IMG/VR virus record: IMGVR_UViG_3300009181_000033 | Coordinates: 233,895 to 297,894 of that record | DNA length: 64,000 bases | Direction: 5' to 3' (one strand) | Shown: one piece after another, positions 1 to 64,000 of the stretch | Position numbering within the stretch: the first letter of the stretch is position 1 | How the letters are laid out: every line of letters begins with the position of its first letter | Notes under the pieces: model-generated | Databases searched by the model: none | The model's input: only the letters and a program-made list of their open reading frames with translations | Told to the model about the DNA's origin: nothing | Translations under genes and position numbers: made by a program

Positions 1-2
1 AC

Positions 3-950
3 ACAAACGACGCACAAAAAGCCATCCAGGTGAAATGTTCGAGCTGTGAAGAAGTGTTCTATGGATCTCTTAGATCCTTGCAGTATGGCAAGTGTTTTAA
101 ATGTTCCCCTGGGGGATCGATTGCTCAAGAAAACATTGCGACCTGGTTGGAAGGAGTGGGTTGTGTCGTGAAGAGGAATGATAGGTCGATGCTAGGTGGT
201 TTGGAACTGGACATACACGTCCCTGGTGGGAATTTGGCCATTGAATACAATGGTCTTTATTGGCACTCCCACACGCATCGATCATCTAATTATCACGAAA
301 ATAAGACAAAATTGGCGCGCGAGGCTGGCATAAATTTGATTCACATCTTCGAGGATGAGTGGAGGGATAAGGGTGAGATTATTAAATCAATGATCTGCTC
401 CCGCTTGGGAATCGACATCAAGTCGATAGGTGCAAGAAGGTGCGTTGTGAAACAAATTGATTCAAGGGCTAGAAAGATTTTCTTTGAAGAAAACCACGTA
501 GATGGTGATGTGACATCAACTGTTGCGTGGGGATTGTATTTTGGTGAAGACCTAGTTTATGCGATGTCAATCAGGAGACCATTTCATAAAAAAGAAGGAG
601 TGATGGAGGTTGCAAGATGCGCCGCCAAAAAATTCCACAATGTTCAAGGCGGATTGAGCAGATTGGTCAAGTTGGCCATTCAATGGTGCAAAGAACACGA
701 TTACAAAAACCTAATGACGTATGTTGACACAAGACATGGAGGAATGGGCGAAGGTTATTTGAAGGCAGGTTTTTCAAAAGCTGGACGTACCCCTCCAAGA
801 TTTTGGTGGACAGACTTCGAAAATAGATACAATAGATTTAAATACAAAGCAGATTCCCAAAAAGGCCTCACAGAAGTGGCGGTTGCAGAAGCAGCCGGTG
901 TCGTAAAAATATGGGGATGTGAAAATATAATTTTCAAAATTGACATTTAG
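3..950 (+). CDS. Hef-like homing endonuclease: Zn-finger + Vsr/DUF559-type PD-(D/E)xK nuclease + C-terminal GNAT/Mom-like domain (5' partial)
   Basis: CxxC...CxxC; LELDIHVP..LAIEYNGLYWHS..IHIFEDEW nuclease motif; C-terminal NH.DG...EVARC...V.GGLSRL...TYVD.R...G.GY..AGF. The frame is open to the window edge. Paralogue of 14993-16444. Confidence 0.7.
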   Translation, partial: TNDAQKAIQVKCSSCEEVFYGSLRSLQYGKCFKCSPGGSIAQENIATWLEGVGCVVKRNDRSMLGGLELDIHVPGGNLAIEYNGLYWHSHTHRSSNYHENKTKLAREAGINLIHIFEDEWRDKGEIIKSMICSRLGIDIKSIGARRCVVKQIDSRARKIFFEENHVDGDVTSTVAWGLYFGEDLVYAMSIRRPFHKKEGVMEVARCAAKKFHNVQGGLSRLVKLAIQWCKEHDYKNLMTYVDTRHGGMGEGYLKAGFSKAGRTPPRFWWTDFENRYNRFKYKADSQKGLTEVAVAEAAGVVKIWGCENIIFKIDI

Positions 951-969
951 GTGTCATCCAATAGGCAAT

Positions 970-1026
970 AAAAAGCCTCCGATAAATGGACTCATATTGA
1001 TCCATCTATTTATCGGAGGCTTTTTT
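970..1026. terminator. Bidirectional intrinsic terminator between convergent nuclease and sheath genes
   Basis: AAAAAGCCTCCGATAAATGGA...TCCATCTATTTATCGGAGGCTTTTTT; inverted repeat with A/T tracts on both sides. Confidence 0.85.
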
Positions 1027-1044
1027 AGTTATCGTTCTAGGTTC

Positions 1045-4000
1045 TTATTGGACCTGTGCGAGGTTGTTGGCCACGACGAAGTCAAGGCTGACGAACTCGA
1101 TGCTCTTCGTGGGTTGCACGAAGATCTTGCCGCGAATGGTGTTGTTCTCGATGTCGTCCTGGGTCGTCGTCGAGGAATCGATGATGACCTTGAATCTCTC
1201 GAGACCGCTGAGGGCTTGGATTCTCTGGAGGCGTGGTGTCACAGAGGCAGAGAAGCGGGCGAGTGTTGCAGCTCTGTTAGGTTCGAACAAGATGGTGTTC
1301 GCAATGTCTCTGACTTGGCGCCTAATCTCGATGAGAAGACGACGGACATTAACGCGATCTAGAGCGGAAGCGGCAACCTGCAGTGTCTTCTGGCCCCAGA
1401 CGACGATGCCGCCGCGAGGATTGGTACCGCTCTGAGCAGAACCTGGGAAGGCGACGATAGGATTGATTGAATTGTCATACAAGGAATCCATGTCCTTTTG
1501 CTTGAGTCTAACTCTTGGCTCGAGGGCTTCTTGTGGAAGTGCACCTCTGGTGAAGCCGGCGGGGGCAAACCAAGGATGACCAACAGCGTCATTCAAGGCC
1601 AGGGCTCCGAGAACGAGAACTGAAGGAGGGGCTTGCACGTTGATTCCCTTTGGATCTCTGTATAAGACATCCGGGAAATACGCTGCGGCGAAGGAGGAGT
1701 CGACTGTGCGATTCTTGAAGTTGTTGATTGTGTTAACAACAGAAGGAATCTGGTCTTCATCCTCAACCTGTTCGTAATTCTCGTCGAGTTGTTCAATGTC
1801 CATGACGTACATGGCATCGAATCTCTCTTCAACCGCCAAAATGGCCGCATCGGTGACGATCGGCTCTCTTATGCTTGGGATGGCTAGAAGCTGTATGTCC
1901 ATGTTGACAACATTCTTCATGATCTCAATGGCTTTCATGTAGGCCTTGACGTTCGGTCCATTTTCAGCTCCACGGTTGGTTGTGGCGCCCATATCGGCAT
2001 GAACAGCTGTATTGTTGATCTCTTCTGAGTCCTTGTCAAAAATATTGACACCGTTGAATCCGCCTTGCATGAAGGTCGTATATTTCACAAATGATTTATT
2101 TGTCAAGAAGTCATCGACCCTTAGGGCTCTTGTTTTATTTGTGTTGTTGGATATGATATTTCCATCCCTCACATAAACTGCGCTCTTCCATTGATTGGAA
2201 TCTGCGTCACCTGTGGTGCCAGTGACAACCTGCAGGTGTTCCAAGGAGAACATGTTGTTGCAGAACCTATCGGAATCGACGATGCCGAGCTGTGCTGTGT
2301 CCGGTTGTCCTGAATTGCTCCCGGTTAAGAATCCAGCAAAGTCTGGATAGTATTTGCCGAATGATTTGATTCCATCATTTGGAAGAATGGAGCCATTTTG
2401 CCTCAGGACAGTTTGTGGATGCTCAAATTGAACGCCCCAATAGAATTTGGGTTCAACGTTTTCCTTTGCCGAATCAACATCATTTATTGTTATCTTCTTT
2501 CTAAATGGTAGCGGAGGTGTGACCACGTGATTGAACACAGAATCGACTGTTAGCACTGCATTCTCTACTGCCTTCAATGAAGAAGAAAGTGGTGACGATC
2601 CAGAAGTGACCAAGTGATCAATTCCCCTGAATCCGATAGGCAACGCGACTGGGTCAACGAATCCATTTTCAACATCGGGGTGAACTTCAACCCTGACGTA
2701 ATTTGATCTGTTCTCGTAGTTTCCTTGTATGACCATCTTTTGAGCAGATTCTTCTCTGTCAAAATCGTAATATGCGTGAATGTCTCCAATCACCTTTGCA
2801 ATATAACGATCAGAAGATGGATCCAGATTTACACCTGAAAATGTCTCATTCGCTATCGTCTTCTTGTCCAAATCCCTGTCATTGAACTCCCTTAGAACAA
2901 CCGTAAAGTTGCCGTATTTGTTCATGGGATCATTGGAGGGTGTTAAATTTTCAATTGATATCTTGTATTGATAGGCTGGACCAACACCGTCATCGAGAGC
3001 ATGGAACCTAAAGAGATTAATGGGCTTACCACCAAATTTCTGAGAGATGAACCAAGGCGACTTGGCATGACCAAACCTGTCCTGGAAATTCTCATAATTG
3101 GGAACAATCCTATTGGGATCAAAGTAGTTCCTGGCAGTTGATCCGGTAACCAAGAACGCCGCCTGTTCTTTGCCGGTGCCAGTTGCACCTGCACCCGCGG
3201 TGCTTTCAACAACAGCCGTCCCTGTCACAGCTGCTAAAACGGGATGGATATCCCAATTCGCATAAAGATAGTGACCAGCTTCTTGTATTTTATTGGGGTC
3301 AGTGTTGAGCACATTAGCAAAATAATTGTTTGAAGTGACGTCAAAAGAAGCTGTTATGATATTAGGATAAGAAGCCGTCAAACCCTGATGTCCGTTTAGG
3401 AACATTGAGAATTCCTGTTTGGGACTGGCGTTGTTGCCAAGGACGACGTCGCCTAATTGCGATCCTTTTATGTTTGCTTGCAAAGCAACCAAAGCAGATC
3501 CGGGTTGTGCTGAAGAAATACCGGCCACCGAGGAAGAGAGCGTTAGGATGACTCCGCTTGGGGCCATTAAAACGCCCCTAACAATAGGAACGGCGGCGGC
3601 GTGAGACCCTGCAGCTGCGGCAACTGCTGACTTGTAACCTTGTATGCCGGCTTCGCTAAAGACAGTTGAGCCAGCAGATTCTGACATGAAACAACCAAGG
3701 AAGTAGGTTCTTCCCGCAACTCCCAAGTTGTTTGCAAATGGATTTCTCTCTTTCGTTCCAGGGACGCCCGAGAGCGGATTTGGAACATTGTCTCCAACAA
3801 CGAAACCGGCATTGGTGACAGTCCCGTCGTCAGTTCTTTCCCTGCCGTCACCAGTCCCAAGAACCCTGAGATAGGTTACAGCCTGGGCATTCCTTAACCA
3901 TTCAAACACTGCAAGAGGTCCGAATTTTTTGCCGTCTGTTTCACCAAACTTATTGTACCAATCTCCTATCGTGCCGACAGTGACCGGCACGAAGGCGGGC

Positions 4001-4119
4001 CCATTAAGGGCAGTGCCAACAATGCCTGCTGGCGTTCCGACGGGTGCTCGGGCCACTGGACCCGAGATGTCTATCTCTCTTGTTGTTACTCCTGCACTAC
4101 CGAATTTCAACTGTGCCAT
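1045..4119 (-). CDS. Contractile tail sheath protein (paralogue 2), T4 gp18-like
   Basis: N-terminal SAGVTTREID.S..GPAFVP..FG..YLRV; C-terminal PWFAPAG..RG, LY...INPI, WGQKTLQ..SALDRVNVRRLL, FEPN, P.KSIEFV.LDF. Confidence 0.95.
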   Translation of the reverse strand: MAQLKFGSAGVTTREIDISGPVARAPVGTPAGIVGTALNGPAFVPVTVGTIGDWYNKFGETDGKKFGPLAVFEWLRNAQAVTYLRVLGTGDGRERTDDGTVTNAGFVVGDNVPNPLSGVPGTKERNPFANNLGVAGRTYFLGCFMSESAGSTVFSEAGIQGYKSAVAAAAGSHAAAVPIVRGVLMAPSGVILTLSSSVAGISSAQPGSALVALQANIKGSQLGDVVLGNNASPKQEFSMFLNGHQGLTASYPNIITASFDVTSNNYFANVLNTDPNKIQEAGHYLYANWDIHPVLAAVTGTAVVESTAGAGATGTGKEQAAFLVTGSTARNYFDPNRIVPNYENFQDRFGHAKSPWFISQKFGGKPINLFRFHALDDGVGPAYQYKISIENLTPSNDPMNKYGNFTVVLREFNDRDLDKKTIANETFSGVNLDPSSDRYIAKVIGDIHAYYDFDREESAQKMVIQGNYENRSNYVRVEVHPDVENGFVDPVALPIGFRGIDHLVTSGSSPLSSSLKAVENAVLTVDSVFNHVVTPPLPFRKKITINDVDSAKENVEPKFYWGVQFEHPQTVLRQNGSILPNDGIKSFGKYYPDFAGFLTGSNSGQPDTAQLGIVDSDRFCNNMFSLEHLQVVTGTTGDADSNQWKSAVYVRDGNIISNNTNKTRALRVDDFLTNKSFVKYTTFMQGGFNGVNIFDKDSEEINNTAVHADMGATTNRGAENGPNVKAYMKAIEIMKNVVNMDIQLLAIPSIREPIVTDAAILAVEERFDAMYVMDIEQLDENYEQVEDEDQIPSVVNTINNFKNRTVDSSFAAAYFPDVLYRDPKGINVQAPPSVLVLGALALNDAVGHPWFAPAGFTRGALPQEALEPRVRLKQKDMDSLYDNSINPIVAFPGSAQSGTNPRGGIVVWGQKTLQVAASALDRVNVRRLLIEIRRQVRDIANTILFEPNRAATLARFSASVTPRLQRIQALSGLERFKVIIDSSTTTQDDIENNTIRGKIFVQPTKSIEFVSLDFVVANNLAQVQ

Positions 4120-4163
4120 TTATTTGCTCCATTGATAGCTAACTATTGTCTACCTAAAAAATT

Positions 4164-7100
4164 TCACACGAACTCAACGCCACTATTTGTAACAATGAAA
4201 TCAATTGCGATGAACTCGACAACCCTTGTGGGAACAACGACTATTCTTCCATTCAGGCGATTGAGATCGACATCTTCTTGGGTGTTATTGCTCTCATTCA
4301 TAACAACCTGGAAGGCTTCTACGCCGGCCTGAATTTGAATGAGACCCAACTGGAAAGAAGCATCGGCAACAAACTTATTACGAACGGCTGGCGTGTTTTG
4401 CTCGAACACTATGTTCTTTGCAATACCGGAAATGATTCTCTTTATCTCCAGCATCAACCTTCTCACGTTGACCCTATCAAGAGCCGAACGATTAATTTGT
4501 AGCGTCTTTTGACCAAAGATAACGAAACCCATCTTGGGGAAAGTGGCTATCGGATTGATGCGTGATTCGTAGAGGCGGTCCCTGTCAGAAACATTTAGTC
4601 TCACGCCGACATTTGTTACGAAGTCCAACGCTGCCCTGTTGAAACCAGCAGGGGCAAACCAAGGATAAGAAACTCTGTCGTTAAAGCCCAAAGCACCCAA
4701 GGCAGCAACTGAGGCCGGAACCCTTACTTTTCTCTTGTTGACGGTGTCATCGACAAAGACATCAGGATAGTATGTCGCAACGTAATTATTGTCAATGGTC
4801 CTTGCATCAAGTTGATTTGCTGTGCGCACTATGTTTGGTTTGACACTTGAATCATCATAAATGACTGCGTCATCATCGCTATATGAAGGAATGTCCATCA
4901 CGTGCATGGCCATTCCATAATCCCTAACCTTCTGCATGGTTCTGTCATTTATGTATACATCCCTGATACCTGGTATACAGATGATGTTCGTGTTCGCCTC
5001 GAGCGGGTTGGTCATTATGTCAACGGCGGACAAGTAAGAATTAACACCGTTGTTGTCTTCGTTAAAGCCAGACGGATTGACAGTGCCAAAACCTTCTGGA
5101 TAGAAAGTTGGTGATGCACCTGAATCGAAAGAAACTGACTTATCATTCAATCGACGAGCGTTTCTATCCAAGAAATTGGTTCCATCAAATCCACCATACA
5201 TGAAATTGGTGAACTTGGCATAAGCGGAGAACCTATTGAATTCAGAGGCGGTCCCTTGGGACAGCAACGTTGCGAAAGTAATTCTGTCTATCTGAGAAGT
5301 CCCATCATTGTTTAACACGTACGTGCTAGAGTCAAGTTTGGCATTTCTCACGTAGGCTGCCTGCCTCATGTGACTGTTCACCGAACTTGTGAGATCTGTG
5401 ATTGAAGAGTTGTAGAACGCGACATTTGCCAATGAGAACTTATTATTGTTCATGTCGTCGGCAAAAGATCCCGTCAACAACGAGTCTAGTTTCGATATTC
5501 CAACAAACTTGGTAAATGACTCGAGCAGAGAATTTTTCTCTGTGACAAGGTTGGCGTTTAACAACATGTTGTTTTTGACATCATTGGTGACGTCAGAACC
5601 AGTGCTGCTTCTCTCAAACTTAACGCCCCAATAGTAGGCTGGATTTGCTTGCTCTGCAGCACCAGGCTCACCGGTAAACGTTGGGGTTTGTTTCACTTCA
5701 CCTCTTGTAACCTTGAACCTAAGGGGGAGAGGTGGGAGGAAAGAACCAGACAGTGATGTTCCGGCAGAAGAAGAACAATGCAGTCTTGAAGCAGAAGGAT
5801 CGAGAGCACCATCGTTGGTCAAGGGGCTGGTTTTCAACAACTCTGGACCCCTGAATCCGAACGGAAGAGCGGTGGTTGGAATTTGCTCTTTTTCGTGCTC
5901 TTCGCTCATCTCAATTCTGACGTATCTTGAATTATTTGCATACTTGCCAAGGGCAACGATTCTCTTCTCGTTAGGATCAAGAGAATCAAAGTTATAGAAA
6001 ACTTTTCTATCTCCGATCATCTTGGCTATGTAATTTGGAGCCTTTGGATCCAAGGTGACATTTGAAAATTGTTCGAGAACCATAGGGCTCACGTCGGTAT
6101 CGTTCCAGTCCCTTATTTGAACATTGAACGTTCCATACTTGTTTGCTTCATTTGCAGACGCCTTGACGTTTGTGATAGAAATCTTGTAAAGGCTGTTTGC
6201 ATATTGACCATCGTCCAACGACTCGAACCTAAAAAGATCGTATTCTTTTGTTCCATACGGTTGTGATATAAAGAATGTGCTCTTGGGCGTGGTGTATCTC
6301 GTGTTGTAAGAACCAAACACCTTGCTAAATGGATTTCCGTGAAGACCGTCAGCGGAAGAACCGCTGAGTATCGCCACAGAGTTTCCTGCATCAACGTATG
6401 CAATTGTGTGATCAACAGCAAAATCTGCGTGTAGATAATGTTGTTCTTGATAGAACTTGTCAGGATCCCTGTTTAGAACCTTGGCAAAATAATCCTTGTC
6501 TGTTGGGTTGAATGAAGCGGTTAAAACCTTCACGCCGGAAAGTCCATCCATTTTTGAGAATGAATCACCTATGGAAGAAGAGATGATGAGTTTAAATTTC
6601 CCATCGGAGTGCATTGGGTGATCGTCGTTATTAACAACCTTCACTGCCACCAAGCTAGAATTGGATCCCGTAACCATGATTCTTGCTGTAGAGGGCGTCA
6701 TGATGAGGCCTCTTATCAAGTCGGCAGATGTAGAATTTGTTATGGTGTCATTGTTGGTAAAATCAGCAACTGCAACGTCTTCATTGGGTCCAAACGTATG
6801 TTTGGCAGCCAAAAACTGAACCCTTCCAGTAGTTGAATCGTCCAAAACAAAGCCGGCATTATTGACAACACCTTTTGTCAAAGTATCACTCAGGTGTTGA
6901 GCTGTAGTGTTGGCTCCTGCACCCAGCACCCTGAGATATGTCAAGGATGATCTGTTCTTTAAAAATTCGCAAACCGCGTATGGTCCAAAATGCTTTGGAT
7001 CAAGATTGCCAAAGTTTTGCACAAATTCATTAAAATTTGCTACAGTAAATGGCACAAAGGCGGGGCCTTTGTTTGATGTTCCTATGATTCCTGCAGGGAC

Positions 7101-7184
7101 GCCTACTGGTCCAGATGTCCTGGGTGATGATAAATCTATTTCGCGTTCATAAAAATTTGGCGACTTAAAGGTCTGCTCTGACAT
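4164..7184 (-). CDS. Contractile tail sheath protein (paralogue 1), T4 gp18-like
   Basis: SPNFYEREIDLS..KGPAFVP; PWFAPAGFNR; INPIATFP; FGQKTLQ..SALDRVNVRRL; PTRVVEFIAIDF; SD AAGGAG. Confidence 0.95.
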   Translation of the reverse strand: MSEQTFKSPNFYEREIDLSSPRTSGPVGVPAGIIGTSNKGPAFVPFTVANFNEFVQNFGNLDPKHFGPYAVCEFLKNRSSLTYLRVLGAGANTTAQHLSDTLTKGVVNNAGFVLDDSTTGRVQFLAAKHTFGPNEDVAVADFTNNDTITNSTSADLIRGLIMTPSTARIMVTGSNSSLVAVKVVNNDDHPMHSDGKFKLIISSSIGDSFSKMDGLSGVKVLTASFNPTDKDYFAKVLNRDPDKFYQEQHYLHADFAVDHTIAYVDAGNSVAILSGSSADGLHGNPFSKVFGSYNTRYTTPKSTFFISQPYGTKEYDLFRFESLDDGQYANSLYKISITNVKASANEANKYGTFNVQIRDWNDTDVSPMVLEQFSNVTLDPKAPNYIAKMIGDRKVFYNFDSLDPNEKRIVALGKYANNSRYVRIEMSEEHEKEQIPTTALPFGFRGPELLKTSPLTNDGALDPSASRLHCSSSAGTSLSGSFLPPLPLRFKVTRGEVKQTPTFTGEPGAAEQANPAYYWGVKFERSSTGSDVTNDVKNNMLLNANLVTEKNSLLESFTKFVGISKLDSLLTGSFADDMNNNKFSLANVAFYNSSITDLTSSVNSHMRQAAYVRNAKLDSSTYVLNNDGTSQIDRITFATLLSQGTASEFNRFSAYAKFTNFMYGGFDGTNFLDRNARRLNDKSVSFDSGASPTFYPEGFGTVNPSGFNEDNNGVNSYLSAVDIMTNPLEANTNIICIPGIRDVYINDRTMQKVRDYGMAMHVMDIPSYSDDDAVIYDDSSVKPNIVRTANQLDARTIDNNYVATYYPDVFVDDTVNKRKVRVPASVAALGALGFNDRVSYPWFAPAGFNRAALDFVTNVGVRLNVSDRDRLYESRINPIATFPKMGFVIFGQKTLQINRSALDRVNVRRLMLEIKRIISGIAKNIVFEQNTPAVRNKFVADASFQLGLIQIQAGVEAFQVVMNESNNTQEDVDLNRLNGRIVVVPTRVVEFIAIDFIVTNSGVEFV

Positions 7185-7221
7185 TACCTATCTCCTTAAA
7201 TGTGGGCTTTCGCTTCAGAAG

Positions 7222-7229
7222 ATAAGTAT
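7222..7229 (-). promoter_or_regulatory. Putative phage late promoter ATAnTTA(T) (representative copy)
   Basis: ATACTTAT here and at 10390; related copies at 4139, 10620, 14071, 16451, 20561, 21944, 23902, 27391, 29483, 34121 and 53525, mostly just upstream of virion genes. Confidence 0.65.
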
Positions 7230-7299
7230 TATCGAAAAGTATAAAAAATAAATTATAACTTGGGACAAACGTTTGCAAACACAACATTTCAAAGAAAAA

Positions 7300-8508
7300 T
7301 CATTCTTTGGAATCACCGGGAAAAACATTTGTGAGTTCTATTTCTAAATCCCCCAGCGAATAATTGTTTTTAGAATAAACTGTTTCTCCATTTGATGATG
7401 CGCTTCTCACCCTATAATTTGAACCAAATATGGAGAGATTGTCGCGAGGAAAAAGCTTCGGTCTTTTTGGATGTATTTCCATGGGGAGCGTAGGATCGTC
7501 TGTCCCCAATTCGTACTGGTCGTCGATAGAATTAGGGTCTTGATCAGCAACCACAGACGGTGAGGCCGTCAATGACTCGAACTTTATAATAGGCGATGAA
7601 ATATATCTTTTTATTGGAATTGGTGAACCGGGAGTCTGGGAAACAAAGAAATAAGCAGGAACGTTGACGTTAAAGGAGTATTTGATGAATCTTTCCTGTT
7701 GGGACATATCATCAAAATTATTCTCTAATGCGTAAGAACCACCATCGACTGACGCTACAAACCAGTATCCCTTGGGTGTTTCAAGCTTCCAGCCTTGGAC
7801 TTGGGGCAAAAATGAAGTTATCACTTTTTCCATTATTTGGTTGGCGTGCTGCATATATTGCGTCCATATTGTTATTTGATATTTTGCAGTGTAGAATTGA
7901 GGAGTGGGCACAACTATTGTTTCTACAATATTATTGTTCAAATAAGGCTGGAGCAATTTGCCATTCATTGCATCTTTTGTGTCCGACAACTCACCTAATC
8001 TTCTATCCGTTGTCAATTGGGAAGAAGAAACGTGGGTTGAAACTGCTAAATTTTCTTGGTCTTTCAAAAAAAATTTATTTATCAAATTTTGATAATCCCT
8101 GTCAGACTTGTGTAGTCTCCTGTTGACGGTTATCTCTCCAACACTTTGATTAATTCCACGGGCCGTCATCTCTTCACTGGGTGATTGGGCTAGTTCGGTT
8201 CTCATTATTGTCAACAAGGGGAGCAAGAGAGTATTGTTCCTGTCCCTAAGAGGTCGACCATTTTTTAACAAAGACCATTTTTCTCCAGCAGCGAAAATAA
8301 CTGGGATTTTTTTCAAGGGTGATGAATCATTGCCTCCGCAGAACGGAGATATTTCTTTTTCAAAAAGATTAAACAGTGCTACGTCGACGTCTTCGACCCC
8401 ACAAGGAGGCAAATATAGATCAACACTCCCTTGAGTGGTCTCATACCCTGTGGGCAAAGGGAGCTGACCATTATTTGATTTGCTGCCTGGATTAAACCGA
8501 GTTGCCAT
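7300..8508 (-). CDS. Tail completion/terminator protein, T4 gp15-like
   Basis: IPVIFAAGEKW, LPLLTIMR, P..Y..KYQITIWTQYMQHANQIMEK resemble gp15; lies between neck and sheath genes. Confidence 0.65.
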   Translation of the reverse strand: MATRFNPGSKSNNGQLPLPTGYETTQGSVDLYLPPCGVEDVDVALFNLFEKEISPFCGGNDSSPLKKIPVIFAAGEKWSLLKNGRPLRDRNNTLLLPLLTIMRTELAQSPSEEMTARGINQSVGEITVNRRLHKSDRDYQNLINKFFLKDQENLAVSTHVSSSQLTTDRRLGELSDTKDAMNGKLLQPYLNNNIVETIVVPTPQFYTAKYQITIWTQYMQHANQIMEKVITSFLPQVQGWKLETPKGYWFVASVDGGSYALENNFDDMSQQERFIKYSFNVNVPAYFFVSQTPGSPIPIKRYISSPIIKFESLTASPSVVADQDPNSIDDQYELGTDDPTLPMEIHPKRPKLFPRDNLSIFGSNYRVRSASSNGETVYSKNNYSLGDLEIELTNVFPGDSKE

Positions 8509-8515
8509 TTTTCAC

Positions 8516-9184
8516 CTACTCATCATAAAAGGAAGAACCGGCGCCTGTTTGATCTCCCTTATCGGACACTTCTTTGGGACCGGTAATAGGTTTATCAAGC
8601 ACACCATTTTCGATAAGGTCTCTCTTGTCACCAGTGGCTTCTCCGTTTTTATCGATAGACTCGCCTCTTTGTTGAACAAATTCTTTTTGTACAGCATCTG
8701 CATCTGTGTATTTGATGTCTGTTGGCCCAATTGTTGGAGCCTTAAACAGACCTTCACGAGCTTTGATTCCTATTAGTTTGACTCCATCCTTGTGCTCAGG
8801 CATACCGAATATATTGCGCATAAAAACTCGCTCGGTTATCTCATAAAAAACATCCGAAAAAGAAAAGAAGTCACCTATGTTGACATTTATTCCTTTGTCT
8901 AAGAGGTCCCTGTATTGTATGAACGCCTCAATTTTGAATTGGGCATCGATACCGAATTTATCTATTTTTGTATCTGATTGAAAGTTGCTGTCTATTAAAC
9001 AATCTATGGCTATGGGATTGTCGTAGATCTTTTGAAGTGCTTCATTATAGACGCCATGGGATTTTGTTTTCGTCTCAGAAATTGGGTAATAATAAATCTT
9101 TTGACCGACCACATCCTTTATTATTTCCTTAGTTATGTCGGAAATAAAATTCAATTCCCTGGGTGTGATAAATAATCTGGCCAT
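8516..9184 (-). CDS. Neck/head-closure protein, T4 gp14-like
   Basis: GQKIYYYP...VYNEA...KFGI...IGDFF...YEI; synteny gp13-gp14-gp15. Confidence 0.65.
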   Translation of the reverse strand: MARLFITPRELNFISDITKEIIKDVVGQKIYYYPISETKTKSHGVYNEALQKIYDNPIAIDCLIDSNFQSDTKIDKFGIDAQFKIEAFIQYRDLLDKGINVNIGDFFSFSDVFYEITERVFMRNIFGMPEHKDGVKLIGIKAREGLFKAPTIGPTDIKYTDADAVQKEFVQQRGESIDKNGEATGDKRDLIENGVLDKPITGPKEVSDKGDQTGAGSSFYDE

Positions 9185-9187
9185 GTT

Positions 9188-10369
9188 TTATCCTATTACG
9201 ATCCCCTTGCCCAAAGGCATTGGGATGTACCTTAATTGTTTATTGAGATTTTCGGCGGCGGCCGCATCGGCCTCGAGCAACTTTTGGTGAGTAAGATTTG
9301 CCAAAAATTCCTTCATTTGAGTTTGAAGCTTGTCCTTTTCTTCTTTTCCTTGAGACAAGAGAGATTCACCGTTTAGCTGCAAATCCGCATTTGGAATCGG
9401 GATGGATTGAAATTTAGATCGAATTAAACCCAAAAGCTCTTTGCAAAGCGCCAAAGTATACTGCCTTATCCACTGCTTTCCAGGTTGATTAATTGTATTG
9501 AAAGGTATGTTGTTGAGCGGAAAATTCTGTGGGCCCGAAATTCCAAATATGGAATCGTCAGTTGTGAACGCTGACGGATTATAGGGATTGCCTGGTGGCA
9601 TAACCTTGCAATAAAGTCGACCAACCTGCAGGTCCGTCACAGGTATGGGATATATCCTTATATTGCCACCCAGAACCTCATATGAATAATGAGATCTTCT
9701 GACCCTAAAGGCAGATTCTAACATTCCTCTTCTTAAAATGTCTTCAAAGATTGGAAGAACGTAAAAGATAGTTGAATTGACGTAAGACTCATAATTGAAA
9801 TTTGTTGCCAAGAAATTAGTGACGTTTGAAGCATTCAACAAAAAATGTTGGGCTGCCAAAGGCTCAACATGAAACAATTCTACTATCTTTAATTTTCCTT
9901 TGGAACCAGAAGGCAGTGTGTCATATACCACATTTCCTGAGGTCACATCCTTTAGTTCTGTATAGAGATTATAGTCTTGTCTTCCACTTTGAATATCAAA
10001 GTAACCCAAAGTTGCGTTACTCGAGCCACCAACAAAAGCTTCAGTCGCATATGGCTCGGCTTTCCTTAAAAGATATTCAAGAGAGCCTCTGGCATATTTG
10101 TTGGTGAAATCGACTGAGCCGGTCGCTAATCCCAAAACGTTAGTCAACTCTGAAGTTATCTTTGTCTCTAGAACAAGGCGGCTATATTCACAACATGCTT
10201 CTTCAAAGCAAGCCCATATTTCCTTCTTTGTCAATTCGACTGACAGGACGTCATCGCCTAATTTTCTTTTAACAAAGACAACCATTCTGTCTGCTTCACC
10301 TTGAAAGGCGGCGTCTGAATCAAAAAACCCAAATGGCGTCGGAGAAATTGTAGAATTAAAATTAGACAT
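9188..10369 (-). CDS. Neck/adaptor protein, T4 gp13-like
   Basis: KRKLGDDVLSVELT..I..C.EEA..EYS; WIRQYTLALCKELLG.IRSKF..IP.P...LQLNG. Confidence 0.8.
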   Translation of the reverse strand: MSNFNSTISPTPFGFFDSDAAFQGEADRMVVFVKRKLGDDVLSVELTKKEIWACFEEACCEYSRLVLETKITSELTNVLGLATGSVDFTNKYARGSLEYLLRKAEPYATEAFVGGSSNATLGYFDIQSGRQDYNLYTELKDVTSGNVVYDTLPSGSKGKLKIVELFHVEPLAAQHFLLNASNVTNFLATNFNYESYVNSTIFYVLPIFEDILRRGMLESAFRVRRSHYSYEVLGGNIRIYPIPVTDLQVGRLYCKVMPPGNPYNPSAFTTDDSIFGISGPQNFPLNNIPFNTINQPGKQWIRQYTLALCKELLGLIRSKFQSIPIPNADLQLNGESLLSQGKEEKDKLQTQMKEFLANLTHQKLLEADAAAAENLNKQLRYIPMPLGKGIVIG

Positions 10370-10417
10370 TCTTCACACCTGTCATGTTGATAAGTATGAG
10401 AAAGATTTTAAATTCTA

Positions 10418-10612
10418 TTAAATATCATCAATGATTTCTTTGACAAAGAGACGAAGCAAATTTTCCTTCACGATGTCATCGTCATCGTCGTTTTCTTTGC
10501 CGCTTTTTACTAAAGTAAGACGAGCAGTTGGCGGCAAATAAGCCATTCCACCACCTCGCGAATCACCAAGTTTTCTTTTGATTATATCTCTTCGACTCTT
10601 CTTTTTTGGCAT
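10418..10612 (-). CDS. Small hypothetical protein with C-terminal ENLLRLFVKEI helix (putative internal head protein)
   Basis: ORF preceded by ATATTTAT motif; helix resembles the head-targeting motif. Confidence 0.5.
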   Translation of the reverse strand: MPKKKSRRDIIKRKLGDSRGGGMAYLPPTARLTLVKSGKENDDDDDIVKENLLRLFVKEIIDDI

Positions 10613-10626
10613 GGCGCCAATAAATA

Positions 10627-10848
10627 TTACATTCCTGCGATTAATGCCTGAACAGCAGTTGAGACTCGTTCCTGCAACTCCCTCGGCAAAGCAGAAAGAA
10701 GAACATAATTCTCTGCCTTTGTTGTGTCTTGAGGCATTCCACCAGCCATATAATCAGAATTTGTTTTTACAATGGCCCTAATTACCAAAGGCGGTAATCC
10801 CACCCTAGTTGAATAAATCGGTTGATATAAATCTACTTTATTTTCCAT
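10627..10848 (-). CDS. Hypothetical protein
   Basis: 73 aa ORF, SD AGAGGA, tightly packed. Confidence 0.6.
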   Translation of the reverse strand: MENKVDLYQPIYSTRVGLPPLVIRAIVKTNSDYMAGGMPQDTTKAENYVLLSALPRELQERVSTAVQALIAGM

Positions 10849-10849
10849 T

Positions 10850-11029
10850 TCATCCTCTGAGGAGATTCTTGTTCTCCATTAATGCCCCATTGATATTATT
10901 TAATTGCCTCTTTAGCTGAACCAATTCTTGTAAAATCAATTGGGTTGGCTCACCTCTATTCTCCAATAGTATCAGATTCTCTTCCAATAACTTTATTTTC
11001 TCACACAGAATTTCTCTTGTAGCTGACAC
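10850..11029 (-). CDS. Hypothetical 59-aa coiled-coil protein (not in ORF track)
   Basis: GTG start after GGCGGTGA: MSATREILCEKIKLLEENLILLENRGEPTQLILQELVQLKRQLNNINGALMENKNLLRG*; fills the gap exactly. Confidence 0.6.
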   Translation of the reverse strand: MSATREILCEKIKLLEENLILLENRGEPTQLILQELVQLKRQLNNINGALMENKNLLRG

Positions 11030-11062
11030 TTTATCACCGCCTTTAATCGAGAATGTTTAAAT

Positions 11063-11137
11063 TGGTTGTATAGACAGGAATTGAACCTGCGATCTTCTGG
11101 TGTGAAGCAGACGTAATACCACTTCCCACCCTGCGTC
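11063..11137 (-). pseudogene. Degenerate tRNA (Val-CAC-like; 8-nt anticodon loop, unpaired acceptor)
   Basis: T-arm GCAGG-TTCAATT-CCTGT, 3' CTATACA-ACCA, anticodon arm TCTG-CTTCACAC-CAGA; the 5' acceptor strand does not pair. Confidence 0.6.
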
Positions 11138-11180
11138 GATAATTTATATCTTATGAAGATATGTGTTTTTGTATATTTTT

Positions 11181-11254
11181 TAGTGCAGCGGATGAGAATC
11201 GATCCCACAAGCAAACCGCACAAGATCGAAAGTTTCCATTAGTTTGTGGCCACA
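11181..11254 (-). pseudogene. Degenerate tRNA remnant (Leu/Ser type, 3' half)
   Basis: GTGGG-ATCGATT-CTCAT T-arm-like element, CCGCTGC-A-CTA 3' end, long variable-arm-like GC-GGTTT-GC; 5' half unrecognisable. Confidence 0.4.
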
Positions 11255-11328
11255 TGGTTGGGGTGTAGTGAATCGAACACTAATTCACGGATTCAAAGTC
11301 CGTCGTCTTGCCATTAGACGACACCCCA
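11255..11328 (-). tRNA. tRNA-Gln(UUG)
   Basis: TGGGGTG/CACCCCA acceptor + ACCA; D arm GTCT/AGAC; ACGGA-CT-TTG-AA-TCCGT; TAGTG-TTCGATT-CACTA. Confidence 0.95.
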
Positions 11329-11400
11329 GTCTACTTGCCCAATCTTTACGATTGGACCAGAACCAGAAACACATCTATCAAATTTTATTTTTAATAAGGG

Positions 11401-11661
11401 TTACCTTTGAGGACTTGATTGAAGATTTTGACTCAAGTTCAACCAGTTATTTTGTTCTTTTTGAACCAAATCATTTATCTTTTTTGACTCCTGTTGTGCC
11501 CAGGATCTATATACTTCCTGCTCCAATTCTTCCTGTTCTTTTTTTAGAGCTGAAAGGATGGGTTTCCTAAATTTATCCAATAAATGCTGTTTGGTATTTG
11601 CGTCTCTAATTAATGTTTCATAAATCTCAAGCATTTCAGATGCCGTGAAGGCCACATTCAT
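11401..11661 (-). CDS. Hypothetical protein
   Basis: 86 aa, ATGA overlap with upstream gene. Confidence 0.6.
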   Translation of the reverse strand: MNVAFTASEMLEIYETLIRDANTKQHLLDKFRKPILSALKKEQEELEQEVYRSWAQQESKKINDLVQKEQNNWLNLSQNLQSSPQR

Positions 11662-12272
11662 TGAGTGTCACCAATTCCATAGGCATAGTCAAGTTTAAAT
11701 ATATTTGCCCAAGCCTTACATAGTCTCTTATAAGTAAAGACTTCCCAATCTTCACCATCATGAAATTCTATAGTCTTATCAGTTACCTTGATGGTGGTGA
11801 TCTCTGGAAGAAGAATTGAGCCTTCATTGATCAAAACATCGACTGCGTTCCTAAAATCTACATCCTCAAACTGAACTGTGACCTTCTCACCAATGGAATT
11901 TTTAACATCCTGGGCTGGTAAATCCTGCAAGTCAGAAGCCGGCACTAAAAAGTGATGCTCGATTTTTTCATTATCGGGCTCTTCGACTGCTTCCCTTCCC
12001 GTCTCCTCATCTTCATCTTCATCTTCATCTTCATCTTGATCTTCATCTTCATCTTGATCTTCATCTTCATCTTCATCTTCATCTTGATCTTGATCTTGAT
12101 CTTGATCTTGAGTCTGGCTTGGTCGACAAGCGCTCTCTTCACCGGTTAAAAAAATCTCTATGTTTGACATCATGTTTGATATCTGTTCCTTTGTGGCAGG
12201 ATCCCAATCGCTACCTGAAATCTGAAAGAGAAGAGAGTATAGAAATAGTGACTCGGTTTTGGAAAGATTCAT
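11658..12272 (-). CDS. Hypothetical protein with (DQ/DE)n acidic tract
   Basis: Start moved to MNLSK (12272) because SD AGGAGA precedes it and a terminator lies just upstream. Confidence 0.65.
   Translation of the reverse strand: MNLSKTESLFLYSLLFQISGSDWDPATKEQISNMMSNIEIFLTGEESACRPSQTQDQDQDQDQDEDEDEDEDQDEDEDQDEDEDEDEDEETGREAVEEPDNEKIEHHFLVPASDLQDLPAQDVKNSIGEKVTVQFEDVDFRNAVDVLINEGSILLPEITTIKVTDKTIEFHDGEDWEVFTYKRLCKAWANIFKLDYAYGIGDTQ
12007..12110. repeat. Hexamer microsatellite (TCTTCA/TCTTGA)n encoding Asp-Glu/Asp-Gln
   Basis: About 17 contiguous hexamers, directly visible. Confidence 0.95.
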
Positions 12273-12287
12273 TAGATGTTCTCCTAT

Positions 12288-12318
12288 AAAAAGGACGGGA
12301 ACTTTCGTTCCCGTCCTT
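12288..12318 (-). terminator. Intrinsic terminator
   Basis: AAGGACGGGAAC-GAAA-GTTCCCGTCCTT-TTT. Confidence 0.85.
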
Positions 12319-12347
12319 GCCACATGTCAAAGCAAAATTAATATATT

Positions 12348-12620
12348 TCAGTGTGACTTCTGTGTAAACTGATAATGCTTCTGTAGTGCCCTATAGATTG
12401 TCCTAGCAGTCCTTCCATCAAATCGATAAGTAATGCCTTCTGGGGTATCAACATACATTGTTGTCGAATCAACCTTTGGATTCGTGCTGACAGCAATGTT
12501 AACGCTATTATCACTTCGCCTAAAAGTCTCGGTCCTGAAATTGCCTCTTCGATCCTCACGAGTACGAATGGAAGCACTACGATTTTGGCTGACAACGTCG
12601 TTGTTCTTGGTCTTGGACAT
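12348..12620 (-). CDS. Hypothetical basic protein
   Basis: Start MSKTK with SD AGGAG; upstream sigma70-like TTGAAC-N18-TAAAGT; flanked by terminators. Confidence 0.65.
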   Translation of the reverse strand: MSKTKNNDVVSQNRSASIRTREDRRGNFRTETFRRSDNSVNIAVSTNPKVDSTTMYVDTPEGITYRFDGRTARTIYRALQKHYQFTQKSH

Positions 12621-12686
12621 TTCTATTTCTCCTGGACTTAATCGTCCTTGATGGTTGAACTTTAGTGCACGCACTGTCATATGTTC

Positions 12687-12729
12687 AAAAAAATAAATCG
12701 AGCGGCATTTCTACCGCTCGATTTATTTT
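12687..12729 (-). terminator. Intrinsic terminator (16-bp perfect stem)
   Basis: AAAATAAATCGAGCGG-CATTTCTA-CCGCTCGATTTATTTT. Confidence 0.85.
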
Positions 12730-12741
12730 CACATCTTCAAA

Positions 12742-13725
12742 TCACTTGATAATTCCAGCCAGCTTCTGCCAACGCTCAACAACAACAGAGCCATCTCTCT
12801 GATAGCCCGAAGTCTGTTGTTTCTTTTTATCTCCCTTTTCACCAGTCAAAGCATTGACTTCGGGTGAATATGGGGGATTGATGTCCATTTTTCCTGATTC
12901 AATGTCTTTCTTCACTGCAGCCAACTCACTTGGCTCGATTGCCGGCATGTCAACCTTGGGCGGCATCCATCCTTCAACAGCCCTAGTGTCTGCTGTGGAG
13001 GCCCAATTTTCTTTGACATGTTCAGCTGCGGCCTCGAGCGTATCAAACCCATTAGCCTGGAATGCTTTAAGGATTTCTTCAGGCACAGGAAGGAACTTTC
13101 CTCCCTTGGAGGCCATCTCCACAAACTTATCTGCGACAGCTTCTGGTGTGAGTGAATCAAGATCAGTGTCAGAAGGCTTGCCTTTTCCACCGTGAGCAGC
13201 TGTCCAAACATTAAGAACACCAACCAATTGCTTGCCAGGAAGATCAATCTGCAAACCACCGACTGAAGCGCTGGGGTCAACCATCAGGGTGGCTGCCCAG
13301 CGATGATGGCCGTCCATGATGTGATTGTCATTAGAAATAATGGCCCCCAAATCACCACCAGCTCCGCCGCTGAAGCTTCCCATCTTACCCATCATTTGAA
13401 TGGCCATTCCAACAAATTTGCCAAAGTCCATGGTTGTTTGGGTTGCTCTCAAGCTGTCAGCAGGTGAATTTGTCTGGCCGCCGGAAGCAACATCGTCCTC
13501 GGCATCTTCGTCTTCTAGTCCTTTTGAAGCCAAGGCCTTTGCGATAGAAGGATCAACTTGACTCAGGTTCGTAGGGAAAAGACTAGGGTCAATTTTAGCA
13601 GGTGAAGCATCCTCAAACAACGACAAAAGAGAGCGAGAATGCCCCTTGGGGGAACGTATTTCCTTCAAAGCTTTTCTTGCTTCAGATGCTATCAAATTTC
13701 TCAGTTGTAATTCTGTCAATCTCAT
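12742..13725 (-). CDS. ParB/Srx-like domain protein with head-targeting N- and C-terminal motifs
   Basis: L.ATQ...IISNDNHIMDGHHRWAA; N-terminal MRLTELQLRNLIASEA; C-terminal ERWQKLAGIIK. Confidence 0.7.
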   Translation of the reverse strand: MRLTELQLRNLIASEARKALKEIRSPKGHSRSLLSLFEDASPAKIDPSLFPTNLSQVDPSIAKALASKGLEDEDAEDDVASGGQTNSPADSLRATQTTMDFGKFVGMAIQMMGKMGSFSGGAGGDLGAIISNDNHIMDGHHRWAATLMVDPSASVGGLQIDLPGKQLVGVLNVWTAAHGGKGKPSDTDLDSLTPEAVADKFVEMASKGGKFLPVPEEILKAFQANGFDTLEAAAEHVKENWASTADTRAVEGWMPPKVDMPAIEPSELAAVKKDIESGKMDINPPYSPEVNALTGEKGDKKKQQTSGYQRDGSVVVERWQKLAGIIK

Positions 13726-14066
13726 TTCTTCTTTTCCTCTCCGTCCTCAGACGAAACCTTCTTCAAAACGTTCATGGCCTTAACAGTGTCCTCCGGAGAA
13801 GCCTGCATCAGCTTGGCAAAAATATCACCAAACACGGAATTGTCGAGGCTGTTTCTCTTTCCAGCCCGTAGATTGGAAACAGCGGTCTTCAACTTGCCAA
13901 CATCTGCTCCCAAAGCGTCTGCCATTTTTTTAATATCAACATTGCCTTCAACATCAGCGGTCTCGCCACCCACCTTTGTTGGGCCGGCCTCAAAAATATT
14001 GTGGAGAGTCATCTTTTGCTTTTCTGATTCAACTAATTTTCTCAAAAGTCTGGCCGTTAATTTCAT
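13722..14066 (-). CDS. Putative internal head protein
   Basis: N-terminal MKLTARLLRKLVESE; ATATTTAT directly upstream. Confidence 0.55.
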   Translation of the reverse strand: MKLTARLLRKLVESEKQKMTLHNIFEAGPTKVGGETADVEGNVDIKKMADALGADVGKLKTAVSNLRAGKRNSLDNSVFGDIFAKLMQASPEDTVKAMNVLKKVSSEDGEEKKK

Positions 14067-14087
14067 AAAAATAAATATTCAACAAAA

Positions 14088-14435
14088 TTAATTTTTTGGC
14101 CCGTGTGACCCTTTTTTTCGCAGCACCAACGGATTTTCTTTAACCAACCAAAACTCCTTGTCAATGGGCGGATCTTCCCCTTCACGAAACCACATCAACT
14201 TTCTACCGCCAGTAGATGCATAAACACCTATTATCGTTATGTGCCCCGCGTGGATCAGGTCGTGACAAGAGTGACAGACAATCGCAAGGTTTTCGTTATT
14301 GTTGGTACAGCGCGGATCACACCTGGGAATTATATGGTGGACATTGAGCGCATCAGGATTTGAAAAGTCACAGATCTCGCAACTATCCTTCAACAGACCT
14401 TCCTGTCCACTCCTCCTACGACTCTTTCGCTTCAT
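14088..14435 (-). CDS. HNH endonuclease
   Basis: CEIC...VHHIIP...NNNENLAIVCHSCHDLIH; start MKRKS after AGGTGA. Confidence 0.85.
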   Translation of the reverse strand: MKRKSRRRSGQEGLLKDSCEICDFSNPDALNVHHIIPRCDPRCTNNNENLAIVCHSCHDLIHAGHITIIGVYASTGGRKLMWFREGEDPPIDKEFWLVKENPLVLRKKGSHGPKN

Positions 14436-14442
14436 GGGAAAA

Positions 14443-14907
14443 TCACCTGCCAGACATTGCAGCCTTAAAAACAAGACTGCCGATCGCATGGTGCCTGCCG
14501 TCCACCTGATAAAAGAGGTTCACGCCCTTCTCCAATGCCCACAGGATTAACCAATTTAATGTCTTAACATCAAGCTTGCTCCTTGCCTCGGCAACCTCGT
14601 AATGTGTCAAATCGGCGCGGGATGGAAGGACTATCTTGGATATAATGACACCCGACAAATCAGGCCTCATCCACTCCGGGAACACATCCGCCTCGACCCT
14701 CCAGGAACAGTTGTACGACTTGCATGTGTTGGGTCGACCCTCGTAGTCGGTGCACTTTCCACCAGCAAGAAAGAAACAAGGTCGACCAGGATACATCTGG
14801 TGCCCCTTTATATCGGCAGACAACCAGCCCTCACAACAACCCGTGCAAGGACCACAAGCACGAGAAGAATCTTGCAAAACAGGCAATGACGTCACTTTAT
14901 CTGTCAT
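14443..14907 (-). CDS. YkgJ-like CxxCxxCC cysteine-cluster protein
   Basis: CGPCTGCC...CFFL...CTDYEGRPNTCKSYNC. Confidence 0.8.
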   Translation of the reverse strand: MTDKVTSLPVLQDSSRACGPCTGCCEGWLSADIKGHQMYPGRPCFFLAGGKCTDYEGRPNTCKSYNCSWRVEADVFPEWMRPDLSGVIISKIVLPSRADLTHYEVAEARSKLDVKTLNWLILWALEKGVNLFYQVDGRHHAIGSLVFKAAMSGR

Positions 14908-14992
14908 GCCACAATCATATGCGGTATTTCGAACTTGTCGATGGCCTCTCGAATATATTCTTCAAGTAACACTATTGACATGACATTAAATA

Positions 14993-16444
14993 CTACATGC
15001 ATGTGCTAATTCTGAATATATGTGATCCACAACCATATATCCTTGAAACTTTCGCTGCAAGGGCAACTTGTCTCTCTGTTAAACCTAGTTGTGCACGATA
15101 TCTAAATCGATCGTAACGTAACTCATTATCTGTGTACCAATAATCAGGTGCTGTGCAACCGACTCTTTCAAAACCAGCAGAAACGTATCCATTGCCAGTT
15201 CCAACTCTTCGATCAACATACGTCATGATCTGCGAATATCCATTCTTGGAAGACCAATCACGAGCCACCTTTAGCAACTTTGATAATCCGCCAGGAACAG
15301 ACATTCCCTTCTGTGTACTAAATCTAGCAATCTCAATGGAATTTTCATATTTTCCGCCATGACGAGGCACGCGTAAAGACAAAGCTGCAACGATATTGCC
15401 ATTTCTGTCACGCAGACCCCAGCAAACTTTGCTGGGTGTGTAACCAGCAAGATGTGTCGCATTAAAGAACGCTTTCTGTTCTTTCGTAGATAGCTCAATA
15501 ACTGTGGTTGACCAAGTCTTACATTTTGAAGGGTGAAATCCTAGCCTATGTTGAATCATTGATTTTATGATGTCTTGCTTGTCACGCCACTCATCTTCAA
15601 ATATTTGCAACAAGCTTATACCGACTGATTCAGCCATTTCAGCTTTCACAGAATGGGACTTCTTATCAAATTCTTCAGTGGGCTTGCCTGCTTCACTGTG
15701 CCAAAACAAACCATGACACTCAATTCCAAATTTTTTAGATGGAACATAAATGTCAATCTCTTTCGGTGATAATGTTTTTCTGTCACCGCTTATTGCGTCC
15801 GCAGATAAAGAACGAACATACTCAAATACAGATAACTCCCAATTTGATTTGCCGACTGGACAACATCGATAACAACGGCTACCTCTTTCAAACGCCTGCA
15901 ATGTTTTTTGTTGTCTCTCTCCGCATTTAAGACACTCGAATGTGAGATATTGCTGCTGCCTTGAATGATATTCATTCAAAGAAGTAATCAGCTTAAACTC
16001 AAGTGATCTCTCACTAATTCTTTCATTTAATGCCGATGAAAACAGTGTTTTATTTTCCGATATTCTTTTTATAGTCTCTTGTGCGTGACGTTTGCCATAA
16101 AAATGGTTGCCTTCACCGGTTGCCCGCTCAGCTGCAGCGGCTATTCTGACATCCGTCTCTTTTGTCTTCCCTCTGTTCCAGGCCTCGTTTGCACCGCCTC
16201 GAGCCCCTCCTTCTTTCATCGCAAGACGAGCGTGCTCTTTACAATACTTCTTAAAAGTAAAAGCAACATATCGAACATCAGCACCACACTCAGCGCAAAC
16301 AGGTTGAATTCCTCCATGCTGCGCTTGAACTGTGTAATCAAATGAAGACAACTTGTGCTCAATTCTCACATGATCAGAAAATCTCTTCAGATCAACATTT
16401 GAATAGTCGCACAACTTACACTTCATGTCGTTAACGGCTTGCAT
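14993..16444 (-). CDS. Hef-like homing endonuclease: C2H2/Zn fingers + NUMOD3 + Vsr-like nuclease + GNAT/Mom-like domain
   Basis: CKLC..H...H; WNRGKTKETD; GEGNHFYGKRH; EIDIYVP..FGIECHGLFWHS..QIFEDEW; EIARF...VPGGLSKLL..TYVDRR. Confidence 0.75.
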   Translation of the reverse strand: MQAVNDMKCKLCDYSNVDLKRFSDHVRIEHKLSSFDYTVQAQHGGIQPVCAECGADVRYVAFTFKKYCKEHARLAMKEGGARGGANEAWNRGKTKETDVRIAAAAERATGEGNHFYGKRHAQETIKRISENKTLFSSALNERISERSLEFKLITSLNEYHSRQQQYLTFECLKCGERQQKTLQAFERGSRCYRCCPVGKSNWELSVFEYVRSLSADAISGDRKTLSPKEIDIYVPSKKFGIECHGLFWHSEAGKPTEEFDKKSHSVKAEMAESVGISLLQIFEDEWRDKQDIIKSMIQHRLGFHPSKCKTWSTTVIELSTKEQKAFFNATHLAGYTPSKVCWGLRDRNGNIVAALSLRVPRHGGKYENSIEIARFSTQKGMSVPGGLSKLLKVARDWSSKNGYSQIMTYVDRRVGTGNGYVSAGFERVGCTAPDYWYTDNELRYDRFRYRAQLGLTERQVALAAKVSRIYGCGSHIFRISTCM

Positions 16445-16476
16445 GAACTAATAATTATATACTATTCTGCAATTGT

Positions 16477-16513
16477 AAAAAACAAAAAGGGCTGCCCTTT
16501 TGAGGCAGCCCTT
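16477..16513 (-). terminator. Intrinsic terminator after major capsid gene
   Basis: AAGGGCTGCC-TCAAAAG-GGCAGCCCTT-TTTGTTTTTT. Confidence 0.9.
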
Positions 16514-16544
16514 AATGAGTCATCCCTTCAGATGACGTTCAAGT

Positions 16545-18416
16545 TCAGATGACATTCATGTCGAGAACGGTGACGGTGCCGTAGAAGTCCGAGCGGACCA
16601 TCTTCTTGCCGTAGCGGGTCATCACACCCTTACGAGGTGTGAAATCCTCAGGCGCGAAGATTGTAGGGGTCACAATCAGGGGCACGTAAGGAGCGTAGAC
16701 GTATCCGGTCTCGAGGTAGCTGCCACCCTTGTAGCCGACGAGGATCTTGTTGCGAACGAAGTAAGGATCCTTGTAGACGGTGAAGCGGTTGGAGAGGGTG
16801 CCGATGGCCTCTGCACCGATGGTGAAGGGGCTAGCGACCTGGCCCTCGCCGTCCATGGAGAACTTGGGCTTGTAGAGAACTGAGCTCTCGAGGATGGTGG
16901 CGACATCGGGTCCGGTGACCATGAAGTTCGCAGAACCACGGAGTGTCTTGCGGTGGATGGTGTTGGCGACGTCGATGATGGTCTCGATGAGAGTCTCGTA
17001 CCACTCGCGGACGGTGCCTGTGAACTGAGGGCCGATCTGGTATTGGTCGGCTAGTGTTACGCGGCCACCGGTTGTCTTGTTGACGAAGCGACCGGGTGAG
17101 CGGCTCCAATAGTAGTTGGCGCCATTGGCTTGGCTGACTAGGTCGTTGAGGATCTCACGGTCGATCTCGAGGGCGATCTGCTCTGAGAGGATTGAGGTGA
17201 GCTCCACCTCGGCGTCCATGCTGTGGTACGCGTTGAGGTCCTGAGCGAGCTCGGGTGACCACTTGGCGCGTAGCTTGCGGGTCTCGGCGGTGATGCTGAT
17301 GGCCTCGATCTTGATGTCGATCTCTGGGATGACTGGTGAGGGGGTCGAGCCGAAGTCGGACTCGAAGGAGGGGACGGTGATGGTGGCACCGCTGGTGCTG
17401 TCCACGTTGAGCTTTTGGTCAAGAACGAATGTGAACTTGCCGGTAGCGGTGGGAGTAAAGGCAGCAACGCCGTTGGCACCCTTCACGAGCATGAGAACGT
17501 GAGTGCCGTTGAGGGCATTTGGTGTAAATGTGAAGGCCGAGTTGTCCCAGTCACCGCGCTTGTTGAGGCGGCGAAGGTTCTTGATGCCTGTGCCGCCTTG
17601 GTAGGTGTCGCCCCAGGCGTCGGCGCCGGTGATGCCGGCGTGGAGAGCGATCTGGTTGACGGCGAGGCGGTCAATGGTTGAACCGATTGAGTCAAGCTTG
17701 ACAATCTCGAACATCGCATCGAGCTGACCGAGGTCGAGCGCAGTCTCAACCTGGGCATCGAAGTCGGCGTAGCGGGCGTTAGAACCTGAGAAGTCGAGGG
17801 CTGATCTGAGAACGCCGCCTGCAACCCAAGCTCCTGTACCGCTCCATGAACCGGAGGCGGCGACAGAGGAGTTTGTGAGGTCGACTGTTAGGTTCGAGCC
17901 GGTAACGCGTGAGTAGCCGACGTTAACGAGGTCGTATTGGCCGCCGGTGGCTAGAGAGCCGCTCTGAACGCCTCTGCCGGTGGGGTTGTTGTAGATTGAC
18001 TGGCCACGGGTGTAGGTCGAGGTTGAGTCGGACCCTGGGACGCCAACATTGCTACCGTATGTGTAGTCGAGGTAGAAGATGAGGCCTGATGGGAGACTCA
18101 TTGGTTGAATTGAGACGAGCTCGTTGGCAACGAGGCCACCGAATACGCGGCGAACGATTGGGAACGCGATGTTGGAAAAGCCCTGGATCTGACCGGAGCC
18201 GGCGAGGTTGCCACCGCCGGTTGAAAGGCCATTGCTCTCCTTAAGGACCTGGGCAGCCTGGTTCTCTAGGAGCTGTCCCATCATCTCACGCTTCTGGCCG
18301 TCGAGGCCACGGAGGAGGCCTGTGCGGCTCCACTTCTCGGTGAGGCGTGCGCGCTCGGCACCGACGTGCTTCTCGCGGATGCCCTGAGCTAACTGATCTA
18401 AACTAAAATACTTCAT
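16545..18416 (-). CDS. Major capsid protein, T4 gp23-like
   Basis: LLENQ, PIVRRVF..L.ANELVSIQPMSLPSGLIFYL, A.TRKLRAKWSPELAQDLNAYH..DAE.EL..ILSE.I.LEIDREI, GYVYAPYVPL, F.PRKGVMTRYG. Confidence 0.97.
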   Translation of the reverse strand: MKYFSLDQLAQGIREKHVGAERARLTEKWSRTGLLRGLDGQKREMMGQLLENQAAQVLKESNGLSTGGGNLAGSGQIQGFSNIAFPIVRRVFGGLVANELVSIQPMSLPSGLIFYLDYTYGSNVGVPGSDSTSTYTRGQSIYNNPTGRGVQSGSLATGGQYDLVNVGYSRVTGSNLTVDLTNSSVAASGSWSGTGAWVAGGVLRSALDFSGSNARYADFDAQVETALDLGQLDAMFEIVKLDSIGSTIDRLAVNQIALHAGITGADAWGDTYQGGTGIKNLRRLNKRGDWDNSAFTFTPNALNGTHVLMLVKGANGVAAFTPTATGKFTFVLDQKLNVDSTSGATITVPSFESDFGSTPSPVIPEIDIKIEAISITAETRKLRAKWSPELAQDLNAYHSMDAEVELTSILSEQIALEIDREILNDLVSQANGANYYWSRSPGRFVNKTTGGRVTLADQYQIGPQFTGTVREWYETLIETIIDVANTIHRKTLRGSANFMVTGPDVATILESSVLYKPKFSMDGEGQVASPFTIGAEAIGTLSNRFTVYKDPYFVRNKILVGYKGGSYLETGYVYAPYVPLIVTPTIFAPEDFTPRKGVMTRYGKKMVRSDFYGTVTVLDMNVI

Positions 18417-18458
18417 TTCTTAATCTCCTGTGTTGTAGTTGGTAAAAATTTGAAACAA

Positions 18459-20528
18459 TCACTTAACAATGCCCGCGAGACGTGCCCAGCGCTCGGCCTC
18501 GAAACCTTCGTTGAGGTTCGTGGCGGCCGCACGGGGGGACGGACGCGAGGATGAACCAATGACTCCGTAGCTGGTTGACTCTGACAACTGCTTGGATGAG
18601 GTACCACGGAGTGCCTTGGTGAGGCTCTCGTACACAAGCTTGACTTCACGCTCATTGCGGGCCTCGTCGAGGCGCTCAATCACTTCGGCCTTCTGGCGCT
18701 TAGTGAGCGACTCATTCTGGAGGAGCTTGTTTGTGTAGAGTAGCTTAGCATTGAACAGATTTGTTTCTGCCAACTTAGCGCGGAGAATAGCGGCCTCCGC
18801 AACCGTTTTTCTGGTCTCGCCATTGATGACGTTACCTCTGCGGACAGCCTCTGTGAGCATGCCCTGGAGACGGCGGGTGCGCATCACCGACTCATTAAAC
18901 TTGCGAGCGTAGAAGTTGTAGGCCTCTTGCATCTTCTTGGCCTGCTTGGCCTTCTTCTGCTGCTCTTGCTTTGCCTTCTGGGCTGCGCCCTTCTGGCCTT
19001 TCTTCTGCTGTTCATTAGCCTGCTTCTCGGCCTGTTTGGCCTGGGACTCGGCTTGCTGCTTGCCTTTCTTGGCTTGTTGTGCCTTCTGCTTGGCCTCTGA
19101 CTGGAGACGGGCTTCGGCACGGAGATTGCGGCGGAGTGACTCTACAGTCTTGCCGGGTTCGTTTGACTGATCGCTGGGCTGCTCGGTGTCAGCGCCGTGC
19201 TCGGCGTCCTCGCCGTGGGCCTGATAAACCTGATCGAGCTCATCGAGCTCATCGAGCTCATTTGCGCTCTTGTCATCAGTGTGCTTGGAGGCGTGGGACT
19301 CTTCCTCGTCTTGGCCTTCGGTTGTGAGGTCGATGTCGACGAATGGATCGCCAAGGTCATCATCCTCGAAATCATCGGAAACATCGCCTGGGCCATGGCC
19401 CCAGCTCTGTGCCTTGGTCTCCGCCTCTTCACGGAGGGCTCTCATGCGACCAATCTCGCGGCGTAGCATGTTTTCATCAATCTCAACGACAACATCATTA
19501 CCAAGTCCGTGTGATTCCATTGTAGCTCCTTCTAAATCAAGATCTTCGTCTTCATCTTCTCCGCCTTCGACCTCTTCATCTCCACCGAGATCAAGGTCTT
19601 CCCCGCCTTCATCTTCCCCGCCTTCGGCCTCTTCATCTCCACCGAGATCAAGGTCTTCCCCGCCTTCATCTTCCCCGCCTTCTTCACCTTCGGCCTCCTC
19701 ACTGGGTGGCTCTGTGATCAAATCGACACCAATGTCGTCAAGGCTATCCTCGAGCTCGTCGGGTAAGTTGGTTAGCTTGAGTGTGAGTTCTGATTCAGAC
19801 AAATTTCTTCTATTTCTTTTCATTTTCTGCTCCGTGAGCTTGGTAAGGGTTGAATAACAATCTTTCAAAACCTTCAAATTCAGCTGTTTTTTATGCGAAT
19901 TGTCAGTGTTTTCGTTTAAGTGCTTATACATATCGCGAACTTTAGCAATAGTTGCAGAAAGACGATCAGAATATCCTCTGGATTCTCTAATTATTTTTCC
20001 GGCGCCTCTCAAAAGTTTGACGTTCTGTACAATGGATCGAATACTAGATTCGATAACTACACTTTTCTTTGATGACATGAGCATACCTAATTTTTCAGCT
20101 GCCTCCCTGCTCAATTCGTATTCTCCAGAAGGGGTTCTTAAAGCATCTAAATCCAAAGTCACTTTCCCTTCTTCATCGGGCATTGATATTGCATCAGCAA
20201 TGGCATCATGGGTCCCGAGTGCCACACTCGAATCAAGTGGAACATCATCAAAATCATCGACAGACGAACCTGCCGGCAGAGCTGTGTCATCTATTGCAGA
20301 CGCAGCTGCTGCAGTCTCAGGAAATTCGTCCATAAGCAGTTTTTCATTGTTGGCCTCAGACTCCTCAGAATTCTCAGCCTCAGAGCTCTCACCAAGCAAT
20401 TGGTGTTCTATGAGATCACGAATACGAGGCGTCACTGCCTCCAGCAAGGCTCTTTTGGCGTTATCTTCTGCCACTTCTTTTAATTTTTTAACATCGGCCA
20501 ACGCCTCTTCATAAAGCTGCTTAGACAT
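18459..20528 (-). CDS. Prohead core/scaffold protein, T4 gp22-like
   Basis: Directly upstream of MCP; acidic and coiled-coil; many LxE sites; NLFNAKLLYTNKLL..LT..QK; C-terminal ERWARLAGIVK. Confidence 0.8.
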   Translation of the reverse strand: MSKQLYEEALADVKKLKEVAEDNAKRALLEAVTPRIRDLIEHQLLGESSEAENSEESEANNEKLLMDEFPETAAAASAIDDTALPAGSSVDDFDDVPLDSSVALGTHDAIADAISMPDEEGKVTLDLDALRTPSGEYELSREAAEKLGMLMSSKKSVVIESSIRSIVQNVKLLRGAGKIIRESRGYSDRLSATIAKVRDMYKHLNENTDNSHKKQLNLKVLKDCYSTLTKLTEQKMKRNRRNLSESELTLKLTNLPDELEDSLDDIGVDLITEPPSEEAEGEEGGEDEGGEDLDLGGDEEAEGGEDEGGEDLDLGGDEEVEGGEDEDEDLDLEGATMESHGLGNDVVVEIDENMLRREIGRMRALREEAETKAQSWGHGPGDVSDDFEDDDLGDPFVDIDLTTEGQDEEESHASKHTDDKSANELDELDELDQVYQAHGEDAEHGADTEQPSDQSNEPGKTVESLRRNLRAEARLQSEAKQKAQQAKKGKQQAESQAKQAEKQANEQQKKGQKGAAQKAKQEQQKKAKQAKKMQEAYNFYARKFNESVMRTRRLQGMLTEAVRRGNVINGETRKTVAEAAILRAKLAETNLFNAKLLYTNKLLQNESLTKRQKAEVIERLDEARNEREVKLVYESLTKALRGTSSKQLSESTSYGVIGSSSRPSPRAAATNLNEGFEAERWARLAGIVK
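19561..19682. repeat. 57-bp tandem repeat (GGEDLDLGGDEE[A/V]EGGEDE) in scaffold
   Basis: ccgccttcg unit recurs at 19561 and 19618; slightly more than two copies. Confidence 0.9.
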
Positions 20529-20585
20529 CTATTGTTTCCTTACTTGTGTTGCTGTTTGTCATAACTATGAACTATATCATGTTTT

Positions 20586-21101
20586 TTATTTTGAATCACC
20601 AAAATTAAGAAATGTTCCATCTTCAGAAATTGGATTAGCTATTACATTTGCAGATGGATTAGCTGTGCCGCCTGAACCAATTGTTAAATTTGGCTTATAC
20701 GATGAAGCACTTAGCGCGGCATCATCTGCATCTGAATCTGGCAAAGACCAAGAGCCGGCCCCAGGTGATCTTAGATCGGGCATGTAAGGGTTCGCTGGAA
20801 AGCCGATCGAGAGGCTCTCCGTCTTCTTTGGTCTAGAAACGGATGTTAAATCAGGAACTGTTTCTTTAGCGATGGTCCTGGGGTTTGTCGACCAAAGGCC
20901 TTGATCGAAATCATTTAAGTGACTTAAAGCAGTAGATCGGGCAGCCCGGGCAGCATCCTCCGGTTTTTCGGAGGAGGAATAAAAATCACCAGCAGCAACT
21001 TTATCATTAAAGAGGCCTTTTAAGCGCAGCCATTTTTGAGCGCCTTCAGTTGACCTATATGGTATATAGTCGATGTATCTGCCTGAACCCGGGATGCCCA
21101 T
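20586..21101 (-). CDS. Hypothetical head-module protein (paralogue B)
   Basis: Shares G.GRY..Y.P, WSTNPR, TVPDLTSVSR, GFPANPYMPDLRSPG and ALSASSYKPNLTIGSGGTANPSANVIANPI with 21110-21646. Confidence 0.7.
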   Translation of the reverse strand: MGIPGSGRYIDYIPYRSTEGAQKWLRLKGLFNDKVAAGDFYSSSEKPEDAARAARSTALSHLNDFDQGLWSTNPRTIAKETVPDLTSVSRPKKTESLSIGFPANPYMPDLRSPGAGSWSLPDSDADDAALSASSYKPNLTIGSGGTANPSANVIANPISEDGTFLNFGDSK

Positions 21102-21247
21102 CTATAACCTCAAGATTTTTTTGTAGAAGATCCCTTGACCAAAACGGGGGTTGCTGCAACAATTGGATTAGCTATTACATTTGCAGATGGATTAGCTGTG
21201 CCGCCTGAACCAATTGTTAAATTTGGCTTATACGATGAAGCACTTAG
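20628..21247. repeat. 87-bp perfect direct repeat (20628-20714 = 21161-21247); a second, 31-bp identical block lies at 20832-20862 = 21377-21407
   Basis: Base-by-base comparison. Confidence 0.9.
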
Positions 21248-21646
21248 TGCGTCATCACCTGAATCTGGCAAAGACCAATTGTCGCTTCCTGGACCACCAG
21301 AAGAACCAGGTGATCTCAAGTCAGGCATGTAGGGGTTTGCTGGAAAGCCTGCCTTGGCTGCGGTTGGAGCTGAGGCTCTAGAAACGGATGTTAAATCAGG
21401 AACTGTTGCAGCCGGATCTTTCCTTGGATTTGTCGACCAAGTCTCTGGATCAAAATCCCCAGAGAGGTTGGCGTAATTCGTCCTAATGCCGGTGGCAACT
21501 GTGGTGAGATCATCGCCGGCATAAACACTTCCAACATCTGCTTGGGAGCTCTGGTTATTAAAAAGTCCTTTAATTTTATCGTAAATAGCCTTAGATCTTG
21601 GTTCTTGTGGCACGTACTTTGTGTATCTTCCTGTTCCTACCGACAT
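21110..21646 (-). CDS. Hypothetical head-module protein (paralogue A)
   Basis: Paralogue of 20586-21101; SD GGAAGGTGA. Confidence 0.7.
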   Translation of the reverse strand: MSVGTGRYTKYVPQEPRSKAIYDKIKGLFNNQSSQADVGSVYAGDDLTTVATGIRTNYANLSGDFDPETWSTNPRKDPAATVPDLTSVSRASAPTAAKAGFPANPYMPDLRSPGSSGGPGSDNWSLPDSGDDALSASSYKPNLTIGSGGTANPSANVIANPIVAATPVLVKGSSTKKS

Positions 21647-21671
21647 ATGTCACCTTCCATTCTTTTTAAAG

Positions 21672-21917
21672 TCAAATGTTTCCACGGAGACGACGGCGTG
21701 TTTCAGCTATTCTTGCGAGACGACGGCGTAATCTTGTCTCCTCAATTTTTAATGCCTTCATGTAATCAATTGTTTTTTCTAAAGCCTTTTCGCTCCCAAC
21801 CTCGCCTGCATCAAGCTCCTCTGTGTCCTTGGCACGATCCTCAGTGGACTCCATATCGCCAAACTTGGAGACCTCCTGGAGTATGATTTTACGAAGCATG
21901 GTATTTGTCAATTTCAT
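21672..21917 (-). CDS. Putative small prohead core protein
   Basis: MKLTNTMLRKIILQEV motif; Arg-rich C-terminal coiled coil; SD GGAGA. Confidence 0.6.
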   Translation of the reverse strand: MKLTNTMLRKIILQEVSKFGDMESTEDRAKDTEELDAGEVGSEKALEKTIDYMKALKIEETRLRRRLARIAETRRRLRGNI

Positions 21918-21972
21918 TTTTAATCTCTCCGTGATAACAAATCTTAAATATTATTCAATATGATTTTTTCAG

Positions 21973-22389
21973 TTATTTCTTAAGAGAAGAACCCATAAAA
22001 GCAAGTTCTGCCCACTTTGAAGTCACTTCTTCTCCAAAGATTTCATTGGGTTCAGCTGAGGCCAATGCTTGTTCGACTAAACCACCAGCTTGAGAAGTAA
22101 ATTTGCCCTTTGTATCTCCTTCAAGCATTTTTGGAAGTGTGGATGCAGCAGTGTCAGCCAAAATCATTTCCATTATTTTGTTTCCCCCCGACTCCTTTTT
22201 TATGGCATTAGAAAGATAAGGTGTTATTTTTCTTTGGGGTTGTTGTAAAGCACTTGAAGTTGTGGACTTGGTAGAATGAATAACCTGATTTCCTCGTGAG
22301 GAATTTGGCGAGCCTATTCCTTCGCTAAGTATTTCAACCAAACATTCCTTTACAATATTTTTTAATTCAAATTTTGACAATTTCATCAA
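21973..22389 (-). CDS. Putative prohead core protein
   Basis: MKLSKFELKNIVKECLVEILSEG; C-terminal SKWAELAF. Confidence 0.6.
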   Translation of the reverse strand: MMKLSKFELKNIVKECLVEILSEGIGSPNSSRGNQVIHSTKSTTSSALQQPQRKITPYLSNAIKKESGGNKIMEMILADTAASTLPKMLEGDTKGKFTSQAGGLVEQALASAEPNEIFGEEVTSKWAELAFMGSSLKK

Positions 22390-22410
22390 AGATCTCCTTG
22401 CGACATGTGA

Positions 22411-23022
22411 TCACTTCCTTGTGGCCAATATGTCATTAATGATTCTGTCAATTCTATCAGATTTGTTAAAAACTTTTCTTAATTCAAACGAATTAATTGT
22501 TTTCCCCTCAGGAAGCATAAAGGCTCCAGGAGTAGAGGGCTCAGAAACGTAGTCCCAACATATCAATTGAAAATCATCCTGAACGATGTGATAATCTCCT
22601 TGTTTTTTTGTGGAACCGACTCCCCTAGAAGATATTCCCAGCTTGACACCTGATTCCACCAAGGACTGCAGTATCTTTCCTGATGGTGTGTCCAGAAGCT
22701 CCACTGTCCCATAAACAACCCCCTTTTCAAGATGAGCTTCTTTGACTATGTGAGAAACATTCTTGAGGTTGACGACAGAAGAATCTGGGTGATCCAATTC
22801 GCCGAGGGCCCTATTTTCAGAAATAAACTTTTGATAATTTCTAATTTCTCTCTCGAGAACGGCAGTGGGATATATCCTTCCATTTTGGTTCAAGGTGTCT
22901 GATTTTTGAAGGATGCCCTTCATGACAACCTTGCCACCATTCTTCTCACGAGATTCTTTGATCATCTCGGGAGTATAGTCAAAAACTTCATACGAATTTA
23001 GAAGCCTTAAATCTTGTCCCAT
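22411..23022 (-). CDS. Prohead protease, T4 gp21-like
   Basis: NQNGRIYP, ALGELDHP (His), LGISSRGVGS (Ser), WDYVSEPSTPGA (Asp). Confidence 0.95.
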   Translation of the reverse strand: MGQDLRLLNSYEVFDYTPEMIKESREKNGGKVVMKGILQKSDTLNQNGRIYPTAVLEREIRNYQKFISENRALGELDHPDSSVVNLKNVSHIVKEAHLEKGVVYGTVELLDTPSGKILQSLVESGVKLGISSRGVGSTKKQGDYHIVQDDFQLICWDYVSEPSTPGAFMLPEGKTINSFELRKVFNKSDRIDRIINDILATRK

Positions 23023-23025
23023 AGC

Positions 23026-23883
23026 TTACTCCTTCGACTCCAATTCCTCTTTTAATCTGGAATATAACATAAATCTGGTAACGGTTGAATCGTCCACGTC
23101 TCCCAAGTTTTCTTGAATTAGGCACGATTTAACTTCATCAAGTTTGCTCTTCACATACTCGTTCTTTTGATCCTCGGTCTCGTATTGCTCTATGAGCTCC
23201 AATAAATTATCCTTGGCTTCATGTAGCTTCATCTTGATTGATGACATATCGTCAGAAGCAGTTGAAAAAGCGTACGCCCTTATGAGACTCTTCTGTTGTT
23301 CATTAAGCACAGAATCGTATTTTTCATTCAACTTCTTTGTCATAACCTTCATCAGCAATCTCGCTGAACCATTTGTGTCCTCGGTTATTGTTTGATCGAC
23401 AGGGGCTGACTTTTCAGTAACTAACCACTTCATCAATTGATCTTCATATTGTGCCATCTTCAAGAGATCTTTATTGGGAGATCTCCATTCATTCATCAAT
23501 GTTTGAATTGTGGCAAGCGCTCTATATTCATTAACATGTTGATCATAAAAATTATCATCATTAATGACGTGATTAATGTGCTTGATCAACAATGACTTTT
23601 CACGATCGATTGCTGCGTGATTCATGGACACAGCGGCAGACTTCGCTTCCCTGAGGATTGAGGCAGCCACGTGCTCGGAAGAAACAGTTGTCTTTACCAA
23701 AGAATTAATTAAACGAAATTCTTTATAAAGATTAGTTCCTGGTTTGTAGTGCCTCTTAAGGATCCTAAGGGCACCAGCAGACCTCTTTTTGTCATCCTCT
23801 ATCAAAGATTTTGAAATGGTCCTTACCAAGAACTCATAAAGAAGCATTGAATTTCTTTTCTTATTATGGTTCCTTCCGCTCAT
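23026..23883 (-). CDS. Hypothetical helical protein between portal and protease (probable prohead core component)
   Basis: HNKKRN N-terminus; occupies the position of T4 gp67/gp68. Confidence 0.6.
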   Translation of the reverse strand: MSGRNHNKKRNSMLLYEFLVRTISKSLIEDDKKRSAGALRILKRHYKPGTNLYKEFRLINSLVKTTVSSEHVAASILREAKSAAVSMNHAAIDREKSLLIKHINHVINDDNFYDQHVNEYRALATIQTLMNEWRSPNKDLLKMAQYEDQLMKWLVTEKSAPVDQTITEDTNGSARLLMKVMTKKLNEKYDSVLNEQQKSLIRAYAFSTASDDMSSIKMKLHEAKDNLLELIEQYETEDQKNEYVKSKLDEVKSCLIQENLGDVDDSTVTRFMLYSRLKEELESKE

Positions 23884-26800
23884 TTGTCACTCCCATCATT
23901 GATAAATACTTCTTCATTTTCATTTTCTTCTTCGAAATTTTCTGTAAGGGTTCGAGAATTTTGTTTCTGGCGTTGACCATCCATCATGTGTTGGAACTTT
24001 GGTGACATCGTCATTCTGCGAAGAGATGATGCAACATCACTCCCCATCATTGTTTTATGAACCCTAGATTCACCAAATGGATTTCCTAAATATGAATTCA
24101 TAAAGTCTTTGTCATAAGGATCAGACATTGATTTGGAATCGTGGCTCGTCATTTTTGCAAAATCAGGCTCATGAATCCTCGATGCACTATTGTGTTTTAT
24201 TCTTGCCCTGTTTCTAAGAACTCTGTCAAGTTGTTTTTGTGCCTTGACTGGGACAGTCACATCCTTTAAGCCGCCAAGCTTGACTGGGTAATCTTCTTCG
24301 TCGTCCGGATCATCGCCAGCTGTGATAAGATCAAGCTTGGGAGATTTTTGAATTGGATCGTCACTAGCGAATAGGTCACCGCCACCTTCTTCATCACCAC
24401 CGCCTTCATCGCCTCCGCCCCCAGCGGCATCACCAGAATCAACATCATCACCGCCCGAATCTTCTGGTTTGGCAGCCTCAATTGTTGCATCGATCATCTT
24501 TTCCTTAAGTCTCTGCTCGTCGATGGCGGCGATCTGTTCAGCGCTCAATCCCCATATTTCTTTACGAATAAATTCCTTGCTCATTTGACCTTCGGGGGCT
24601 GAGCCGGCTATCTCAAACTTCGCCCTCCAGAGCTCAAGCTTCTGTTGTTGTGCAATTGTTGAAGGGTTACTAAGTCTAAGGGTGAAGTTTTGAAGATCCT
24701 CTGAGTCAAATCCATTGGCATATAAATGAATAATTGCCAATTTGTTAAGCTCTGATATCATTGTCTTCTGAATGACATTGATAGTCCTGGAGAATCTAAT
24801 GTCTTCCTGTGCCAAAGTCGCCTTGCTGGAAAGGGCTTCGTCATAACCGAGATACGCTCTCGGTATCTTGAGCGCGGCGAACAACTTCTTTTGTATATAA
24901 GCAACGTCCTCTACGGCGGCTGCATTTTGACCGCCGGCCAAGGTGTCAATCTTGGTTCCTGACTCTCCACCGCGAACAGGAATGAAGTAGTCCTCATCAA
25001 CAGAAAGCGGATTATACCTCAAATCGACCCTGCCTGTTGTTCTATCAACAACCTGACTTGACCTAAGATTCTTCTTCTGTTCCTCGACGTACATCGGGAC
25101 ATTTTCCGGAGGAATATTAGCGACATCAATATAGAAAACCCTTCTCTCCGGCGCACGAACAACACGATAAACAAGCATGGCGTCCTCGATAAGGATGAGC
25201 TGGCGCCATATGCGGCGGGCAGGTTCGATGACAGAAGAACCGTAAGGAAGGAACATGTCATTGCCAAGAAGTCTGAAGTGTGTCACTTCCCAGTTTTCGA
25301 GCGTTCTATTCCCAAGAGTAACCCAGCGATATCGAACTGCCATGGGATCATTTGGATCATAATTCTCTTCTCGCTCTATCTCATTAACTGGAATTGGAAA
25401 GGCATTGATGACGCCATGTGTAGGCGAAACATCATTATAAAGAAACATGTCGCCGTATTTAACAAGGTTCCTGACCCAGGAGCGAAGATTGAACTCGACA
25501 TTTAATGTATTATAAAAGAGATCTTCTAAGATCTCCCTTATTTTTTCATTATCAGAATAAATGTGGAGTACTCTTCCTTTTTCATCTTGGGCACAAGTCT
25601 CATCTGCGTATATGTCAAGTGCTGCGGCGAGCTCGGGAGTATTGTGCGAAATGACAGTGTCTGTGGCAAAATTCTTGTATCCATCGACCGTTAAATCAAA
25701 GAGAGGAATGACACCATGATACTCAACAGATGCGACCTTGAGATTTTCATAATTGCTGGAGAAGTCCGTGTAATTCTTGTATCCATTGTCTTTTAATCTT
25801 TTCGAAACAATTTCAACAGAGGTGCCTAAAGAAGCAGCCAATTGTGACCTGGACATGCCCTTAGAAAAGGCAGAACAAATCTTATCGAATGTTAATGATT
25901 TAATATAACGTGGATTATTCCCACCATCATTATCCCATCCTGCATTGTGCCAATCTGGATTGTAGGCACGAGCAAAGGTCTCAAAGTTTTCGTATCCATG
26001 CTTTCGAAGTCTACGTTTGATGACGTTCGGATCTGTATCGAGCACCTCACACATCTTACGTGAGTTAAATCCAACTCTTTCGGCGATCTCGAGAATTCTA
26101 CCAAACGTAATGTCTTTACGCTCAGCAGGATTGTTTTCTGTCATAAACTTAGAATGATTGACTTTAAATTGTTGAATCCATTCAGAGTTTTGCTCGGACC
26201 ACTTGGCACCATTTAAGATTTTTGAGTGTAATTCTAGGTGGGCTTTTTCTGTCATCACCTGCAGATTTTCAGGCCTATTGTCGTGCTTGATGAAGTTGCA
26301 ATGATGCACTACTTCACCGTCAATCAGAGGTGAACCTTTCAACATTTCCCCAATGACTCTATGCTCTGCAACCCATCCATTCGTTTTGGAACGACGGTCC
26401 ATTGTGTAGATCCAGCGATAACCTTCACCGTCTTCCTTACAGCCATTGAAGAGATCTCGACGATAGAATGGCATCATTGCATCACCTGCCTTAAGATCTT
26501 CTATCTTACAGAAGGTGCCATCACGCTTCATAAGTCGGTGATTAGGAGTGCCGATTATTTTTTGACCATTATCGAATGTGACAGTGTATGCAGCATCGAC
26601 ACGTGTTTGACGAGCCTGTTTCCCAAAAGCGGGGACGATGCGACCTAAATTGTGATCATAGGCATACACCAAGAAAGTATGCTCCGGGTTGCTTTCGCAT
26701 TCCTGGGCCAGTTCTAAAACTGTCTTGTAACCCCCAGGAACTGCTATCTTTGTATCACCGTGAAGGCAATACTCCATCTCTCCGAAATCTTGATAACGCA

Positions 26801-27008
26801 TGAGGCGCTCGGAAAGATTATATGCATTTGCTGTAATCGTGGCATATGTGGGAGCCATCGATTTTTGGAAAAGCAAAGCGCCGCTGCTCTTTGTTTTATC
26901 AGCAACGGCTATTGTTGTGTCTAGATTTCTAAGCTTTCTTCGTACTACCGGCCCACTCCTAAAAAGCTTAGTTAATTTCTGAAATAAATTCTCGTTTTCT
27001 TTTGCCAT
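23880..27008 (-). CDS. Portal protein, T4 gp20-like, containing an intein
   Basis: RY.DF.EM...PELAAALDIYADE; LIEDAMLVYRVVRAPERRVFYIDV.N.P; EDYFIPVRG...TKIDTL.GG; YIQKKLFAALKIP; EDIRFSR. Confidence 0.95.
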   Translation of the reverse strand: MAKENENLFQKLTKLFRSGPVVRRKLRNLDTTIAVADKTKSSGALLFQKSMAPTYATITANAYNLSERLMRYQDFGEMEYCLHGDTKIAVPGGYKTVLELAQECESNPEHTFLVYAYDHNLGRIVPAFGKQARQTRVDAAYTVTFDNGQKIIGTPNHRLMKRDGTFCKIEDLKAGDAMMPFYRRDLFNGCKEDGEGYRWIYTMDRRSKTNGWVAEHRVIGEMLKGSPLIDGEVVHHCNFIKHDNRPENLQVMTEKAHLELHSKILNGAKWSEQNSEWIQQFKVNHSKFMTENNPAERKDITFGRILEIAERVGFNSRKMCEVLDTDPNVIKRRLRKHGYENFETFARAYNPDWHNAGWDNDGGNNPRYIKSLTFDKICSAFSKGMSRSQLAASLGTSVEIVSKRLKDNGYKNYTDFSSNYENLKVASVEYHGVIPLFDLTVDGYKNFATDTVISHNTPELAAALDIYADETCAQDEKGRVLHIYSDNEKIREILEDLFYNTLNVEFNLRSWVRNLVKYGDMFLYNDVSPTHGVINAFPIPVNEIEREENYDPNDPMAVRYRWVTLGNRTLENWEVTHFRLLGNDMFLPYGSSVIEPARRIWRQLILIEDAMLVYRVVRAPERRVFYIDVANIPPENVPMYVEEQKKNLRSSQVVDRTTGRVDLRYNPLSVDEDYFIPVRGGESGTKIDTLAGGQNAAAVEDVAYIQKKLFAALKIPRAYLGYDEALSSKATLAQEDIRFSRTINVIQKTMISELNKLAIIHLYANGFDSEDLQNFTLRLSNPSTIAQQQKLELWRAKFEIAGSAPEGQMSKEFIRKEIWGLSAEQIAAIDEQRLKEKMIDATIEAAKPEDSGGDDVDSGDAAGGGGDEGGGDEEGGGDLFASDDPIQKSPKLDLITAGDDPDDEEDYPVKLGGLKDVTVPVKAQKQLDRVLRNRARIKHNSASRIHEPDFAKMTSHDSKSMSDPYDKDFMNSYLGNPFGESRVHKTMMGSDVASSLRRMTMSPKFQHMMDGQRQKQNSRTLTENFEEENENEEVFINDGSDK
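25641..26768 (-). mobile_element. Intein (376 aa) with HNH homing endonuclease in the portal gene
   Basis: Block A CLHGDTKI; block B IIGTPNHRLM; block F/G LFDLTVDGYKNF..VISHN followed by Thr; internal EHR...VVHH.NFIKHDNRPENL..H. Confidence 0.93.
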
Positions 27009-27051
27009 TTTTATTTTGCCATTCCATTAAGGGAATCGGCCCTGCTATATC

Positions 27052-27372
27052 TTACACTATTTTCTCGCCAGCACCAGTTGACTTAAGAGTAACTTTCTTG
27101 CCTTTCGATTGCGGCGGCTGGGTGGTGTCGACATACTGCATTGGAGAACCGATTATCCTATTGAGCAACTTCTCCAAATCCTCCAAAAGTTTGCCCACCT
27201 CAGCTTTTGCTTTGACGCTAGCGTCATTCTTAAATGTCTCAACAGCCCCAAGTAATTTTGTAGCACTTGACATTTGCTTGGAGGCAGCATTGTGATCTTC
27301 GCCTTCATTTAACTTCGTGGCGAGTTCTTCTCTGATGATTTTTTTTAGCCTGTCTAATTCAATTTTTGGCAT
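27052..27372 (-). CDS. Putative internal head protein
   Basis: MPKIELDRLKKIIREELATKLNEG motif; ATATATAA upstream. Confidence 0.6.
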   Translation of the reverse strand: MPKIELDRLKKIIREELATKLNEGEDHNAASKQMSSATKLLGAVETFKNDASVKAKAEVGKLLEDLEKLLNRIIGSPMQYVDTTQPPQSKGKKVTLKSTGAGEKIV

Positions 27373-27404
27373 TTCACGAACCCCTAGTTTTTATATATTG
27401 ACGT

Positions 27405-29033
27405 CTAACGGTATAACCAAGAAAAATCTGTGACATCGGCATGTTTAATTTCTGATGAATCTCTTGGTTTCATAATCTGTTGCGGTGTGTATCCCATGGA
27501 ATGTGTGCTTATCACAGGTCTCACACTATTAATTCCACCAGGTAAATCAGCATAAGAATGATTACCTTTTTGTGTTGCCTTCAACATGGCCATAGCCATA
27601 TTCATGCCTTGCTCATTGTAACCAGAGTCGCCGGCAACAAGCCAAGAGCCAATGGCAACGCTCATTATGAGATCGTCATGGGCGTCTTTTGCAGCTTGAG
27701 CCTTGGAACCGTTCCAAACGAAGGCCTGGAATTGGTCATACAATCGCTGCGAGTGGGACACCAGTCGACCATTCCTTATCAATTCTTCAAGTTTTGCCAG
27801 TATTTGATTCCTGGTTTTAAGCTGTGTGGAGAAACCAGGAATTGCATCTGGGTCAGTTGATTTATACTCAAATACGTCACCTTGAGTCCCTTGGTAGTAC
27901 AACTTTGGGTAACCCATGTCTCTAAGTTTAACACAAGTAAAATAGCCAAAGGTGTTTTGCTCCGGGCATATGAGGGCATCGTTATACATTCTTCCATATT
28001 CGGCCAAAACGTCGGCAAATTTGTCGGGAGGTATTTTCCCCATAAATTCGGCACAGACTTCACAAGATTCGTGATCTATAATGTGAAAGGTTGAAAAATC
28101 GGCAGCATCTCCCCTGGCAATATCTGCAGAAAGAACATACTTTTTGCCGACTTCAGGATTTCTCCATATCCAAACCCCATTTTGATGTCCAACTTTTTGT
28201 ATTGGTGGACTAATCAGTTCGCGTAATCTCTCCAAGTCATTTGGCTGCAAGAATGTGTCACCTGAAGAAATGAAGTCACAGAGGAACTCTTGGGCCACTT
28301 TGCGCTTAGGAAGATTCTTCGTTTCCTTGTCGAACCACTCTTGATCGTGCTCAGGGTGTGTCCACCACAGAAGTCTAATTGGATTAAAATCATTTGAACC
28401 TGATTCGGCACCAACCCAGAGTTTATAGTATTGACCTCCCACACCATTTGGGGTAGACAATATGATTGCAGAACCACCGGTAGAAAGGGTGGGATACAGT
28501 GAAGTCCAAATTTCATCGAAGTCTCTAATAAATGCTGCCTCGTCAACGATTAATAAAGCCAATGCCTCTGATCGACCAGCGTCTGGGGAAGTTGGAACTG
28601 CCGTTATGGTCGACCCATTGGTGAACCTAATGGCTTGTTTTGTTGGCTCAAATTTTGTAAGCAAAAGCCAGGGAGGAAGTCCATCGAGCATCGTCTTCAC
28701 TTTTTTAATGAAGTTGATGGCCGTTGCAAGCTTGGTCGCAATAACAAGTATGTTTTTATCCTTCTTGAAGATTGCATACCAAACACAATAGGCAGCCGAG
28801 ACCGTTGAAAGTCCAAGCTGCCTTGATTTGAGAACTATGTTAAATCGATGTTCTTGAAAAGCTTTGACACAATCATCTTGAAAATCGTAAGTATCAAAAG
28901 GTATGAGCCCCCTCAGCTGGTGTTGGATCTTGCAATACTTCTTCATAAAGTATGAAGGATCTTTTCCGCATTTGATTATCTCGGCAACCTGTTGTTGCCG
29001 AGATAATGTGGGAGTGCTCGGTATTTTACTCAT
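27405..29033 (-). CDS. Terminase large subunit, T4 gp17-like
   Basis: YDFQ, KSRQLGLST, LLIVDEAAF, LSTPNG, QEFLCDF, SADIARGDAADFS, HDDLIMS. Confidence 0.95.
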   Translation of the reverse strand: MSKIPSTPTLSRQQQVAEIIKCGKDPSYFMKKYCKIQHQLRGLIPFDTYDFQDDCVKAFQEHRFNIVLKSRQLGLSTVSAAYCVWYAIFKKDKNILVIATKLATAINFIKKVKTMLDGLPPWLLLTKFEPTKQAIRFTNGSTITAVPTSPDAGRSEALALLIVDEAAFIRDFDEIWTSLYPTLSTGGSAIILSTPNGVGGQYYKLWVGAESGSNDFNPIRLLWWTHPEHDQEWFDKETKNLPKRKVAQEFLCDFISSGDTFLQPNDLERLRELISPPIQKVGHQNGVWIWRNPEVGKKYVLSADIARGDAADFSTFHIIDHESCEVCAEFMGKIPPDKFADVLAEYGRMYNDALICPEQNTFGYFTCVKLRDMGYPKLYYQGTQGDVFEYKSTDPDAIPGFSTQLKTRNQILAKLEELIRNGRLVSHSQRLYDQFQAFVWNGSKAQAAKDAHDDLIMSVAIGSWLVAGDSGYNEQGMNMAMAMLKATQKGNHSYADLPGGINSVRPVISTHSMGYTPQQIMKPRDSSEIKHADVTDFSWLYR

Positions 29034-29464
29034 GCTAGCTCAAATATGGTTTTTCTTCTATAGTACGCGGTCCTTTTGGGATTGTGGACATTGAAACCAA
29101 TTATTTCTAATGAATCAGATGAATCCTTTTCTGAAAAGCTAATAGTCTCCCCCGCTAAATCTCTATAGGCGTCTTTCACGTGCTTGACATGAGCGGCTAT
29201 AATCTTAAGAGAATCCTCTGAACAACTTCTCTTCATGAGAATCATTTCTTTTTCAGAGACAAAATTAGTAATGACTTGATATGACGCTAAAATCATGTTG
29301 CCGCCCAGCAAAGTGAATTTGACAGAATGAGAGGCGGTCAGTGGCGTTGAGCTTCTTCCCCATGTTGTGTCTATGGCCTGACCTAGGGCGTTAAGATTGA
29401 GATCGGTTAAGGTTGTGTTAATTGATTGGCCGTTGATGTAGTTGTCTATGTTTCTATTGGGCAT
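29030..29464 (-). CDS. Hypothetical late protein upstream of terminase
   Basis: Start MPNRN preceded by ATATTTAT and SD AGAGG. Confidence 0.6.
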   Translation of the reverse strand: MPNRNIDNYINGQSINTTLTDLNLNALGQAIDTTWGRSSTPLTASHSVKFTLLGGNMILASYQVITNFVSEKEMILMKRSCSEDSLKIIAAHVKHVKDAYRDLAGETISFSEKDSSDSLEIIGFNVHNPKRTAYYRRKTIFELA

Positions 29465-29489
29465 CGCTGAAGGTTTCCTCTTATAAATA

Positions 29490-29765
29490 TTATCTTTCGC
29501 CAAATTTATTTATGATTTCATCATGTGAAGGTCGCCAACCAGTAGACCACTTCTCCTGATTTCTCCTGGCCCATGTTTGTGCACATCTGTCACAACACTC
29601 AAACTTCTCGTAGGACTCATCATCATATGTCGTTCTCATAATCATTTCACAAAGAGGACAAGTAAGCGGCTGCCCCTTCTCCATGTCTTCAGGCTTAATA
29701 ACAAAAAAACCTGCAGGATCCTCTAATATCACTCGACCATTTGTGTATTTTTTCCATTGATTCAT
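29490..29765 (-). CDS. Hypothetical Zn-binding protein
   Basis: CPLC...CCDRC; ATGA-coupled to the Mre11-Rad50 gene. Confidence 0.6.
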   Translation of the reverse strand: MNQWKKYTNGRVILEDPAGFFVIKPEDMEKGQPLTCPLCEMIMRTTYDDESYEKFECCDRCAQTWARRNQEKWSTGWRPSHDEIINKFGER

Positions 29766-32700
29766 ATCAACTCAACCTTAGAATCCTTTTCATTTTTGCT
29801 TATTTCGATTATGTGGTCAGCAGAATCCTTGATGCCGTCAACGTGAGTTATAACAAATATGGTTTTAAAGTATCTCTTTAGTGATGTCAATAATCGACTA
29901 CAAGATTCAACTCCGGCATTGTCAAGGGTGCCAAACCCTTCGTCTATAATAAAGAAATTTGGTTTTGGCAAAGAAGAAACATTGATCATTGCAACCCTAA
30001 GTGATATTGCAGCTATTGTCTTTTCCATTCCGCTGCACAATTCAATTATTCTTCTTGAATCTCCGTAGTTTATATACATCTCCAGCGAATCGGAATCCTC
30101 GTCAGATTCAACTTCTATGGTGAAGTCAACAATTCCCTGAAGTATTTTTTGCACTTCTGCATTGATTATTGGCAACTGGGATTTTGTCACAAGAAGCGGA
30201 ATGCCTTTCTTGCAAAATGCACTAGAAATAAGCTCCCTAATCCTCATACTCTTCAATAAATCATCCCTGGTCGATTTTTCAATTTGGAGATTTTCTAAAC
30301 TGGCCAGGAGCTTGCCGTGTTGCGAGGCTGCTGATAATTTGGCCATATCCCATTCCTTGATGTCATCAGAATAACTTTCTATTTTTTTCTTAATGGAAAC
30401 TAGCTCAAAATTTTCCTCATTATTTAAAGCTATCTCCATGTCAACAAGCCTCTGTTTTTCTTCTTCCAGATTTTTTTGGAGAGGAGTGCAGAGCGACTTG
30501 TGTTTTTCTATTTCAGTTTCTTTCTTGGACATCTCCAGGCTCAGCTTCGCCATGAGAGCTGCGGCCTTTTCATGCTTTGAAATCTTGTCCTCGATGTTTT
30601 CGTCCTCCATTTCCGACAAAAGGATTTTTAGTTCGTCCAATTGACGGAGGGCTTCGTCGGCCTTCTTCTTTTGTTCTTCAACTTTTGTCTTGTTTGAATG
30701 GGCGTCCTTTATGAATTTGCAAGTGGGATAATCGTCACCACAAGGAACATCGTCAAGAATCTTTAATGACTTCTTCTGCTGTGTCAGAAGAGAGAGCTCC
30801 TTCTCATGAAGGTGTCTAAGCTCCAGGACAGAAGACTCAATTTTTCTTTTTGATTCGGACTTCTTTTTCAAAAAATCGATATCGTATTTTGCCAAGAGAC
30901 TAGTCAAAGAAGAGATTTTGGAACGATGATCCTCCATTTCAACAAGGAGAATAGCGTAGTTGTCTTCATGCTCCTTCAATTCTGATGAAACAGCAGCAAC
31001 TTTTTTTCTCTGCGACGTTACATCAGCCTCAACGACGATCGCGGAAGTGTGTGTGCTGGCTTCATGTCGTAGAGACGTCAATGTGGTCTGGTGTTCGGCT
31101 ATTCTAAAAGTCAAATCCAAGATTGTTTTTTGGCACTCTGAGATGGAGTCCTCGCTGCTCTTTTTTAACTCATCCCAATTCCTGTCTGGGAAATTTTTTA
31201 GTTGAGCCTTATATGAATTCACGTCCTTCGAAGCCAACTCATACATCTTGTCAAATATGTCTAAGTCAAGAAACCTGGAAAGTATGGAGCGCCTCTTTGT
31301 TGAGCCTTGCGATATGAACTGACTGGTCTCACCTTGGGCGGACAAAGAAGTCATTAAGAAGTCGTCAGGTGAACCCAATAAGTGTCTTATTGTTTTCTCT
31401 GTATCGTTTCTCTGCTCTCCGCACAAATCATCCATTTCACCGTCCTCTCTCATCTTGAAAAGATTTAGGGACGTTGAGGCGGAAACTACGCCTTTCTTAT
31501 TGGTCGATTTTGTAGTCTGTCTCTCCAAGACGTAAGTGGTGCCATTATGATCAAGCACCGCCTTGGAATAACAGTGCGGTTTTCTAACGTTGCAAACATT
31601 AATATTCTTCATTGGACCACGATCGGTCGTGTTGAAAAGGGAATACATGATGGAACCAACTATAGAAGACTTACCAGTCCTGTTTGGACCAAATATTCCA
31701 ACAATTCCATTTAGATTGTCGAAATTGATTTGATTGCCTTCTCCATATGAAAAAAGATTGTCCCACGTGAGGTGGCGAAGTGACCACTTAGAAGATCTAT
31801 TTGAATCATCGGATGTAACAGCTGTAGAGAGATATGTCTTGACTTGATCTGTGACCTCATCAACCTCCACTTGGGAAAGATTTGCCTCCTTGTGATAATC
31901 CTTTAACAGTCTAGCAAGGGTATCAACGGACCTAAGATCCGTTTTGTTGATAACTGTGTCCTCAGATGCCTTCACCACCTGCTTGTCAAAAGACACATCA
32001 GATTTGAATGTGACCTCTGTTGCCGCCATCGAAGTCCTGAGAATCTCAGAGAGTCTATGCACGTCATCTTGAGTAATTTGAACCTGGGATCTAATTCTGA
32101 ATCTGCTTCCGGAAGGCAGCTTCTTCACAAGCTGCACGGTGGAGGATAAATCACCCGCCCAATCCACGGTGATGAATGGTTTTGGATTTGGCAGCGGCCT
32201 TGTCGTGACTGACCATTTCTTGGCGCTCTCTATTTCCCACAACAAATAACCATGCTCAATCTGCTCAGCGTAATTCTGTTGCACAGGCGTTCCTGGGTAT
32301 GCAATCCAAGGTTTTTTGTTTCTGTGTCCAAGAAATTGAGGCTTGTGAATGTCGCCCAAGAAAGCAAAATCAAAATCCTTGAAAAAATCGACATTGACAC
32401 CTTCGTCAATGTCCCAACCCGTCTCTGTCGATGAACCCCTAACCGGTCCGTGAAATGCCGCTATATTAATACAATCACCAACAGGCTTCACAGAAGACCA
32501 TCCTTCTTCATCAAAGCAAGAAAACACACAAAGGTTGAAGCCTTTGTCAATTTCATAAACCCCGCTCTTTTTATAAAGGTGGACGTTCTTATTTTTCATT
32601 GCCTCCACGATTGGTGAGACAGCGTCCTGTCGAGATAGGTTGACCAGATTACCATCATGGTTTCCGAGAGTGAGATGAACAGGCGCAACCTCTGCCATCG

Positions 32701-32902
32701 CCGTTAACCACCAAGTTAAAAAATCGATGTATTCAGGTGAGATGCCCGTGGTTTTTGTGTGAAATATGTCACCGCCAACGAAAATGTGATCGACGTCTTG
32801 GGACTTACAATCGTCAATGAAAGCTTGAAGTATTTGACGATACTCTTCATGTCTAGACAACGCACGAATGTGCACGTCAGCAGTGTGGGCAAATTTAAGC
32901 AT
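29762..32902 (-). CDS. Fused SbcD/Mre11 (gp47) nuclease - SbcC/Rad50 (gp46) ATPase
   Basis: AD.H, GGDIFH, LGNHD, FHG, LGDIH; then GPNRTGKSS, Q-loop SAQG, coiled coil, CSGMEK, FFIIDEGFGTLD, VITH. Confidence 0.92.
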   Translation of the reverse strand: MLKFAHTADVHIRALSRHEEYRQILQAFIDDCKSQDVDHIFVGGDIFHTKTTGISPEYIDFLTWWLTAMAEVAPVHLTLGNHDGNLVNLSRQDAVSPIVEAMKNKNVHLYKKSGVYEIDKGFNLCVFSCFDEEGWSSVKPVGDCINIAAFHGPVRGSSTETGWDIDEGVNVDFFKDFDFAFLGDIHKPQFLGHRNKKPWIAYPGTPVQQNYAEQIEHGYLLWEIESAKKWSVTTRPLPNPKPFITVDWAGDLSSTVQLVKKLPSGSRFRIRSQVQITQDDVHRLSEILRTSMAATEVTFKSDVSFDKQVVKASEDTVINKTDLRSVDTLARLLKDYHKEANLSQVEVDEVTDQVKTYLSTAVTSDDSNRSSKWSLRHLTWDNLFSYGEGNQINFDNLNGIVGIFGPNRTGKSSIVGSIMYSLFNTTDRGPMKNINVCNVRKPHCYSKAVLDHNGTTYVLERQTTKSTNKKGVVSASTSLNLFKMREDGEMDDLCGEQRNDTEKTIRHLLGSPDDFLMTSLSAQGETSQFISQGSTKRRSILSRFLDLDIFDKMYELASKDVNSYKAQLKNFPDRNWDELKKSSEDSISECQKTILDLTFRIAEHQTTLTSLRHEASTHTSAIVVEADVTSQRKKVAAVSSELKEHEDNYAILLVEMEDHRSKISSLTSLLAKYDIDFLKKKSESKRKIESSVLELRHLHEKELSLLTQQKKSLKILDDVPCGDDYPTCKFIKDAHSNKTKVEEQKKKADEALRQLDELKILLSEMEDENIEDKISKHEKAAALMAKLSLEMSKKETEIEKHKSLCTPLQKNLEEEKQRLVDMEIALNNEENFELVSIKKKIESYSDDIKEWDMAKLSAASQHGKLLASLENLQIEKSTRDDLLKSMRIRELISSAFCKKGIPLLVTKSQLPIINAEVQKILQGIVDFTIEVESDEDSDSLEMYINYGDSRRIIELCSGMEKTIAAISLRVAMINVSSLPKPNFFIIDEGFGTLDNAGVESCSRLLTSLKRYFKTIFVITHVDGIKDSADHIIEISKNEKDSKVELI

Positions 32903-32943
32903 GCATGCTTAAACTACCCACCATTAGCCTAAATGTACAAAAA

Positions 32944-34116
32944 TTAAGCCTTGCTCAAAGCACGTGCGCCGGCGCCGAGGGCCCGTGTGCCAAGGCTGGC
33001 TATTTCGCCGGCCGAGGAGCCCATTTCAGCACCCATCGATCCCAATTCTCCGGCCGTACTCATTGCCTTTGAAGCAGCTTTTCCGGCAGCCAAGGCACCA
33101 TGAGCAGCATCCTTTAACGAAGCAAAGACTTGACCCAATGTTTCACCCAAGTGCATAAAGGCACTGATCAACATGGGAAGAAAGAGGGCAACTTTTAAAA
33201 CCTTGAAAATTGCATCTTTTTCCTTGGAAGAAATTTCAATCTCATGGCCATGTGAATCCTTGCCTTTTTCTTTCTTTGTGAAGTCAGCATAAGATATTGG
33301 CTTTTCTTTCTTAAAGACCTTGGCAAAAGCATAGTAAGCAGCGTACTGTGCCTGGGGTGGGAAGGCGGTAACCTCGAGCCACTTTGATTCCACAGAATGA
33401 AGGAAGTGTTCTATTTTTTCACAAATTTTACTAGCCTTATCAAGGCCAAATTTTCTTAGTGTCCAAACCAAGAGCTTAAGAGCAAAAATACCCAGACCAA
33501 GATAACCAACAACTGCTGTCTGTACAGCCCACCACGTGGTGGCCAAGGATGCGACCCCCGTCAGGACAGCAATCTCATGTAGTCGGCTCTTCTTGTTTTT
33601 TTCGATGGCCTCGAGGAGTTGATCCAATTGCTCCTCCAGAAACATGGAATTCTGGGAGAATTCCCCGTGCATAATCGATTCATTTTTGGCAGGGACTGCT
33701 GTAGCGATCTCTTTCTCGATATCAATAGACTTAATCTGTTCAAAACCAGCATTGATCTTAGCTAGTTCAGGAACAGTGGCCATGATTTGTTCTACGCTAG
33801 TGCCAGACTCTTCCAAGGCTTCCGTGAATTTTTTGACATCGCCTATAATGTCAAGGCTTTGAAGTGATTGCACAGCCTTGTTCAACTTCGCAATAATTTC
33901 TTCTGCCTTGGAAGCTATTTCTTTCTTTACTTTTTCACCGAGCCCCTTGAATGGTTGCTTTATGGCATCCAAAAATCCTTCATTAACAAGGTATTCTCTC
34001 GCCAATTCTTCACGTATCATTCTCCTCAAGCTACTTTCGCTGATTGAAAGTCTGGTCCCGCCAATATGCACGGGTTGGTTGAACACGATTTGTCTTGAAG
34101 AAGCTCTCTTTTTCAT
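32944..34116 (-). CDS. Putative internal head/ejection protein with hydrophobic helices
   Basis: ISESSLRRMIREELAREYLVNEG motif; long apolar segments; ATATTTAC just upstream of MKKRA start. Confidence 0.55.
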   Translation of the reverse strand: MKKRASSRQIVFNQPVHIGGTRLSISESSLRRMIREELAREYLVNEGFLDAIKQPFKGLGEKVKKEIASKAEEIIAKLNKAVQSLQSLDIIGDVKKFTEALEESGTSVEQIMATVPELAKINAGFEQIKSIDIEKEIATAVPAKNESIMHGEFSQNSMFLEEQLDQLLEAIEKNKKSRLHEIAVLTGVASLATTWWAVQTAVVGYLGLGIFALKLLVWTLRKFGLDKASKICEKIEHFLHSVESKWLEVTAFPPQAQYAAYYAFAKVFKKEKPISYADFTKKEKGKDSHGHEIEISSKEKDAIFKVLKVALFLPMLISAFMHLGETLGQVFASLKDAAHGALAAGKAASKAMSTAGELGSMGAEMGSSAGEIASLGTRALGAGARALSKA

Positions 34117-34136
34117 ATTCGTAAATATGATGAATC

Positions 34137-35126
34137 TCAAAATATGTTCTTGCTGTTCATGGCTTTTTGCAACCTGATAGAAAAATTATCCTCCCAAGAC
34201 ATTGACTTTGCCTCTCGAAGGGCAACCTCAAATTCATGTTTCGACATGTTCCCAGGGTCTCCCCAAGGCCGAACATCAACCACCACAACATCAATATCGT
34301 ACTCTTGGAGTTTCTTCACGAGTCTGGGCATCTTCTTGTCCCACATGTCTCCGTCCAAGGCCAAGGCGATAGGTGTGCCGTGCAATAAAATTTTATTGAA
34401 CAACTCATGTCTCTCATCGAGATCAGATCCCAGAAGCGATGTAGAATTTTCGACACACTTCACAAGATCAAATGGACCTTCGCACAAGACTAGTCTCTGA
34501 GACCAATCTATGTTTATTTCGTTAAAAACGACAGGGTTTCTATCGACGTCAGGGTTATCGTATTTGGGTCTTTTATTTTTATCGATGGTTCTTGCGGTAA
34601 AATAATTCAGATTGCCCTGAGAATCAAATGAAGGCATCAGGATCCTTCTTTTCCACTTCTGCTCGTTGGATACACCAAATTTATAGTACCAAGCATCCTT
34701 TTCGCATAGACCCCTAGAAAAGAGGTACCTCCACATCGCCTTGACGTCTGGATCATTGTCGGGTGCGAAGACCAAGAGCTGAAAATCCTTGGGTAGGACC
34801 AACTTTTCTTCAACGAGCTCTTTGCCACCGGTGACAATATTGTCCTTCACACCTGGTATTCCAAAGATGGAGCGATATATGTCCAATTGCGATTGTGTCC
34901 CATGTTTTTTTAGCAATGGGGCCAAAGAACGGGCTTTCCAACCACACACCCAACAATGATTAATATCATTGTCTGTGCGAATGGAAAGTTTTTTCTTGGA
35001 AGCATCTATTGGTGAACATATGGGACATTTAACGTCGAAATTTTTGCCATCGCTGGACAATTTACCGCGACCAAAAACCGTCTCATAAAATCTTATCTTA
35101 TCAGTAAGGGAAAAAACTGAAGACAC
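34137..35126 (-). CDS. DNA primase (DnaG/gp61-like)
   Basis: CPIC..HCWVC Zn finger; YL..RG; KYDNP; TOPRIM LCEGPFD, LDGD, DP. Confidence 0.9.
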   Translation of the reverse strand: MSSVFSLTDKIRFYETVFGRGKLSSDGKNFDVKCPICSPIDASKKKLSIRTDNDINHCWVCGWKARSLAPLLKKHGTQSQLDIYRSIFGIPGVKDNIVTGGKELVEEKLVLPKDFQLLVFAPDNDPDVKAMWRYLFSRGLCEKDAWYYKFGVSNEQKWKRRILMPSFDSQGNLNYFTARTIDKNKRPKYDNPDVDRNPVVFNEINIDWSQRLVLCEGPFDLVKCVENSTSLLGSDLDERHELFNKILLHGTPIALALDGDMWDKKMPRLVKKLQEYDIDVVVVDVRPWGDPGNMSKHEFEVALREAKSMSWEDNFSIRLQKAMNSKNIF

Positions 35127-35150
35127 AGGTTCACATTACTAACGACAAGA

Positions 35151-35696
35151 CTATTTGTTCAAAAGAGATGCTGCCTTGGCTATCACGTATGCATCCGTCA
35201 TATCTCGAGAAGCATCGATGGGATTGCCTGACTTCTTTTTACCCCAAACAACGTGAGATAAATCATGCTCCATCATGTGCTTGAACACCTGTTCCTTATG
35301 ACTCATTCCAGCAATGGAAGTCTTTTGCAGTTTGACACCACACATTTTTCTGGCTCGAGCAGCAGATATGTAAGTCGGCTCTATTTTAAAACTGTCCCTG
35401 GCCAGATATGAAACTATGCCATTGAACCTCATCAGCGTGGTAATGGTCCCTGCAGAGGACATTCCTTTGGAGAATCCCAACAAGGGTTCTTCAAGAGACA
35501 ATATGCCGGGCTTAAATTGCAGCTTTGAGAAATAGTCCCTTATTGAATCGGCTTTTTCAAAAAGTGTATTACAGCCTTTGAAATTTAAATAATCGAGAAG
35601 CTTGATGTGACCACCATCACTAATAACGGCATCCGAATCTAAAACGCATATTCCCGTACAGGAAGTAGAAACATCAAGTCCTAAAATAAAAGTCAT
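35151..35696 (-). CDS. ruvC: RuvC-like Holliday junction resolvase
   Basis: ILGLDVSTSCTG, LEE, D..DAY.IA. Confidence 0.8.
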   Translation of the reverse strand: MTFILGLDVSTSCTGICVLDSDAVISDGGHIKLLDYLNFKGCNTLFEKADSIRDYFSKLQFKPGILSLEEPLLGFSKGMSSAGTITTLMRFNGIVSYLARDSFKIEPTYISAARARKMCGVKLQKTSIAGMSHKEQVFKHMMEHDLSHVVWGKKKSGNPIDASRDMTDAYVIAKAASLLNK

Positions 35697-35751
35697 AAAC
35701 CATTATTTCTCATAGTGAACTTGTGTAAACGTCTAATCACGGCAAATCTGG

Positions 35752-36192
35752 TTAGAGCAACCCCATTTCTTTTAGTTGGACTTCCGTGACTATTTCATAT
35801 GTCATGCCGTGAGTCCTGCACCACTCGATCGCGGCTAATGCTTTTTTAATGACAGTCGCTTGATCTAGCTTGCGCTTAGGCTTGACCTCGATCAATTTAT
35901 GCGTACCATCCATGTAGGTCACCGAGAAATCAGGATAATACTTACGAACCTTTCCGGTCTTCTTGTTGGAAAGGTACTCTATAGCTATCAACTCGTAGGA
36001 CCATGAATAAACGTCTGGGTTGGAGTCCAGCCATTCCATGTATTTGGCTTCCCAACCACTACGATACTTGTAAACACGGCCTGTTTTTTTGGATGCATAC
36101 TCACCCCGTTGATAGCGGCTTCGCTTCTTTCGTTTCTTTCGAAGTTTATTCTTTGTAGGTATCCGGGGTTCCATGTGTTTAAGGACGGACAA
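35752..36192 (-). CDS. Head completion nuclease, T4 gp4-like (TnsA N-terminal-type PD-(D/E)xK)
   Basis: YRSGWE...W.D.NP.V..WSYE...Y...RKYYPDF...LIEVKP; start uncertain. Confidence 0.85.
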   Translation of the reverse strand: MSVLKHMEPRIPTKNKLRKKRKKRSRYQRGEYASKKTGRVYKYRSGWEAKYMEWLDSNPDVYSWSYELIAIEYLSNKKTGKVRKYYPDFSVTYMDGTHKLIEVKPKRKLDQATVIKKALAAIEWCRTHGMTYEIVTEVQLKEMGLL

Positions 36193-36194
36193 GC

Positions 36195-38738
36195 CTAAAA
36201 ATCGAAAGCAACCTTAAAAAGAATCTTATCGCGTTCTCTCTTTATGACCGGCTGGGCTAGCTTGGCCTTCGCCACAACGTTCATATTTTCATCATGAAAA
36301 TATAGGCCGCTGATGTAAACAAAAGGATCCTTGTCAGTGATATCGGCAGAGGCAGAGATAACGTTTTTATTTTTTATGTATGTCAAATTTGAAGAAGAAT
36401 TTAACAAACCGGGAGGAGCAAGAATTTCATACTTCTTGGTGTATATGTTCCTAGTACCCTTGAAGGATATTTCATACCTATTTTTGCCGAAAAAATAAAG
36501 ATGTGGACTTTTTATCACAACAATCCCTTCGTCATAAAATATATTTCCAACGCAATTAGAAATGGCGTGTTTGGTGTCACTATCTGCACGATATAAACCA
36601 CCAAATCCATCGTCCTTAAGTGTGATTTTTATTGAGCCGGCCGAGCCGGACACATCAGCATCAACAATAGAAAAGGTGCCAGGCAAAATGCTGCTGCCAT
36701 AATACAAATTGCTTATGTCAAAAAACGTAACCTGATCCGAAGAAGGATCTTTTGTTTTTTGATATATTGACAAAGGCGTGTCTTTTGTAACGCCTCTATT
36801 ATTCTGGTCTTGAAAGGATCCAGGTTGCGCTGACTGAGAATTTAAATACCTTTGATAAAGGCTCGCCATTTTGCCTGATGGCTTCAGGGGGGAGCTTGGT
36901 GAATATCCGATCAACTCTTGCTTAAAATCATCCCACGCAACAGAATCGATCTCGGTAGAACTCACAGAACCAATGTTTGTTGCATTTTCAGTTGGCCTAG
37001 ACGGAAGAACCAATTCTTCTAAATTTATTAGGCTATAGTCCTTGAGCCCAAATAGGTTCCTGTAAGAATTCCTAGAGAATTCGCCTCTTAGTATCTCATA
37101 ATTGGGATCGAACGTTCCGTCGTCGCACGGTAAAATAGTCAAATTTCTTTTGGCAGCAGTGGTCGTGTACAATAAATTATTGACATCTAATTTTGAATTA
37201 CTTGTTGAAAATATAGAGGACGTCAAATGTAACAATCTAGGATATCTGTTTTTTGCAAAATCACTTACAAAATTTTCTAGATTGATGTAGTGGGCACCCA
37301 CGCCGAAAGCCATGGCAACATTAAATGGATCATCAGTTGAACCCAATGTTGTCTTTGTTGGTGTTTGAAAAACACCGCCCGCATCTCCCAATGGTTTTCT
37401 AATTGGGGTTGTTTCTGTGAAGAAAGGAGGAAGATAAAAGGCAATTTTTTCTGCATTTCTGGCCTCTGAAAGAGAAAGTCCCGTGGCGGCCGAAGAAGAA
37501 ATTTCTAATGCAGACTCATAATATCTTTTTATGGTTATTCCATGCACCTCTGCCTTAAGAGGGTGTGTGAAAGACTGGAAGGCATGTTTTTCGCCTAATA
37601 ACGCTGTTTCAGTATCGTAAGAAGTTTCATCCAGTGGAAATATCCCGTCCCTCTCTTGTGATCCAAGCGTGAAATATTTGCCAAATGAAGCACCGTCGCC
37701 ATCATAATAATTTCCAATACACAAACCATATGGATTCTGTCTTGTTGGAGACAAGGCTGGACTGATGGAGGAAAGTGGAACCGAAAATTTCCCTCTATCA
37801 TATCCGTTGATCACAAAAGAACCAGTGCCATAATTGAGCTTATTCGTTCCCCAGCGCACCACGACATGATGCCACCGGTTGTGGATCAAAACATTATCGT
37901 CTGATAAAAACACATATGACCCTGTGACGGCTTTGGAAGGTGCGACTTCAGAGCCGTCCAATAATTGTAATTGCAATCTAAATCCGCGCGGAAGACCATT
38001 TTCATCCTTGAGGCTACCAGTCACAAGCGACAAGGCATAACTTGAAGAAAGATGCAATATGGTTCCGGCCCTGAAGTGTCCGTTGTCTAAACCGTCAACC
38101 TGATATCTTGGATTTATGTGAAAATCAAAACTAAAGGCTCCACTCAAACAATAGTCGCCTGAAGGATATCCCGTTGGTACAAATTTACTTATTGAAGCAG
38201 AATCCAAATAACTCACATTGGGATACAAGAGCACAGAAGAACTCGGTATGGACTTTGAATTATTTGATACCGTGAAAAAATTTAAACAGTTGTAATTGGT
38301 ATATGCCCAATTGGCGCTAGGGTATGTGCCGTGATAATATGGCATCAAAACATCTTTGACATTATTTTTCAAAAGTGTTTTTTCCGTCAAGTCAGAAGTT
38401 GGAGTAAATCTCTTCACCAACAGTTGTTTATTTGCCTTGATTTTTGCTTTTTTTACATTATCAACGTAAGTGTTGACATCATTTTTAATTGATTTTTTTT
38501 GATTCCTTAGATTTCTGGTGTTGTTGATGATGTTTCTTTCTTGCGTCCTAAAATCATCGTCCGCCAAATAAGAAGGATTGGAATCACTAAAGGAACAATT
38601 TTTCTCTGACGTTGACTGTCTGGAAAAGACATTAATTGACCCTGTCACGCCTGCCGAACTTGAAACATATGTTCGGCGAGGCGTTGTTACTAAAGTCAAT
38701 GTCTCTATATTGTCTTTATTGACAGGTATAATTGCCAT
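36195..38738 (-). CDS. Virion structural protein with LamG/ConA-like domain
   Basis: FSFDFHINP, RWHHVVVRW..F.ING; GNIFYDEGIVVI; C-terminal GLY.HD.N.NVVAKAKLAQPV.K.....F....DF. Confidence 0.65.
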   Translation of the reverse strand: MAIIPVNKDNIETLTLVTTPRRTYVSSSAGVTGSINVFSRQSTSEKNCSFSDSNPSYLADDDFRTQERNIINNTRNLRNQKKSIKNDVNTYVDNVKKAKIKANKQLLVKRFTPTSDLTEKTLLKNNVKDVLMPYYHGTYPSANWAYTNYNCLNFFTVSNNSKSIPSSSVLLYPNVSYLDSASISKFVPTGYPSGDYCLSGAFSFDFHINPRYQVDGLDNGHFRAGTILHLSSSYALSLVTGSLKDENGLPRGFRLQLQLLDGSEVAPSKAVTGSYVFLSDDNVLIHNRWHHVVVRWGTNKLNYGTGSFVINGYDRGKFSVPLSSISPALSPTRQNPYGLCIGNYYDGDGASFGKYFTLGSQERDGIFPLDETSYDTETALLGEKHAFQSFTHPLKAEVHGITIKRYYESALEISSSAATGLSLSEARNAEKIAFYLPPFFTETTPIRKPLGDAGGVFQTPTKTTLGSTDDPFNVAMAFGVGAHYINLENFVSDFAKNRYPRLLHLTSSIFSTSNSKLDVNNLLYTTTAAKRNLTILPCDDGTFDPNYEILRGEFSRNSYRNLFGLKDYSLINLEELVLPSRPTENATNIGSVSSTEIDSVAWDDFKQELIGYSPSSPLKPSGKMASLYQRYLNSQSAQPGSFQDQNNRGVTKDTPLSIYQKTKDPSSDQVTFFDISNLYYGSSILPGTFSIVDADVSGSAGSIKITLKDDGFGGLYRADSDTKHAISNCVGNIFYDEGIVVIKSPHLYFFGKNRYEISFKGTRNIYTKKYEILAPPGLLNSSSNLTYIKNKNVISASADITDKDPFVYISGLYFHDENMNVVAKAKLAQPVIKRERDKILFKVAFDF

Positions 38739-38752
38739 TTTTGTTCCAAGTC

Positions 38753-40045
38753 TTAGAAGTCGAGTCTTACTCTAAATGTAAGATCTCTTCCGGGATTTTT
38801 TTCCACTGGCCTACTCAATTTGGCAACAGCCAAGAGAGTTTGTGAATTATCATAAAGGCCAATGGTTGTGACATACGTAAATGTCTCTTGGTTGTCGTCG
38901 CCCTGTGCAGGATCATAAATTGTCAATCGACCCTGATTGTCACCTGTCTGCTCAATGTAGGTTGGATTTGAAGAATAATTGAAATCATCCGGCATTGCCC
39001 TGCAGAATATTAAAGAAGAATTAATGTTTGTCACATTCTGGAATGTCATGGCCGTCAAACTGCCGGCGCCGAACCTAGAATAACAAAAATGATCAATGAC
39101 ATTATCGACACTTCCGGAAACCAAGAAGTCTGGCACCAATTTAGCCTTGTTTTCTGTTTCAGTTCCTGTTCCGCCCAATATTGTGAACCCCAGAGGTGCC
39201 ATGGCATCTATTGGTCCGTAAATAAACTGTGTTCCTGACACGACTTTTTCTATGTCTAATACAACTATTCCATAGTCATAATAAAGCAAACCCACAGTAT
39301 TTGTCGTAGAAGATGCATCAACCAAATATCCGTATTGTCCACCCACGTCAAAATACCTGGCGGCGGCGGAACCAATGTCGGTGTAAATGGCAGAGCCAGA
39401 CGTTGCAGTCAAATTAATGTTATATCTTGGACTTGAAACAGGTGGACCATAGCCAGCACCGGGAGAGCTGCTTGGAGATGAGGCTGTTGTAAAAAACCTC
39501 ATGGCAAAAGTTTCTCTTTTTATTTGATCTCTAGAAAACAGCCTCTTAAATGCAATGAATAGCGCTGCATCTACTGGTTTATTTTGTTGACTACTGACCA
39601 AGGTTGAATCATTTGGCAATTGAAACATGCTCGAACGATCTCCGAGCAAAACTTGGGCAAACTGTCCGTAAATATCGGTCTTTTCCCTCATCATTATCGA
39701 GCTGCTCGGATAAAGATATTTGTTGTTTATGTCGTAACCAGTGGAAGCAGTGCCAGCTATTCCACTTGAGTTTTTTGTGTCTGATTGCCTAAATGAATCA
39801 GGCGGGGCTAGTCCAACAGTTATGTCAAAGATTGGATTTGCAGTTTGGAGAGTGAAATCTTGATCATAGACTGTTTGAAAGAGAGAAGAAGTTACCCCAG
39901 GGCCTATTCCACCTGTAACAAAAGACTGATATTTTCTTCTAGAAACAGAGGCGCTGATGTCCTCCTGCAGGACATCAATCAATTGATTTAAAAAGGATCT
40001 GGTTGTTTTTATGTCGCTATCAGCAATTGCCTTAAGTGTAGCCAT
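38753..40045 (-). CDS. Virion structural (baseplate/collar-like) protein
   Basis: GLLYYDYGIVVL; FNYSSNPTY; TYVTTIGLYD..LLAVAKLSRPV.K...FRVRLDF, paralogous to the C-terminus of 36195-38738. Confidence 0.65.
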   Translation of the reverse strand: MATLKAIADSDIKTTRSFLNQLIDVLQEDISASVSRRKYQSFVTGGIGPGVTSSLFQTVYDQDFTLQTANPIFDITVGLAPPDSFRQSDTKNSSGIAGTASTGYDINNKYLYPSSSIMMREKTDIYGQFAQVLLGDRSSMFQLPNDSTLVSSQQNKPVDAALFIAFKRLFSRDQIKRETFAMRFFTTASSPSSSPGAGYGPPVSSPRYNINLTATSGSAIYTDIGSAAARYFDVGGQYGYLVDASSTTNTVGLLYYDYGIVVLDIEKVVSGTQFIYGPIDAMAPLGFTILGGTGTETENKAKLVPDFLVSGSVDNVIDHFCYSRFGAGSLTAMTFQNVTNINSSLIFCRAMPDDFNYSSNPTYIEQTGDNQGRLTIYDPAQGDDNQETFTYVTTIGLYDNSQTLLAVAKLSRPVEKNPGRDLTFRVRLDF

Positions 40046-40060
40046 CTTTCTTTATCTCTC

Positions 40061-40810
40061 TTATAGTGTTAGTGTAGCAGTATATGTGACAGGTATGTTT
40101 AGCGTACAACCATGTTGATTTCCAACAACAACGATATAGCTGCTTATGGTTCTTTCATTTGAAACGCCTGTTCTCTTCCCGTAAATTGACAACGTTGTAT
40201 TGTCAATGCTTTGAGGTGCGATTTCAAATTGAATGTAATCGGATGTTTGTCTCAGGCTGTACGTATAAGTGGCCACCCTGTTGGAGTCGCCGGCATCAAT
40301 GGAGGCCGAGGCTCGACCAGGCGCTGTCAAAGAACCATTTACGGCATTTCCAATGCTAAAAAACCTATCTGGCACCTTTATTGTATATGAAGTTTGCAAT
40401 AGTGATGTTGGTATATTGGAAACTCCCGTTGTGTTATTGTAATACAATTGAACCTTGACAGGTGAAACATTTCCTTTTTTTAAGGAAATAATGCTGTCTG
40501 TCTTTAAGACTGGGAAAAACGTGGTTTGTACCGCGGCCGCATTATTTTCCCTACCTATCAATCTGTACTTGATTGCTATGTTGGAATTGGTCATTGCCTC
40601 AAAAATAGGCGTATTTTTTTCTATCTTTTCTTTTCCAACAGATCGGCCATATTTTTTTATCAACCTATAGTCGACTTCATCATCAGCGAGAGAATAATAA
40701 ACTATTTGGAAATTTTCTTTGCCGCTGGCGGTTGCCAATTGTTGACGACCATAATCCGTTAAAACTGCATCCAAAATAATATTGTTTGTACTGTGATCTA
40801 GCAATCCCAT
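40061..40810 (-). CDS. Virion structural protein
   Basis: MGLLD...ILDAVLTDYGRQ.LA...F.I..YSLADDEVDY..P.FEA, shared with 49938-51440. Confidence 0.6.
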   Translation of the reverse strand: MGLLDHSTNNIILDAVLTDYGRQQLATASGKENFQIVYYSLADDEVDYRLIKKYGRSVGKEKIEKNTPIFEAMTNSNIAIKYRLIGRENNAAAVQTTFFPVLKTDSIISLKKGNVSPVKVQLYYNNTTGVSNIPTSLLQTSYTIKVPDRFFSIGNAVNGSLTAPGRASASIDAGDSNRVATYTYSLRQTSDYIQFEIAPQSIDNTTLSIYGKRTGVSNERTISSYIVVVGNQHGCTLNIPVTYTATLTL

Positions 40811-40904
40811 GTGAGGCCTCTTTATGAAATATTATACTCTATTTTTTTATGACCAATTATATCGAATTCAAATGATGTGTTGACACCAAGAAATTAATCA
40901 GTCT

Positions 40905-42716
40905 TCAGTGTGTGTAACGGTTTTTGTCATAGATTTGTATTTTCACCAATTGCATTTTTTGATTATCTAAATTCATCAATTGCAAAAGATAATATGGAGA
41001 AGAATCAGCTGATACATTATCTGACCCGTTAACTATTCTAAACTCCTTCGCACCGCTCAAAACTTTTAGATACTCAGGATTAAAATACACTGTCATTTTA
41101 GTGTTTCCGTACCCTGTCAATTTGATACAATCCTTGAATGCATCCATTTTTAAATTCATGTTGGGGTATTGGCGGGGTGAATTTGCGTCGCAAACTACCT
41201 TCGAAACAAGTTTATTTTTATACGAATCAAATGTGACTAAATGTTGTGCAGAATAATTGGATATCATTCCATGCGCATCAACAGTGCAAATAGAATAAAT
41301 GTATGAAGAGGCAGTTGAAAATTCCTTGTCTATATAAAAATCATCATCAACATGTATGTAAATTGGAGTCGAAGATGTTTTTACCAAATTAGATAAGTCA
41401 CTTCTTGGTGTCCTGTTCCCATCAACTATTTCGCCAGTACCATATCTTAAGTTGGCATCACCGGCGTCAGATGTATCCCATGAGTATTGGGCAATCAATT
41501 CGAATGGTTCCTCAATGCTCTTTCTTCTCATGATCTGTATTTGTTTTATGTCGTCTTGAGTATTAACTGGCAATCCCCAGGATATTATTAGGTTGTTTTT
41601 CTGAAAATCGTATGAAAATTTAATGTCTTCGGGTGGTGGGGGAGGAATATACTCAAAGCACTCTATTGATTTTGAAATTGGCCTTGATGCAACAAGAACA
41701 TTTCCATAAGAAGACTCTTTGTTATCCTTGTCATAAATCAAGACACTCATTTCAGCAATAACGCTTAAGGAATAGATGTAGGTTTTTCCATATAGAATAT
41801 TTTTGTCTATGTAGAAATTTTTCTCAAAATCTTCTATATAAAATTCTTCTTCGAATTGAAATCCATCAGGTGTAACTAAATACCTTTTTAGAAGATATCC
41901 CCTCATATAAACAGAGCGATTATTTAATGTTGAACTATATTTCTTGGTTAATGGTAAATTGATCTGTTCAGGCCAGCCACCAGCCTTCGCAGCTATAGAA
42001 TTTTCATTTAAAAACTTGAAATTAACATTCTTTAATTTTGAACCAACAAACAAATCAGGAACAACAAAAGAATTCAATTGAGCATTGAGCGATAAGTTTT
42101 CTGATATTGAATTTAAAAATTCGCTTGTATCATGAGCTGACGAGGGCGCACCGGTACCATTGACTACCTTTAAACCCAATGAATTATCAGGAAAATCTGC
42201 TAGGCTTGTGTAAGCTTGAGCTATGCTAGCAAATTCTTTCTGTTGTTTCTCGCTATCCATATCAGTTTCTTTGGCAATGTCGCCGATAAGAGCAGCTGCC
42301 ATTTGAAAGACACTTTCCGTTCGAACGTTGTTAATTCTAGCTGCAACCTCTATGTCTTCACTCCCTTGTCGTATATCCTGAACATCTGAAAAAACAAATG
42401 AAACGTAATTGGGACTAAAATCATCTTCAAAGACTATTTTTGAGATGTTTTCTTTTATGTAATTTTTTTTTGTTTTTTGGGATCTGGGGTCAACAGGTCT
42501 ATCAAGTTCAAATTTTGATATTTGGGGTTTAAACCAAGAAATCTTGACATATCTTGGTAATGTTTCAGTAAGATTTCCTGACCGTGGACTATCCGGTCGG
42601 CGTGTTCTTTCATCGACGACATAAAAATTATAATTAAATGTTACATCAATTGATTTTACTTCGGGCACATTGACTATCGTAGAAGATGGTGATGCGTTAG
42701 ATTCTTTGCTAGCCAT
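40905..42716 (-). CDS. Hypothetical virion protein, possible FN3/Ig-like domains
   Basis: PPPPPEDIKF...ISW, YIYSLSV, YIYSICTVD patterns. Confidence 0.45.
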   Translation of the reverse strand: MASKESNASPSSTIVNVPEVKSIDVTFNYNFYVVDERTRRPDSPRSGNLTETLPRYVKISWFKPQISKFELDRPVDPRSQKTKKNYIKENISKIVFEDDFSPNYVSFVFSDVQDIRQGSEDIEVAARINNVRTESVFQMAAALIGDIAKETDMDSEKQQKEFASIAQAYTSLADFPDNSLGLKVVNGTGAPSSAHDTSEFLNSISENLSLNAQLNSFVVPDLFVGSKLKNVNFKFLNENSIAAKAGGWPEQINLPLTKKYSSTLNNRSVYMRGYLLKRYLVTPDGFQFEEEFYIEDFEKNFYIDKNILYGKTYIYSLSVIAEMSVLIYDKDNKESSYGNVLVASRPISKSIECFEYIPPPPPEDIKFSYDFQKNNLIISWGLPVNTQDDIKQIQIMRRKSIEEPFELIAQYSWDTSDAGDANLRYGTGEIVDGNRTPRSDLSNLVKTSSTPIYIHVDDDFYIDKEFSTASSYIYSICTVDAHGMISNYSAQHLVTFDSYKNKLVSKVVCDANSPRQYPNMNLKMDAFKDCIKLTGYGNTKMTVYFNPEYLKVLSGAKEFRIVNGSDNVSADSSPYYLLQLMNLDNQKMQLVKIQIYDKNRYTH

Positions 42717-45700
42717 TATGAAATTCCTAAAAATGGTTCGATGGTTATGAAATATTCGTCCATATACACATCATCAGGTGTAATGTCCCTTAATTTATAA
42801 AGAAATTTATCTTTATCCCTGTTGGATTTAGGCGCATGGGGAATTATAAATTTTTGATTCTTAAGAGAATCAATTTGTGGCTTGAGTTCAGCGAATGATT
42901 TGCCTGGCTCCATCATCGATGTGTCTATTATAAAATCATCTGGGTCAAAAATTATTGAAAATGTTCTATCGAACTTCCTGGGATATACGGCCTTCTTCAA
43001 TATTTGTGCTGGCCTAAGAATAAAAGTTTCATTATGCAAATAGGAAATAAGCGTACTGGTAACGTCTATTGTAGGTAGATTATTTTGATTCGTGGCAGCG
43101 GCAGCAGCATTTCTTTCTTGTTGAGATCCATTCACAGGCACTTCTCTTGTGACTCCTGTGACTGGATCAACATATGTTGTCCTATTTGTACCAGCACTGA
43201 CTCCTCCTGCTGTAGAAGCCAAGGAAGCAAATTTACCATAACCCTCATTCAAGTAAGAAAGCTCTTTTGACATGGGTTCATAATTATAATATCTAGTTTC
43301 ATCAATCGAAACGCCTGTCATCCATCTAATATATTCTTCCGCCAAGAAGCTTTTAGCATGATTCTCATAAATTTCAAGACTCTCAGAAGTGCTGAGGGAT
43401 GAGCCGTACTTTATAGCTATTTTTGGATCAGAAGCGTCAGTGTGCAATTCAAAACGGTCGCCCGTCCAATATTTTGTTGGTAACTCAAGCGGATTATTTG
43501 TTCCATTCTTCAATGTTGATGCATCCCAATTTCCAATGACTCGGGTTGGGAATCTATTGAGATCAAATAAATAACTCAGCGGTTTAAAAACCAAATATCT
43601 ATGCAATAAATCAATTTTAAATATTTTGATTCTTACAATATTTTTCTTAATGGATTCATCCGACGTAAAATCTTGACTGTCGTATGACATAAGATTTCTC
43701 ATCATTTTTGGTGGTATTCCCACAGAAATGATTCGCTTATTGTTTCCATCTTTCTTATAAAAAATCTCATTATTAAAATAAGTTTTCACAATAGGAAAAG
43801 AACAAATTTCCAAATCATTGACAGGAAGATAAGAACCAAATGGCAAATTTGCCATGGAGTTAGAATTAAAAGATGGAATTATGCTCTTTAATTTATTTTG
43901 ACCATCGTTTTCTTTTGATATTCTATCAGATATTTCAGAATATATGTAATTCGACATTATCATTTGCTCTTCTGTGCTAGACGCATTAAAGAGCGATATT
44001 TTTTGGTCAATAGTGAAATTATTATTTTCATAAAAATAAGGCAGCGTCTTATCGAGATAAGGTTTAAAATTATTGGACAATAATTCTATAAAACTATTGA
44101 TTTTATTAAGAGCGTGGGTGACAAAACCCTTTATCATAAAAACTTCAGAAAGCAATTCTTTCATTTCTTGTTTCATGTAGGTTTTTGCTTTAAAAAGATA
44201 TTTGTTAAAAACACCATTTTTATCGGCGGTAAAACCCCAAATTGTTGAATGATCAATTGGATTGCTTTTATTAAAAAAAGATGTCGTAAAAATAAATGTT
44301 GAATCACCAAAAGCATTGTTTAAATTTACGCCTTGGGCACCGGTGCCCACAGACCAATAATTTGTATTCTCAAGACTTCGATTTCTAAAGATTTCACTTG
44401 ACACTTTAAAGTTGCTCATTGTTGATGCCAGTTTTTTTGTTGCAACGTAAGCCATGTCCAGACTTTCATGTGTTAAACAAGAAATTGTCAGCATCATATT
44501 TGTCATGTATGCAACCATATAAACGTTCTTATCTATCCCAGAGTATTCTGTGTTTATGGGGTAGATGTTATATTCTTCCTTGAATGTTTGCATAAAGGTC
44601 AAAAGAATATTTGATTTTTCATAAAATATTTCTTTTTTTATTGTTTCTAATTCAAAAGCAAGATTTTGATCAAAAGCATTCACCCAAAAACTAGACACAT
44701 TTGATATTTCATCAAATGAATCAAGAGATTTTAGCTGATCAGATTGCCAATGACCACATAGCGAGGTCAAACTTTCCATAAGATTATCAACAGCATGTTT
44801 GTATAAGAAATTGCCCTCTGTCACAGAGGCCTCATCAAGAACAAAACATATACACATCACCCAGAGACTAACAGCTCCTCGGCGAGCGGCATGCCCTTTT
44901 ATAGGATCAGTTTGAAACATAGAACCGGCTATTTTTTTTATCAACATAGCAAAAAACCTATTATGGTTATCAGCCGGGGTCCAGTCGCTAAATTTGGATG
45001 TATCGGTTTTTATATTTTTTTTATCAGATATGTCCAAGATTTTAACATAACTTGTAAAAATACTTTTAAATCTTTGGTTTAGATATTGAGGTAAAAAATT
45101 TTCCTGGGCATTCTGGGAATTGTTGAGATCGTCATTGTAAGTGTTAACAAAATCCTCCAAGATCTTAGTGGTCTCGACAGCATCTTCGAGTCTCTTCTTT
45201 AACCTATTGATTCTACTTAAATCATAGGCATCACCATTTGCATTAATGTTCAATGATGTCTCGAGATAATATTCTCTACCTGTTGTAATTTTAGGCGACT
45301 GTGTGTCACCAAGTGGACTATTGTCCCTCTCAAAGGTAAAAACGCTATATTTATCTTGTCCGATTGATGCATATTCATGAGCAAGGCTCATGAGAGAAAG
45401 CCCCTTGCCAATTGGATTTTCTGGCATTTCAAAAGTTTTTTCAGGGACAACACCAACAAGATGGTCCCAAACTGATACGTTCATTCCGTCAGGAGCTGTT
45501 TCAAATCCTCTTGCTTTCAATGCGCTGGAATAATCATTGATTGTTTTACCATAACTCTTTTCCCTTTGTAAAACGTCAGATATTCTGGCCACTGCACGTG
45601 GAATGGCATCTTCAAAGGCTGTAGTATAATCCGTGCCATTCCAATTAACCGCCTCGGCAATCTCCTTGTTGTTTTTACCTCCGATTGGTCGATCTATAAA

Positions 45701-47416
45701 AATAGATTGTTTTTCGGTAAAAGTAAATAACTTTAAAAGTGGTTTCTCCACTTGCTCAGTGTATATAGATAAACTATCCTTTGTAGACAAACTTGATAAT
45801 GGATTAGTTGTGACAATATTGGCATATGTGTCTGGCATTTTAATGCCATTATTTATCCATAATGAATCTTTGGCCTGCAGGTTCTTATCAGAAGAGGCAA
45901 TAGAATTAAATGATGAATTGCTCGTCCCAATTGAAGAAACACTCAATGAAAATTTCAATTCATTCAGTGTTTTAATCCACAGTTCAGTATCAGGGAATGT
46001 TTTTATGCCTTGAGGTGTTGCTATGCCTTTTTTTATTAAATAGTCTTTGACGTTTTCATATTTCGAATTTCCAACCAATCTAATTCCTAGTCTAGCTAAT
46101 TCATTGGAAAATGAATTTTTTGATGGGCTTAGTTTAGCCAAATCTTCCTCTTCGGTTGGAAAATCTTCTTCTACAGGGTATTTGTCTTTCAGAGGCTTAT
46201 TAACATTGAGAGCAGCGTCAAGCTCCTTAAATTTTGGAAATATTTTATTTAAAAATGAATCTGTGACAATTGGCAAAGTTGCTTTAATGGAGTCTTGAGC
46301 CGGCTTAACCACTCTTTCTTTTAAATTTGTGCTATGAAGAACAGTTATTGCATTTTGGGCATTCAAAATCCTTGCATTTTCTTTGAGATTTAAAATGTCT
46401 CCAATTCGTGTTAAATCGCCTTTTTCATAAATTGGCAAAAATTCAGAATTCAATATTATGCTGGGCGCTTCATTTGGTAGACCAGAATATTTTAAAACCT
46501 TTATTTTTGAAGGAGTTGGGGCAGCTGACGTGTCTTTTTCTCGTGGTGATCGTGAAAATGGCGGTTTTGCTACTATTTTTTTACTTTCAATAACGTTTTT
46601 TGCTCTTTTTTCATCAAGATCCTTCAGGATTTGTTGATATCTTGTATCAAGACTTGGTTCTCTTGCAAGATCGCCTGTGGCAGCTGTACCCTCAGTTGCA
46701 CCTGCAGCTGCGCTGCCTACACCTGTGGCATCTGTACCTATGGCTGGGCCTTTTGTAGTTTTAGCTTTGGCTGCAGCTTCAGCTGCTGCAGCTTCAGCAG
46801 CCTTTCGACGCATAGCATCATTTGCAGCTGTCCCTGCCGTGCCTGTGGCAGCTGTACCCTCAGTTGCACCTGCAGCTGCGTTACCTGTACCTGTGGCAGC
46901 TGTGCCTGCTGTAGTTTTAGCTTTGGCTGCAGCATCTGCTTCAGCTTTTAATTTCATCTGTTCAGCTAAAGCGGCATTATTCGTTCCAGTTGATGGAGGG
47001 GAGGAACCATGAACATGAGAAGCAGTAGAATTAGATTCATTTTTTACATTTTTTTGTCCACTTCCTCCTTTTGTTTGTCCGGAAGGTGTTTTTGTAGTGG
47101 CGTTAGTCGCCTGCTTTTTTTTCTCTGCGTCAGCAGCAGCTTTTGCTGCTGCTGATTTTGCGGCAGCATCAGCAGCAGCTTTAGCAGTCGCTGCCTTTTC
47201 TTCATCTGTTCTCTTTTTTTCGTCTGCCTTTTTCTTTGCTTCTTCGGCTGCCCTTTTCTCTCGATCGGCTTTTTCCTTCTGAAGATCTTGAAGCCTTTTT
47301 TTGGCAGCATCTTCTGTCGCTTTTTTTGCGGCTGCATCCGCCGCGGGATCTTTTGCCGTTTTTGCAGCAGAATTTGTTCCTGATCTGCCTGCCCCTGTTC
47401 CTGTTCCTGCTGCCAT
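42716..47416 (-). CDS. Large hypothetical protein (1566 aa) with Ala/Lys/Thr low-complexity N-terminus
   Basis: Long ORF; about 250 aa TolA-like N-terminal region with internal repeats. Confidence 0.7.
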   Translation of the reverse strand: MAAGTGTGAGRSGTNSAAKTAKDPAADAAAKKATEDAAKKRLQDLQKEKADREKRAAEEAKKKADEKKRTDEEKAATAKAAADAAAKSAAAKAAADAEKKKQATNATTKTPSGQTKGGSGQKNVKNESNSTASHVHGSSPPSTGTNNAALAEQMKLKAEADAAAKAKTTAGTAATGTGNAAAGATEGTAATGTAGTAANDAMRRKAAEAAAAEAAAKAKTTKGPAIGTDATGVGSAAAGATEGTAATGDLAREPSLDTRYQQILKDLDEKRAKNVIESKKIVAKPPFSRSPREKDTSAAPTPSKIKVLKYSGLPNEAPSIILNSEFLPIYEKGDLTRIGDILNLKENARILNAQNAITVLHSTNLKERVVKPAQDSIKATLPIVTDSFLNKIFPKFKELDAALNVNKPLKDKYPVEEDFPTEEEDLAKLSPSKNSFSNELARLGIRLVGNSKYENVKDYLIKKGIATPQGIKTFPDTELWIKTLNELKFSLSVSSIGTSNSSFNSIASSDKNLQAKDSLWINNGIKMPDTYANIVTTNPLSSLSTKDSLSIYTEQVEKPLLKLFTFTEKQSIFIDRPIGGKNNKEIAEAVNWNGTDYTTAFEDAIPRAVARISDVLQREKSYGKTINDYSSALKARGFETAPDGMNVSVWDHLVGVVPEKTFEMPENPIGKGLSLMSLAHEYASIGQDKYSVFTFERDNSPLGDTQSPKITTGREYYLETSLNINANGDAYDLSRINRLKKRLEDAVETTKILEDFVNTYNDDLNNSQNAQENFLPQYLNQRFKSIFTSYVKILDISDKKNIKTDTSKFSDWTPADNHNRFFAMLIKKIAGSMFQTDPIKGHAARRGAVSLWVMCICFVLDEASVTEGNFLYKHAVDNLMESLTSLCGHWQSDQLKSLDSFDEISNVSSFWVNAFDQNLAFELETIKKEIFYEKSNILLTFMQTFKEEYNIYPINTEYSGIDKNVYMVAYMTNMMLTISCLTHESLDMAYVATKKLASTMSNFKVSSEIFRNRSLENTNYWSVGTGAQGVNLNNAFGDSTFIFTTSFFNKSNPIDHSTIWGFTADKNGVFNKYLFKAKTYMKQEMKELLSEVFMIKGFVTHALNKINSFIELLSNNFKPYLDKTLPYFYENNNFTIDQKISLFNASSTEEQMIMSNYIYSEISDRISKENDGQNKLKSIIPSFNSNSMANLPFGSYLPVNDLEICSFPIVKTYFNNEIFYKKDGNNKRIISVGIPPKMMRNLMSYDSQDFTSDESIKKNIVRIKIFKIDLLHRYLVFKPLSYLFDLNRFPTRVIGNWDASTLKNGTNNPLELPTKYWTGDRFELHTDASDPKIAIKYGSSLSTSESLEIYENHAKSFLAEEYIRWMTGVSIDETRYYNYEPMSKELSYLNEGYGKFASLASTAGGVSAGTNRTTYVDPVTGVTREVPVNGSQQERNAAAAATNQNNLPTIDVTSTLISYLHNETFILRPAQILKKAVYPRKFDRTFSIIFDPDDFIIDTSMMEPGKSFAELKPQIDSLKNQKFIIPHAPKSNRDKDKFLYKLRDITPDDVYMDEYFITIEPFLGIS
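46674..46934. repeat. Internal duplication (AAAKAKTT...AAAGATEGTAATG x2)
   Basis: cctgtggcagctgtaccctcagttgcacctgcagctgcg and tgtagttttagctttggctgcagc each occur twice. Confidence 0.85.
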
Positions 47417-47430
47417 GTTCCAATCACCCT

Positions 47431-49941
47431 TTAGTTAAAATTTTTCCTATAAAGAACTGGCGTTATCCACTCAGAATCAACGTATATTTCATTGGAATAG
47501 CCGGGTTCATCAATATCGTAATGTGGCATTAATGGTACAATAATATAGTAAATCGAACCCACATCGTCCTTGTTTAATTCATGATAGATATAATTTTTAT
47601 GGGTTTTACCCAAAAATTTCCTAACACCGTTTACTACCTTCATGACAAGAAAAGAGTCATAGAATACTCCCGCGGCATTTCTTACGCTAAAGTTTATTTC
47701 CCAATTAATTCTTATGGTGTCTATGTCAAGCCTAAACGCGTTAACATTTTTAATGGATATGGCGTCGACAAAACTATTGCTTTTAATCTCCTGTGTCAAA
47801 CCATATTGTTCGGCTGTCATTGTTTCGTATGTGTCGATAACTGGGACTCCGTCTAGTTCGAAATTTAAAACTCCAGTTAATTTTGTAAGTGGATTCTCCC
47901 ATTTGTAGGGCGAGTAAAACCACTTTTTACCGTTCACTTCTCCGTTTTCAACATAATCCTTGAAGAGAGTAAGCGGATTTCTTCTATAAGTTATGATTTT
48001 ATAAACGTATTTATTGTAAGGATCATAAGGAAGCAGCGCATTTTTAGTCCTACTTTCATTATCATCTATAAAAGTACCATCTCCCATTAGGGTAAAGCTT
48101 TCTCTCACACAAGTCGTTAAATTTAATCTAACTACTTCATGGACTATAATACCTGTGTAGTCTTTTTTAGGAATGGCAGAAGTGGATATGTTCGACGAAT
48201 TAACGAAATAATCATATAGTTCCGGTGAAAACTCCTTTAATATGCTAGTGATTTTATCGTCTTCTTTTTGTGATGTGGTTGTTATTATGTTAAAAGCAAC
48301 ATTTTCAAAAGAAACATCTGCAGTTGATACAATACTAACATCAATTGGATTCTCAAAATAAGAAAGTAGAGGATGTTTATAAAACATGAAATTTGATCTA
48401 TTTTCTACTATTCCATTGTCAACAGAAACATAATATTCGAATATTTCGCCTGGTTCATACGGAACAGACAACGTAGTCTCAGATTCGCCAATAGTCGTAG
48501 AAATCATTGAAGCTAATATATAGCCTCCCTCATATTCCTTTGTAAATCCATTTGACAATCTTCTTTTATAGAGAAAAATTTTCTTGCAATCAAATGGAAT
48601 ATTATAGACTTTCACAAAAATCATATCATTATTTTGTGGAATTTTATAAGCATCAATCATGATAGAATTGATAATCTTGTTTTGCCCCCAGATGATTTCA
48701 TTGAATACGTGTGATTCAACACCATCAATATTCACTGGTACTATTTTAAAAATAGTTATGGGATCGGAGGGTCTATAAATTATTGGTACACCTATTCTTT
48801 CCCTCAACACAGATGTCAAAATGTTATTTTTTGTATAAGAAGTTCTGACATTGTGCTGGTTAAAAGATGCCACGTAAACGTTATAAGAAACTATTTCTGG
48901 TCCATTCAAATTATCTTTAATAGTCAAATAACATATGTTATCAACCTTATTGCCCGTGACAACCAATTCTGGTTGATATATTGAGGCCTTGTATGCCTGA
49001 TAATGTATTAAACAGTCTATATTAAAATTTTTTGTTTCAACTATTTCATTGAGCTGTTTATGAACTTCAAAGGCTACGTTGATTTTAGAATTTTTATAAT
49101 TCATTGAAATTTCAACATCTGTTGTCATTTCAAAAAAATCAAGATCTTTTGTGGTTTCCCTTGTTTCATATAATATAGATTTATTTTCAAATTGACTTGG
49201 CGAAACAACGTGTAGAAAATATCTCAAATAATCCAAAGATATTTCTTTTTTGTTTTTCAAATAATTTGAAATAAATTTGGCATCATATGTGTCAGTCCTA
49301 GAGTCAAAAGACTCCTCACTTACAGAATGTGGCATGACACCATATCGGTTAATTGCATCTATTGCATTATGTGGATTGAATAAAACGTTTTCTGCAAGCT
49401 TTTTTGGCACATGAGGTGTTATGTCAGAAGCGTAAGTTTCAATGAATGTATAATTATATTCATATAAGTCCTTCGGAATGGTTGGAATGCCATAAGGAAC
49501 AAAAATTAAATCTTTTTCAACAATGGTGGTGCCGTCACTCTTTATGCCCTTGTGGTGCATCAATTGATTCAAACCTGAACTTAATTTTGATTGTGCCGAT
49601 GGTGATAATGGCTCACCACCTTGAAAAAACCCATTAGATTCTTTTTTGGATTGATCTCTTGTATTTATTTTTTCTACTTGTGAAGTGTTTCTAGAGTCAC
49701 CAATTATCACATCATTGTCTTGTGGAACATTAAAATTTTCGTCGGTCTCATTTGACTTGACCCTAATCACTAATTTTTCATAATCCCTAATATCTTCGCT
49801 GGTTCTCAAAGAAATTTTCCAACGAAATTTAAATCTCATCGTGTTCTTTGTCCTATCAACATCCACCAATTCAGCAAAGGCATCTTTGTTTATGATAAGC
49901 AAATCACTGGTGTTTTGATTTTTATTGTAAGAGAATATCAT
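47431..49941 (-). CDS. Hypothetical virion protein (beta-rich, possible FN3-like repeats)
   Basis: 836 aa, very AT-rich, ATGA-coupled to the upstream gene. Confidence 0.6.
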   Translation of the reverse strand: MIFSYNKNQNTSDLLIINKDAFAELVDVDRTKNTMRFKFRWKISLRTSEDIRDYEKLVIRVKSNETDENFNVPQDNDVIIGDSRNTSQVEKINTRDQSKKESNGFFQGGEPLSPSAQSKLSSGLNQLMHHKGIKSDGTTIVEKDLIFVPYGIPTIPKDLYEYNYTFIETYASDITPHVPKKLAENVLFNPHNAIDAINRYGVMPHSVSEESFDSRTDTYDAKFISNYLKNKKEISLDYLRYFLHVVSPSQFENKSILYETRETTKDLDFFEMTTDVEISMNYKNSKINVAFEVHKQLNEIVETKNFNIDCLIHYQAYKASIYQPELVVTGNKVDNICYLTIKDNLNGPEIVSYNVYVASFNQHNVRTSYTKNNILTSVLRERIGVPIIYRPSDPITIFKIVPVNIDGVESHVFNEIIWGQNKIINSIMIDAYKIPQNNDMIFVKVYNIPFDCKKIFLYKRRLSNGFTKEYEGGYILASMISTTIGESETTLSVPYEPGEIFEYYVSVDNGIVENRSNFMFYKHPLLSYFENPIDVSIVSTADVSFENVAFNIITTTSQKEDDKITSILKEFSPELYDYFVNSSNISTSAIPKKDYTGIIVHEVVRLNLTTCVRESFTLMGDGTFIDDNESRTKNALLPYDPYNKYVYKIITYRRNPLTLFKDYVENGEVNGKKWFYSPYKWENPLTKLTGVLNFELDGVPVIDTYETMTAEQYGLTQEIKSNSFVDAISIKNVNAFRLDIDTIRINWEINFSVRNAAGVFYDSFLVMKVVNGVRKFLGKTHKNYIYHELNKDDVGSIYYIIVPLMPHYDIDEPGYSNEIYVDSEWITPVLYRKNFN

Positions 49942-51440
49942 TCCGGATCCCTATCTCTTTGAGAAAGAACTATCGTAAACAAATTAACATAACAAGTGGT
50001 TCCTCTGTCATCAATAAAAGTTTTACCAATGAAAAAAACTCTATTTTTTTCATTGGGATCACTTCCAACATCATTTTGCATATAACCAAAATCAACAATG
50101 TCCAATTTAGAAACTGTATTGTCAACAATTTCAAAGAACTGCCCTAAGATATTATTATTTCTAGAAGTTTTTTCAAAAACAACATCTTGACTAGGATAAT
50201 TTTTTAGGTCTGCCATTAATTTTGACATCATTAACGTCATTTCATTATCACCCCATGAGGGATAGTCGCCTAGAAAATATTTTGTTGGTATGTTTTTTAT
50301 GTCTTTTTTGTTTGCAACAATCGAATCACTGACTTTAACCAAAGGTGGCAAATATCTAAAATTTTCTAAATTACTTAATTTGCTATCGCTAAAAAGAGAA
50401 TCGATAGAATTCAATGTTGGAGGAGCCATCGTAAGCTGCCTAAGTCGTCGTGCAGATATTTGGTTTAAATCAAATTTTATTTCTGAGTCAAATTTGCTGT
50501 TTTCAGGAGCCTTTGGGTAGATACTGAAATTATCGTCCTCAAACAATCTATCTATTGTAGAAATTATTTTTAGGTCTTGAAAGTTGTCAAATGAAGAAGA
50601 CAAAATATCAGTTATTTGACTAGAAAAATTTGCAACTTCTATTTCTTCTCTGTGTAATTTGCCACCCAACACCGGGCCCTCTAGTGATAAAGAAGACGTT
50701 ATTGAGCCTATTGTGTTAGGTGTTATTTTCAAAATCTGTCCACTTGCTATATTTTCGGTGCTTTTCGAATCCAAAAAAACAACATTGGCCTGTTGTGTTG
50801 CAAAAACACTGGGCCCTTCACTGGAGCTGATTAAAGAAATAGCCCTGACTATACACTTGGCTAAGGACTGCGCATCCAATCCATCCTTAGTTCCTATGTA
50901 CGCTTTGTAGGGTTTACCAGTTAGACCGCTACATCCAGCAAATGAACCGGTAATGAATTCTGATGGGAAGTCAGGTTTTATTAAAATGCTGGCCGTGAAT
51001 GCCCCCGCGCCATCACAATAAATAAACCCTTTTTCATCGTTGGCTTTATCGTACTTTAAAAAATTAAAAGTCTTTATGGTCCTTCCGTGATAATAAGAAT
51101 ATGCAGATAATTTGCCATTTATGAATTCACCTTGTGCTTGACTAGATCCTTCGCCAAAAGGCAAATTGATTCCAAGGTTTAAGTTTTGTTTTTTAAATGG
51201 AACTAATTTACCTTCGTCGTTAGCTTCAAAAACTATTTGATCCTGTGGCAAATTTGCTGCTTCAAAATAAAGCTTGCTTGTAGGATCTTCATGCCCATTT
51301 TCGACGTCTGGCAGATAAGAAACATCTGCATCAGTAAAAGTGACATAGGAGACATTAAACGTGCCTTCGGACATTTGTCTACGACCTTCGGACGTTATTA
51401 TTGCATCAATGATTCTGGATTTATTATCGAGTATTCCCAT
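49938..51440 (-). CDS. Virion structural protein
   Basis: MGILDNKSRIIDAIITSEGRRQM..F.VSYVTFTDADV.Y..FEA, paralogous to 40061-40810. Confidence 0.6.
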   Translation of the reverse strand: MGILDNKSRIIDAIITSEGRRQMSEGTFNVSYVTFTDADVSYLPDVENGHEDPTSKLYFEAANLPQDQIVFEANDEGKLVPFKKQNLNLGINLPFGEGSSQAQGEFINGKLSAYSYYHGRTIKTFNFLKYDKANDEKGFIYCDGAGAFTASILIKPDFPSEFITGSFAGCSGLTGKPYKAYIGTKDGLDAQSLAKCIVRAISLISSSEGPSVFATQQANVVFLDSKSTENIASGQILKITPNTIGSITSSLSLEGPVLGGKLHREEIEVANFSSQITDILSSSFDNFQDLKIISTIDRLFEDDNFSIYPKAPENSKFDSEIKFDLNQISARRLRQLTMAPPTLNSIDSLFSDSKLSNLENFRYLPPLVKVSDSIVANKKDIKNIPTKYFLGDYPSWGDNEMTLMMSKLMADLKNYPSQDVVFEKTSRNNNILGQFFEIVDNTVSKLDIVDFGYMQNDVGSDPNEKNRVFFIGKTFIDDRGTTCYVNLFTIVLSQRDRDPE

Positions 51441-51482
51441 GTCAATTACCACACTAATTTATGTTTAAACAAAACATTATTG

Positions 51483-52877
51483 CTAAAGAATCTTTGAAGC
51501 AAGTGTTGCCAATTCAGATCTCTCTCCCTTTAGCAGTGTTACGTGACCTGATATTGCAAATGGCTTGAATTTTTCTATTGCATAAGTCAAACCATTTGTG
51601 AACGTGTCAACATGAACGTTGTCAATTTGTTCTATATCGCCGGTTAAAACTATTTTGGTTCCATCACCTGCTCGAGTAACAATAGTTTTTAACTCATGCA
51701 TGGATAGATTTTGAGCTTCATCAATTATCATAAATGCATTGGGAATTGATCTACCCCTAATGAAGGAAATTGCTTCGATCTCTATAAGGCCCTTTTGTTG
51801 CATTAATTCAAGATAGGGATCTTTAAATCCACCAGGCTGTTGTTCGGAGCTCTTTTTTCTATTATTCATGCTTTGTTTCTTCAAAGAAGAGCCAAGCAAG
51901 TATTCAAGATTGTCCCTTATTGGAGCAATCCATGGCTCCATTTTTTCCTCCAAAGTCCCAGGAAGAAAACCAATATCTCGACCAACGGGTTGCACTGGTC
52001 TAGAAACTATTAACTTTTGATATATCGGTTTTTTTCCCAATGAATCAAGCTGTTCAAGACCCGCTGCTAGAGCCAACAATGTTTTTCCGCAGCCTGCTCT
52101 TCCGGTAAGGGTCATTAACTTAACTTCAGGATTTAACAATAAATCCATGGAAAAAACTTGTTCTTTATTTCTACACCTTATGCCAAAAACATTTTCATGT
52201 TTTTGCACATGTACCAAACTGCCATCAGCTTGATTTCTGGCCAGGGCCGAATTTGTCGTATTTCCAGCGCTATTGATAGATTTTAGAACGACTATTTGAT
52301 TGGGAAAAAATGCCTCTTGAGAAACATCGGAAGTGATCATCTTTTTTTCTTGATAAAAAGAATCAACAATTTCCTCCGTCGTTTCTACAACTTTTACGCC
52401 TGTATACAGAGAATCAACATTGTCAGAAACTCTATTGCTCAAATAGTCTTCTGCTTGAATTCCAAGAGAAGAACACTTTATCCTGATATTAATATCCTTG
52501 GAAATTAATATGACATCTGGGTCAACTTCCTTCATTTGAAGGATGAACCCAATGATCATATTATCAACAGAGGAACCGTATCCCAAATCAGAAGGCAAAA
52601 GATCCTTGTGTTCTCGTGAACAAGAAATAATTTTTAACTTGCCTCCACCAGGTAGATCAATTCCTTCCTTGAAATTTTGATCTCCTGACACGGATAAATC
52701 ATTTAGTTTTCTGGTGACCTCTCTGCAATTTCTACCGACCTCATCGGATCTAATCTTATGTTTGTCCAATTCCTCTAGAACCATCATGGGAATGATGAGG
52801 TCGTTATCTTCAAAATTTCTAAAACAATTAGGGTCACTCAATAAAACGTTTGTGTCTAAGATGTATGTTTTTTTCAT
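51483..52877 (-). CDS. phoH: PhoH-family ATPase with N-terminal PIN domain
   Basis: YILDTNVLL..VLEELD..DN.I..SKDIN.RIK; GRAGCGKT; IGFLPG; RGRSI; IIDEAQN; GDIEQID; ERSELA. Confidence 0.93.
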   Translation of the reverse strand: MKKTYILDTNVLLSDPNCFRNFEDNDLIIPMMVLEELDKHKIRSDEVGRNCREVTRKLNDLSVSGDQNFKEGIDLPGGGKLKIISCSREHKDLLPSDLGYGSSVDNMIIGFILQMKEVDPDVILISKDINIRIKCSSLGIQAEDYLSNRVSDNVDSLYTGVKVVETTEEIVDSFYQEKKMITSDVSQEAFFPNQIVVLKSINSAGNTTNSALARNQADGSLVHVQKHENVFGIRCRNKEQVFSMDLLLNPEVKLMTLTGRAGCGKTLLALAAGLEQLDSLGKKPIYQKLIVSRPVQPVGRDIGFLPGTLEEKMEPWIAPIRDNLEYLLGSSLKKQSMNNRKKSSEQQPGGFKDPYLELMQQKGLIEIEAISFIRGRSIPNAFMIIDEAQNLSMHELKTIVTRAGDGTKIVLTGDIEQIDNVHVDTFTNGLTYAIEKFKPFAISGHVTLLKGERSELATLASKIL

Positions 52878-52936
52878 TTGATTTAAGTCGCAGTTTTTAT
52901 ACAATTTATGTTCTACGACAAACTATAGCATATTAT

Positions 52937-53215
52937 ATGACACAAATCAATAAATCAGACAATAAAACTAAGTTAAATGTTTTAGATAACACCACGTGCT
53001 ACGAAGCAATTGATAAGAATAAAACCACATGTCAAAGAAAAAATTGCCACCAGTGGATTAATCACCCTGGTGGTAAAAATTGCATTCATGTAACAACTCA
53101 ACAGGGAGCACTAACCCTAAGAGAAATAGGAAAAATATATGGCCTTACCAGAATGAGAATATGCCAAATAGAAAAAAATATCTATCAAAAAATAAGAACG
53201 TCCATACTCACTTAA
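52937..53215 (+). CDS. Stand-alone sigma-70 region-4 HTH protein with 4-Cys N-terminal domain
   Basis: LTLREIGKIYGLTRMRICQIEKNIYQKIR matches the region 4.2 pattern TLEEIG..F.VTRERIRQIE.KAL.KLR. Confidence 0.8.
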   Translation: MTQINKSDNKTKLNVLDNTTCYEAIDKNKTTCQRKNCHQWINHPGGKNCIHVTTQQGALTLREIGKIYGLTRMRICQIEKNIYQKIRTSILT

Positions 53216-53495
53216 CAGACTTCTTCTTAAATTTTCCAGGATTCAAGGCAGGCTCTGATTCAACAGCAGGGGGGACATTTTCCTCTTGCTGTTTTTCAAT
53301 TTGAACCTCTTCTTCAAGTGTCTTTATTTCTCCAACGCTATGAACCTCAACAACGTTGTTGCTAGCAAATTTACGATTTATTTCAGCTGAAGAATTCTCA
53401 ACGTTGGCGACGGTTTTTAATTCGTCCGCTGATCTTTTCTCGGCATCGATTTTTTGTTGCCAGACAATTCTTCTAACTCTTTCTTCTTGTCTCAT
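53208..53495 (-). CDS. Hypothetical protein
   Basis: 95 aa, SD GGAGA, ATATATAA upstream. Confidence 0.55.
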   Translation of the reverse strand: MRQEERVRRIVWQQKIDAEKRSADELKTVANVENSSAEINRKFASNNVVEVHSVGEIKTLEEEVQIEKQQEENVPPAVESEPALNPGKFKKKSVK

Positions 53496-53506
53496 TTTGT
53501 TTCTCC

Positions 53507-53544
53507 AATAAAATGGGCACAGTTTTATATATTTAACTGCACCC
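53507..53544 (-). terminator. Probable terminator after Hc1 gene, with late-promoter-like motif in the loop
   Basis: GGGTGCAGTT-AAATATATAA-AACTGTGCCC-ATTTTATT. Confidence 0.55.
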
Positions 53545-53552
53545 TTATTTTA

Positions 53553-53780
53553 TCACTGCTTTGTTTTCTTGGGCTTTGCTGGCTTTTTTGCGGCTTCAGC
53601 TTTCTCAAGCTCAATTGTAGACTTGACTAAATCCCTGGCATTGGCTTGCAACTGTCGAAGGCCTTTTCGAGCTCTGACACCAGCAGCAGCCACCCCGCGA
53701 GCATTCTTCAAAACATCGGACTCTATGGCTTCAATTAGAGCCTTAAGCTCTGTCCACTTGGTAAAAACATCTAAACTCAT
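53553..53780 (-). CDS. Histone H1-like nucleoid protein (Hc1 family)
   Basis: D..K..RG..AAGVRARKGL..L core plus Lys/Pro/Ala tail; SD AGGAGG. Confidence 0.75.
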   Translation of the reverse strand: MSLDVFTKWTELKALIEAIESDVLKNARGVAAAGVRARKGLRQLQANARDLVKSTIELEKAEAAKKPAKPKKTKQ

Positions 53781-53836
53781 TGGTTAATGATAACCTCCTG
53801 CTCGAAATATACGCACGCCATCAAAAAAGTAAACCC

Positions 53837-55486
53837 TCAGCCCACAGATTGAGTAAATTCTTCAGGAAACATATCCTTGTTTCTCAAGAAGAAACGATTC
53901 CAATCGGAGTCAAGGATGTATGATATGGCGTGATCTTTCTCATTCCTGATAGATCTACCAAATGACTGGATGATGGACTTCGCAGTCATATATGGATACC
54001 ACATTTTATTACGCTCCATCCTTTTTTTGACTACAAGATCACCAAGGTATGGAAACGGTACCTTGCAAAGAATTTGAAATCTAGATGCTTCATCGGCCAA
54101 GTCAACACCTTCCATCATCGATGGACTGAGAAGGATGGTTGGCTCTTTTGCTTCGAGATGTTTCTTGAGTACATCATCCCTGTTTGTGGAATCATGAACA
54201 AGTATTCTGCTTGATCTGATGTTCTCTTGGAGAAACTTGGCGACCTTGTAATTCGAACTATGGATGATGCCTTTATCGCTAGGGTGTTTTTCCATGAGCA
54301 TCTTGACCGCCTCAACCATAACCGGCAACGTCTTATCAATGTTGTCCTTTGACATGCTACCGACTGGCACATAGTGAATAGGCCTATTCTCAATTGGAAA
54401 TGGTGAAGGGATTCTCAAGTATGCAACGTCATTTGTTTTTAAACCCACAGAGGCGCAAAATACATCCTTGTCGACCACTGTCGCAGACATCATCAAGATT
54501 CTTGCGCCGTTCCTAAAAAATACCTTCTCACTATACGGAGAAACATCGATGGGCTTAAATTCGAATTTTCTGGCGCCTCTCTTGTTGCCTTCCTGTGGAT
54601 AAGCAACATTCATTGCCCAATTGTCAGGTTTATAAACCTCAATGAACTGGTCAATCTTTCCCACATGTTTCTCCAGCATCTCATATTGCTTGGAGTAATC
54701 TCCGTAGCCCTCGATGCCCTCAGAGAGCTTCACAAGATTCTTTTCCAATTCTTTGACATATTTATTGACCGACTTTTTGTAAGTAGTCTTAACCCAGTCG
54801 AAGACGGCTTGTTGGCTGTCCAGCTTTGGTATCTTGCACTTAAGTGCATCGCGAGCAAATTTCTCTGAAAAAGTCACTTCCACAAATTTACCGAGCTCTG
54901 TCTCCACATTGTGACACTCATCCACAATGAGAAGCGCACGTGGTTCGAGCTTGCCTGCATACGTTGTCTCTGCCAAGAAATAAGAGAAGTTAGTGATGGA
55001 AACGGGCGAATCGATGAAGTCTTGTTTTTCTAGGCTATAGTGACACTCGTTCTTACACTGCTTCTGAAAATCAGTACCATTGAGTTGTTTGCCCAGCTTT
55101 GACAACAGCCTTTTCGACTCTGCACAAGTCTGATCGGAATAAAACTTGCACTTATAGTTGGAAGATGACTTGATGGACCTGATAAGTCCCTTGCCTGACT
55201 GGGGACCGAAGTCGGACATGTATTGTTCCTGCAGCAGCTTTTGGGTAGTTATGACGTAGGCACCTGTCATGGGTTCGCCATCTTCGTTCTTTATGGTAGG
55301 CGCATGAGCTTCCATATAGCGCGCGATGGCAATACCAGTAGCACTCTTTCCACTACCCGTACCCATTTCAAGCAATACATGTCTCTTTCCTGACTCATAT
55401 GCATCGATGGCAAATTCGATAGCCTTCCTTTGTTCCGGTCTAATTTTTGAGAACGGAAAATACTTTAAGTAGTCGTACTTAGGCAT
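53837..55486 (-). CDS. DinG/XPD (Rad3-like) SF2 helicase with Fe-S cysteines
   Basis: RPEQ, MGTGSGKS, NYKC..C..C..C, IVDECHN, MSAT, SPF, EGVDL, KVPFP, QSFGRSIR..D, LD. Confidence 0.9.
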   Translation of the reverse strand: MPKYDYLKYFPFSKIRPEQRKAIEFAIDAYESGKRHVLLEMGTGSGKSATGIAIARYMEAHAPTIKNEDGEPMTGAYVITTQKLLQEQYMSDFGPQSGKGLIRSIKSSSNYKCKFYSDQTCAESKRLLSKLGKQLNGTDFQKQCKNECHYSLEKQDFIDSPVSITNFSYFLAETTYAGKLEPRALLIVDECHNVETELGKFVEVTFSEKFARDALKCKIPKLDSQQAVFDWVKTTYKKSVNKYVKELEKNLVKLSEGIEGYGDYSKQYEMLEKHVGKIDQFIEVYKPDNWAMNVAYPQEGNKRGARKFEFKPIDVSPYSEKVFFRNGARILMMSATVVDKDVFCASVGLKTNDVAYLRIPSPFPIENRPIHYVPVGSMSKDNIDKTLPVMVEAVKMLMEKHPSDKGIIHSSNYKVAKFLQENIRSSRILVHDSTNRDDVLKKHLEAKEPTILLSPSMMEGVDLADEASRFQILCKVPFPYLGDLVVKKRMERNKMWYPYMTAKSIIQSFGRSIRNEKDHAISYILDSDWNRFFLRNKDMFPEEFTQSVG

Positions 55487-55525
55487 GAAATGTATACTAA
55501 ATGGCGAAACAGCAAATTTGCACCA

Positions 55526-56134
55526 TTACTCTTTTTCGCCAATGATCTTGTCGACAATTCCTAGTTTGATTGCCTCTTCAGGGAGAAGATAAACGTCATG
55601 ACCGGTCGACATTATCTTTTCTATTTTTGTCTTAGTTGCCCCGGTTTCTTTTACAATTGCATCGACCATTTGGTCTTGGAGCCTCTTGTGTTCCTTGACA
55701 TCATTGAGGACATCAAACACGGTGCCTCCAACGCCGCCTGAAACGGGGTGAATCATGATTCTGGCAGATTTTCCGATCATTCTTTTGCCCTTGTGTCCGG
55801 AAGCTAGCAGCAACACTCCGGCCGACATGACTTTTCCTAAAGCAATCGTATGCACCGGGCAAGGCAGGAATTTAATGGTGTCATAAAGAGTAAACATTTC
55901 ATCGACTGATCCACCATAAGTGGATATGACAAGATGAATGGGTTTATGGTTTTGGTTGGCCAAGTGCAGTAATTGCGCAACAACCATAGAAATAGATACT
56001 TCGTTAACGTCACCATGTAACACAACTAATCTAGTAGTGTCTCCGGCACTCACATTGGAGACGACCATGGTGTCTTCTGAATTGTTCTTTTCTTCTGATT
56101 TCAATAGTAATTTTGCTGTAGGCCTTCCCATCAC
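55526..56134 (-). CDS. clpP: ClpP protease proteolytic subunit
   Basis: ISTYGGSV, GKVMSAG (Ser), IMIHPVSGG (His), D.YL.PEEA..LGIVD. Confidence 0.9.
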   Translation of the reverse strand: MMGRPTAKLLLKSEEKNNSEDTMVVSNVSAGDTTRLVVLHGDVNEVSISMVVAQLLHLANQNHKPIHLVISTYGGSVDEMFTLYDTIKFLPCPVHTIALGKVMSAGVLLLASGHKGKRMIGKSARIMIHPVSGGVGGTVFDVLNDVKEHKRLQDQMVDAIVKETGATKTKIEKIMSTGHDVYLLPEEAIKLGIVDKIIGEKE

Positions 56135-56391
56135 ATCTCCTTGTCTTGCATGTCATCACCACCATAAATCTTTGATATAAACAATGTATCGCCTTTCAAT
56201 TCTTTTATGTGCGATGTCATGTCCTTCATTTCGTCTATGTTTTCAAGTTCGAGACTGAGTTGATAAATGATTAACCATCTTTGTCTATCATTGACACCAA
56301 ATTGATTGATTTCAGAAACTATCTGACGAGCCTGGTTGTTATCGTATGCAATTTTTTCGGATTGCATCTGGCCATAAAATATTTGTTCCAT
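56131..56391 (-). CDS. Hypothetical protein
   Basis: Coupled ORF, SD GGGTGA. Confidence 0.6.
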   Translation of the reverse strand: MEQIFYGQMQSEKIAYDNNQARQIVSEINQFGVNDRQRWLIIYQLSLELENIDEMKDMTSHIKELKGDTLFISKIYGGDDMQDKEM

Positions 56392-56394
56392 TAT

Positions 56395-56865
56395 TCACCC
56401 TGGGAATGCGACGTCTGTCCTGTTAAAAGATTCTATCTTAAAAAATGTATCACTCATTATGCGAACATATTTTCCTTGTTTCGTGTCGCTCTCTTCTTCC
56501 TTGACTAGTATCACAAACTCTCCCCACAATTTGTTTTCTACAATAAACTGTGCCAATTCCCACATCGGTAAATCAACATTATTTCTCTCCAAAATTGCAG
56601 AAAGATTTGAAGGCATAGATGTCTTAATGTCTTCAATGCTTAGTATTGAAGAAAGATTTTCTTTTCCTTGCAATATCTCAGACTTGCATATGTCAATAAC
56701 CTTATGAATTGATCCACAATTGTTGCATTGAGCATATTTAATGATGACTTCATCATCATCTTTTATTGCAGAAAAAACGATGAATTGGTGGGCAGGTGGA
56801 TTGGGTGTGGACTTAAATTGTGATAAAACACATCTGCATTTTACCAAGTGGAGTTGACCGCGCAT
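56395..56865 (-). CDS. Hypothetical Zn-binding protein
   Basis: HLVKCRC...CNNCGSIH...C. Confidence 0.65.
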   Translation of the reverse strand: MRGQLHLVKCRCVLSQFKSTPNPPAHQFIVFSAIKDDDEVIIKYAQCNNCGSIHKVIDICKSEILQGKENLSSILSIEDIKTSMPSNLSAILERNNVDLPMWELAQFIVENKLWGEFVILVKEEESDTKQGKYVRIMSDTFFKIESFNRTDVAFPG

Positions 56866-57090
56866 TTATACCAACTTTTTTATTGAATTTTGAAAGTATG
56901 ATATTGCCTTTTGAGAAGAATCATCAAAAATGAAATTAACCACTTGAATTAACCTAGGGAGCTCCGAAGCTTCAATTTGAATTTGTCCATTTCGACTTGC
57001 ACTGATTAATCCGACAATCAAATTATCTTTGGTGCTATCAAGCACAAGCTTGGCTTCTTTTGAAATTTTATCGACGTTGTTCATGTTCAC
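56866..57090 (-). CDS. Hypothetical protein
   Basis: 74 aa, SD AGAGG. Confidence 0.55.
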   Translation of the reverse strand: MNMNNVDKISKEAKLVLDSTKDNLIVGLISASRNGQIQIEASELPRLIQVVNFIFDDSSQKAISYFQNSIKKLV

Positions 57091-57113
57091 CTCTTTTTAA
57101 AATAATTCTACTT

Positions 57114-58226
57114 TCACACATGTAAATAACCCATTTTTTCAATGGCGCCATTGAAAGATTCAAAATATCGATTTGCAACTACTTCAGGACGTATTCCATT
57201 CGAACAAATGGAATTTAATCGACGTATTGCCTCGTCAAACTCAATCGAATTGCATGCGTATGATGCATCATCCGGTAGAGCCACCTCAACGCAGGAAGAA
57301 GATAGGCACTTTATGCGCTTTATTAGCGTCTCTGTCAGCTCAGGATTTTTTTCCATTTTTTCTTTGAGTTGCTTGATCAATATTTTTGTAGATTTTTTTG
57401 AGGCGGCATTCTTCAAGATTACCTTGTTTGATTGAAAGTTGCAGCTTTCCACCATTTTCAAAGTCGACATATCAATCGAAGAGATGAGTTGTCCCTTGAG
57501 GCTTGACACCACATCGGTGTTTGATGCTGTTGCTATATCCACCAAAGTATTAACACCTTCAAGGTCATATGTGATTTGATATGGAAAAAGCACCAGGTTT
57601 CCTCGATCATTGTTGACCTTGATTGTGTTAGCAACATCATCAGATAATCCCCTGCAAAAAAGTGCGCAGGGGATTTTGTTGTCGGAAAGAAATGTTAAAA
57701 CATGATGAATTTCAGATACGCTTTCAACATATCCATCGATGCACAAAACAGAAACATTCTTCAATAATTGCGGTCGAATATTGACCAGTGATTTTGCTGG
57801 AAATGAATAACCGTCATAAGCTTCAATGTAAAAATTGTGATTTGATGATTTTTTCAAAATCACACTTGTTGAAGATCCGGACATGTCAATGATGTTTTCC
57901 ATGATTTTGCGGTTGCGATGATTCATGAATCGAAAAGAGTTGATCACGGACTTTTTGGTGACTGGGGTGTCAGATGTGTCTTCTATTTTTTGGCCGACAA
58001 AAAGCCTGAGAAACATGTTCCCGGATCCAGGAGAAGTCTTCTCGGCCGTAATAAAATTAGAAAGCAAAATTTCATAAATCTTTGACTGGGATATATCAGT
58101 GGGTTTAATCCGAAGAATGTGCTGGATGTGCTTGAGTGGTCCGTCTTTTGAAAGTGATTTTTCAACATCCAAATTTTCTCTTATGATTTTTCTTACTTCT
58201 TCAACAATGACCGGCAATTCACTCAT
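57114..58226 (-). CDS. Divergent, truncated chaperonin (GroEL/Cpn60 apical-domain-like)
   Basis: DGYSF...VLCIDGYVESVSEIHHVL....ALFCRGLSDDVANTIKVN..RG.L...LVDIA...VVSS..G resembles GroEL apical/intermediate segments; no GDGTT. Confidence 0.55.
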   Translation of the reverse strand: MSELPVIVEEVRKIIRENLDVEKSLSKDGPLKHIQHILRIKPTDISQSKIYEILLSNFITAEKTSPGSGNMFLRLFVGQKIEDTSDTPVTKKSVINSFRFMNHRNRKIMENIIDMSGSSTSVILKKSSNHNFYIEAYDGYSFPAKSLVNIRPQLLKNVSVLCIDGYVESVSEIHHVLTFLSDNKIPCALFCRGLSDDVANTIKVNNDRGNLVLFPYQITYDLEGVNTLVDIATASNTDVVSSLKGQLISSIDMSTLKMVESCNFQSNKVILKNAASKKSTKILIKQLKEKMEKNPELTETLIKRIKCLSSSCVEVALPDDASYACNSIEFDEAIRRLNSICSNGIRPEVVANRYFESFNGAIEKMGYLHV

Positions 58227-58310
58227 GGGCTTATTCTACACACAACGAATTGCAAGTGGTTAATGCAAATTTACTTTTTGCATGTACAAGTCTAATTGCA
58301 GGTAGTATTC

Positions 58311-58456
58311 TAATTAATAATTAGAAGAATTAATTGGATCCAATTAGATACAATTAGAAGAATTAATTAGATACAATTAGATACAATTAGAAGAATTAAT
58401 TAGATACAATTGGATCCAATTAGATAGAATTAGATCCAATTAAGAGGCTAATTAGA
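58311..58456. repeat. AATT-phased iteron-like array at the strand switch (putative origin or regulatory region)
   Basis: Units AATTAGATAC, AATTAGAAG-AATT, AATTGGATCC, AATTAGATAG, AATTAGATCC; palindrome AATTGGATCCAATT occurs twice. Confidence 0.85.
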
Positions 58457-60445
58457 ATGAATTTAAAAGAACCAATTTTTGTAAATCCCAATAAGCTAAT
58501 AGAAGAAAATTCTGAGATTATTTTTGTTGCTGACGTGTTCGTTGAGGATTATGTCGGTGGAGCCGAATTAACGTCGGATGCAATCATCCAGGAATCACCA
58601 TTTGTGGTGCAAAAGCTACACTCAAAAGATGTAAATCTTGCAACTTTACAACAGGGAATTAATAAATTTTGGATATTTGGAAATTTTGCACAACTCAATC
58701 CAGAATTAATTCCTTCAATTGTGGCAAATTTGAAATACTCCGTCCTGGAGTATGACTATAAATACTGCAAATTTAGATCACCTGAAAAACACGTTGCAGC
58801 CGAAGGCACGTGCGATTGTGAAAGTAAAATCAATGGAAAATTGGTTTCCGCTTTTTACTTTGGATCCCAGGCTTTATGGTGGATGTCAGAACAACAAAAA
58901 AACAAATACACCAACTTATTTCCGTTTCTGCTGGAGAAAGATAATGTAGTTTTATCCAGCGTATTTTCCAAAGAAACTCTTGGAAAATTGAGACACTTGA
59001 GGGAGCAATCAAATCCAAAAAAGGGTTGGATTGTTTTAGGATCCACTTCTTGGGTGAAGGGTTTTGAAAATGCAAAAAAATGGTGTGAAGACAATCACAA
59101 AGAATATGAAGTTGTATGGAATTTGAGCTATGATGAAGTGCTAGCAAAACTTTCCACCTCTGAGGGCTTTGTCTACCTACCGGCCGGAGCCGATACGTGT
59201 CCAAGAATGGTGATTGAAGCTAAGTTATTGGGTTGTGAGCTTCACATGAACGACCATGTTCAACATGCAAAAGAAGAGTGGTTCAATACAGACGATTTAG
59301 ATTCTATCCAAGATTATCTCTACACAGCGCCAGACATATTCTGGAAGGCAATCAAATTGATCAAAAATCATAAACCAACCATTAGCGGTTACATCACTAC
59401 TTACAATTGTATTGCACAGGAATATCCATTTGAAAGAAGTATTAATTCCATGTTGCAATTTTGTGATGAGGTCTGTGTGGTCGACGGAGGTTCCACCGAT
59501 ACCACACCCGAGACTCTCTTTGACTTACAGATGAAGAACTCTCCAGAAGAGTCACGAGTCAAATTGATCGAGGACCTGAAGAGAGAGAAGGGTGAGACTC
59601 TTCCTATTTCCGTTCTCCACGAGGCACTCAACGGTATTTCACGAGTCAAAGTGAAGACGATATCCCGTGATTGGACTCATCCTCGACATGCAGTTTTTGA
59701 TGGCATGCAGAAGGCAGAAGCACGAAAGATGTGTACTGGCGAGTTCTGTTGGCAAATGGATTCTGACGAAATAGTACACGAGAAAGACGCTCATAAAATC
59801 ATTGAATTGTGTCAAAATATTCCAAAGAACGTCGACATTGTTTGTCTCCCGGTTGTGGAATATTGGGGAGGGCCCGAAAAAGTTAGACTTGACATTCAGC
59901 CTTGGAAATGGAGACTCAGCAGAAATTCTTCACACATCACCCATGGAATCCCAGTCGAACTTCGCCGCAATGATGTAAATGGTGACCTCTATGCACTCGA
60001 AGGTACCGATGGTTGTGACATGATCAACACAGAAACGGGTGAGAGATTGCCACATGTTACGTTCCACAACACAGAGACAGAAACAATTCGTAGAGCAGCA
60101 GTTTTAGGTGATGAGAATGCCATTAAAGCCTATCAGGATTGGTTCAATAAAGTTGTTGAAAATCTTCCTGGTGTATTTCATTATTCATGGTATGACATTC
60201 CGAGAAAAATTCGAACCTATAAGAATTATTGGACAAAACACTGGAATTCCCTTTACAACAAATCAATGAAAGACACAGCAGAATCAAACATGATGTTTGA
60301 TTTACCGTGGTCAGAAGTTTCTGAAGAGATGATAGAAGATTTGGCAAAAAATCTAAAAGAAAAAACAGGCGGTTGGATTTGGCACGGCAAATGGAAAGGC
60401 CAGCAAATTCCCCACCTGACAATTAACACAACGGAGCCAAAATGA
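58457..60445 (+). CDS. Two-domain glycosyltransferase (GT-B-like + GT2/GT-A)
   Basis: GGAELT, KG, DTCPRMVIEAKLLG; then ISGYITTYN..VVDGGSTD...QMDSDE. Confidence 0.85.
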   Translation: MNLKEPIFVNPNKLIEENSEIIFVADVFVEDYVGGAELTSDAIIQESPFVVQKLHSKDVNLATLQQGINKFWIFGNFAQLNPELIPSIVANLKYSVLEYDYKYCKFRSPEKHVAAEGTCDCESKINGKLVSAFYFGSQALWWMSEQQKNKYTNLFPFLLEKDNVVLSSVFSKETLGKLRHLREQSNPKKGWIVLGSTSWVKGFENAKKWCEDNHKEYEVVWNLSYDEVLAKLSTSEGFVYLPAGADTCPRMVIEAKLLGCELHMNDHVQHAKEEWFNTDDLDSIQDYLYTAPDIFWKAIKLIKNHKPTISGYITTYNCIAQEYPFERSINSMLQFCDEVCVVDGGSTDTTPETLFDLQMKNSPEESRVKLIEDLKREKGETLPISVLHEALNGISRVKVKTISRDWTHPRHAVFDGMQKAEARKMCTGEFCWQMDSDEIVHEKDAHKIIELCQNIPKNVDIVCLPVVEYWGGPEKVRLDIQPWKWRLSRNSSHITHGIPVELRRNDVNGDLYALEGTDGCDMINTETGERLPHVTFHNTETETIRRAAVLGDENAIKAYQDWFNKVVENLPGVFHYSWYDIPRKIRTYKNYWTKHWNSLYNKSMKDTAESNMMFDLPWSEVSEEMIEDLAKNLKEKTGGWIWHGKWKGQQIPHLTINTTEPK

Positions 60446-60813
60446 AAGAGAACAAATTGCATCAAGCAATATCGAAGCTTTTGACTGACCGCTTGGCAAA
60501 AAATAATGGAAAAAGATTGAATAGAGAAACTTGTACGGAAATATATCAAGACATATTTTTTAGCATAACGGAGCTATTCAAAGAGTCATCCACACCGCTT
60601 GGTAACGAAGCTGCAAATCTATTGGCACAGATGTATTATGATTGTGTGACACTGCAGACATCTTCTGGCAATTCAGAATTGGATCCAAGCATATTTGAAA
60701 AGAGGGCGTCGACAGACAACGTTCCTACAAAGGAATTAGCATTATTGGCAACAATGATGAACGGTACTCCCTTTGCACCTGTGTTTATATCGGCAGTCAA
60801 GAGGCGATCGTGA
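60442..60813 (+). CDS. Hypothetical protein in GT operon
   Basis: ATGA/GTGA-coupled on both sides. Confidence 0.65.
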   Translation: MKENKLHQAISKLLTDRLAKNNGKRLNRETCTEIYQDIFFSITELFKESSTPLGNEAANLLAQMYYDCVTLQTSSGNSELDPSIFEKRASTDNVPTKELALLATMMNGTPFAPVFISAVKRRS

Positions 60814-61544
60814 ACTCAATAGAGGATGTGAAAATTTGCGTCGCCATTTGTAATTACAATCACTCTCGCTATCTTAAGGAATCCATACAGAGCATTGTGG
60901 ATCAAACACACAAAAATCTTGATATTGCCGTTATTGATGATGGCTCAATCGACCAAGGAAATGTAAAGGACTTGGTTAAATCTTTTAACGACGAAAGAAT
61001 TAGGCTCATTCTTTTACCTACGAACAAAGGAAAATGGAATGCACTAAACACTGCCTTTTTGGGAACAGATGCAGTGATATGTACTTCTCATGATGCCGAC
61101 GATGTTTCTCTGCCGTGGAGATTAAAAGCCCAGATTAATTGCATGATTGAGACGAAGACTGTCCACAATTTGTGCGGCTTCATCTCTTGTTGGTCTGATC
61201 AAGAGGTGATAGATTACGCAACAAAGATTGAACTGCCTTCGGAAATGAAGGTAGCATCTGGCGATGCGGTCACGAAGAGCGTCCTTCAAGGTTTCGACAC
61301 TCCTGGAATCAACCATTATTTTACAGGCAATTTTGAAACTGCTGGTGTTAGTTCAATGTTCTATAAGAGAATTTGGGATTTAGGAATTAGATTTTTACCG
61401 CCTGGCAAAAACGTTAGGGTACTCATGAGTGAAGATTCTGATTTTAATTTTAGGCTCACGACAAGCCATCGTTCAACTTCTCTGTTATTAGAAACACCAT
61501 ATCTTTATAGAAGAAACACCAGCACAAACAAGGAAGAAAAATGA
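60810..61544 (+). CDS. GT2 glycosyltransferase
   Basis: ICNYN..YL.ESIQS..QT...IDDGS.D, NKGK..ALN, HDADD, SEDSDF, YLYR. Confidence 0.92.
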   Translation: MNSIEDVKICVAICNYNHSRYLKESIQSIVDQTHKNLDIAVIDDGSIDQGNVKDLVKSFNDERIRLILLPTNKGKWNALNTAFLGTDAVICTSHDADDVSLPWRLKAQINCMIETKTVHNLCGFISCWSDQEVIDYATKIELPSEMKVASGDAVTKSVLQGFDTPGINHYFTGNFETAGVSSMFYKRIWDLGIRFLPPGKNVRVLMSEDSDFNFRLTTSHRSTSLLLETPYLYRRNTSTNKEEK

Positions 61545-62293
61545 GCACTTCTTTTAAAATAGTTGTTCCCGTGTATAATTCGGAAAATTGGATTGAAAAA
61601 TGCCTATCTTCAATCAAGAATCAAAAACATAAAGAATTTGAATGTGCCATATACAATGATTGTAGCACCGATTCAACAGGCGAAAAAATAGAAGATTTTA
61701 TTAAAGAATATGGTGATGAAAGATTTACAGTCGTTCACAATTCTTCTAACAAGAAAACTCTGTTTAATCTCATAGATGGATGCCAAACACTTAAATCAAA
61801 AGAAGAGCCAGAGTCAGTTTTGGTGGTAGTCGATGGAGATGACTCTTTGTTCAGCGAATATTCTTTGAGCTTGGTCGATAACGTATATCAAAAAACTGGA
61901 ACGTCTTTGACATATGGTTCATTTGTTCATTGGCCTACAGGAGAGATTTCTAATTTTTCTAGGGAATTCCCGAATGAAGTAAGGGCAAATAATAATTACA
62001 GAAAATTCCCGTTCGTTTCCAGTCATCTTAGAACCTACAAGAGCTATCTTTGGAATTCCATATTGGATTCAGACCTTAGAGACACAGATGGAGAATATTT
62101 TAAGGTAGCTTGTGATGTTGCAACAATGATACCAATGTTAGAAATGGCTGGTGGAAATTTTATACACATTCCCAACATTCTATATGTTTATAATAGATGG
62201 AATCCACTGAGCGATGACGTCATTAATTCTTCAGAGCAAGGAAGAATAGATAGATTAATAAGGTCTAGAAAAAAATACGAGCCGTTTTTATGA
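61541..62293 (+). CDS. GT2 glycosyltransferase
   Basis: IVVPVYN..WIEKCL.S..NQ..NDCSTD, VDGDD, SHLRT, LYVYN. Confidence 0.92.
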   Translation: MSTSFKIVVPVYNSENWIEKCLSSIKNQKHKEFECAIYNDCSTDSTGEKIEDFIKEYGDERFTVVHNSSNKKTLFNLIDGCQTLKSKEEPESVLVVVDGDDSLFSEYSLSLVDNVYQKTGTSLTYGSFVHWPTGEISNFSREFPNEVRANNNYRKFPFVSSHLRTYKSYLWNSILDSDLRDTDGEYFKVACDVATMIPMLEMAGGNFIHIPNILYVYNRWNPLSDDVINSSEQGRIDRLIRSRKKYEPFL

Positions 62294-63057
62294 GAGATTT
62301 TTATAGTTTTGCCATGTTGGGAAAATATGGCAGACTTGGCAATCAAATGTTTCAAGTAGCTACAGTCGCATCCCTTGCAAGATTAAAGGGGTGCGATTTA
62401 GTTTTACCCAATAATGAAAACACAATCATTAGAAAATGCTTCAATATCCCATGCATTGACGCAACAGAAGATCATTCCTTTTTAACAAAAGGAAGATGGC
62501 AAGAGCCAAGCTTTTGTTATTCTAGACAAATATTGGATCTTCCGACCAATGTTGATATATTGGGATATCTCCAATCGTGGAGGTATTTGTTTGATGAAAA
62601 ATATATTAGACAAATATTTTCTTTCGATAAAAGTGTCATCGAAAGATGCAAGAATAATTTGCCAATAGGAGAATTAATATCTTTACACGTGCGAAGAGGA
62701 GATTATCTAAAATTTCCAAAAGTTTTCCCATTGCCATCAGTTGAATATTATGAAGATGCAGTGTCTTCAATAAAGTCTGAGAGACAGGATGCAATACCAG
62801 TAATTTTCACCGATGACAAAAAATGGTGTGAAGAAAATTTTCCAAAAATGCAAATTTTTTCCACTTCAGAAATCGATGATTTGTGTATGATGTCGTTATG
62901 CAAACATCATGTGATTGCCAATAGTAGCTTTAGCTGGTGGGGGTCTTGGTTGGCAAAATCAGAAGAACAAATAGTGTATTCACCGCATGCATGGTTTGGT
63001 CCAGAAGGACCACAGGACACACAGGATTTATTGCCACCCTGGTACAGGAGATCTTAA
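62290..63057 (+). CDS. Alpha-1,2-fucosyltransferase (GT11)
   Basis: GRLGNQMFQ, GYLQS, HVRRGDY, FTDD..WC, IANSSFSWWG. Confidence 0.92.
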   Translation: MRDFYSFAMLGKYGRLGNQMFQVATVASLARLKGCDLVLPNNENTIIRKCFNIPCIDATEDHSFLTKGRWQEPSFCYSRQILDLPTNVDILGYLQSWRYLFDEKYIRQIFSFDKSVIERCKNNLPIGELISLHVRRGDYLKFPKVFPLPSVEYYEDAVSSIKSERQDAIPVIFTDDKKWCEENFPKMQIFSTSEIDDLCMMSLCKHHVIANSSFSWWGSWLAKSEEQIVYSPHAWFGPEGPQDTQDLLPPWYRRS

Positions 63058-64000
63058 TGCTATTAGATTTAGAAAAAATTGTTGAAGTTTTTAACATTCC
63101 ACAAACAGGTGTTTTTCACGTGGGTGCTCACCACGGCCAAGAAATGGAAAGGTATAAAAAATTAAAACTTAAGAATGTTGTGATGTTCGAACCATCTCCA
63201 AAGACATTTGAAATACTACAAGAAAACCTAAAGGATGAAGAAGTTACATTGGTAAATTTGGGCCTGGCGTCAGAAGACTCTGAACTAGAGCTCTATGTTG
63301 AATCAGCAAATTTAGGACAGTCTAATAGTTTGCTCAAACCAATGCTCCACACATCACAATATCCAGACATAAAATTTGAATCAAAAGAAAAAGTGAACCT
63401 CACTTCTTTGGACAAGTGGTGCGAAAAAAATGAAGAAAAATCCATTGCCAACATAATGTCTTTAGACGTTCAAGGCTATGAGCTTGAAGTATTACTGGGT
63501 GCACAAAAAACTTTGAAAAACATTGACATCATTATATGCGAGGTCAATAGAAGTGAACTATACAAAGATTGTGCTTTTGTAATTGAAATAGACATCTTTT
63601 TAAGACACCATGGCTTCAGGAGAGTGGCAACAAACTGGGTCGGAAAAACTTGGGGTGACGCAGCATATGTAAAGGAGAACTTTGTGCAAAGTGTGTCGAA
63701 GATTCCATCCATCGACATAATAGACAAATCATTTTCACACTCTAAGAGTGTTTTGGGATTTGATTCAGCTTGCCTATTGCCTACTTCTAAATTTAATTGG
63801 AATAGAGAGAAGACAGGTGATTTCGATTTTGTTGTTATAACCGATGAATCTGTCGCCACCAAGACTGAAAAAAGAAAAATTGCTTGGCTTTTGGAACCTA
63901 ATGACATATCAAATCATGCATACAACTATGTAGAAAATCACCAAAATGATTTTGTCGGAATAGTTTCTCATGACATAAATTTTGTTCAAAAAATTGAAAA
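63057..64000 (+). CDS. FkbM-family methyltransferase fused to a further, probably GT, domain (3' partial; not in ORF track)
   Basis: TAATG overlap; MLLDLEK..GVFHVGAHHGQE..FEP..SNSLL..LD..MSLDVQGYELEVLLG..EVN..WGDAAY; frame stays open through KIAWLLEP to the window end. Confidence 0.88.
   Translation, partial: MLLDLEKIVEVFNIPQTGVFHVGAHHGQEMERYKKLKLKNVVMFEPSPKTFEILQENLKDEEVTLVNLGLASEDSELELYVESANLGQSNSLLKPMLHTSQYPDIKFESKEKVNLTSLDKWCEKNEEKSIANIMSLDVQGYELEVLLGAQKTLKNIDIIICEVNRSELYKDCAFVIEIDIFLRHHGFRRVATNWVGKTWGDAAYVKENFVQSVSKIPSIDIIDKSFSHSKSVLGFDSACLLPTSKFNWNREKTGDFDFVVITDESVATKTEKRKIAWLLEPNDISNHAYNYVENHQNDFVGIVSHDINFVQKIE

Follow-up and report, generated by a model that had tools for sequence, protein, structure and literature searches.

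The fucose-glycan operon

The window analysed here is a 64,000-nt stretch (positions 233,895 to 297,894) of IMG/VR record IMGVR_UViG_3300009181_000033, the circular contig of an aquatic jumbo phage. The last 123 nt of the contig equal its first 123 nt, giving a genome of roughly 297.8 kb. The end of the window holds the first third of an operon of at least 16 kb and 17 genes that runs across the circular junction. Successive genes overlap by 4 nt, or by 1 nt as TAATG. In this phage the operon is not inside the structural block but diverges from a ClpP-helicase-PhoH block.

The lead gene, at 58457..60445 (+), encodes a 662-aa protein (GT662) and is the most conserved gene of the module. An AlphaFold2 model of the whole protein has a pLDDT of 93.8 (94.4 for the N-domain), and together with Foldseek searches it confirms the predicted fusion of a compact GT-B domain (residues 1-305) to a GT-A/GT2 domain (residues about 306-662), in which Pfam detects GT2 at residues 313-371. 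The GT-A domain is closest in predicted fold to the peptide S-glycosyltransferases SunS/ThuS (E 5e-10), and a profile search also finds the flagellin O-GlcNAc transferase GmaR. The GT-B domain is closest to GtfC/Gtf3 (E 1.3e-5, TM 0.51-0.58), with GtfA/B also listed, enzymes that glycosylate streptococcal serine-rich repeat adhesins. The margins of these matches are narrow, as TarS, chondroitin polymerase, OtsA and T4 DNA alpha-glucosyltransferase are also among the Foldseek neighbours. GT662 has at least 79 IMG/VR homologues at 48-69% identity, whereas the same kind of search found only one close sheath relative, at 50%.

GT662 is followed by p123 (60442..60813, +), a small 123-aa protein without a Pfam family whose homologues lie in 26 related loci, always inside the operon. 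Two family-2 glycosyltransferases follow. GT2a (60810..61544, +; PF00535, E 2e-18) is an accessory gene present in only 5 related loci, while GT2b (61541..62293, +; PF00535, E 2e-20) belongs to the conserved core, with homologues in 64 of 79 related loci, usually next to GT662. The GT11 gene (62290..63057, +; PF01531, E 1.6e-24), of the alpha-1,2-fucosyltransferase family, is another accessory gene, present in 6 related loci. The last ORF (63057..64000, +) starts with an ATG at 63057 in a TAATG overlap and encodes an FkbM methyltransferase domain (PF05050, E 4.7e-22). It runs off the window, crosses the circular junction and ends in a GT10 fucosyltransferase domain (PF00852 Glyco_transf_10, E 6e-8), 487 aa in all, confirming and completing the FkbM fusion that had been predicted from the window alone.

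Beyond the window end, the operon encodes GDP-mannose 4,6-dehydratase (Gmd; E 1e-131) and a Fcl-like epimerase/reductase, which together make GDP-L-fucose, with a sugar kinase fusion and an NDP-sugar nucleotidyltransferase. In total the operon carries GT662, four GT2s, GT11, the FkbM-GT10 fusion and several proteins without an assigned function. No TM-like segments occur in the 6 window and 13 junction ORFs of the operon. Among 435 downstream ORFs in about 55 relatives, 426 have none and none has three or more, so there is no Wzx, Wzy, WaaL, WecA or Gtr-type component. In three relatives (L037, L040 and L042) the gene directly upstream of the operon, on the same strand, is a tail-fibre protein (PHROG E 1e-23 to 1e-31).

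A serine motif in virion proteins

The tripeptide [S/T]-[G/A/S]-S recurs in outward-facing virion proteins, and the original prediction holds as an observation: the operon domains are as described and each of its hand counts is reproduced exactly. The motif occurs 11 times in one tail sheath paralogue (4164..7184, −), all in the inserted outer domains (residues 172-645), and 8 times in the second (1045..4119, −); PHROG profiles identify both as tail sheath. The two sheaths are 33-38% identical, and three motif sites align across five sheaths. An 847-aa LamG-like virion-module protein (36195..38738, −) carries 13. This protein has no Pfam or PHROG hit, but the nearest Atlas clusters carry Laminin_G_3. 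A 430-aa protein of the tail/baseplate block (38753..40045, −) carries 8, shares its C-terminal ~95 residues with the 847-aa protein (BLASTP E 6e-6) and belongs to a virus-only family without a Pfam domain. A 504-aa protein at the edge of the structural block, next to PhoH (49938..51452, −), carries 5, and its 15 homologues in related loci total 37 against 19.2 expected. By contrast, Mre11-Rad50 has 2, the terminase 1, the portal 1 and PhoH 0.

The T4 gp23-like major capsid protein (16545..18416, −; PHROG major head protein) carries 4 motifs, at residues 152, 172, 188 and 210 (QSGSL, VTGSN, ASGSW and FSGSN), all in an insertion that T4 lacks. The site at 210 is conserved as SGS/SGS/TAS/SAS in four lineages, inside an insertion absent from T4, S-T4 and CZ01. 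The capsid count alone is not significant (4 vs 2.2 expected, p 0.18). Several other probable virion proteins are not enriched or are depleted, including those of 1566 aa (1 vs 5.1), 836 aa (0) and 603 aa (2 vs 1.9).

Composition does not account for the excess, although the motif was defined after looking at the sequence. Whole-protein shuffles expect 2.2 in the 8-motif sheath (p 0.002), 3.3 in the 11-motif sheath (p <0.001), 4.0 in the 847-aa protein (p <0.001), 2.2 in the 430-aa protein (p 0.003) and 1.7 in the 504-aa protein (p 0.029). Four of 57 proteins reach p<=0.003, where about 0.2 are expected. Pooled, the five rich proteins give 45 motifs against 14-18 under local shuffles in 10-100-residue blocks (0 of 2000 shuffles reach 45), while the other 52 proteins give 36 against 40-42. 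With a preceding hydrophobic residue the excess is eightfold (31 vs 3.7). TGS, SSS and TAS are the top three of the 64 tripeptides over S/T/G/A, whereas other orders such as GSS, SSG, GGS, SGG and SGT are not enriched. Codons at the motif vary, so the signal is at the protein level. A preference for T-x-S over S-x-T in the window (22 vs 8) is not significant in relatives (27 vs 19).

Conservation across relatives

The excess is retained in two unrelated protein families. All 120 sheath orthologues examined are enriched (on average 9.9 vs 3.8), with six conserved, degenerate sites, as are all 120 orthologues of the 847-aa protein (13.7 vs 3.7), with about 12. At conserved sites position 1 toggles S/T, position 2 toggles G/A/S and position 3 is Ser in 92-121 of about 120 sequences, while the flanks vary. 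Several conserved sites nevertheless have invariant flanks (HLSSSY, GTGSF), which looks like an ordinary structural element.

The enrichment is lineage-specific. The observed-to-expected ratio for the hydrophobic-flanked motif is 0.9 in T4 and 0.3 in Vibrio phage CZ01, but 3.0, 4.8 and 5.8 in Mel-JY01, Flavobacterium phage immuto and the relative L002. Virion proteins of T4 and CZ01 show no overall excess, although enrichment occurs sporadically elsewhere, as in T4 gp48 (7 vs 2.9) and a S-T4 structural protein (7 vs 1.4). Relatives lacking glycosyltransferases had been proposed as a test of the sequon reading. Every relative with an enriched sheath (Mel-JY01, immuto) also carries a GT cluster, but the enriched lineages are all related to each other, so this co-occurrence is not phylogenetically independent.

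Possible function of the glycan

The interpretation offered in the original prediction, that the motif is an O-glycosylation sequon and that this myovirus coats its capsid, sheath and baseplate with a fucosylated, O-methylated glycan, is partly supported. The nature of the glycan is well supported by GT11, GT10, FkbM, Gmd and the Fcl-like enzyme. Its attachment to virion proteins is plausible but tentative, and the claim that this motif is the acceptor site is weaker still, as the support for both is circumstantial and there is no chemical evidence of any glycoprotein. The most likely function is cytoplasmic O-glycosylation of the phage's own outward-facing virion proteins during assembly. In this model the conserved core enzymes (GT662, GT2b) would put the first sugars on the nearly invariant third serine of hydrophobic-[S/T]-[G/A/S]-S-hydrophobic motifs in the sheath insertion domains, the capsid insertion, the neck and the LamG-like tail proteins. 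The lineage-variable enzymes would then build a fucosylated, methylated outer glycan that differs between related phages. The gene content, the soluble nature of the pathway, its conservation pattern and the enrichment and degenerate conservation of the motif are demonstrated by the analysis, whereas the acceptor, the modified residue and the order of enzyme action are inferred. The lack of membrane components, the fold neighbours of GT662, the adjacency to tail-fibre genes in relatives, and the enrichment, degenerate conservation and lineage specificity of the motif favour this view, and a well-conserved first enzyme fits a conserved, phage-encoded acceptor better than variable host surface glycans. 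Against it stand the narrow margins of the Foldseek matches, the position of the operon outside the structural block in this phage, the invariant flanks of several motif sites and the sporadic enrichment elsewhere.

Alternatively, the operon might remodel a host envelope glycan (LPS core or O-antigen, capsule, or another lipid-linked polysaccharide) during infection, which could block superinfection or stop progeny from sticking to debris. The soluble phage enzymes would act at the cytoplasmic face on host lipid-linked intermediates, with the host supplying the flippase and ligase, and the serine motif would be unrelated. The gene content (GT2, GT4, GT11, Gmd, Fcl, methyltransferases, aminotransferases) is that of O-antigen or capsule clusters, the outer part of the cluster is hypervariable between relatives, as surface-antigen loci are, and ordinary O-antigen glycosyltransferases are also soluble or peripheral. 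Similar clusters of jumbo cyanophages have been read this way (Iyer et al., 2021; PMC7824862), and a 2026 preprint counts phage GTs as envelope-associated. However, no initiating phosphoglycosyltransferase, flippase, polymerase, ligase or Gtr-type protein is found among more than 450 operon ORFs, the lead enzyme is a core gene across a diverse clade that presumably has diverse hosts, the operon sits beside tail-fibre genes in several relatives, and this reading leaves the lineage-specific motif unexplained. Host-envelope remodelling is somewhat less likely than virion glycosylation but remains possible. Another soluble acceptor, such as a non-virion phage protein, a host protein, or a free oligosaccharide or small molecule, is compatible with a soluble pathway and with the ClpP, helicase and PhoH neighbours, but nothing points to a specific candidate, and neither the motif nor the tail-fibre adjacency would be explained; this reading is unlikely. 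Glycan hypermodification of phage DNA, in the manner of T4 glucosyl-hmC or the recently described multi-sugar 5hmC modifications, is very unlikely. Phage GTs often act on DNA (Pyle et al.), the pathway is soluble, and T4 alpha-glucosyltransferase is a fold neighbour of the GT-B domain (rank 18, E 1.2e-4), yet a pathway with at least 8 GT domains, GDP-fucose synthesis and sugar methylation is far more elaborate than known DNA glycans. No hydroxymethylase, TET/5mYOX or DNA methyltransferase lies in the window or the junction locus, although this search leaves out about 220 kb of the genome and precursor genes cannot be excluded.

Whatever the operon does, the motif itself might be a fold-level signature of the outer beta-rich domains of this lineage, a hydrophobic strand end followed by a tight small-residue turn and the next strand, conserved for folding or subunit packing and not a modification site. 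This reading concerns the motif alone, so its likelihood is not additive with those of the readings above, and it is slightly more likely than not. Of the motifs, 67% follow a hydrophobic residue and 57% are followed by one. Many sites have an invariant Gly in the middle and invariant aromatic or His flanks, and G-S is a classical two-residue hairpin sequence. Three sheath sites are positionally conserved at 33-38% identity, as any structural element would be, and large fibre-like ORFs of relatives show the excess equally in both orientations. On the other hand, the virion proteins of T4 and CZ01 are equally beta-rich yet show no excess, and other S/T/G orders are not enriched. At several sites the middle residue swaps freely among G, A and S, which a positive-phi turn would not tolerate, while the third Ser almost never becomes Thr. 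The motif also recurs in at least five proteins with no detectable homology beyond that noted above between the two sheaths and between the 430- and 847-aa proteins.

Related glycosylation systems

Glycan and NDP-sugar clusters are present in jumbo phages and 'moraphages' (PMC7824862; PMC12619734), large aquatic myovirus-like genomes with T4-like virion genes, PhoH, a uvsW-type helicase and Clp. Glycosyltransferases are core genes there, with four core GT orthogroups in moraphages. These papers leave the function open or assign it to host polysaccharides, and neither reports a virion motif. No identifiers shared between this contig and the moraphage set were found. Virion glycosylation by phage-encoded GTs is reported for mycobacteriophages, where capsid and tail proteins are decorated in the bacterial cytoplasm (Freeman et al., 2023, cited in PMC12619734). 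In that system one to a few GTs reportedly sit next to the structural genes and the glycans are at the C-termini of the capsid and tail-tube subunits, whereas the operon described here has at least 17 genes, makes its own sugar nucleotide and is paired with candidate sites that form an internal motif in sheath, capsid insertion and tail proteins.

The chlorovirus PBCV-1 capsid glycosylation machinery (A064R, A111/114R, A075L, A061L, plus viral GMD and GMER) resembles the operon in gene content. Both have virus-encoded, soluble, multi-domain glycosyltransferases, both fuse or pair a methyltransferase with GT domains, and both encode GDP-mannose 4,6-dehydratase plus an epimerase/reductase for GDP-fucose, giving a fucose-containing, methylated glycan. 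PBCV-1 is a eukaryotic virus whose glycans are chemically established and N-linked to Asn in atypical sequons of one capsid protein, while here the host is bacterial and the candidate sites are Ser in several proteins, inferred from sequence alone.

Serine-rich repeat adhesins of streptococci and lactobacilli undergo cytoplasmic, stepwise O-glycosylation of serines in S-x-S-type sequences by soluble GT-B and GT-A enzymes, including two-domain fusions (GtfA/B, GtfC/Gtf3, dGT1). The similarity of the GT662 N-domain to GtfC/Gtf3 is at fold level only (8-12% identity), and no GtfA/GtfB-type initiating pair was identified here. The adhesin acceptors are long tandem Ser-rich repeats of secreted proteins, not dispersed single motifs in folded virion domains. 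A further analogy, of substrate pattern alone, is offered by the autotransporter heptosyltransferases TibC/AAH (BAHT family), a system with a single GT-B enzyme, ADP-heptose and one substrate family. There, multiple serines, but not threonines, on the surface of a beta-rich protein are hyperglycosylated in the cytoplasm (PMC4358343), which matches the near-invariant Ser, rarely Thr, at position 3 of the phage motif.

Genomic context of the glycan operon

The window forms the last 64 kb of the 297,894-bp IMG/VR contig UViG_3300009181_000033. The last 123 nt of the contig (window 63878-64000) are identical to its first 123 nt (1-123 of the junction locus, L098), so the assembly is circular at about 297.8 kb. 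The genes are those of a divergent T4-like myovirus: two ~1000-aa tail-sheath paralogues, gp15- and gp13-like neck proteins, a gp23-like capsid protein, a prohead protease, a portal, a large terminase, a fused Mre11-Rad50, a primase, PhoH, a helicase, and ClpP. The nearest named phages, at about 40% terminase identity, are Microcystis phage Mel-JY01, Flavobacterium phage immuto, and an uncultured 484-kb phage; a literature search found no paper on Mel-JY01. Megablast of 24 kb of the window against GenBank phages returned no match, and tblastn of the 662-aa lead protein of the operon (GT662) against the same set likewise found nothing, so no annotated close relative exists. The phage resembles the recently described "moraphages", which are aquatic, reach 307 kb, and have four core glycosyltransferase orthogroups of unresolved function (PMC12619734).

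The original prediction assigned to the operon a GT-B and GT-A fusion, two GT2s, a GT11 fucosyltransferase, and an FkbM fusion, and all of these domain calls are confirmed. GT662 models with pLDDT 93.8 and has a compact GT-B domain (residues 1-305) and a GT-A domain. The FkbM ORF that runs off the window starts at 63057, crosses the circular junction, and ends in a GT10 fucosyltransferase domain. Behind it, on the same strand and tightly packed, come two unknown proteins, a kinase-aldolase fusion, a nucleotidyltransferase, another GT2, three more unknown proteins, GDP-mannose 4,6-dehydratase (Gmd; PF16363, E 1e-131), and an adjacent Fcl-like epimerase/reductase (PF01370). The operon continues for another ~9.4 kb past the window end and ends before a PD-(D/E)XK nuclease gene, and a further GT-B-like ORF starts at about L098 10542. 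A second pattern search intended to extend the junction locus returned the same locus. By gene content, the phage makes GDP-L-fucose and carries two fucosyltransferase-type domains and a sugar methyltransferase, so the predicted fucosylated, O-methylated glycan is well founded.

In the window the operon lies about 7 kb from the last structural-block gene and is divergently oriented. A tandem array of the 10-nt unit AATTAGATAC (10.5 copies; also readable as a 33-nt unit with 3.4 copies and 93% matches) fills the divergent intergenic region just upstream of GT662 (58319-58442). Related loci L044 and L051 have arrays of different units at the same place and most relatives have none, ruling out a conserved control element.

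The operon in related phages

GT662 has at least 79 homologues in IMG/VR at 48-69% identity and always heads a co-directional operon of 10 kb or more. A Pfam census of 140 downstream ORFs found GT1/GT4 in 33, GDP-mannose-dehydratase-type enzymes in 15, methyltransferases in about 14, Polysacc_synt_2 in 13, and aminotransferases and UDP-glucose dehydrogenases in a few. GT662, the family-2 glycosyltransferase GT2b (64 of 79 loci), the small protein p123, and often Gmd are conserved, while GT11, FkbM, the second family-2 enzyme GT2a, and most junction ORFs are rare or unique, occurring in 0-6 loci. The architecture is therefore a conserved core plus a hypervariable periphery.

A hydropathy scan found no ORF with three or more TM-like segments among 435 downstream ORFs of relatives, of which 426 have none, and found no TM-like segment among the 19 operon ORFs of this phage. 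In three related loci (L037 6007-9894, L040 7621-9813, and L042 6221-9769), tail-fibre genes with a long-tail-fibre distal-subunit C-terminal domain sit immediately upstream of GT662 on the same strand. These fibres are themselves rich in the S/T-small-S/T pattern, at two to three times expectation.

Fold affinities of GT662

The best PDB matches of the predicted GT-A domain are the glycocin peptide S-glycosyltransferases SunS and ThuS (E 5e-10), followed by TarS, chondroitin polymerase, RmlT, and ppGalNAc-transferases. A sequence-profile search also finds the flagellin O-GlcNAc transferase GmaR. The predicted GT-B domain (pLDDT 94.4) best matches GtfC and Gtf3, with GtfA/B also listed, which are the cytoplasmic enzymes that glycosylate serine-rich repeat adhesins. 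Its top PDB matches are 4w6q, 3qkw, 9hu9, and 3rhz, with TM 0.51-0.58 and 8-12% identity, and OtsA, SenB, and T4 DNA alpha-glucosyltransferase are also on the list. Although both domains sit nearest to enzymes that work on protein or peptide acceptors, the margins are small and identity is only about 10%, making this a lead and not proof.

A serine motif in virion proteins

The observation behind the original prediction, an excess of [S/T]-[G/A/S]-S in outer virion proteins, is confirmed and extended, and all of its hand counts are reproduced. Five proteins (the two sheaths and the 847-, 430-, and 504-aa proteins) hold 45 motifs against 13.4 expected from whole-protein shuffles. Correction for composition, set beforehand as a possible refutation, leaves the excess in place: under local shuffles in 10-100-residue blocks the expectation is 14-18, and 0 of 2000 shuffles reach 45, so a compositional or low-complexity artefact is rejected. 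The other 52 proteins hold 36 against 40-42. Among the 64 tripeptides over S, T, G, and A, the top three are TGS (10 vs 1.8), SSS (13 vs 3.1), and TAS (7 vs 1.6), while GSS, SSG, GGS, SGG, and SGT are at expectation; simple clustering of small residues therefore does not explain the signal.

The residue before the motif is hydrophobic in 67% of cases, against a 33% background, and the residue after is hydrophobic in 57%. The four-residue pattern hydrophobic-[ST][GAS]S occurs 31 times against 3.7. A DNA-level motif is rejected because the codons vary. Domain duplication is rejected as the source, since only the two sheaths and short ends of the 847/430 and 249/504 pairs are homologous. Pfam and PHROGs do not name the 847-, 430-, 504-, 603-, 836-, or 1566-aa proteins, and "LamG" for the 847-aa protein rests on Atlas neighbours only.

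Not all likely virion proteins take part. The 836- and 603-aa proteins and the portal are at or below expectation. The 1566-aa ORF in the tail block (42716-47416) is depleted (1 vs 5.1 expected) and might be an internal protein such as a tape-measure-like protein; the moraphage study reports that no tape measure was identified in that lineage (PMC12619734).

Conservation of the motif and controls

[quoted passage not shown] So do Mel-JY01 (sheath 11 vs 3.1, gp13-like 5 vs 0.9) and immuto (sheath 10 vs 4.1). Two adjacent full-length sheath paralogues, 33-38% identical (1045-7184), are kept as an orthologous pair in L002 (9983-16056), suggesting a tail sheath built from, or alternating between, two subunits. 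Three sheath sites align across five sheaths at 33-38% identity. One MCP site reads SGS/SGS/TAS/SAS in four lineages, inside an insertion that T4-type capsids lack.

All 120 database orthologues of the sheath are enriched (mean 9.9 vs 3.8), as are all 120 orthologues of the unrelated 847-aa protein (mean 13.7 vs 3.7, minimum ratio 2.25). At the conserved sites, position 1 toggles between S and T (for example S76/T41 and S63/T57), position 2 toggles among G, A, and S (for example S68/G39/A11 and A64/G55), position 3 is Ser in 92-121 of about 120 sequences and rarely Thr, and the flanks vary. This is exactly the degeneracy originally proposed. Some sites, however, have invariant Gly and invariant flanks (GTGSF, HLSSSY) and look like ordinary structural elements.

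The expectation that any beta-rich virion protein would show the motif is rejected for T4, whose virion proteins give 26 vs 28.9, and for Vibrio phage CZ01, which gives 10 vs 15.6; cyanophage S-T4, whose GT content was left out of the comparison, gives 31 vs 22.7. For the hydrophobic-flanked pattern, the observed/expected ratios are 0.9 in T4, 0.3 in CZ01, 2.1 in S-T4 (a weak twofold excess), 3.0 in Mel-JY01, 4.8 in immuto, and 5.8 in L002. The signal is therefore lineage-specific and not a general property of beta-rich virion proteins.

Mel-JY01 and immuto, chosen as possible relatives without glycosyltransferases, both turned out to carry glycan clusters. Mel-JY01 has several GTs and a 1226-aa FkbM protein, and immuto has five GTs, aminotransferases, an epimerase, and a "pilin glycosylation protein". 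This is co-occurrence, but the lineages are related, so the test is not independent. The 580-aa sheath group (L003-L006), on contigs of undetermined GT status, is not enriched. Two points weaken the case. The T-x-S over S-x-T bias (22 vs 8 in the window, p 0.016) is not significant in relatives (27 vs 19), and fibre-like ORFs next to GT662 in relatives are enriched three- to fourfold in both orientations.

Candidate acceptors of the glycan

Three results rest on the analysis itself: a self-sufficient pathway, soluble by hydropathy, for a fucose-containing, methylated glycan with a conserved core and a variable periphery; a conserved, ordered, degenerate Ser motif concentrated in domains, inferred to face outward, of several unrelated virion proteins of this lineage; and fold affinities of the lead enzyme to protein-directed glycosyltransferases. 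The link between them, including the acceptor, the presence of any glycan on virion proteins, and the enzymes' activity on the motif, is inferred. The original interpretation, that the motif is an O-glycosylation sequon and that the phage coats its capsid, sheath, and baseplate with a fucosylated, O-methylated glycan, is thus supported only in part.

O-glycosylation of virion proteins is the single most likely acceptor model, although it is held tentatively and at less than even likelihood, and the motif is its best candidate site, which remains more doubtful still. Remodelling of host envelope glycans is the published default for such clusters (PMC7824862) and remains a serious, possible rival. 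Like host surface-polysaccharide (O-antigen/capsule) clusters, the operon combines GTs with sugar-nucleotide synthesis genes, but an initiating phosphoglycosyltransferase, Wzx/Wzy or ABC exporter, ligase, or GtrABC was not found among the ORFs scanned. The missing membrane steps, which the host could supply, and the conserved lead enzyme weaken this reading but do not exclude it. A purely structural origin of the motif is, taken alone, still somewhat more likely than not. DNA glycosylation is unlikely: no linked synthesis of hydroxymethyl-pyrimidine (hydroxymethylase, or methyltransferase plus TET-like oxygenase) was found in the 64-kb window or the 10.9-kb junction locus, a search that leaves out the remaining ~220 kb of the genome.

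A bolder reading, unlikely on present evidence but not excluded by it, is that a widespread clade of uncultivated aquatic jumbo myoviruses, together with their cultivated cousins Mel-JY01 and immuto, uses a conserved two-domain glycosyltransferase to O-glycosylate a defined sequon, hydrophobic-[S/T]-[G/A/S]-S, on capsid, sheath, neck, and tail proteins. A hypervariable set of enzymes would then diversify the outer fucosylated, methylated glycan. This would be a sequon-directed glycan coat on a bacterial virus, built wholly in the cytoplasm, and the first phage glycosylation sequon to be defined.

Virion glycosylation is established only for some actinobacteriophages and for chloroviruses, and the large glycan clusters of aquatic jumbo phages are usually assumed to alter the host surface. 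If the motif is the acceptor, an abundant, uncultivated clade, represented in metagenomes by more than 1,300 sheath homologues and at least 79 GT662 loci, coats its particles with variable fucosylated glycans. Such a coat would bear on phage stability, adhesion to mucus or particles, evasion of grazers or defence lectins, and host recognition, and would give phage biology its first predictive sequon. The two cultivated relatives, which show the same sheath enrichment and carry glycan clusters, make the question directly testable. If the motif is only structural, it is still a lineage-specific sequence signature of outer virion domains that needs an explanation.

Comparison with known glycosylation systems

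In logic and gene content the closest system is chlorovirus capsid glycosylation, which too has viral GMD and GMER, multi-domain soluble GTs, a sugar methyltransferase, and a fucosylated, methylated glycan. Here, GDP-fucose synthesis is encoded by the Gmd and PF01370 genes, GT662 has two domains, FkbM is fused to GT10, and no operon protein has a TM segment. The candidate sites are Ser, whereas the chlorovirus glycans are N-linked on the major capsid protein.

In host type the closest is mycobacteriophage virion glycosylation (Freeman et al., 2023), where the sites are reportedly C-terminal. As in the actinobacteriophage systems, the glycosyltransferases are phage-encoded (a GT-B/GT-A fusion, four GT2s, GT11, and GT10). 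However, the motifs lie in internal insertion domains (MCP residues 152-210 and sheath residues 172-645) rather than at the C-termini of capsid and tail-tube subunits, the tube gene being outside the window.

In enzyme fold and in Ser-directed cytoplasmic chemistry the closest are the serine-rich-repeat adhesin pathway and the TibC/AAH heptosyltransferases, which modify Ser and not Thr (PMC4358343). The Gtf3/GtfC-type compact GT-B enzyme is matched at fold level only. The motifs are dispersed single sites with conserved positions, not tandem Ser-rich repeats, and neither a GtfA/GtfB initiating pair nor accessory Sec export was recognised by Pfam in the operon, five of whose ORFs carry no assignment. 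On sequence and predicted structure alone, without the defining chemical evidence, this system is not a demonstrated member of any of these, and where site architecture could be tested (C-terminal sites, tandem repeats) it does not match. If the reading is true, it would be a case of phage virion glycosylation distinguished by a first candidate sequon in a widespread uncultivated clade.

Other features of the virion and replication genes

The stretch at 16800-19800 is a GC island. The capsid gene has 59% GC (GC3 0.75) and the 3' two-thirds of the adjacent 689-aa ORF has 54-57%, against 41% for the window, and the capsid genes of L002 and Mel-JY01 are also 8 points above their surroundings. Codon adaptation of a highly expressed gene or foreign origin are possible causes. 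Two tandem paralogues of 171 and 178 aa (20586-21646; 54% identical, 13.5% Ser) lie between the prohead protease and the 689-aa ORF upstream of the capsid gene and are candidate scaffold or decoration proteins.

Homing-endonuclease-type genes lie next to core virion genes. A 483-aa HNH protein (14993-16444) lies directly downstream of the capsid gene, and a 306-aa paralogue (30-950; 39% identity over 314 residues) lies beside the sheath genes. An HNH domain (residues ~187-280) also sits inside an unusually long 1042-aa portal ORF (23880-27008), whose portal domain starts near residue 588. Mre11/SbcD and Rad50/SbcC are fused in one 1046-aa ORF (29762-32902), with the SbcD-like part covering residues 1-351 and the SbcC-like part covering residues 272-1044. 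A single tRNA-Gln (anticodon TTG; 11255-11328, minus strand) lies in a 434-nt gap within the neck-to-head gene block.

What the first reader, a model, noticed from the sequence alone, without database searches (positions are those of the whole stretch)
10418..34116. Head-cargo addressing code shared by at least seven dispersed proteins
Seen, a recurring amphipathic helix: MRLTELQLRNLIASEA (13725), MKLTARLLRKLVESE (14066), MKLTNTMLRKIILQEV (21917), MKLSKFELKNIVKECL (22389), MPKIELDRLKKIIREEL (27372), LSISESSLRRMIREEL (34116 gene), VEIDENMLRREI (scaffold) and KENLLRLFVKEI (10612 gene). A second, C-terminal motif is shared by the scaffold (ERWARLAGIVK), the ParB-like protein (ERWQKLAGIIK) and loosely the 22389 gene (SKWAELAF). 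The helix is usually followed by an [L/I]xE site (LNE-G, LSE-G, IFE-A, LFE-D, VNE-G), like the T4 gp21 cleavage consensus and the MCP site VLKE-S. Established: T4 uses a short N-terminal capsid-targeting sequence that gp21 removes. Inference: these are portable tags that recruit unrelated cargo to the prohead core for later injection.
Basis: partly seen in the sequence, partly recalled or inferred. Interest (0 to 1): 0.75.

Follow-up and report, generated by a model that had tools for sequence, protein, structure and literature searches.

The report
Shared head-targeting tags on phage proteins
Nineteen otherwise unrelated proteins of this 298-kb freshwater T4-type phage carry the same 22-residue helix containing the head protease's cutting motif, and a few also end like the scaffold protein, which most likely marks them for packing into the virus head: a larger, two-tag version of a trick known from phage T4.

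Summary
The recurring N-terminal helix is real. A profile built only from relatives' tags finds 20 sites in 19 ORFs of this 297,894-bp phage genome (12-36 bits; noise is 7.4 bits or less). The scaffold-internal and 10612-gene instances score at noise. Selection acts on the protein, not the DNA, and the tagged proteins are otherwise unrelated. The consensus is MK[LI][TS]xSQL[RK][KR]I[IV][RK]EE..[VL]LxE[GE]. It holds [LIV]-x-E sites at residues 14 and about 22, the specificity of T4 gp21, whose homologue (Peptidase_S77) lies in the window. The C-terminal RWxKLAG[IL]xK motif is the invariant end of the scaffold across far-T4 phages. It is copied onto a ParB/Srx-like protein, a HAD-like protein and others, directly after a V-x-E site. 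Both tags change ends among homologues, so they are portable. The tag profile matches 4,984 protein clusters worldwide. All 8 tag-bearing viral contigs that are at least 75% complete encode an S77 protease. The best reading is a T4-style capsid-targeting system with two removable tags. Packaging, cleavage and injection are inferred, not shown, because the phage is uncultured. I found no description of it in the searchable literature.

The parts
13660..13725 (-). N-tag (residues 1-22, MRLTELQLRNLIASEARKALKE) of the ParB/Srx-like cargo protein (gene 12742-13725). A further L-F-E|D site at 13609-13620 marks the start of the folded core.
   Evidence: 17.8 bits with the relatives-only profile. Orthologues carry canonical tags. 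AF2: helix 5-24, disordered 24-36, core from about residue 40. E38 is nearly invariant in 56 homologues. Coordinates checked.
12742..12786 (-). C-tag of the ParB/Srx-like protein: VVVE|RWQKLAGIIK plus the stop codon.
   Evidence: A hydrophobic-x-E directly precedes RW in most homologues. AF2: disordered 302-312, then helix 313-322.
13989..14066 (-). N-tag of the 114-aa protein (gene 13722-14066), ending at I-F-E26|A.
   Evidence: 14.3 bits. ATATTTA lies at -12 from the ATG..
21852..21917 (-). N-tag of the 81-aa head-module protein (gene 21672-21917), between the protease and the scaffold.
   Evidence: 26.6 bits. Orthologues in more than 20 related loci keep MKLTSxLLKKIIAEEVAKF.
22318..22386 (-). 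N-tag of the 137-aa head-module protein (gene 21973-22386, ATG start), ending at L-S-E22|G.
   Evidence: 25.0 bits. Orthologues are conserved as ..KECLVEILxEG.
21973..22029 (-). C-terminal SKWAELAF motif of the 137-aa protein, a diverged relative of the scaffold-type C-tag.
   Evidence: SKWAxLAF is conserved in about 30 orthologues..
27301..27372 (-). N-tag of the 106-aa protein (gene 27052-27372), between the terminase and the portal, ending at L-N-E23|G.
   Evidence: 17.8 bits. Orthologues read MPKLTISQLRKIISEEVxVLREG.
33979..34116 (-). N-terminal 46 residues of the 390-aa protein (gene 32944-34116, ATG start). A 22-residue leader is followed by the tag LSISESSLRRMIREELAREYLVNE|G. The mature part has strongly hydrophobic segments.
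   Evidence: 16.7 bits. ATATTTA at -12 supports the ATG at 34116. Maximum 19-residue hydropathy is 2.0.
18459..18512 (-). Scaffold C-terminus L-N-E|GFEAERWARLAGIVK plus the stop codon (scaffold gene 18459-20528).
   Evidence: About 75 scaffold ORFs or C-terminal fragments in the related IMG/VR loci end in RW[AS]xLAG[IL] within four residues of the stop. Variants of the same ending occur in immuto, Mel-JY01-type phages, RM378 and LR756508.
19422..19493 (-). Scaffold internal helix VVE|IDENMLRREIGRMRALRE|E. It is near-invariant in the clade but does not match the tag profile.
   Evidence: Conserved in 43 scaffolds. Scores 2.0 bits against the tag profile.
22411..23022 (-). Prohead protease, T4 gp21 family.
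   Evidence: Pfam Peptidase_S77, 6.1e-25.
16545..18416 (-). Major capsid protein, T4 gp23 family. The predicted maturation site V-L-K-E60|S lies at 18228-18254.
   Evidence: Pfam Gp23, 1e-76. The site is conserved in 85 of 86 relatives and aligns with Q-V-L-N-E|T of cyanophage gp23.
10418..10471 (-). C-terminus of the 64-aa protein (KENLLRLFVKEIIDDI).
   Evidence: 0.8 bits. No orthologues in the related loci.

Best explanation
This is a capsid-targeting (addressing) system of the T4 kind, in a freshwater far-T4 jumbo phage, built from two short removable tags.

Tag 1 is a 22-residue amphipathic helix, normally at the very N-terminus, with consensus MK[LI][TS]xSQL[RK][KR]I[IV][RK]EE..[VL]LxE[GE]. 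Tag 2 is the peptide RW[AQ][KR]LAG[IL]xK at the C-terminus. Tag 2 is the scaffold protein's own conserved end.

Proposed course of events:
1. The tagged genes are scattered over the genome but are transcribed from the same ATA[N]TTA promoter class as the tail, neck and scaffold genes.
2. Tag 1 brings the protein into the scaffold core that assembles on the portal. Tag 2 occupies the site that normally receives the scaffold's C-terminus, which by analogy with other phages is the inner face of the capsid shell.
3. Once the shell closes, the gp21-type S77 protease cuts after [LIV]-x-E. It cuts inside and just after tag 1 (E14, E22; E38 in the ParB-like protein) and directly in front of tag 2 (V-V-E|RW; L-N-E|G in the scaffold).
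4. The tags leave, and the mature proteins stay in the head with the DNA.
5. The larger ones (ParB/Srx-like, HAD-like, the membrane-type 390-aa protein) are probably injected. The small conserved head-module ones (81, 137 and 106 aa) are more likely core components.

Shown here: the motifs, their position, portability, conservation and site content, the T4-type protease and capsid, and the co-occurrence with S77 protease. Inferred: steps 1 to 5 as functions.
For: The motif is real and acts at protein level. It sits on 19 mutually unrelated proteins.

T4-type head machinery lies in the window: Gp23, Peptidase_S77 and Portal_T4.

Cleavage-type sites:
- I-x-E14 occurs in 71 of 87 tags and L-x-E21/22 in 40 of 87.
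- Such a site is present in 18 of 18 tagged genes against 32% of other genes.
- The MCP's own L-[KR]-E60 is conserved in 85 of 86 relatives.
- The T4 record reads L-T-E65 in gp23 and L-R-E10 in gp24. Those are the positions where PMC9958956 says gp21 cuts.

Three tagged genes are conserved members of the head module in more than 20 relatives. The ParB-like gene sits next to the MCP gene in distant far-T4 contigs.

Tag 2 equals the scaffold C-terminus in every scaffold of the clade, and variants occur in immuto, Mel-JY01-type phages, RM378 and LR756508.

Portability:
- ParB-like homologues carry the LAGI motif at the N-terminus, or the tag-1 motif at the C-terminus, or only a short propeptide such as MIKLINLLKE|D.
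- HAD-like homologues behave the same way.

AF2 models show a terminal helix at each end of a confident core. In the ParB/Srx-like model low-confidence linkers separate each helix from the core. In the HAD-like model the terminal helices themselves have low confidence.

Promoter-like ATA[N]TTA precedes 9 of 15 tagged genes against 59 of 370 others (p = 2e-4). It also precedes the tube, sheath, gp13 and scaffold genes.

Association with the protease, for contigs found by the tag's DNA pattern alone:
- 17 of 25 long IMG/VR contigs encode Peptidase_S77, and 8 of 8 that are at least 75% complete do.
- Five of these genomes were scanned with the tag profile and carry 5-28 tagged ORFs each.
- The MCPs of those five are 47-66% identical to this one.

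T4 precedent: a conserved CTS on otherwise diverse internal proteins, removed by gp21 (PMC3012670, PMC9958956, PMC5694885).
Against: - There is no direct evidence that any tagged protein is in a virion, is cleaved or is injected. The genome comes from a freshwater metagenome and no RNA run holds it.
- The binding partner of either tag is unknown. The MCP plus scaffold-C-terminus complex prediction scored 0.00, which is no answer.
- The tag has no detectable sequence similarity to the T4 CTS or to T4 gp67, gp68 or gp22.
- Thirteen tagged genes lie among replication and auxiliary genes such as PolA, gp32, RecA/UvsX and TnpB.
- Bacterial chromosomal proteins carry 4-13 internal repeats of a similar helix, so the core of the motif is not phage-exclusive.
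- One tagged ORF is only 35 aa long and may not be a gene.
- The timing of the ATA[N]TTA promoter class is inferred, not measured.
Confidence: 0.6

Rival explanations
1. The tags do target proteins to the prohead core, but the tagged proteins are only assembly material. They would be extra scaffold or core components, like T4 gp67 and gp68, that are chopped up and expelled. They would not be cargo kept for injection.
For: Most tagged proteins are small (62-181 aa), have no recognisable domains and are often acidic. Three are fixed members of the head module. T4 gp67 and gp68 are degraded to peptides (PMC9958956).
Against: Two tagged proteins have confident globular enzyme-like folds, a HAD-type and a ParB/Srx-like one. 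One is membrane-type. The tagged genes form variable arrays of up to about 20 consecutive genes in relatives. That pattern is more typical of an accessory arsenal than of assembly parts.
Confidence: 0.15
2. The N-terminal helix is a shared docking or oligomerisation module for proteins that act in the infected cytoplasm, for example by binding one common host or phage hub. It would have nothing to do with the capsid.
For: Thirteen tagged genes lie among replication and auxiliary genes. The helix is a generic charged amphipathic helix, and similar repeats occur in cellular proteins. There is no virion evidence.
Against: - The tag is on conserved head-module proteins and on the MCP-adjacent ParB-like protein.
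- It regularly contains and ends with the protease's site type.
- It is combined on the same proteins with the scaffold's own C-terminal peptide.
- All 8 tag-bearing viral contigs that are at least 75% complete encode S77 protease.
- T4 internal-protein genes are likewise scattered away from the head genes: the ipII/ipIII-type ORFs lie near 67-68 kb and the head genes at 101-108 kb.
Confidence: 0.15
3. The similarity is chance, or convergence of low-complexity amphipathic helices, and has no common function.
For: Tag-like helices exist in unrelated bacterial proteins.
Against: There are 20 sites of 12 bits or more, against none in reversed or shuffled sequence. Among the top 150 library matches, 140 have a tag starting within 3 residues of the protein's first residue. 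In related loci 106 of 108 hits lie on the coding strand. About 1.1 Mb of four other T4-superfamily phages gives no match.
Confidence: 0.02

Closest known systems
T4 capsid-targeting sequence (CTS) of the internal proteins IPII and IPIII, and the N-terminal propeptides of IPI, Alt and gp24 (Mullaney and Black 1996; PMC3012670, PMC9958956, PMC5694885)
   Same: Both are short N-terminal peptides on otherwise unrelated proteins. The genes are scattered away from the head genes. The peptide ends in hydrophobic-x-Glu. The protease family (Peptidase_S77/gp21) and the capsid family (gp23) are the same. The T4 record reads MKTYQEFIAE|A on two ORFs of 193 and 100 aa, the tag reported for IPIII and IPII.
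   Different: - There is no detectable sequence similarity.
- The tag is about 22 residues long, not about 10.
- It holds two nested cleavage-type sites.
- It marks 19 proteins here and up to 28 in relatives, against a handful in T4.
- A second, C-terminal tag exists.
- The tags can change ends or be repeated within one protein.
- Function is untested here.
Long N-terminal propeptides of head and ejection proteins in phiKZ-like giant phages (phiKZ, 201phi2-1, SPN3US; PMC5694885, PMC10052503)
   Same: Both involve a gp21-related prohead protease that cuts after Glu and propeptides thought to direct proteins into the prohead. The identical first 15 residues of the SPN3US paralogues gp53 and gp54 were noted there as CTS-like.
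   Different: Those propeptides are mostly longer than 100 residues, are not a shared portable motif, and use A/S/T-x-E sites. The capsid lineage also differs.
C-terminal shell-binding peptides: P22-type scaffold C-terminus, HK97 protease C-terminal targeting signal, encapsulin cargo-loading peptides (from my own knowledge, not checked with tools)
   Same: All are short terminal peptides that hold a protein on the inside of an HK97-fold shell. Cargo proteins can copy the peptide.
   Different: Here the peptide is the natural end of a T4-type scaffold and is reused by enzymes of the same phage. It is preceded by a protease site, so it would be cut off after loading. Its receptor is unknown.

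Membership tests
T4-type CTS / gp21-removed targeting propeptide | Short peptide at the N-terminus of proteins that are otherwise unrelated to each other. | tested here: met
   Of the 20 tags, 18 begin at the first residue of their ORF. One is a second, internal copy and one follows a 22-residue leader. The remainders of the proteins are unrelated.
T4-type CTS / gp21-removed targeting propeptide | The peptide ends at a gp21-type cleavage motif (hydrophobic-x-Glu), and the genome encodes a gp21-family protease. | tested here: met
   E14 in 71 of 87 tags and E21/22 in 40 of 87. Site present in 18 of 18 tagged genes against 32% of others. Peptidase_S77 6.1e-25. This is sequence-level only.
T4-type CTS / gp21-removed targeting propeptide | Sequence similarity to the T4 CTS (MKTYQEFIAE). 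| tested here: not met
   The tag profile finds nothing in the T4 genome at E up to 10. The best six-frame score is 10.1 bits, below the 12-bit line. It works like a CTS but is not the same sequence family.
T4-type CTS / gp21-removed targeting propeptide | The peptide is sufficient to carry a foreign protein into the prohead, and it is removed there. | not testable with these tools
   This needs expression or virion proteomics. The phage is uncultured.
T4-superfamily head (gp20, gp21, gp22, gp23 module) | Homologues of gp23, gp21 and gp20 in one module, with a scaffold gene directly upstream of the MCP gene. | tested here: met
   Gp23 1e-76 and Peptidase_S77 6e-25. Portal_T4 1.9e-74. The scaffold is recognised by position and by its conserved ends shared with far-T4 relatives. 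It shows no similarity to T4 gp22.
T4 prohead core proteins gp67 / gp68 | Sequence homology of the 81-aa and 137-aa head-module proteins to gp67 / gp68. | tested here: not met
   blastp gave no significant match (best E 0.14-4.4). Pfam and PHROGs gave none. Only size and gene position are alike.
Scaffold-terminus mimicry (shell-binding cargo peptide) | Cargo carries the same terminal peptide as the scaffold. | tested here: met
   RW[AQN][KR]LAG[IL] occurs at the end of the scaffold, the ParB-like protein and the HAD-like protein, and internally in g196257-197189. The same holds in relatives.
Scaffold-terminus mimicry (shell-binding cargo peptide) | The peptide binds the capsid protein or another defined receptor. 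| tested here: inconclusive
   Complex prediction of MCP plus the last 45 scaffold residues scored 0.00. The verdict was 'no answer'.
ParB/Srx superfamily (for the 327-aa cargo) | ParB/Srx fold with the conserved DGHHR-type motif. | tested here: inconclusive
   M-D-G-H-H-R-W is invariant in 56 homologues. In Foldseek the top hits are ParB, Noc, Atu1540 and Srx, but all have E of 0.07 or more and TM of 0.34 or less over whole chains. There is no Pfam hit.

The most novel reading that the evidence does not exclude
A widespread, undescribed, two-part and position-independent addressing code for phage heads. Tag 1 joins proteins to the scaffold core. Tag 2 is a copy of the scaffold's own shell-binding end, so that enzymes are loaded as encapsulin cargo is. 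Both tags are clipped off by the prohead protease. Far-T4 phages would then use arrays of up to about 28 tagged genes per genome, and thousands of protein families in lakes and oceans, as a large and fast-changing arsenal of injected proteins.
Probability: 0.35. Interest if true: 0.85.

Novelty: new variant of a known kind. Interest (0 to 1): 0.68.

Why it matters
How T4 brings proteins into its scaffold core is still called 'mysterious' in a 2023 review (PMC9958956), and only a few tagged proteins are known there. This clade offers far more to work with:
- hundreds of natural tag variants;
- two tag types;
- tags that swap ends;
- a scaffold whose end is copied by cargo.

That is enough variation to search for the receptor by covariation and to test the code with reporters. 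The tag profile also gives a simple sequence rule that would label about 5,000 currently nameless protein clusters from lakes and oceans as probable head-internal, possibly injected, phage proteins. Such proteins are a natural place to look for anti-defence factors. A short natural loading-and-release tag pair would also be useful for packing foreign proteins into phage capsids.

Tried and rejected
- tblastn of a 23-residue tag against 50,697 phage records found only one weak hit. It is too insensitive for a motif this short, so I replaced it with profile and degenerate-DNA scans.
- Complex prediction (MCP plus the last 45 scaffold residues) gave no answer. It is not used as evidence either way.
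- Pfam and PHROGs name almost none of the tagged proteins.
- Homology of the 81-aa, 137-aa and scaffold proteins to T4 gp67, gp68 and gp22 was not found.
- Foldseek of the ParB-like model against the PDB gave only weak ParB/Srx hits.
- Literature searches for the CTS concept, the motif strings and related wording found the T4 and phiKZ precedents but nothing on these motifs.
- Sequencing runs are DNA metagenomes only. The RNA runs hold 6% or less of the sampled words, meaning relatives.
- A DNA-level signal was considered and rejected, because synonymous codons vary.
- A paralogous gene family was considered and rejected, because there is no similarity outside the tag.
- A secretion signal was considered and rejected, because the tag is charged and has no hydrophobic stretch.
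- The scaffold-internal helix and the C-terminus of the 10612 gene were rejected as tag copies on score. The scaffold helix is itself near-invariant and might still be related to the tag's function.
- Very high-scoring library hits with 4-13 repeats turned out to be bacterial chromosomal proteins. They were set aside as a caution.
Full report
WHAT THE WINDOW IS. The window is the last 64 kb of a single 297,894-bp virus record that came from a freshwater metagenome. It encodes a T4-type head module on the minus strand:
- large terminase;
- a portal split by an intein;
- a 285-aa protein;
- a prohead protease of the gp21 family (Peptidase_S77, 6.1e-25);
- two small proteins and two paralogues;
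- a 689-aa acidic scaffold;
- a gp23-family major capsid protein (1e-76).

The nearest named phages by capsid protein are an uncultured 484-kb phage (LR756508, 50% identity), Flavobacterium phage immuto, Microcystis phage Mel-JY01 and Rhodothermus phage RM378. The phage therefore belongs to the 'far-T4' part of the T4 superfamily.

THE N-TERMINAL TAG IS REAL AND GENOME-WIDE.
- To avoid circularity I built a profile only from 69 non-redundant tags of related phages. It finds 20 sites of 12 to 36 bits in 19 ORFs of this genome, with a clean gap to the next score of 7.4 bits. Reversed sequences reach 7.4 bits.
- Residue-shuffled ORFs never reach 12 bits.
- The scaffold-internal VEIDENMLRREI scores 2.0 bits and the C-terminal KENLLRLFVKEI of the 10612 gene scores 0.8 bits, so both are at noise level.
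- Eighteen tags begin at the first residue of their ORF. One is a second copy inside a protein that also has one at its start (g192339-193265). One follows a 22-residue leader (the 34116 gene).
- The codons under the conserved residues vary freely (Leu as TTA, CTA, CTT, CTC or TTG; Arg as CGT, AGA, AGG, CGG or CGA). Selection is therefore on the peptide and not on a DNA or RNA signal.
- After removal of the tag the 18 proteins compared have no significant similarity to one another. Almost none match Pfam or PHROGs.
- About 19 of roughly 385 genes carry the tag.

ANATOMY OF THE TAG. From 87 tags that are less than 60% identical to each other (this genome plus relatives) the consensus is M-K-[L/I]-[T/S]-x-S-Q-L-[R/K]-[K/R]-I-[I/V]-[R/K]-E-E-[I/L/V]-x-x-[V/L/I]-L-x-E-[G/E]. 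Conservation stops after residue 23.
- A hydrophobic-x-Glu triplet ends at residue 14 in 71 of 87 tags. A second one ends at residue 21 or 22 in 40 of 87.
- In this genome every tagged gene has such a site in or just after the tag, against 32% of other genes in the same N-terminal span (p = 3e-9).
- The capsid protein has V-L-[K/R]-E60|S, with E60 conserved in 85 of 86 relatives. It aligns with Q-V-L-N-E|T of a cyanophage gp23.
- The T4 record itself reads L-T-E at residues 63-65 of gp23 and L-R-E at residues 8-10 of gp24. PMC9958956 places the gp21 cuts exactly there.
- The tag therefore contains the kind of site that this protease family cuts.

THE C-TERMINAL TAG IS THE SCAFFOLD'S OWN END. 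The motif RW[A/Q/N][K/R]LAG[I/L] occurs four times in the genome:
- at the last residues of the scaffold;
- at the last residues of the ParB-like protein;
- at the last residues of a HAD-like protein (g165413-166324, plus strand);
- 56 residues from the end of g196257-197189.

About 75 scaffold ORFs or C-terminal fragments in the related IMG/VR loci end ..L-N-E-G-x-E-x-x-R-W-A-x-L-A-G-[I/L]-(x)-K. Variants end the scaffolds of immuto (SRWQKLAGIIK), Mel-JY01 and a relative (ERMKKLAGIVK, NRLRKLAGLK), RM378 (ERIKRLAGL) and LR756508 (SRMQKLADIS). The gp22 proteins of cyanophage P-SSM7 and of T4 end differently.

A peptide kept at the extreme end of an otherwise fast-changing acidic protein, across capsid identities down to 37%, must do something essential. 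By analogy with other scaffolds (my own knowledge, not tested) that would be holding the scaffold to the shell.

In cargo proteins the motif is almost always preceded by hydrophobic-x-Glu (V-V-E|RW, I-L-E|RW). In scaffolds L-N-E|G lies eight residues upstream. The tag could thus be clipped off as well. The 137-aa head-module protein has a diverged form, SKWAxLAF, conserved in its orthologues.

THE TAGS ARE PORTABLE. Two enzyme-like families show it.
- The ParB-like family (271 matches, 120 listed and examined): close orthologues carry tag 1 at the start and tag 2 at the end. Some carry only a short propeptide such as MIKLINLLKE|DADP or MRFLLE|DADP. Distant ones carry the LAGI motif at the N-terminus followed by I-x-E (for example ..RLQKLAGILKE|D). 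Some carry a tag-1-like helix at the C-terminus (..KEQKLRKAIREEVRR..).
- All these propeptides end at the same conserved L-x-E|D-A-D-P boundary. The confident part of the AF2 model starts there.
- The HAD-like family (26 proteins) shows the same shuffling. One member has tag 1 at its C-terminus (18.6 bits), and others have short MRRLVDILFE|D starts.
- AF2 model of the ParB/Srx-like protein: helix 5-24, low-confidence linker 24-36, core 40-295 at pLDDT 96-98, low-confidence 302-312, helix 313-322.
- AF2 model of the HAD-like protein: helix 7-17, confident core, helix 294-299.
- Terminal helices flanking the core, and in the ParB/Srx-like model joined to it by low-confidence linkers, are what addressing tags should look like.

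DISTRIBUTION.
- The 484-kb relative LR756508 has 23 matches, again at the starts of unrelated small proteins and often followed by V-L-x-E.
- Eighty IMG/VR loci with capsid proteins 62-82% identical hold 108 matches, 106 of them on the coding strand. These include the orthologues of the 81-aa, 137-aa and 106-aa head-module proteins.
- Mel-JY01, LR756511, RM378, P-SSM7 and T4 give no match. Immuto gives two weak ones, one of which is really an N-terminal LAGI motif.
- A profile search of 1.84 billion cluster representatives found 4,984 with E of 0.001 or less. Of the best 150, 140 have a tag within three residues of the start, and all 150 have two or more tags, which is why they rank first.
- A degenerate DNA pattern for the tag hit at least 120 stretches of IMG/VR, where my own estimate is far fewer than one chance match.
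- Of 25 long contigs found that way, 17 encode a Peptidase_S77. All 8 that are at least 75% complete do.
- Five of these genomes were scanned further. They carry 5 to 28 tagged ORFs each, partly in dense arrays, and have capsid proteins 47-66% identical to this one.
- The tag is thus a property of one large branch of T4-type phages with genomes of 146-484 kb, and it travels with the gp21-type protease.

EXPRESSION CONTEXT.
- A promoter-like motif ATA[N]TTA lies upstream of the tube, sheath, gp13, scaffold and small-terminase-position genes. It precedes 9 of 15 tagged genes in my gene list against 59 of 370 others (p = 2e-4).
- Before many tagged genes it sits only 12-15 bases from the ATG.
- A second motif class (GGTGCAAAGTC .. 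GGTAtAAT) precedes 25 small genes, mostly at 60-110 kb, and no tagged gene.
- This suggests, but does not prove, that tagged genes are expressed with the structural genes even when they lie among replication and auxiliary genes. T4's internal-protein genes are scattered in the same way.

MOST LIKELY MECHANISM. I read this as a T4-style capsid-targeting system.
- In T4 a conserved N-terminal CTS is the only thing shared by a diverse set of internal proteins. It brings them into the scaffold core, is cut off by gp21, and can carry foreign proteins (PMC3012670, PMC9958956, PMC5694885).
- Here the same protease and capsid families are combined with a different and longer tag, many more tagged proteins, and a second tag copied from the scaffold's end.
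- Shown: the motifs, their statistics, position, portability, site content, conservation and co-occurrence with the protease.
- Inferred: late expression, docking to core or shell, cleavage, retention and injection.
- The small conserved head-module proteins may be core parts rather than cargo. The ParB/Srx-like, HAD-like and membrane-type proteins are the best candidates for injected cargo.

CAUTIONS.
- No particle proteome or culture exists.
- The receptor of either tag is unknown, and the one complex prediction gave no answer.
- The tag is not sequence-related to the T4 CTS, so it is filed as working like a CTS and not as a member of that sequence family.
- Bacterial chromosomal proteins with 4-13 internal copies of a similar helix show that the helix core is not exclusive to phages.
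- The ParB/Srx assignment of the 327-aa protein rests on an invariant DGHHRW motif and weak fold matches only.

NOVELTY. Searches of the held literature found the T4 and phiKZ-group precedents but nothing on these motifs. Neither Pfam nor PHROGs has a model for them. I rate it a new variant of a known kind: the principle is T4's. New here are the tag sequences, the scale, the dual and position-independent tags, and the copying of the scaffold terminus.

Noticed in passing
window 23880-27008 (-): The portal gene (1042 aa, against about 620 aa in relatives) is interrupted by an intein carrying an HNH endonuclease. Pfam: Intein_splicing 3.7e-12, HNH_3 1.6e-08. The Portal_T4 match resumes at residue 456.
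   Followed up: partly
window 14088-16444 (-): A 483-aa homing endonuclease (phrog_3339, 2.5e-73), a 154-aa ORF and a 133-aa HNH protein sit between the capsid gene and the two tagged genes. In relatives the tagged genes follow the capsid gene directly.
   Followed up: partly
whole genome; e.g. window 14067-14090, 34117-34140; g60000-110000: There are two promoter-like motif classes. ATA[N]TTA lies 26-46 bases upstream, with a Shine-Dalgarno sequence, before the tail and head genes, but only 10-17 bases (mostly 12-15) before the ATG of 29 genes. GGTGCAAAGTC..GGTAtAAT ends a few bases before the ATG of 25 small genes. Both suggest many leaderless or near-leaderless transcripts.
   Followed up: partly
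window 20586-21101 and 21110-21646 (-): Two tandem paralogues (171 and 178 aa) lie between the scaffold and the tagged core proteins. They share a C-terminal block (..SASSYKPNLTIGSGGTANPSANVIANPI..). They have no tag and no family match.
   Followed up: no
G000:C1:192339-193265 (-), locus L011:2339-3265: A 308-aa protein has two tags, one at residue 1 and one at about residue 81, flanking a Cys-rich module. In the global library all of the best 150 matches have two or more tags, each starting with Met. They could be polyprotein-like cargo or merged gene calls.
   Followed up: partly
proteins P0148, P0149 (loci L139-L141): Acidic bacterial proteins of 960 and 1146 aa sit in ordinary chromosomal neighbourhoods (DAGK, CNNM, guanylate kinase, a secretion ATPase). 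They contain 4-13 internal repeats of LTSDDLRSIIREEL-like helices that match the tag profile.
   Followed up: partly
window 18372-18416 (-): The capsid protein's own N-terminus, MKYFSLDQLAQGIRE, loosely resembles the tag (MK..S..QL...IRE). It does not reach the profile threshold.
   Followed up: no
window 19422-19493 (-): The scaffold-internal segment VVEIDExMLRREIxRM[RK]xLRE is near-invariant in 43 clade scaffolds, within an otherwise very variable acidic protein. It is flanked by V-V-E and L-R-E sites. Its role is unknown.
   Followed up: partly
G000:C1:49222-50442 and 63867-64832; 53121-55457; 85049-85609: The phage carries two TnpB/OrfB_IS605-type genes, a 778-aa protein with a bactofilin domain and an MlaC-like protein.
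   Followed up: no
window 11658-12323 (-): A 221-aa protein has a long run of alternating Asp/Glu and Gln (DQDQ..DEDEDE). It has no family match.
   Followed up: no
IMG/VR relative G022:C1:176275-180147: A complete 293-kb relative has two tandem capsid-protein paralogues, each about 63% identical to this one. Only one copy was seen in this genome.
   Followed up: no
locus L119 (immuto, record position about 102,800): Flavobacterium phage immuto, which lacks tag 1, has a 164-aa ORF starting ..RRMQKLAGIITE|S. That is the scaffold-end motif at an N-terminus followed by a cleavage-type site. The immuto scaffold gene is annotated as 'DNA polymerase phi-like protein'.
   Followed up: partly

What the first reader, a model, noticed from the sequence alone, without database searches (positions are those of the whole stretch)
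12742..13725. ParB/Srx-like enzyme carrying both head-targeting tags
The DGHHRW ParB/sulfiredoxin core is flanked by the N-terminal helix and by a near copy of the scaffold's C-terminal RWxxLAGI motif. It is co-transcribed from a late-type promoter with another tagged protein, and no ParA or HTH is present. Inference: a packaged, injected nucleotide-using enzyme (NTPase, nuclease or anti-defence effector) rather than a partition protein.
Basis: partly seen in the sequence, partly recalled or inferred. Interest (0 to 1): 0.6.

Follow-up and report, generated by a model that had tools for sequence, protein, structure and literature searches.

The report
Capsid-addressed ParB/Srx-fold phage enzyme
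A giant T4-like phage encodes a nucleotide-binding-type enzyme that carries two address labels, one at each end; comparison with related phages indicates that these labels load it into the virus head, but no experiment has shown this.

Summary
Window 12742-13725 (-) encodes a 327-aa protein with three parts. Residues 1-38 are a leader that starts with a helix motif found at the N-terminus of 13 or more ORFs of this 298-kb uncultured phage. Residues 39-295 are a conserved acidic core whose residues 76-185 model as a ParB/sulfiredoxin fold, with DGHHRW invariant. The protein ends in ERWQKLAGIIK, almost the same as the scaffold's last residues.

New comparative evidence:
- In 116 of 119 homologues the leader ends in [LIVMF]-x-E, the T4 gp21 cleavage consensus, exactly where the conserved core begins.
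- The leader changes with the phage lineage. In one 326-kb phage it is a T4-CTS-like leader shared with at least 9 neighbouring genes. The core stays the same.
- The RWxKLAGI peptide ends the scaffold in six divergent T4-like phages. It also occurs as an N-terminal leader, directly before an IxE or LxE site, on other proteins.
- A HAD-like enzyme carries both tags.

Best reading: a protease-processed internal head protein loaded through two portable tags. Its chemistry is unknown, probably nucleotide-dependent and closest to the SerK/Srx branch. It is not a partition ParB: no ParA, HTH or Pfam ParB hit was found. Packaging, ejection and activity are all untested. I rate it a new variant of a known kind.

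The parts
12742..13725 (-). Gene for the 327-aa dual-tagged ParB/Srx-fold protein (P0002)
   Evidence: ORF list; 271 metagenomic homologues, none with a Pfam domain; AF2 model with pLDDT 88
13612..13725 (-). Leader (propeptide), residues 1-38. It holds the N-tag helix (residues 1-15) and all three L/I-x-E sites of the protein (P1 = residues 5, 22 and 38). The predicted maturation cut is after Glu38.
   Evidence: tag shared by 13 or more ORFs; site positions; 116 of 119 homologues have [LIVMF]-x-E at this boundary; residues 25-37 have pLDDT below 50
13171..13500 (-). ParB/sulfiredoxin-fold domain, residues 76-185, with the SQT box (Q96), the GGD loop (123-125) and DGHHRW (138-143, nt 13297-13314)
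   Evidence: Domain model pLDDT 90. The eight best PDB representatives, Z 6.4-7.8, are all ParB/Srx members; unrelated folds score 2.5 or less apart from one row at 4.0. The first 47 Foldseek ranks are all ParB/Srx. Invariant columns.
12841..13170 (-). Conserved helical C-domain, residues 186-295, with invariant N240, M260-P261, G278, D281 and the PPY motif; no known fold was assigned
   Evidence: The whole core matches only uncharacterised viral clusters in the ESM Atlas (TM 0.70-0.80).
12745..12777 (-). C-tag, residues 317-327 (ERWQKLAGIIK), a near copy of the scaffold's C-terminus
   Evidence: The same peptide ends the scaffold in six phages.
12689..12730 (-). Intrinsic-terminator-like hairpin with a U-run that closes the two-gene unit
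   Evidence: -26.8 kcal/mol, z -8.5, 0 of 200 shuffles fold as well
13722..14066 (-). 114-aa ORF with the N-tag, overlapping the target gene by ATGA; function unknown. Its homologue in relative L018 lies downstream of the ParB-like and HAD-like genes.
14072..14078 (-). ATATTTA box of the ATAnTTA upstream motif family (promoter-like, class unknown)
18459..20528 (-). Putative scaffold protein (689 aa, acidic, coiled-coil-like) between the protease and capsid genes; its last 11 residues (nt 18462-18494) are the model for the C-tag. It has 19 L/I-x-E sites.
   Evidence: Assigned by position and composition; no family hit.
16545..18416 (-). gp23-type major capsid protein
   Evidence: phrog_138 E 9e-73; tblastn hits to T4-like capsid genes
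22411..23022 (-). gp21-type (S77) prohead protease, the presumed enzyme that cuts at L/I-x-E
   Evidence: phrog_207 E 2e-49; the orthologue in L018 carries PF03420
21672..22386 (-). Two small N-tagged ORFs (21672-21917 and 21973-22386) between the protease and scaffold genes, in the position of T4 head-core proteins

Best explanation
The gene encodes a cargo protein of the phage head. Its first 38 residues are a capsid-targeting propeptide of the T4 CTS kind: an amphipathic helix that at least 13 proteins of this phage share. This leader would bring the protein into the scaffolding core, and the gp21-type protease would then remove it by cutting after Leu-Phe-Glu38. Its last 11 residues copy the conserved C-terminal peptide of the scaffold protein. 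That peptide probably binds the assembling shell or core in the same way as the scaffold, giving a second handle. What would stay in the head is an acidic core of about 32 kDa: a ParB/sulfiredoxin-fold nucleotide-binding domain plus a family-specific helical domain. The core would leave with the DNA at infection and use a nucleotide in an early step, more likely as a phosphotransferase or NTPase of the SerK/Srx type than as a DNA clamp. Shown here: the fold, the motifs, their statistics, their modular exchange between lineages, and the conserved cleavage consensus. Inferred: incorporation, cleavage, retention, ejection and chemistry.
For: Fold: domain model hits at Z 6.4-7.8 are all ParB/Srx (sulfiredoxin, SerK, PadC, Atu1540, SbnI, pNOB8 ParB-N, KorB), followed by a sharp drop. 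Foldseek PDB ranks 1-47 are all ParB/Srx. BFVD top hits are named ParB/Sulfiredoxin, E 3e-10. The nearest named clusters by language-model features are ParBc_2 and ParB_N. DGHHRW aligns to the same motif of SerK.

Leader: [LIVMF]-x-E sits at the leader/core boundary in 116 of 119 homologues, 108 of them with L or I. This matches the gp21 consensus L/I-X-E (PMC9026906). All three sites of the target lie in residues 1-38. Across 108 homologues the leaders hold 201 such sites against 66 expected, and the cores 78 against 161 expected.

Leaders change with the genome. In L001 the homologue and at least 9 neighbours start with a leader like T4 IPII/IPIII. L004 has a third type. In this genome the tag also sits on two small ORFs between the protease and scaffold genes.

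C-tag: it is the scaffold C-terminus in this phage, L018, Flavobacterium phage immuto, Microcystis phage Mel-JY01, L003 and Rhodothermus phage RM378. The same peptide is N-terminal, directly before an LxE or IxE site, in homologues P0097, P0103, P0111, P0050 and P0116 and in immuto protein P0122. A HAD-like enzyme carries both tags, and in L018 it lies next to the ParB-like gene.

Position: the gene lies directly downstream of gp23 in distant T4-like phages. Precedents: T4 IPs and Alt (both Alt termini are processed) and P1 DdrB, a ParB-like domain protein incorporated into the head (PMC5512222).
Against: There are no virion proteomics, because the genome is an uncultured IMG/VR record and no cultured phage has a close homologue. 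No Pfam ParB family reaches threshold for any of 31 members. Some homologues (the L003 group) lack both tag types yet keep the LxE boundary, so a conserved LxE could also be a structural feature of the core. The core is acidic (pI 4.5-4.8), unlike the basic DNA-associated T4 internal proteins. Strong conservation and a fixed position argue against a fast-evolving anti-defence role. RNA evidence could not be obtained.
Confidence: 0.6

Rival explanations
1. It is a head-assembly or maturation factor rather than an injected effector. It would be a conserved accessory of the scaffolding core that works inside the prohead, for example nucleotide-dependent remodelling or preparing the head for DNA. 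It is then either lost or kept as a structural internal protein with no role in the host cell.
For: The core is strongly conserved (35-83% identity over 120 clusters, invariant active-site-like residues). It has a fixed place next to gp23 in distant T4-like phages. It shares the scaffold's own terminal peptide.
Against: The core is depleted in L/I-x-E sites (78 against 161 expected), whereas the scaffold has 19. That pattern fits a protein meant to survive the protease, as T4 IPs and Alt do. In L001 and L019 the gene is not next to the capsid gene.
Confidence: 0.2
2. It is a cytoplasmic enzyme that is never packaged. The terminal helices would serve oligomerisation, chaperone binding or localisation, and the likeness to the scaffold end would reflect a shared partner outside the head.
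For: There is no direct evidence of packaging. Some homologues lack the tags.
Against: The leaders end in the protease consensus in 116 of 119 homologues. One lineage uses leaders like the experimentally proven T4 CTS. The tag also sits on ORFs inside the head-core gene block. The C-tag is the scaffold terminus in six phages.
Confidence: 0.12
3. It is a canonical ParB-type partition or DNA-clamp protein that binds a parS-like site and works with ParA.
For: Only the shared N-domain fold and the arginine-containing motif.
Against: No ParA in the genome, no HTH or ParB Pfam family, an acidic core, a lytic-type T4-like genome with terminal repeats, and a gene inside the structural module.
Confidence: 0.02

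Closest known systems
T4 internal proteins IPI-III and Alt with their capsid targeting sequence (CTS)
   Same: A short N-terminal propeptide shared by unrelated cargo proteins and ending in L/I-x-E, in a genome with a gp21-type protease. The cargo varies while the label is constant within a genome. Alt is processed at both termini.
   Different: The leader here is longer (38 aa, three sites) and has a different sequence. A second label at the C-terminus copies the scaffold's end. The cargo is a conserved enzyme family rather than small variable proteins. Nothing has been tested experimentally.
Phage P1 DdrB and the 'DdrB-like ParB' domains of polyvalent proteins (Iyer et al. 2017, PMC5512222)
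   Same: A ParB/Srx-superfamily domain without ParA, encoded beside virion genes; P1 DdrB is incorporated into the head.
   Different: No detectable sequence relation (hhalign probability 0.1%). This is a single-enzyme protein, not a polyvalent giant, and targeting would be by T4-type tags rather than the Dar system.
SerK/SbnI free serine kinases and sulfiredoxin (HTH-less, ATP/ADP-using ParB/Srx enzymes; Pfam ParBc_2)
   Same: The same fold (Z 6.7-7.8), the same DGHHRW(A) motif as SerK, no HTH or dimerisation domain, and nearest named clusters by language-model features. These proteins use the fold as an ATP-binding module (PMC12704722).
   Different: No Pfam hit, a different C-terminal domain, unknown substrate, and the kinases' catalytic residues were not mapped here.
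Scaffold C-terminal coat-binding peptides (P22, herpesvirus) and encapsulin cargo-loading peptides (own knowledge, not tested here)
   Same: A short terminal peptide that docks a protein to the inside of an assembling HK97-fold shell and works on foreign cargo.
   Different: Here the partner of the peptide is unknown, and natural reuse of the scaffold peptide on enzymes, at either terminus, has not to my knowledge been described for T4-like phages.

Membership tests
ParB/sulfiredoxin superfamily (fold level) | Alpha/beta domain of about 100 residues with the ParB-N/Srx topology | tested here: met
   Domain model pLDDT 90. The eight best PDB representatives are all ParB/Srx at Z 6.4-7.8, 74-99 residues aligned; unrelated folds score 2.5 or less apart from one row at 4.0. 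Foldseek ranks 1-47 are all ParB/Srx, best E 1.6e-3.
ParB/sulfiredoxin superfamily (fold level) | Conserved arginine-containing phosphate-binding motif at the strand-to-helix junction | tested here: met
   MDGHHRW is invariant in 31 of 31 sequences. It sits where strand 60-63 meets helix 65-74 of the domain model and aligns to the DGHHRWA of SerK.
ParB/sulfiredoxin superfamily (fold level) | Match to a curated sequence model (Pfam ParB_N PF02195 or ParBc_2 PF08857) | tested here: not met
   No hit for the target, for any of 31 homologues at E up to 5, or in the genome. Membership rests on structure and motif only.
ParB/sulfiredoxin superfamily (fold level) | Nucleotide binding or hydrolysis | not testable with these tools
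   Needs purified protein.
Canonical ParB partition proteins / CTP-dependent DNA clamps | HTH DNA-binding domain and C-terminal dimerisation domain | tested here: not met
   No such Pfam family. The helical C-domain gives no clear match to a solved DNA-binding domain.
Canonical ParB partition proteins / CTP-dependent DNA clamps | Partner ParA ATPase encoded in the genome | tested here: not met
   PF13614 search of the complete genome: best E 0.13, below cut-off.
T4-type CTS-targeted internal head proteins | N-terminal leader shared by several unrelated proteins of the same phage | tested here: met
   13 or more ORFs; 15 matches against 0.34 expected. Lineage-specific leaders in L001, L004 and L018.
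T4-type CTS-targeted internal head proteins | Leader ends at an L/I-x-E site, and a gp21-type protease is encoded | tested here: met
   sites; protease, phrog_207 / PF03420; consensus from PMC9026906.
T4-type CTS-targeted internal head proteins | Protein present in the virion with the leader removed, and delivered to the host | not testable with these tools
   Uncultured phage; no cultured close homologue.
DdrB-like ParB domains (P1 Dar system) | Sequence similarity to the P1 DdrB ParB-like domain | tested here: not met
   hhalign of the family profile against P1 DdrB: probability 0.1%, E 0.48, and only over an unrelated 21-residue stretch.
SerK/SbnI free serine kinases | Catalytic acid/base residues and serine-binding site | not tested
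   Only the fold and the DGHHRW motif were compared.

The most novel reading that the evidence does not exclude
A wide clade of T4-like phages, from the Rhodothermus phage RM378 to freshwater giant phages, uses the last ~10 residues of its own scaffold protein (RWxKLAGI) as a portable capsid-loading peptide. Placed at either end of a protein and combined with lineage-specific CTS-like leaders, it loads enzymes such as this ParB/Srx-fold protein and a HAD-like phosphatase into the head. This would be a natural cargo-loading system comparable to that of encapsulins.
Probability: 0.4. Interest if true: 0.75.

Novelty: new variant of a known kind. Interest (0 to 1): 0.62.

Why it matters
Packaged proteins are the first phage molecules to meet the host. 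Outside T4, P1 and the phiKZ group we rarely know which proteins are packaged or how they are addressed. This finding gives a sequence-only rule for predicting head cargo in a large, mostly uncultured clade of T4-like phages: a lineage-specific leader ending in L/I-x-E, and/or the scaffold's terminal peptide. It also identifies a widespread, unannotated enzyme family as recurrent cargo; the homologue search returned 271 protein clusters, and the matching Atlas clusters hold about 900-1,200 members. In addition it offers a short natural peptide that could be tested as a loading tag for foreign proteins. Finally it adds a virion-associated branch to the ParB/Srx fold, whose range beyond chromosome segregation is under active study (PMC12704722).

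Tried and rejected
- Pfam gave nothing for the target or for 31 homologues. PHROGs gave only an unknown-function family (phrog_2859).
- A profile search of PDB sequences gave only the short DGHHRW motif match to SerK, at a non-significant E.
- The whole-protein Foldseek PDB search was weak (best E 0.026). Folding the domain alone was needed for a clear result.
- tblastn against cultured phages found no full-length homologue, whether the query was the target or distant homologue P0105. A 25-aa C-tag query was too short to find anything.
- hhalign against P1 DdrB found no relation.
- Complex prediction on the capsid protein plus the C-terminal 40 residues returned 'no answer' (score 0.02). I do not count it for or against binding.
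- The T4 late promoter TATAAATA is not enriched. AATATTTA as an exact 8-mer is at chance level in the window; only the looser ATAnTTA family is enriched upstream of genes.
- Two homologue contigs (for P0118 and P0091) had no DNA on file.
- The idea that the C-tag is a recent DNA duplication of the scaffold's 3' end is rejected, because the codons differ.

Full report
Context. The window is the last 64 kb of a single 297,894-bp contig. It is an IMG/VR virus record with direct terminal repeats, rated 100% complete. The window carries a T4-type structural module on the minus strand:
- terminase and portal
- a gp21-type protease (22411-23022)
- small ORFs
- a 689-aa acidic, coiled-coil-like protein in the scaffold position (18459-20528)
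- a gp23-type capsid protein (16545-18416)
- two homing-endonuclease-like genes
- the pair 13722-14066 and 12742-13725
- neck and two sheath genes

The nearest cultured capsid relatives are Flavobacterium phage immuto, Microcystis phage Mel-JY01 and Rhodothermus phage RM378. All are below 45% identity.

The observation.
- DGHHRW is residues 138-143.
- The N-terminal helix motif occurs 15 times in the six-frame translation of the genome, against 0.34 expected. Twelve of these sit directly at a starting Met.
- The C-terminal motif occurs four times against 0.01 expected: at the end of the scaffold, of this protein and of a 303-aa HAD-like ORF elsewhere in the genome, and once inside a 313-aa ORF.
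- The codons under the three terminal copies differ, so the peptide is maintained by selection, not by recent duplication.
- The 114-aa upstream ORF has the N-tag and overlaps the target by ATGA. A strong hairpin with a U-run follows the target.

The promoter claim is weaker. TATAAATA is absent. The ATATTTA box at 14072-14078 belongs to an ATAnTTA family that is 12-30x enriched in the 60 nt upstream of genes and rare elsewhere. That family also precedes both sheath genes, the scaffold gene and a head-core ORF. Its class and the transcript ends are unknown, because RNA data could not be obtained.

The fold. No Pfam model matches the protein or any of 31 homologues. An AlphaFold2 model built on 31 homologues is confident from residue 40 to 295. 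Folding residues 76-185 alone gave pLDDT 90. Against 48,161 PDB representatives, the eight best matches to that domain are all ParB/Srx members: plant and human sulfiredoxin, SerK, PadC, Atu1540, SbnI, pNOB8 ParB-N and KorB. They score Z 6.4-7.8. Osa and Spo0J follow at about 4, as does one non-ParB chain (1wkv, O-phosphoserine sulfhydrylase, Z 4.0); all other unrelated folds score 2.5 or less. In the Foldseek PDB search, ranks 1-47 are all ParB/Srx. In the viral structure library the top hits are named ParB/Sulfiredoxin (E 3e-10). The nearest named clusters by language-model features carry ParBc_2 or ParB_N. The invariant MDGHHRW sits at the strand-helix junction and aligns with the same motif of the serine kinase SerK. 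So the fold is ParB/Srx. Within it the protein looks most like the HTH-less, ATP/ADP-using enzymes, which a recent survey treats as a separate use of the fold (PMC12704722). It is not a partition ParB: there is no HTH, no ParA in the genome and an acidic core of pI 4.5-4.8.

The leader is a propeptide. I aligned 120 homologues. The residue equivalent to Glu38, the last one before the conserved core, is Glu in 117 of 119 sequences. The residue two positions before it is Leu or Ile in 108, and [LIVMF] in 116. This is the L/I-X-E specificity of T4 gp21 (PMC9026906), and this genome encodes a gp21-type protease. The target's only three L/I-x-E motifs have their Glu at residues 5, 22 and 38; there are none in residues 39-327. 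Over 108 homologues the leaders hold 201 such motifs against 66 expected, and the cores 78 against 161 expected. These sequences are related, so the numbers are descriptive and not independent tests. The scaffold has 19 sites, and the capsid protein has four in its first 60 residues, as in T4. Leader length varies from 3 to 53 residues, and residues 25-37 of the model are disordered.

The leader is an address that changes with the phage.
- In a 326-kb uncultured phage (L001), the homologue and at least nine neighbouring genes all start with a leader of the form MK..(T/S)(Y/F).EF(L/I)NE. This closely resembles the proven CTS of T4 IPII/IPIII, which I read from the T4 record.
- Locus L004 has a third leader type, shared by the homologue's neighbours.
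- The close relative L018 has the same type as this genome, on the ParB-like protein, a HAD-like protein, the homologue of the 114-aa ORF and the small head-core ORFs.

The core therefore stays constant while the label follows the genome. That is what is expected of cargo addressed to each phage's own head core (T4 precedent).

The C-tag is the scaffold's terminal peptide, and it is portable. The protein in the scaffold position ends in this peptide in this phage, L018, immuto, Mel-JY01, L003 and RM378. It does not in the cyanophage P-SSM7 gp22. In several homologues of the target the same peptide is not C-terminal. It lies in the N-terminal leader, immediately followed by LKE or I-x-E and then the core. 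An unrelated 154-aa protein of the cultured phage immuto has the same arrangement. A HAD-like enzyme (DxDxT motif, weak DUF2608 match) carries both tags, and in L018 it lies directly after the ParB-like gene. The partner of the peptide is not known. A complex prediction with the capsid protein gave no verdict and is not used as evidence.

Mechanism proposed. The protein is made late and joins the scaffolding core through its leader and/or its scaffold-like C-terminus. The protease removes the leader after Glu38. The protease-resistant acidic core stays in the head and leaves with the DNA. The chemistry is unknown. I favour a nucleotide-dependent phosphotransfer or NTPase reaction over DNA clamping or nuclease action, because of the SerK/Srx-like motif, the missing HTH and the acidic surface. 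This is the weakest step.

The family's strong conservation and its place directly after gp23 in distant T4-like phages make a conserved head or early-infection function as likely as a variable anti-defence role.

What is known and what is new. Already known:
- CTS targeting in T4, and processing of both Alt termini.
- ParB-like domains in packaged proteins, such as P1 DdrB. The target shows no sequence relation to DdrB.
- An automatic ParB/Sulfiredoxin label on a viral homologue.

New here:
- the definition of this family as recurrent head cargo
- the conserved cleavage boundary
- the exchange of leaders between lineages
- the reuse of the scaffold's terminal peptide at either end of enzymes

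All of this is comparative inference.

Noticed in passing
genome G000:C1:165413-166324 (+), outside the window (locus L016): A 303-aa HAD-like ORF (DxDxT motif; DUF2608 E 8e-5) has an N-tag-like helix and ends in SRWNKLAGLK, so it is a second dual-tagged enzyme. In relative L018 its homologue lies directly after the ParB-like gene (L018:10974-11942).
   Followed up: partly
genome G000:C1:196257-197189 (-), outside the window (locus L017): A 310-aa ORF holds an internal copy of the C-tag module (VLVERWQKLAGLL), followed by about 50 more residues. No family hit.
   Followed up: no
window 23880-27008 (-): The portal ORF is 1042 aa. HNH-endonuclease families match residues ~187-280 and portal families match ~588-867. 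It may be an intein or an endonuclease fusion within the portal gene.
   Followed up: no
window 14088-16444 (-): Two homing-endonuclease-like genes (HNH, 133 aa; NUMOD3/HNH-type, 483 aa) and a 154-aa Cys-rich ORF are inserted between the capsid gene and the tagged pair. Relative L018 has different mobile genes at the same place (TnsA-like, denV-like).
   Followed up: partly
window 16001-20000: The capsid and scaffold genes have 54% G+C against about 40-45% for their surroundings.
   Followed up: no
window 1045-7184 (-): Two adjacent tail-sheath paralogues of about 1,000 aa each.
   Followed up: no
window 11658-12323 (-): A 221-aa ORF with a long Gln/Asp/Glu repeat (QD and ED dipeptides). The annotated start is GTG; L018 has a 166-aa counterpart without the repeat.
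   Followed up: no
whole genome; for example window 4140, 7223, 10391, 10621, 14072, 20562, 21945 (-): ATAnTTA heptamers are 12-30x enriched within 60 nt upstream of genes, yet occur at less than half the frequency expected from base composition genome-wide (151 against about 339). This is a likely phage promoter element of unknown class.
   Followed up: partly
L003:5524-5751, L007:3143-3370: Distant T4-like phages that carry the family, and Microcystis phage Mel-JY01, encode a ribosomal protein S21 homologue inside the head gene block, between the protease and scaffold genes.
   Followed up: no
L019:6475-8745: In an 88-kb relative, a 756-aa protein with a nucleotidyltransferase-like HxGH motif lies three genes upstream of the ParB-like gene. 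Atlas and BFVD list viral proteins in which a similar ParB/Srx domain occurs together with a cytidylyltransferase-like domain.
   Followed up: no
genome, position not located: One N-tag-like match (KLSPLQLRRIIKEEV) is not preceded by Met in the six-frame translation. It could be an internal copy or an unusual start.
   Followed up: no
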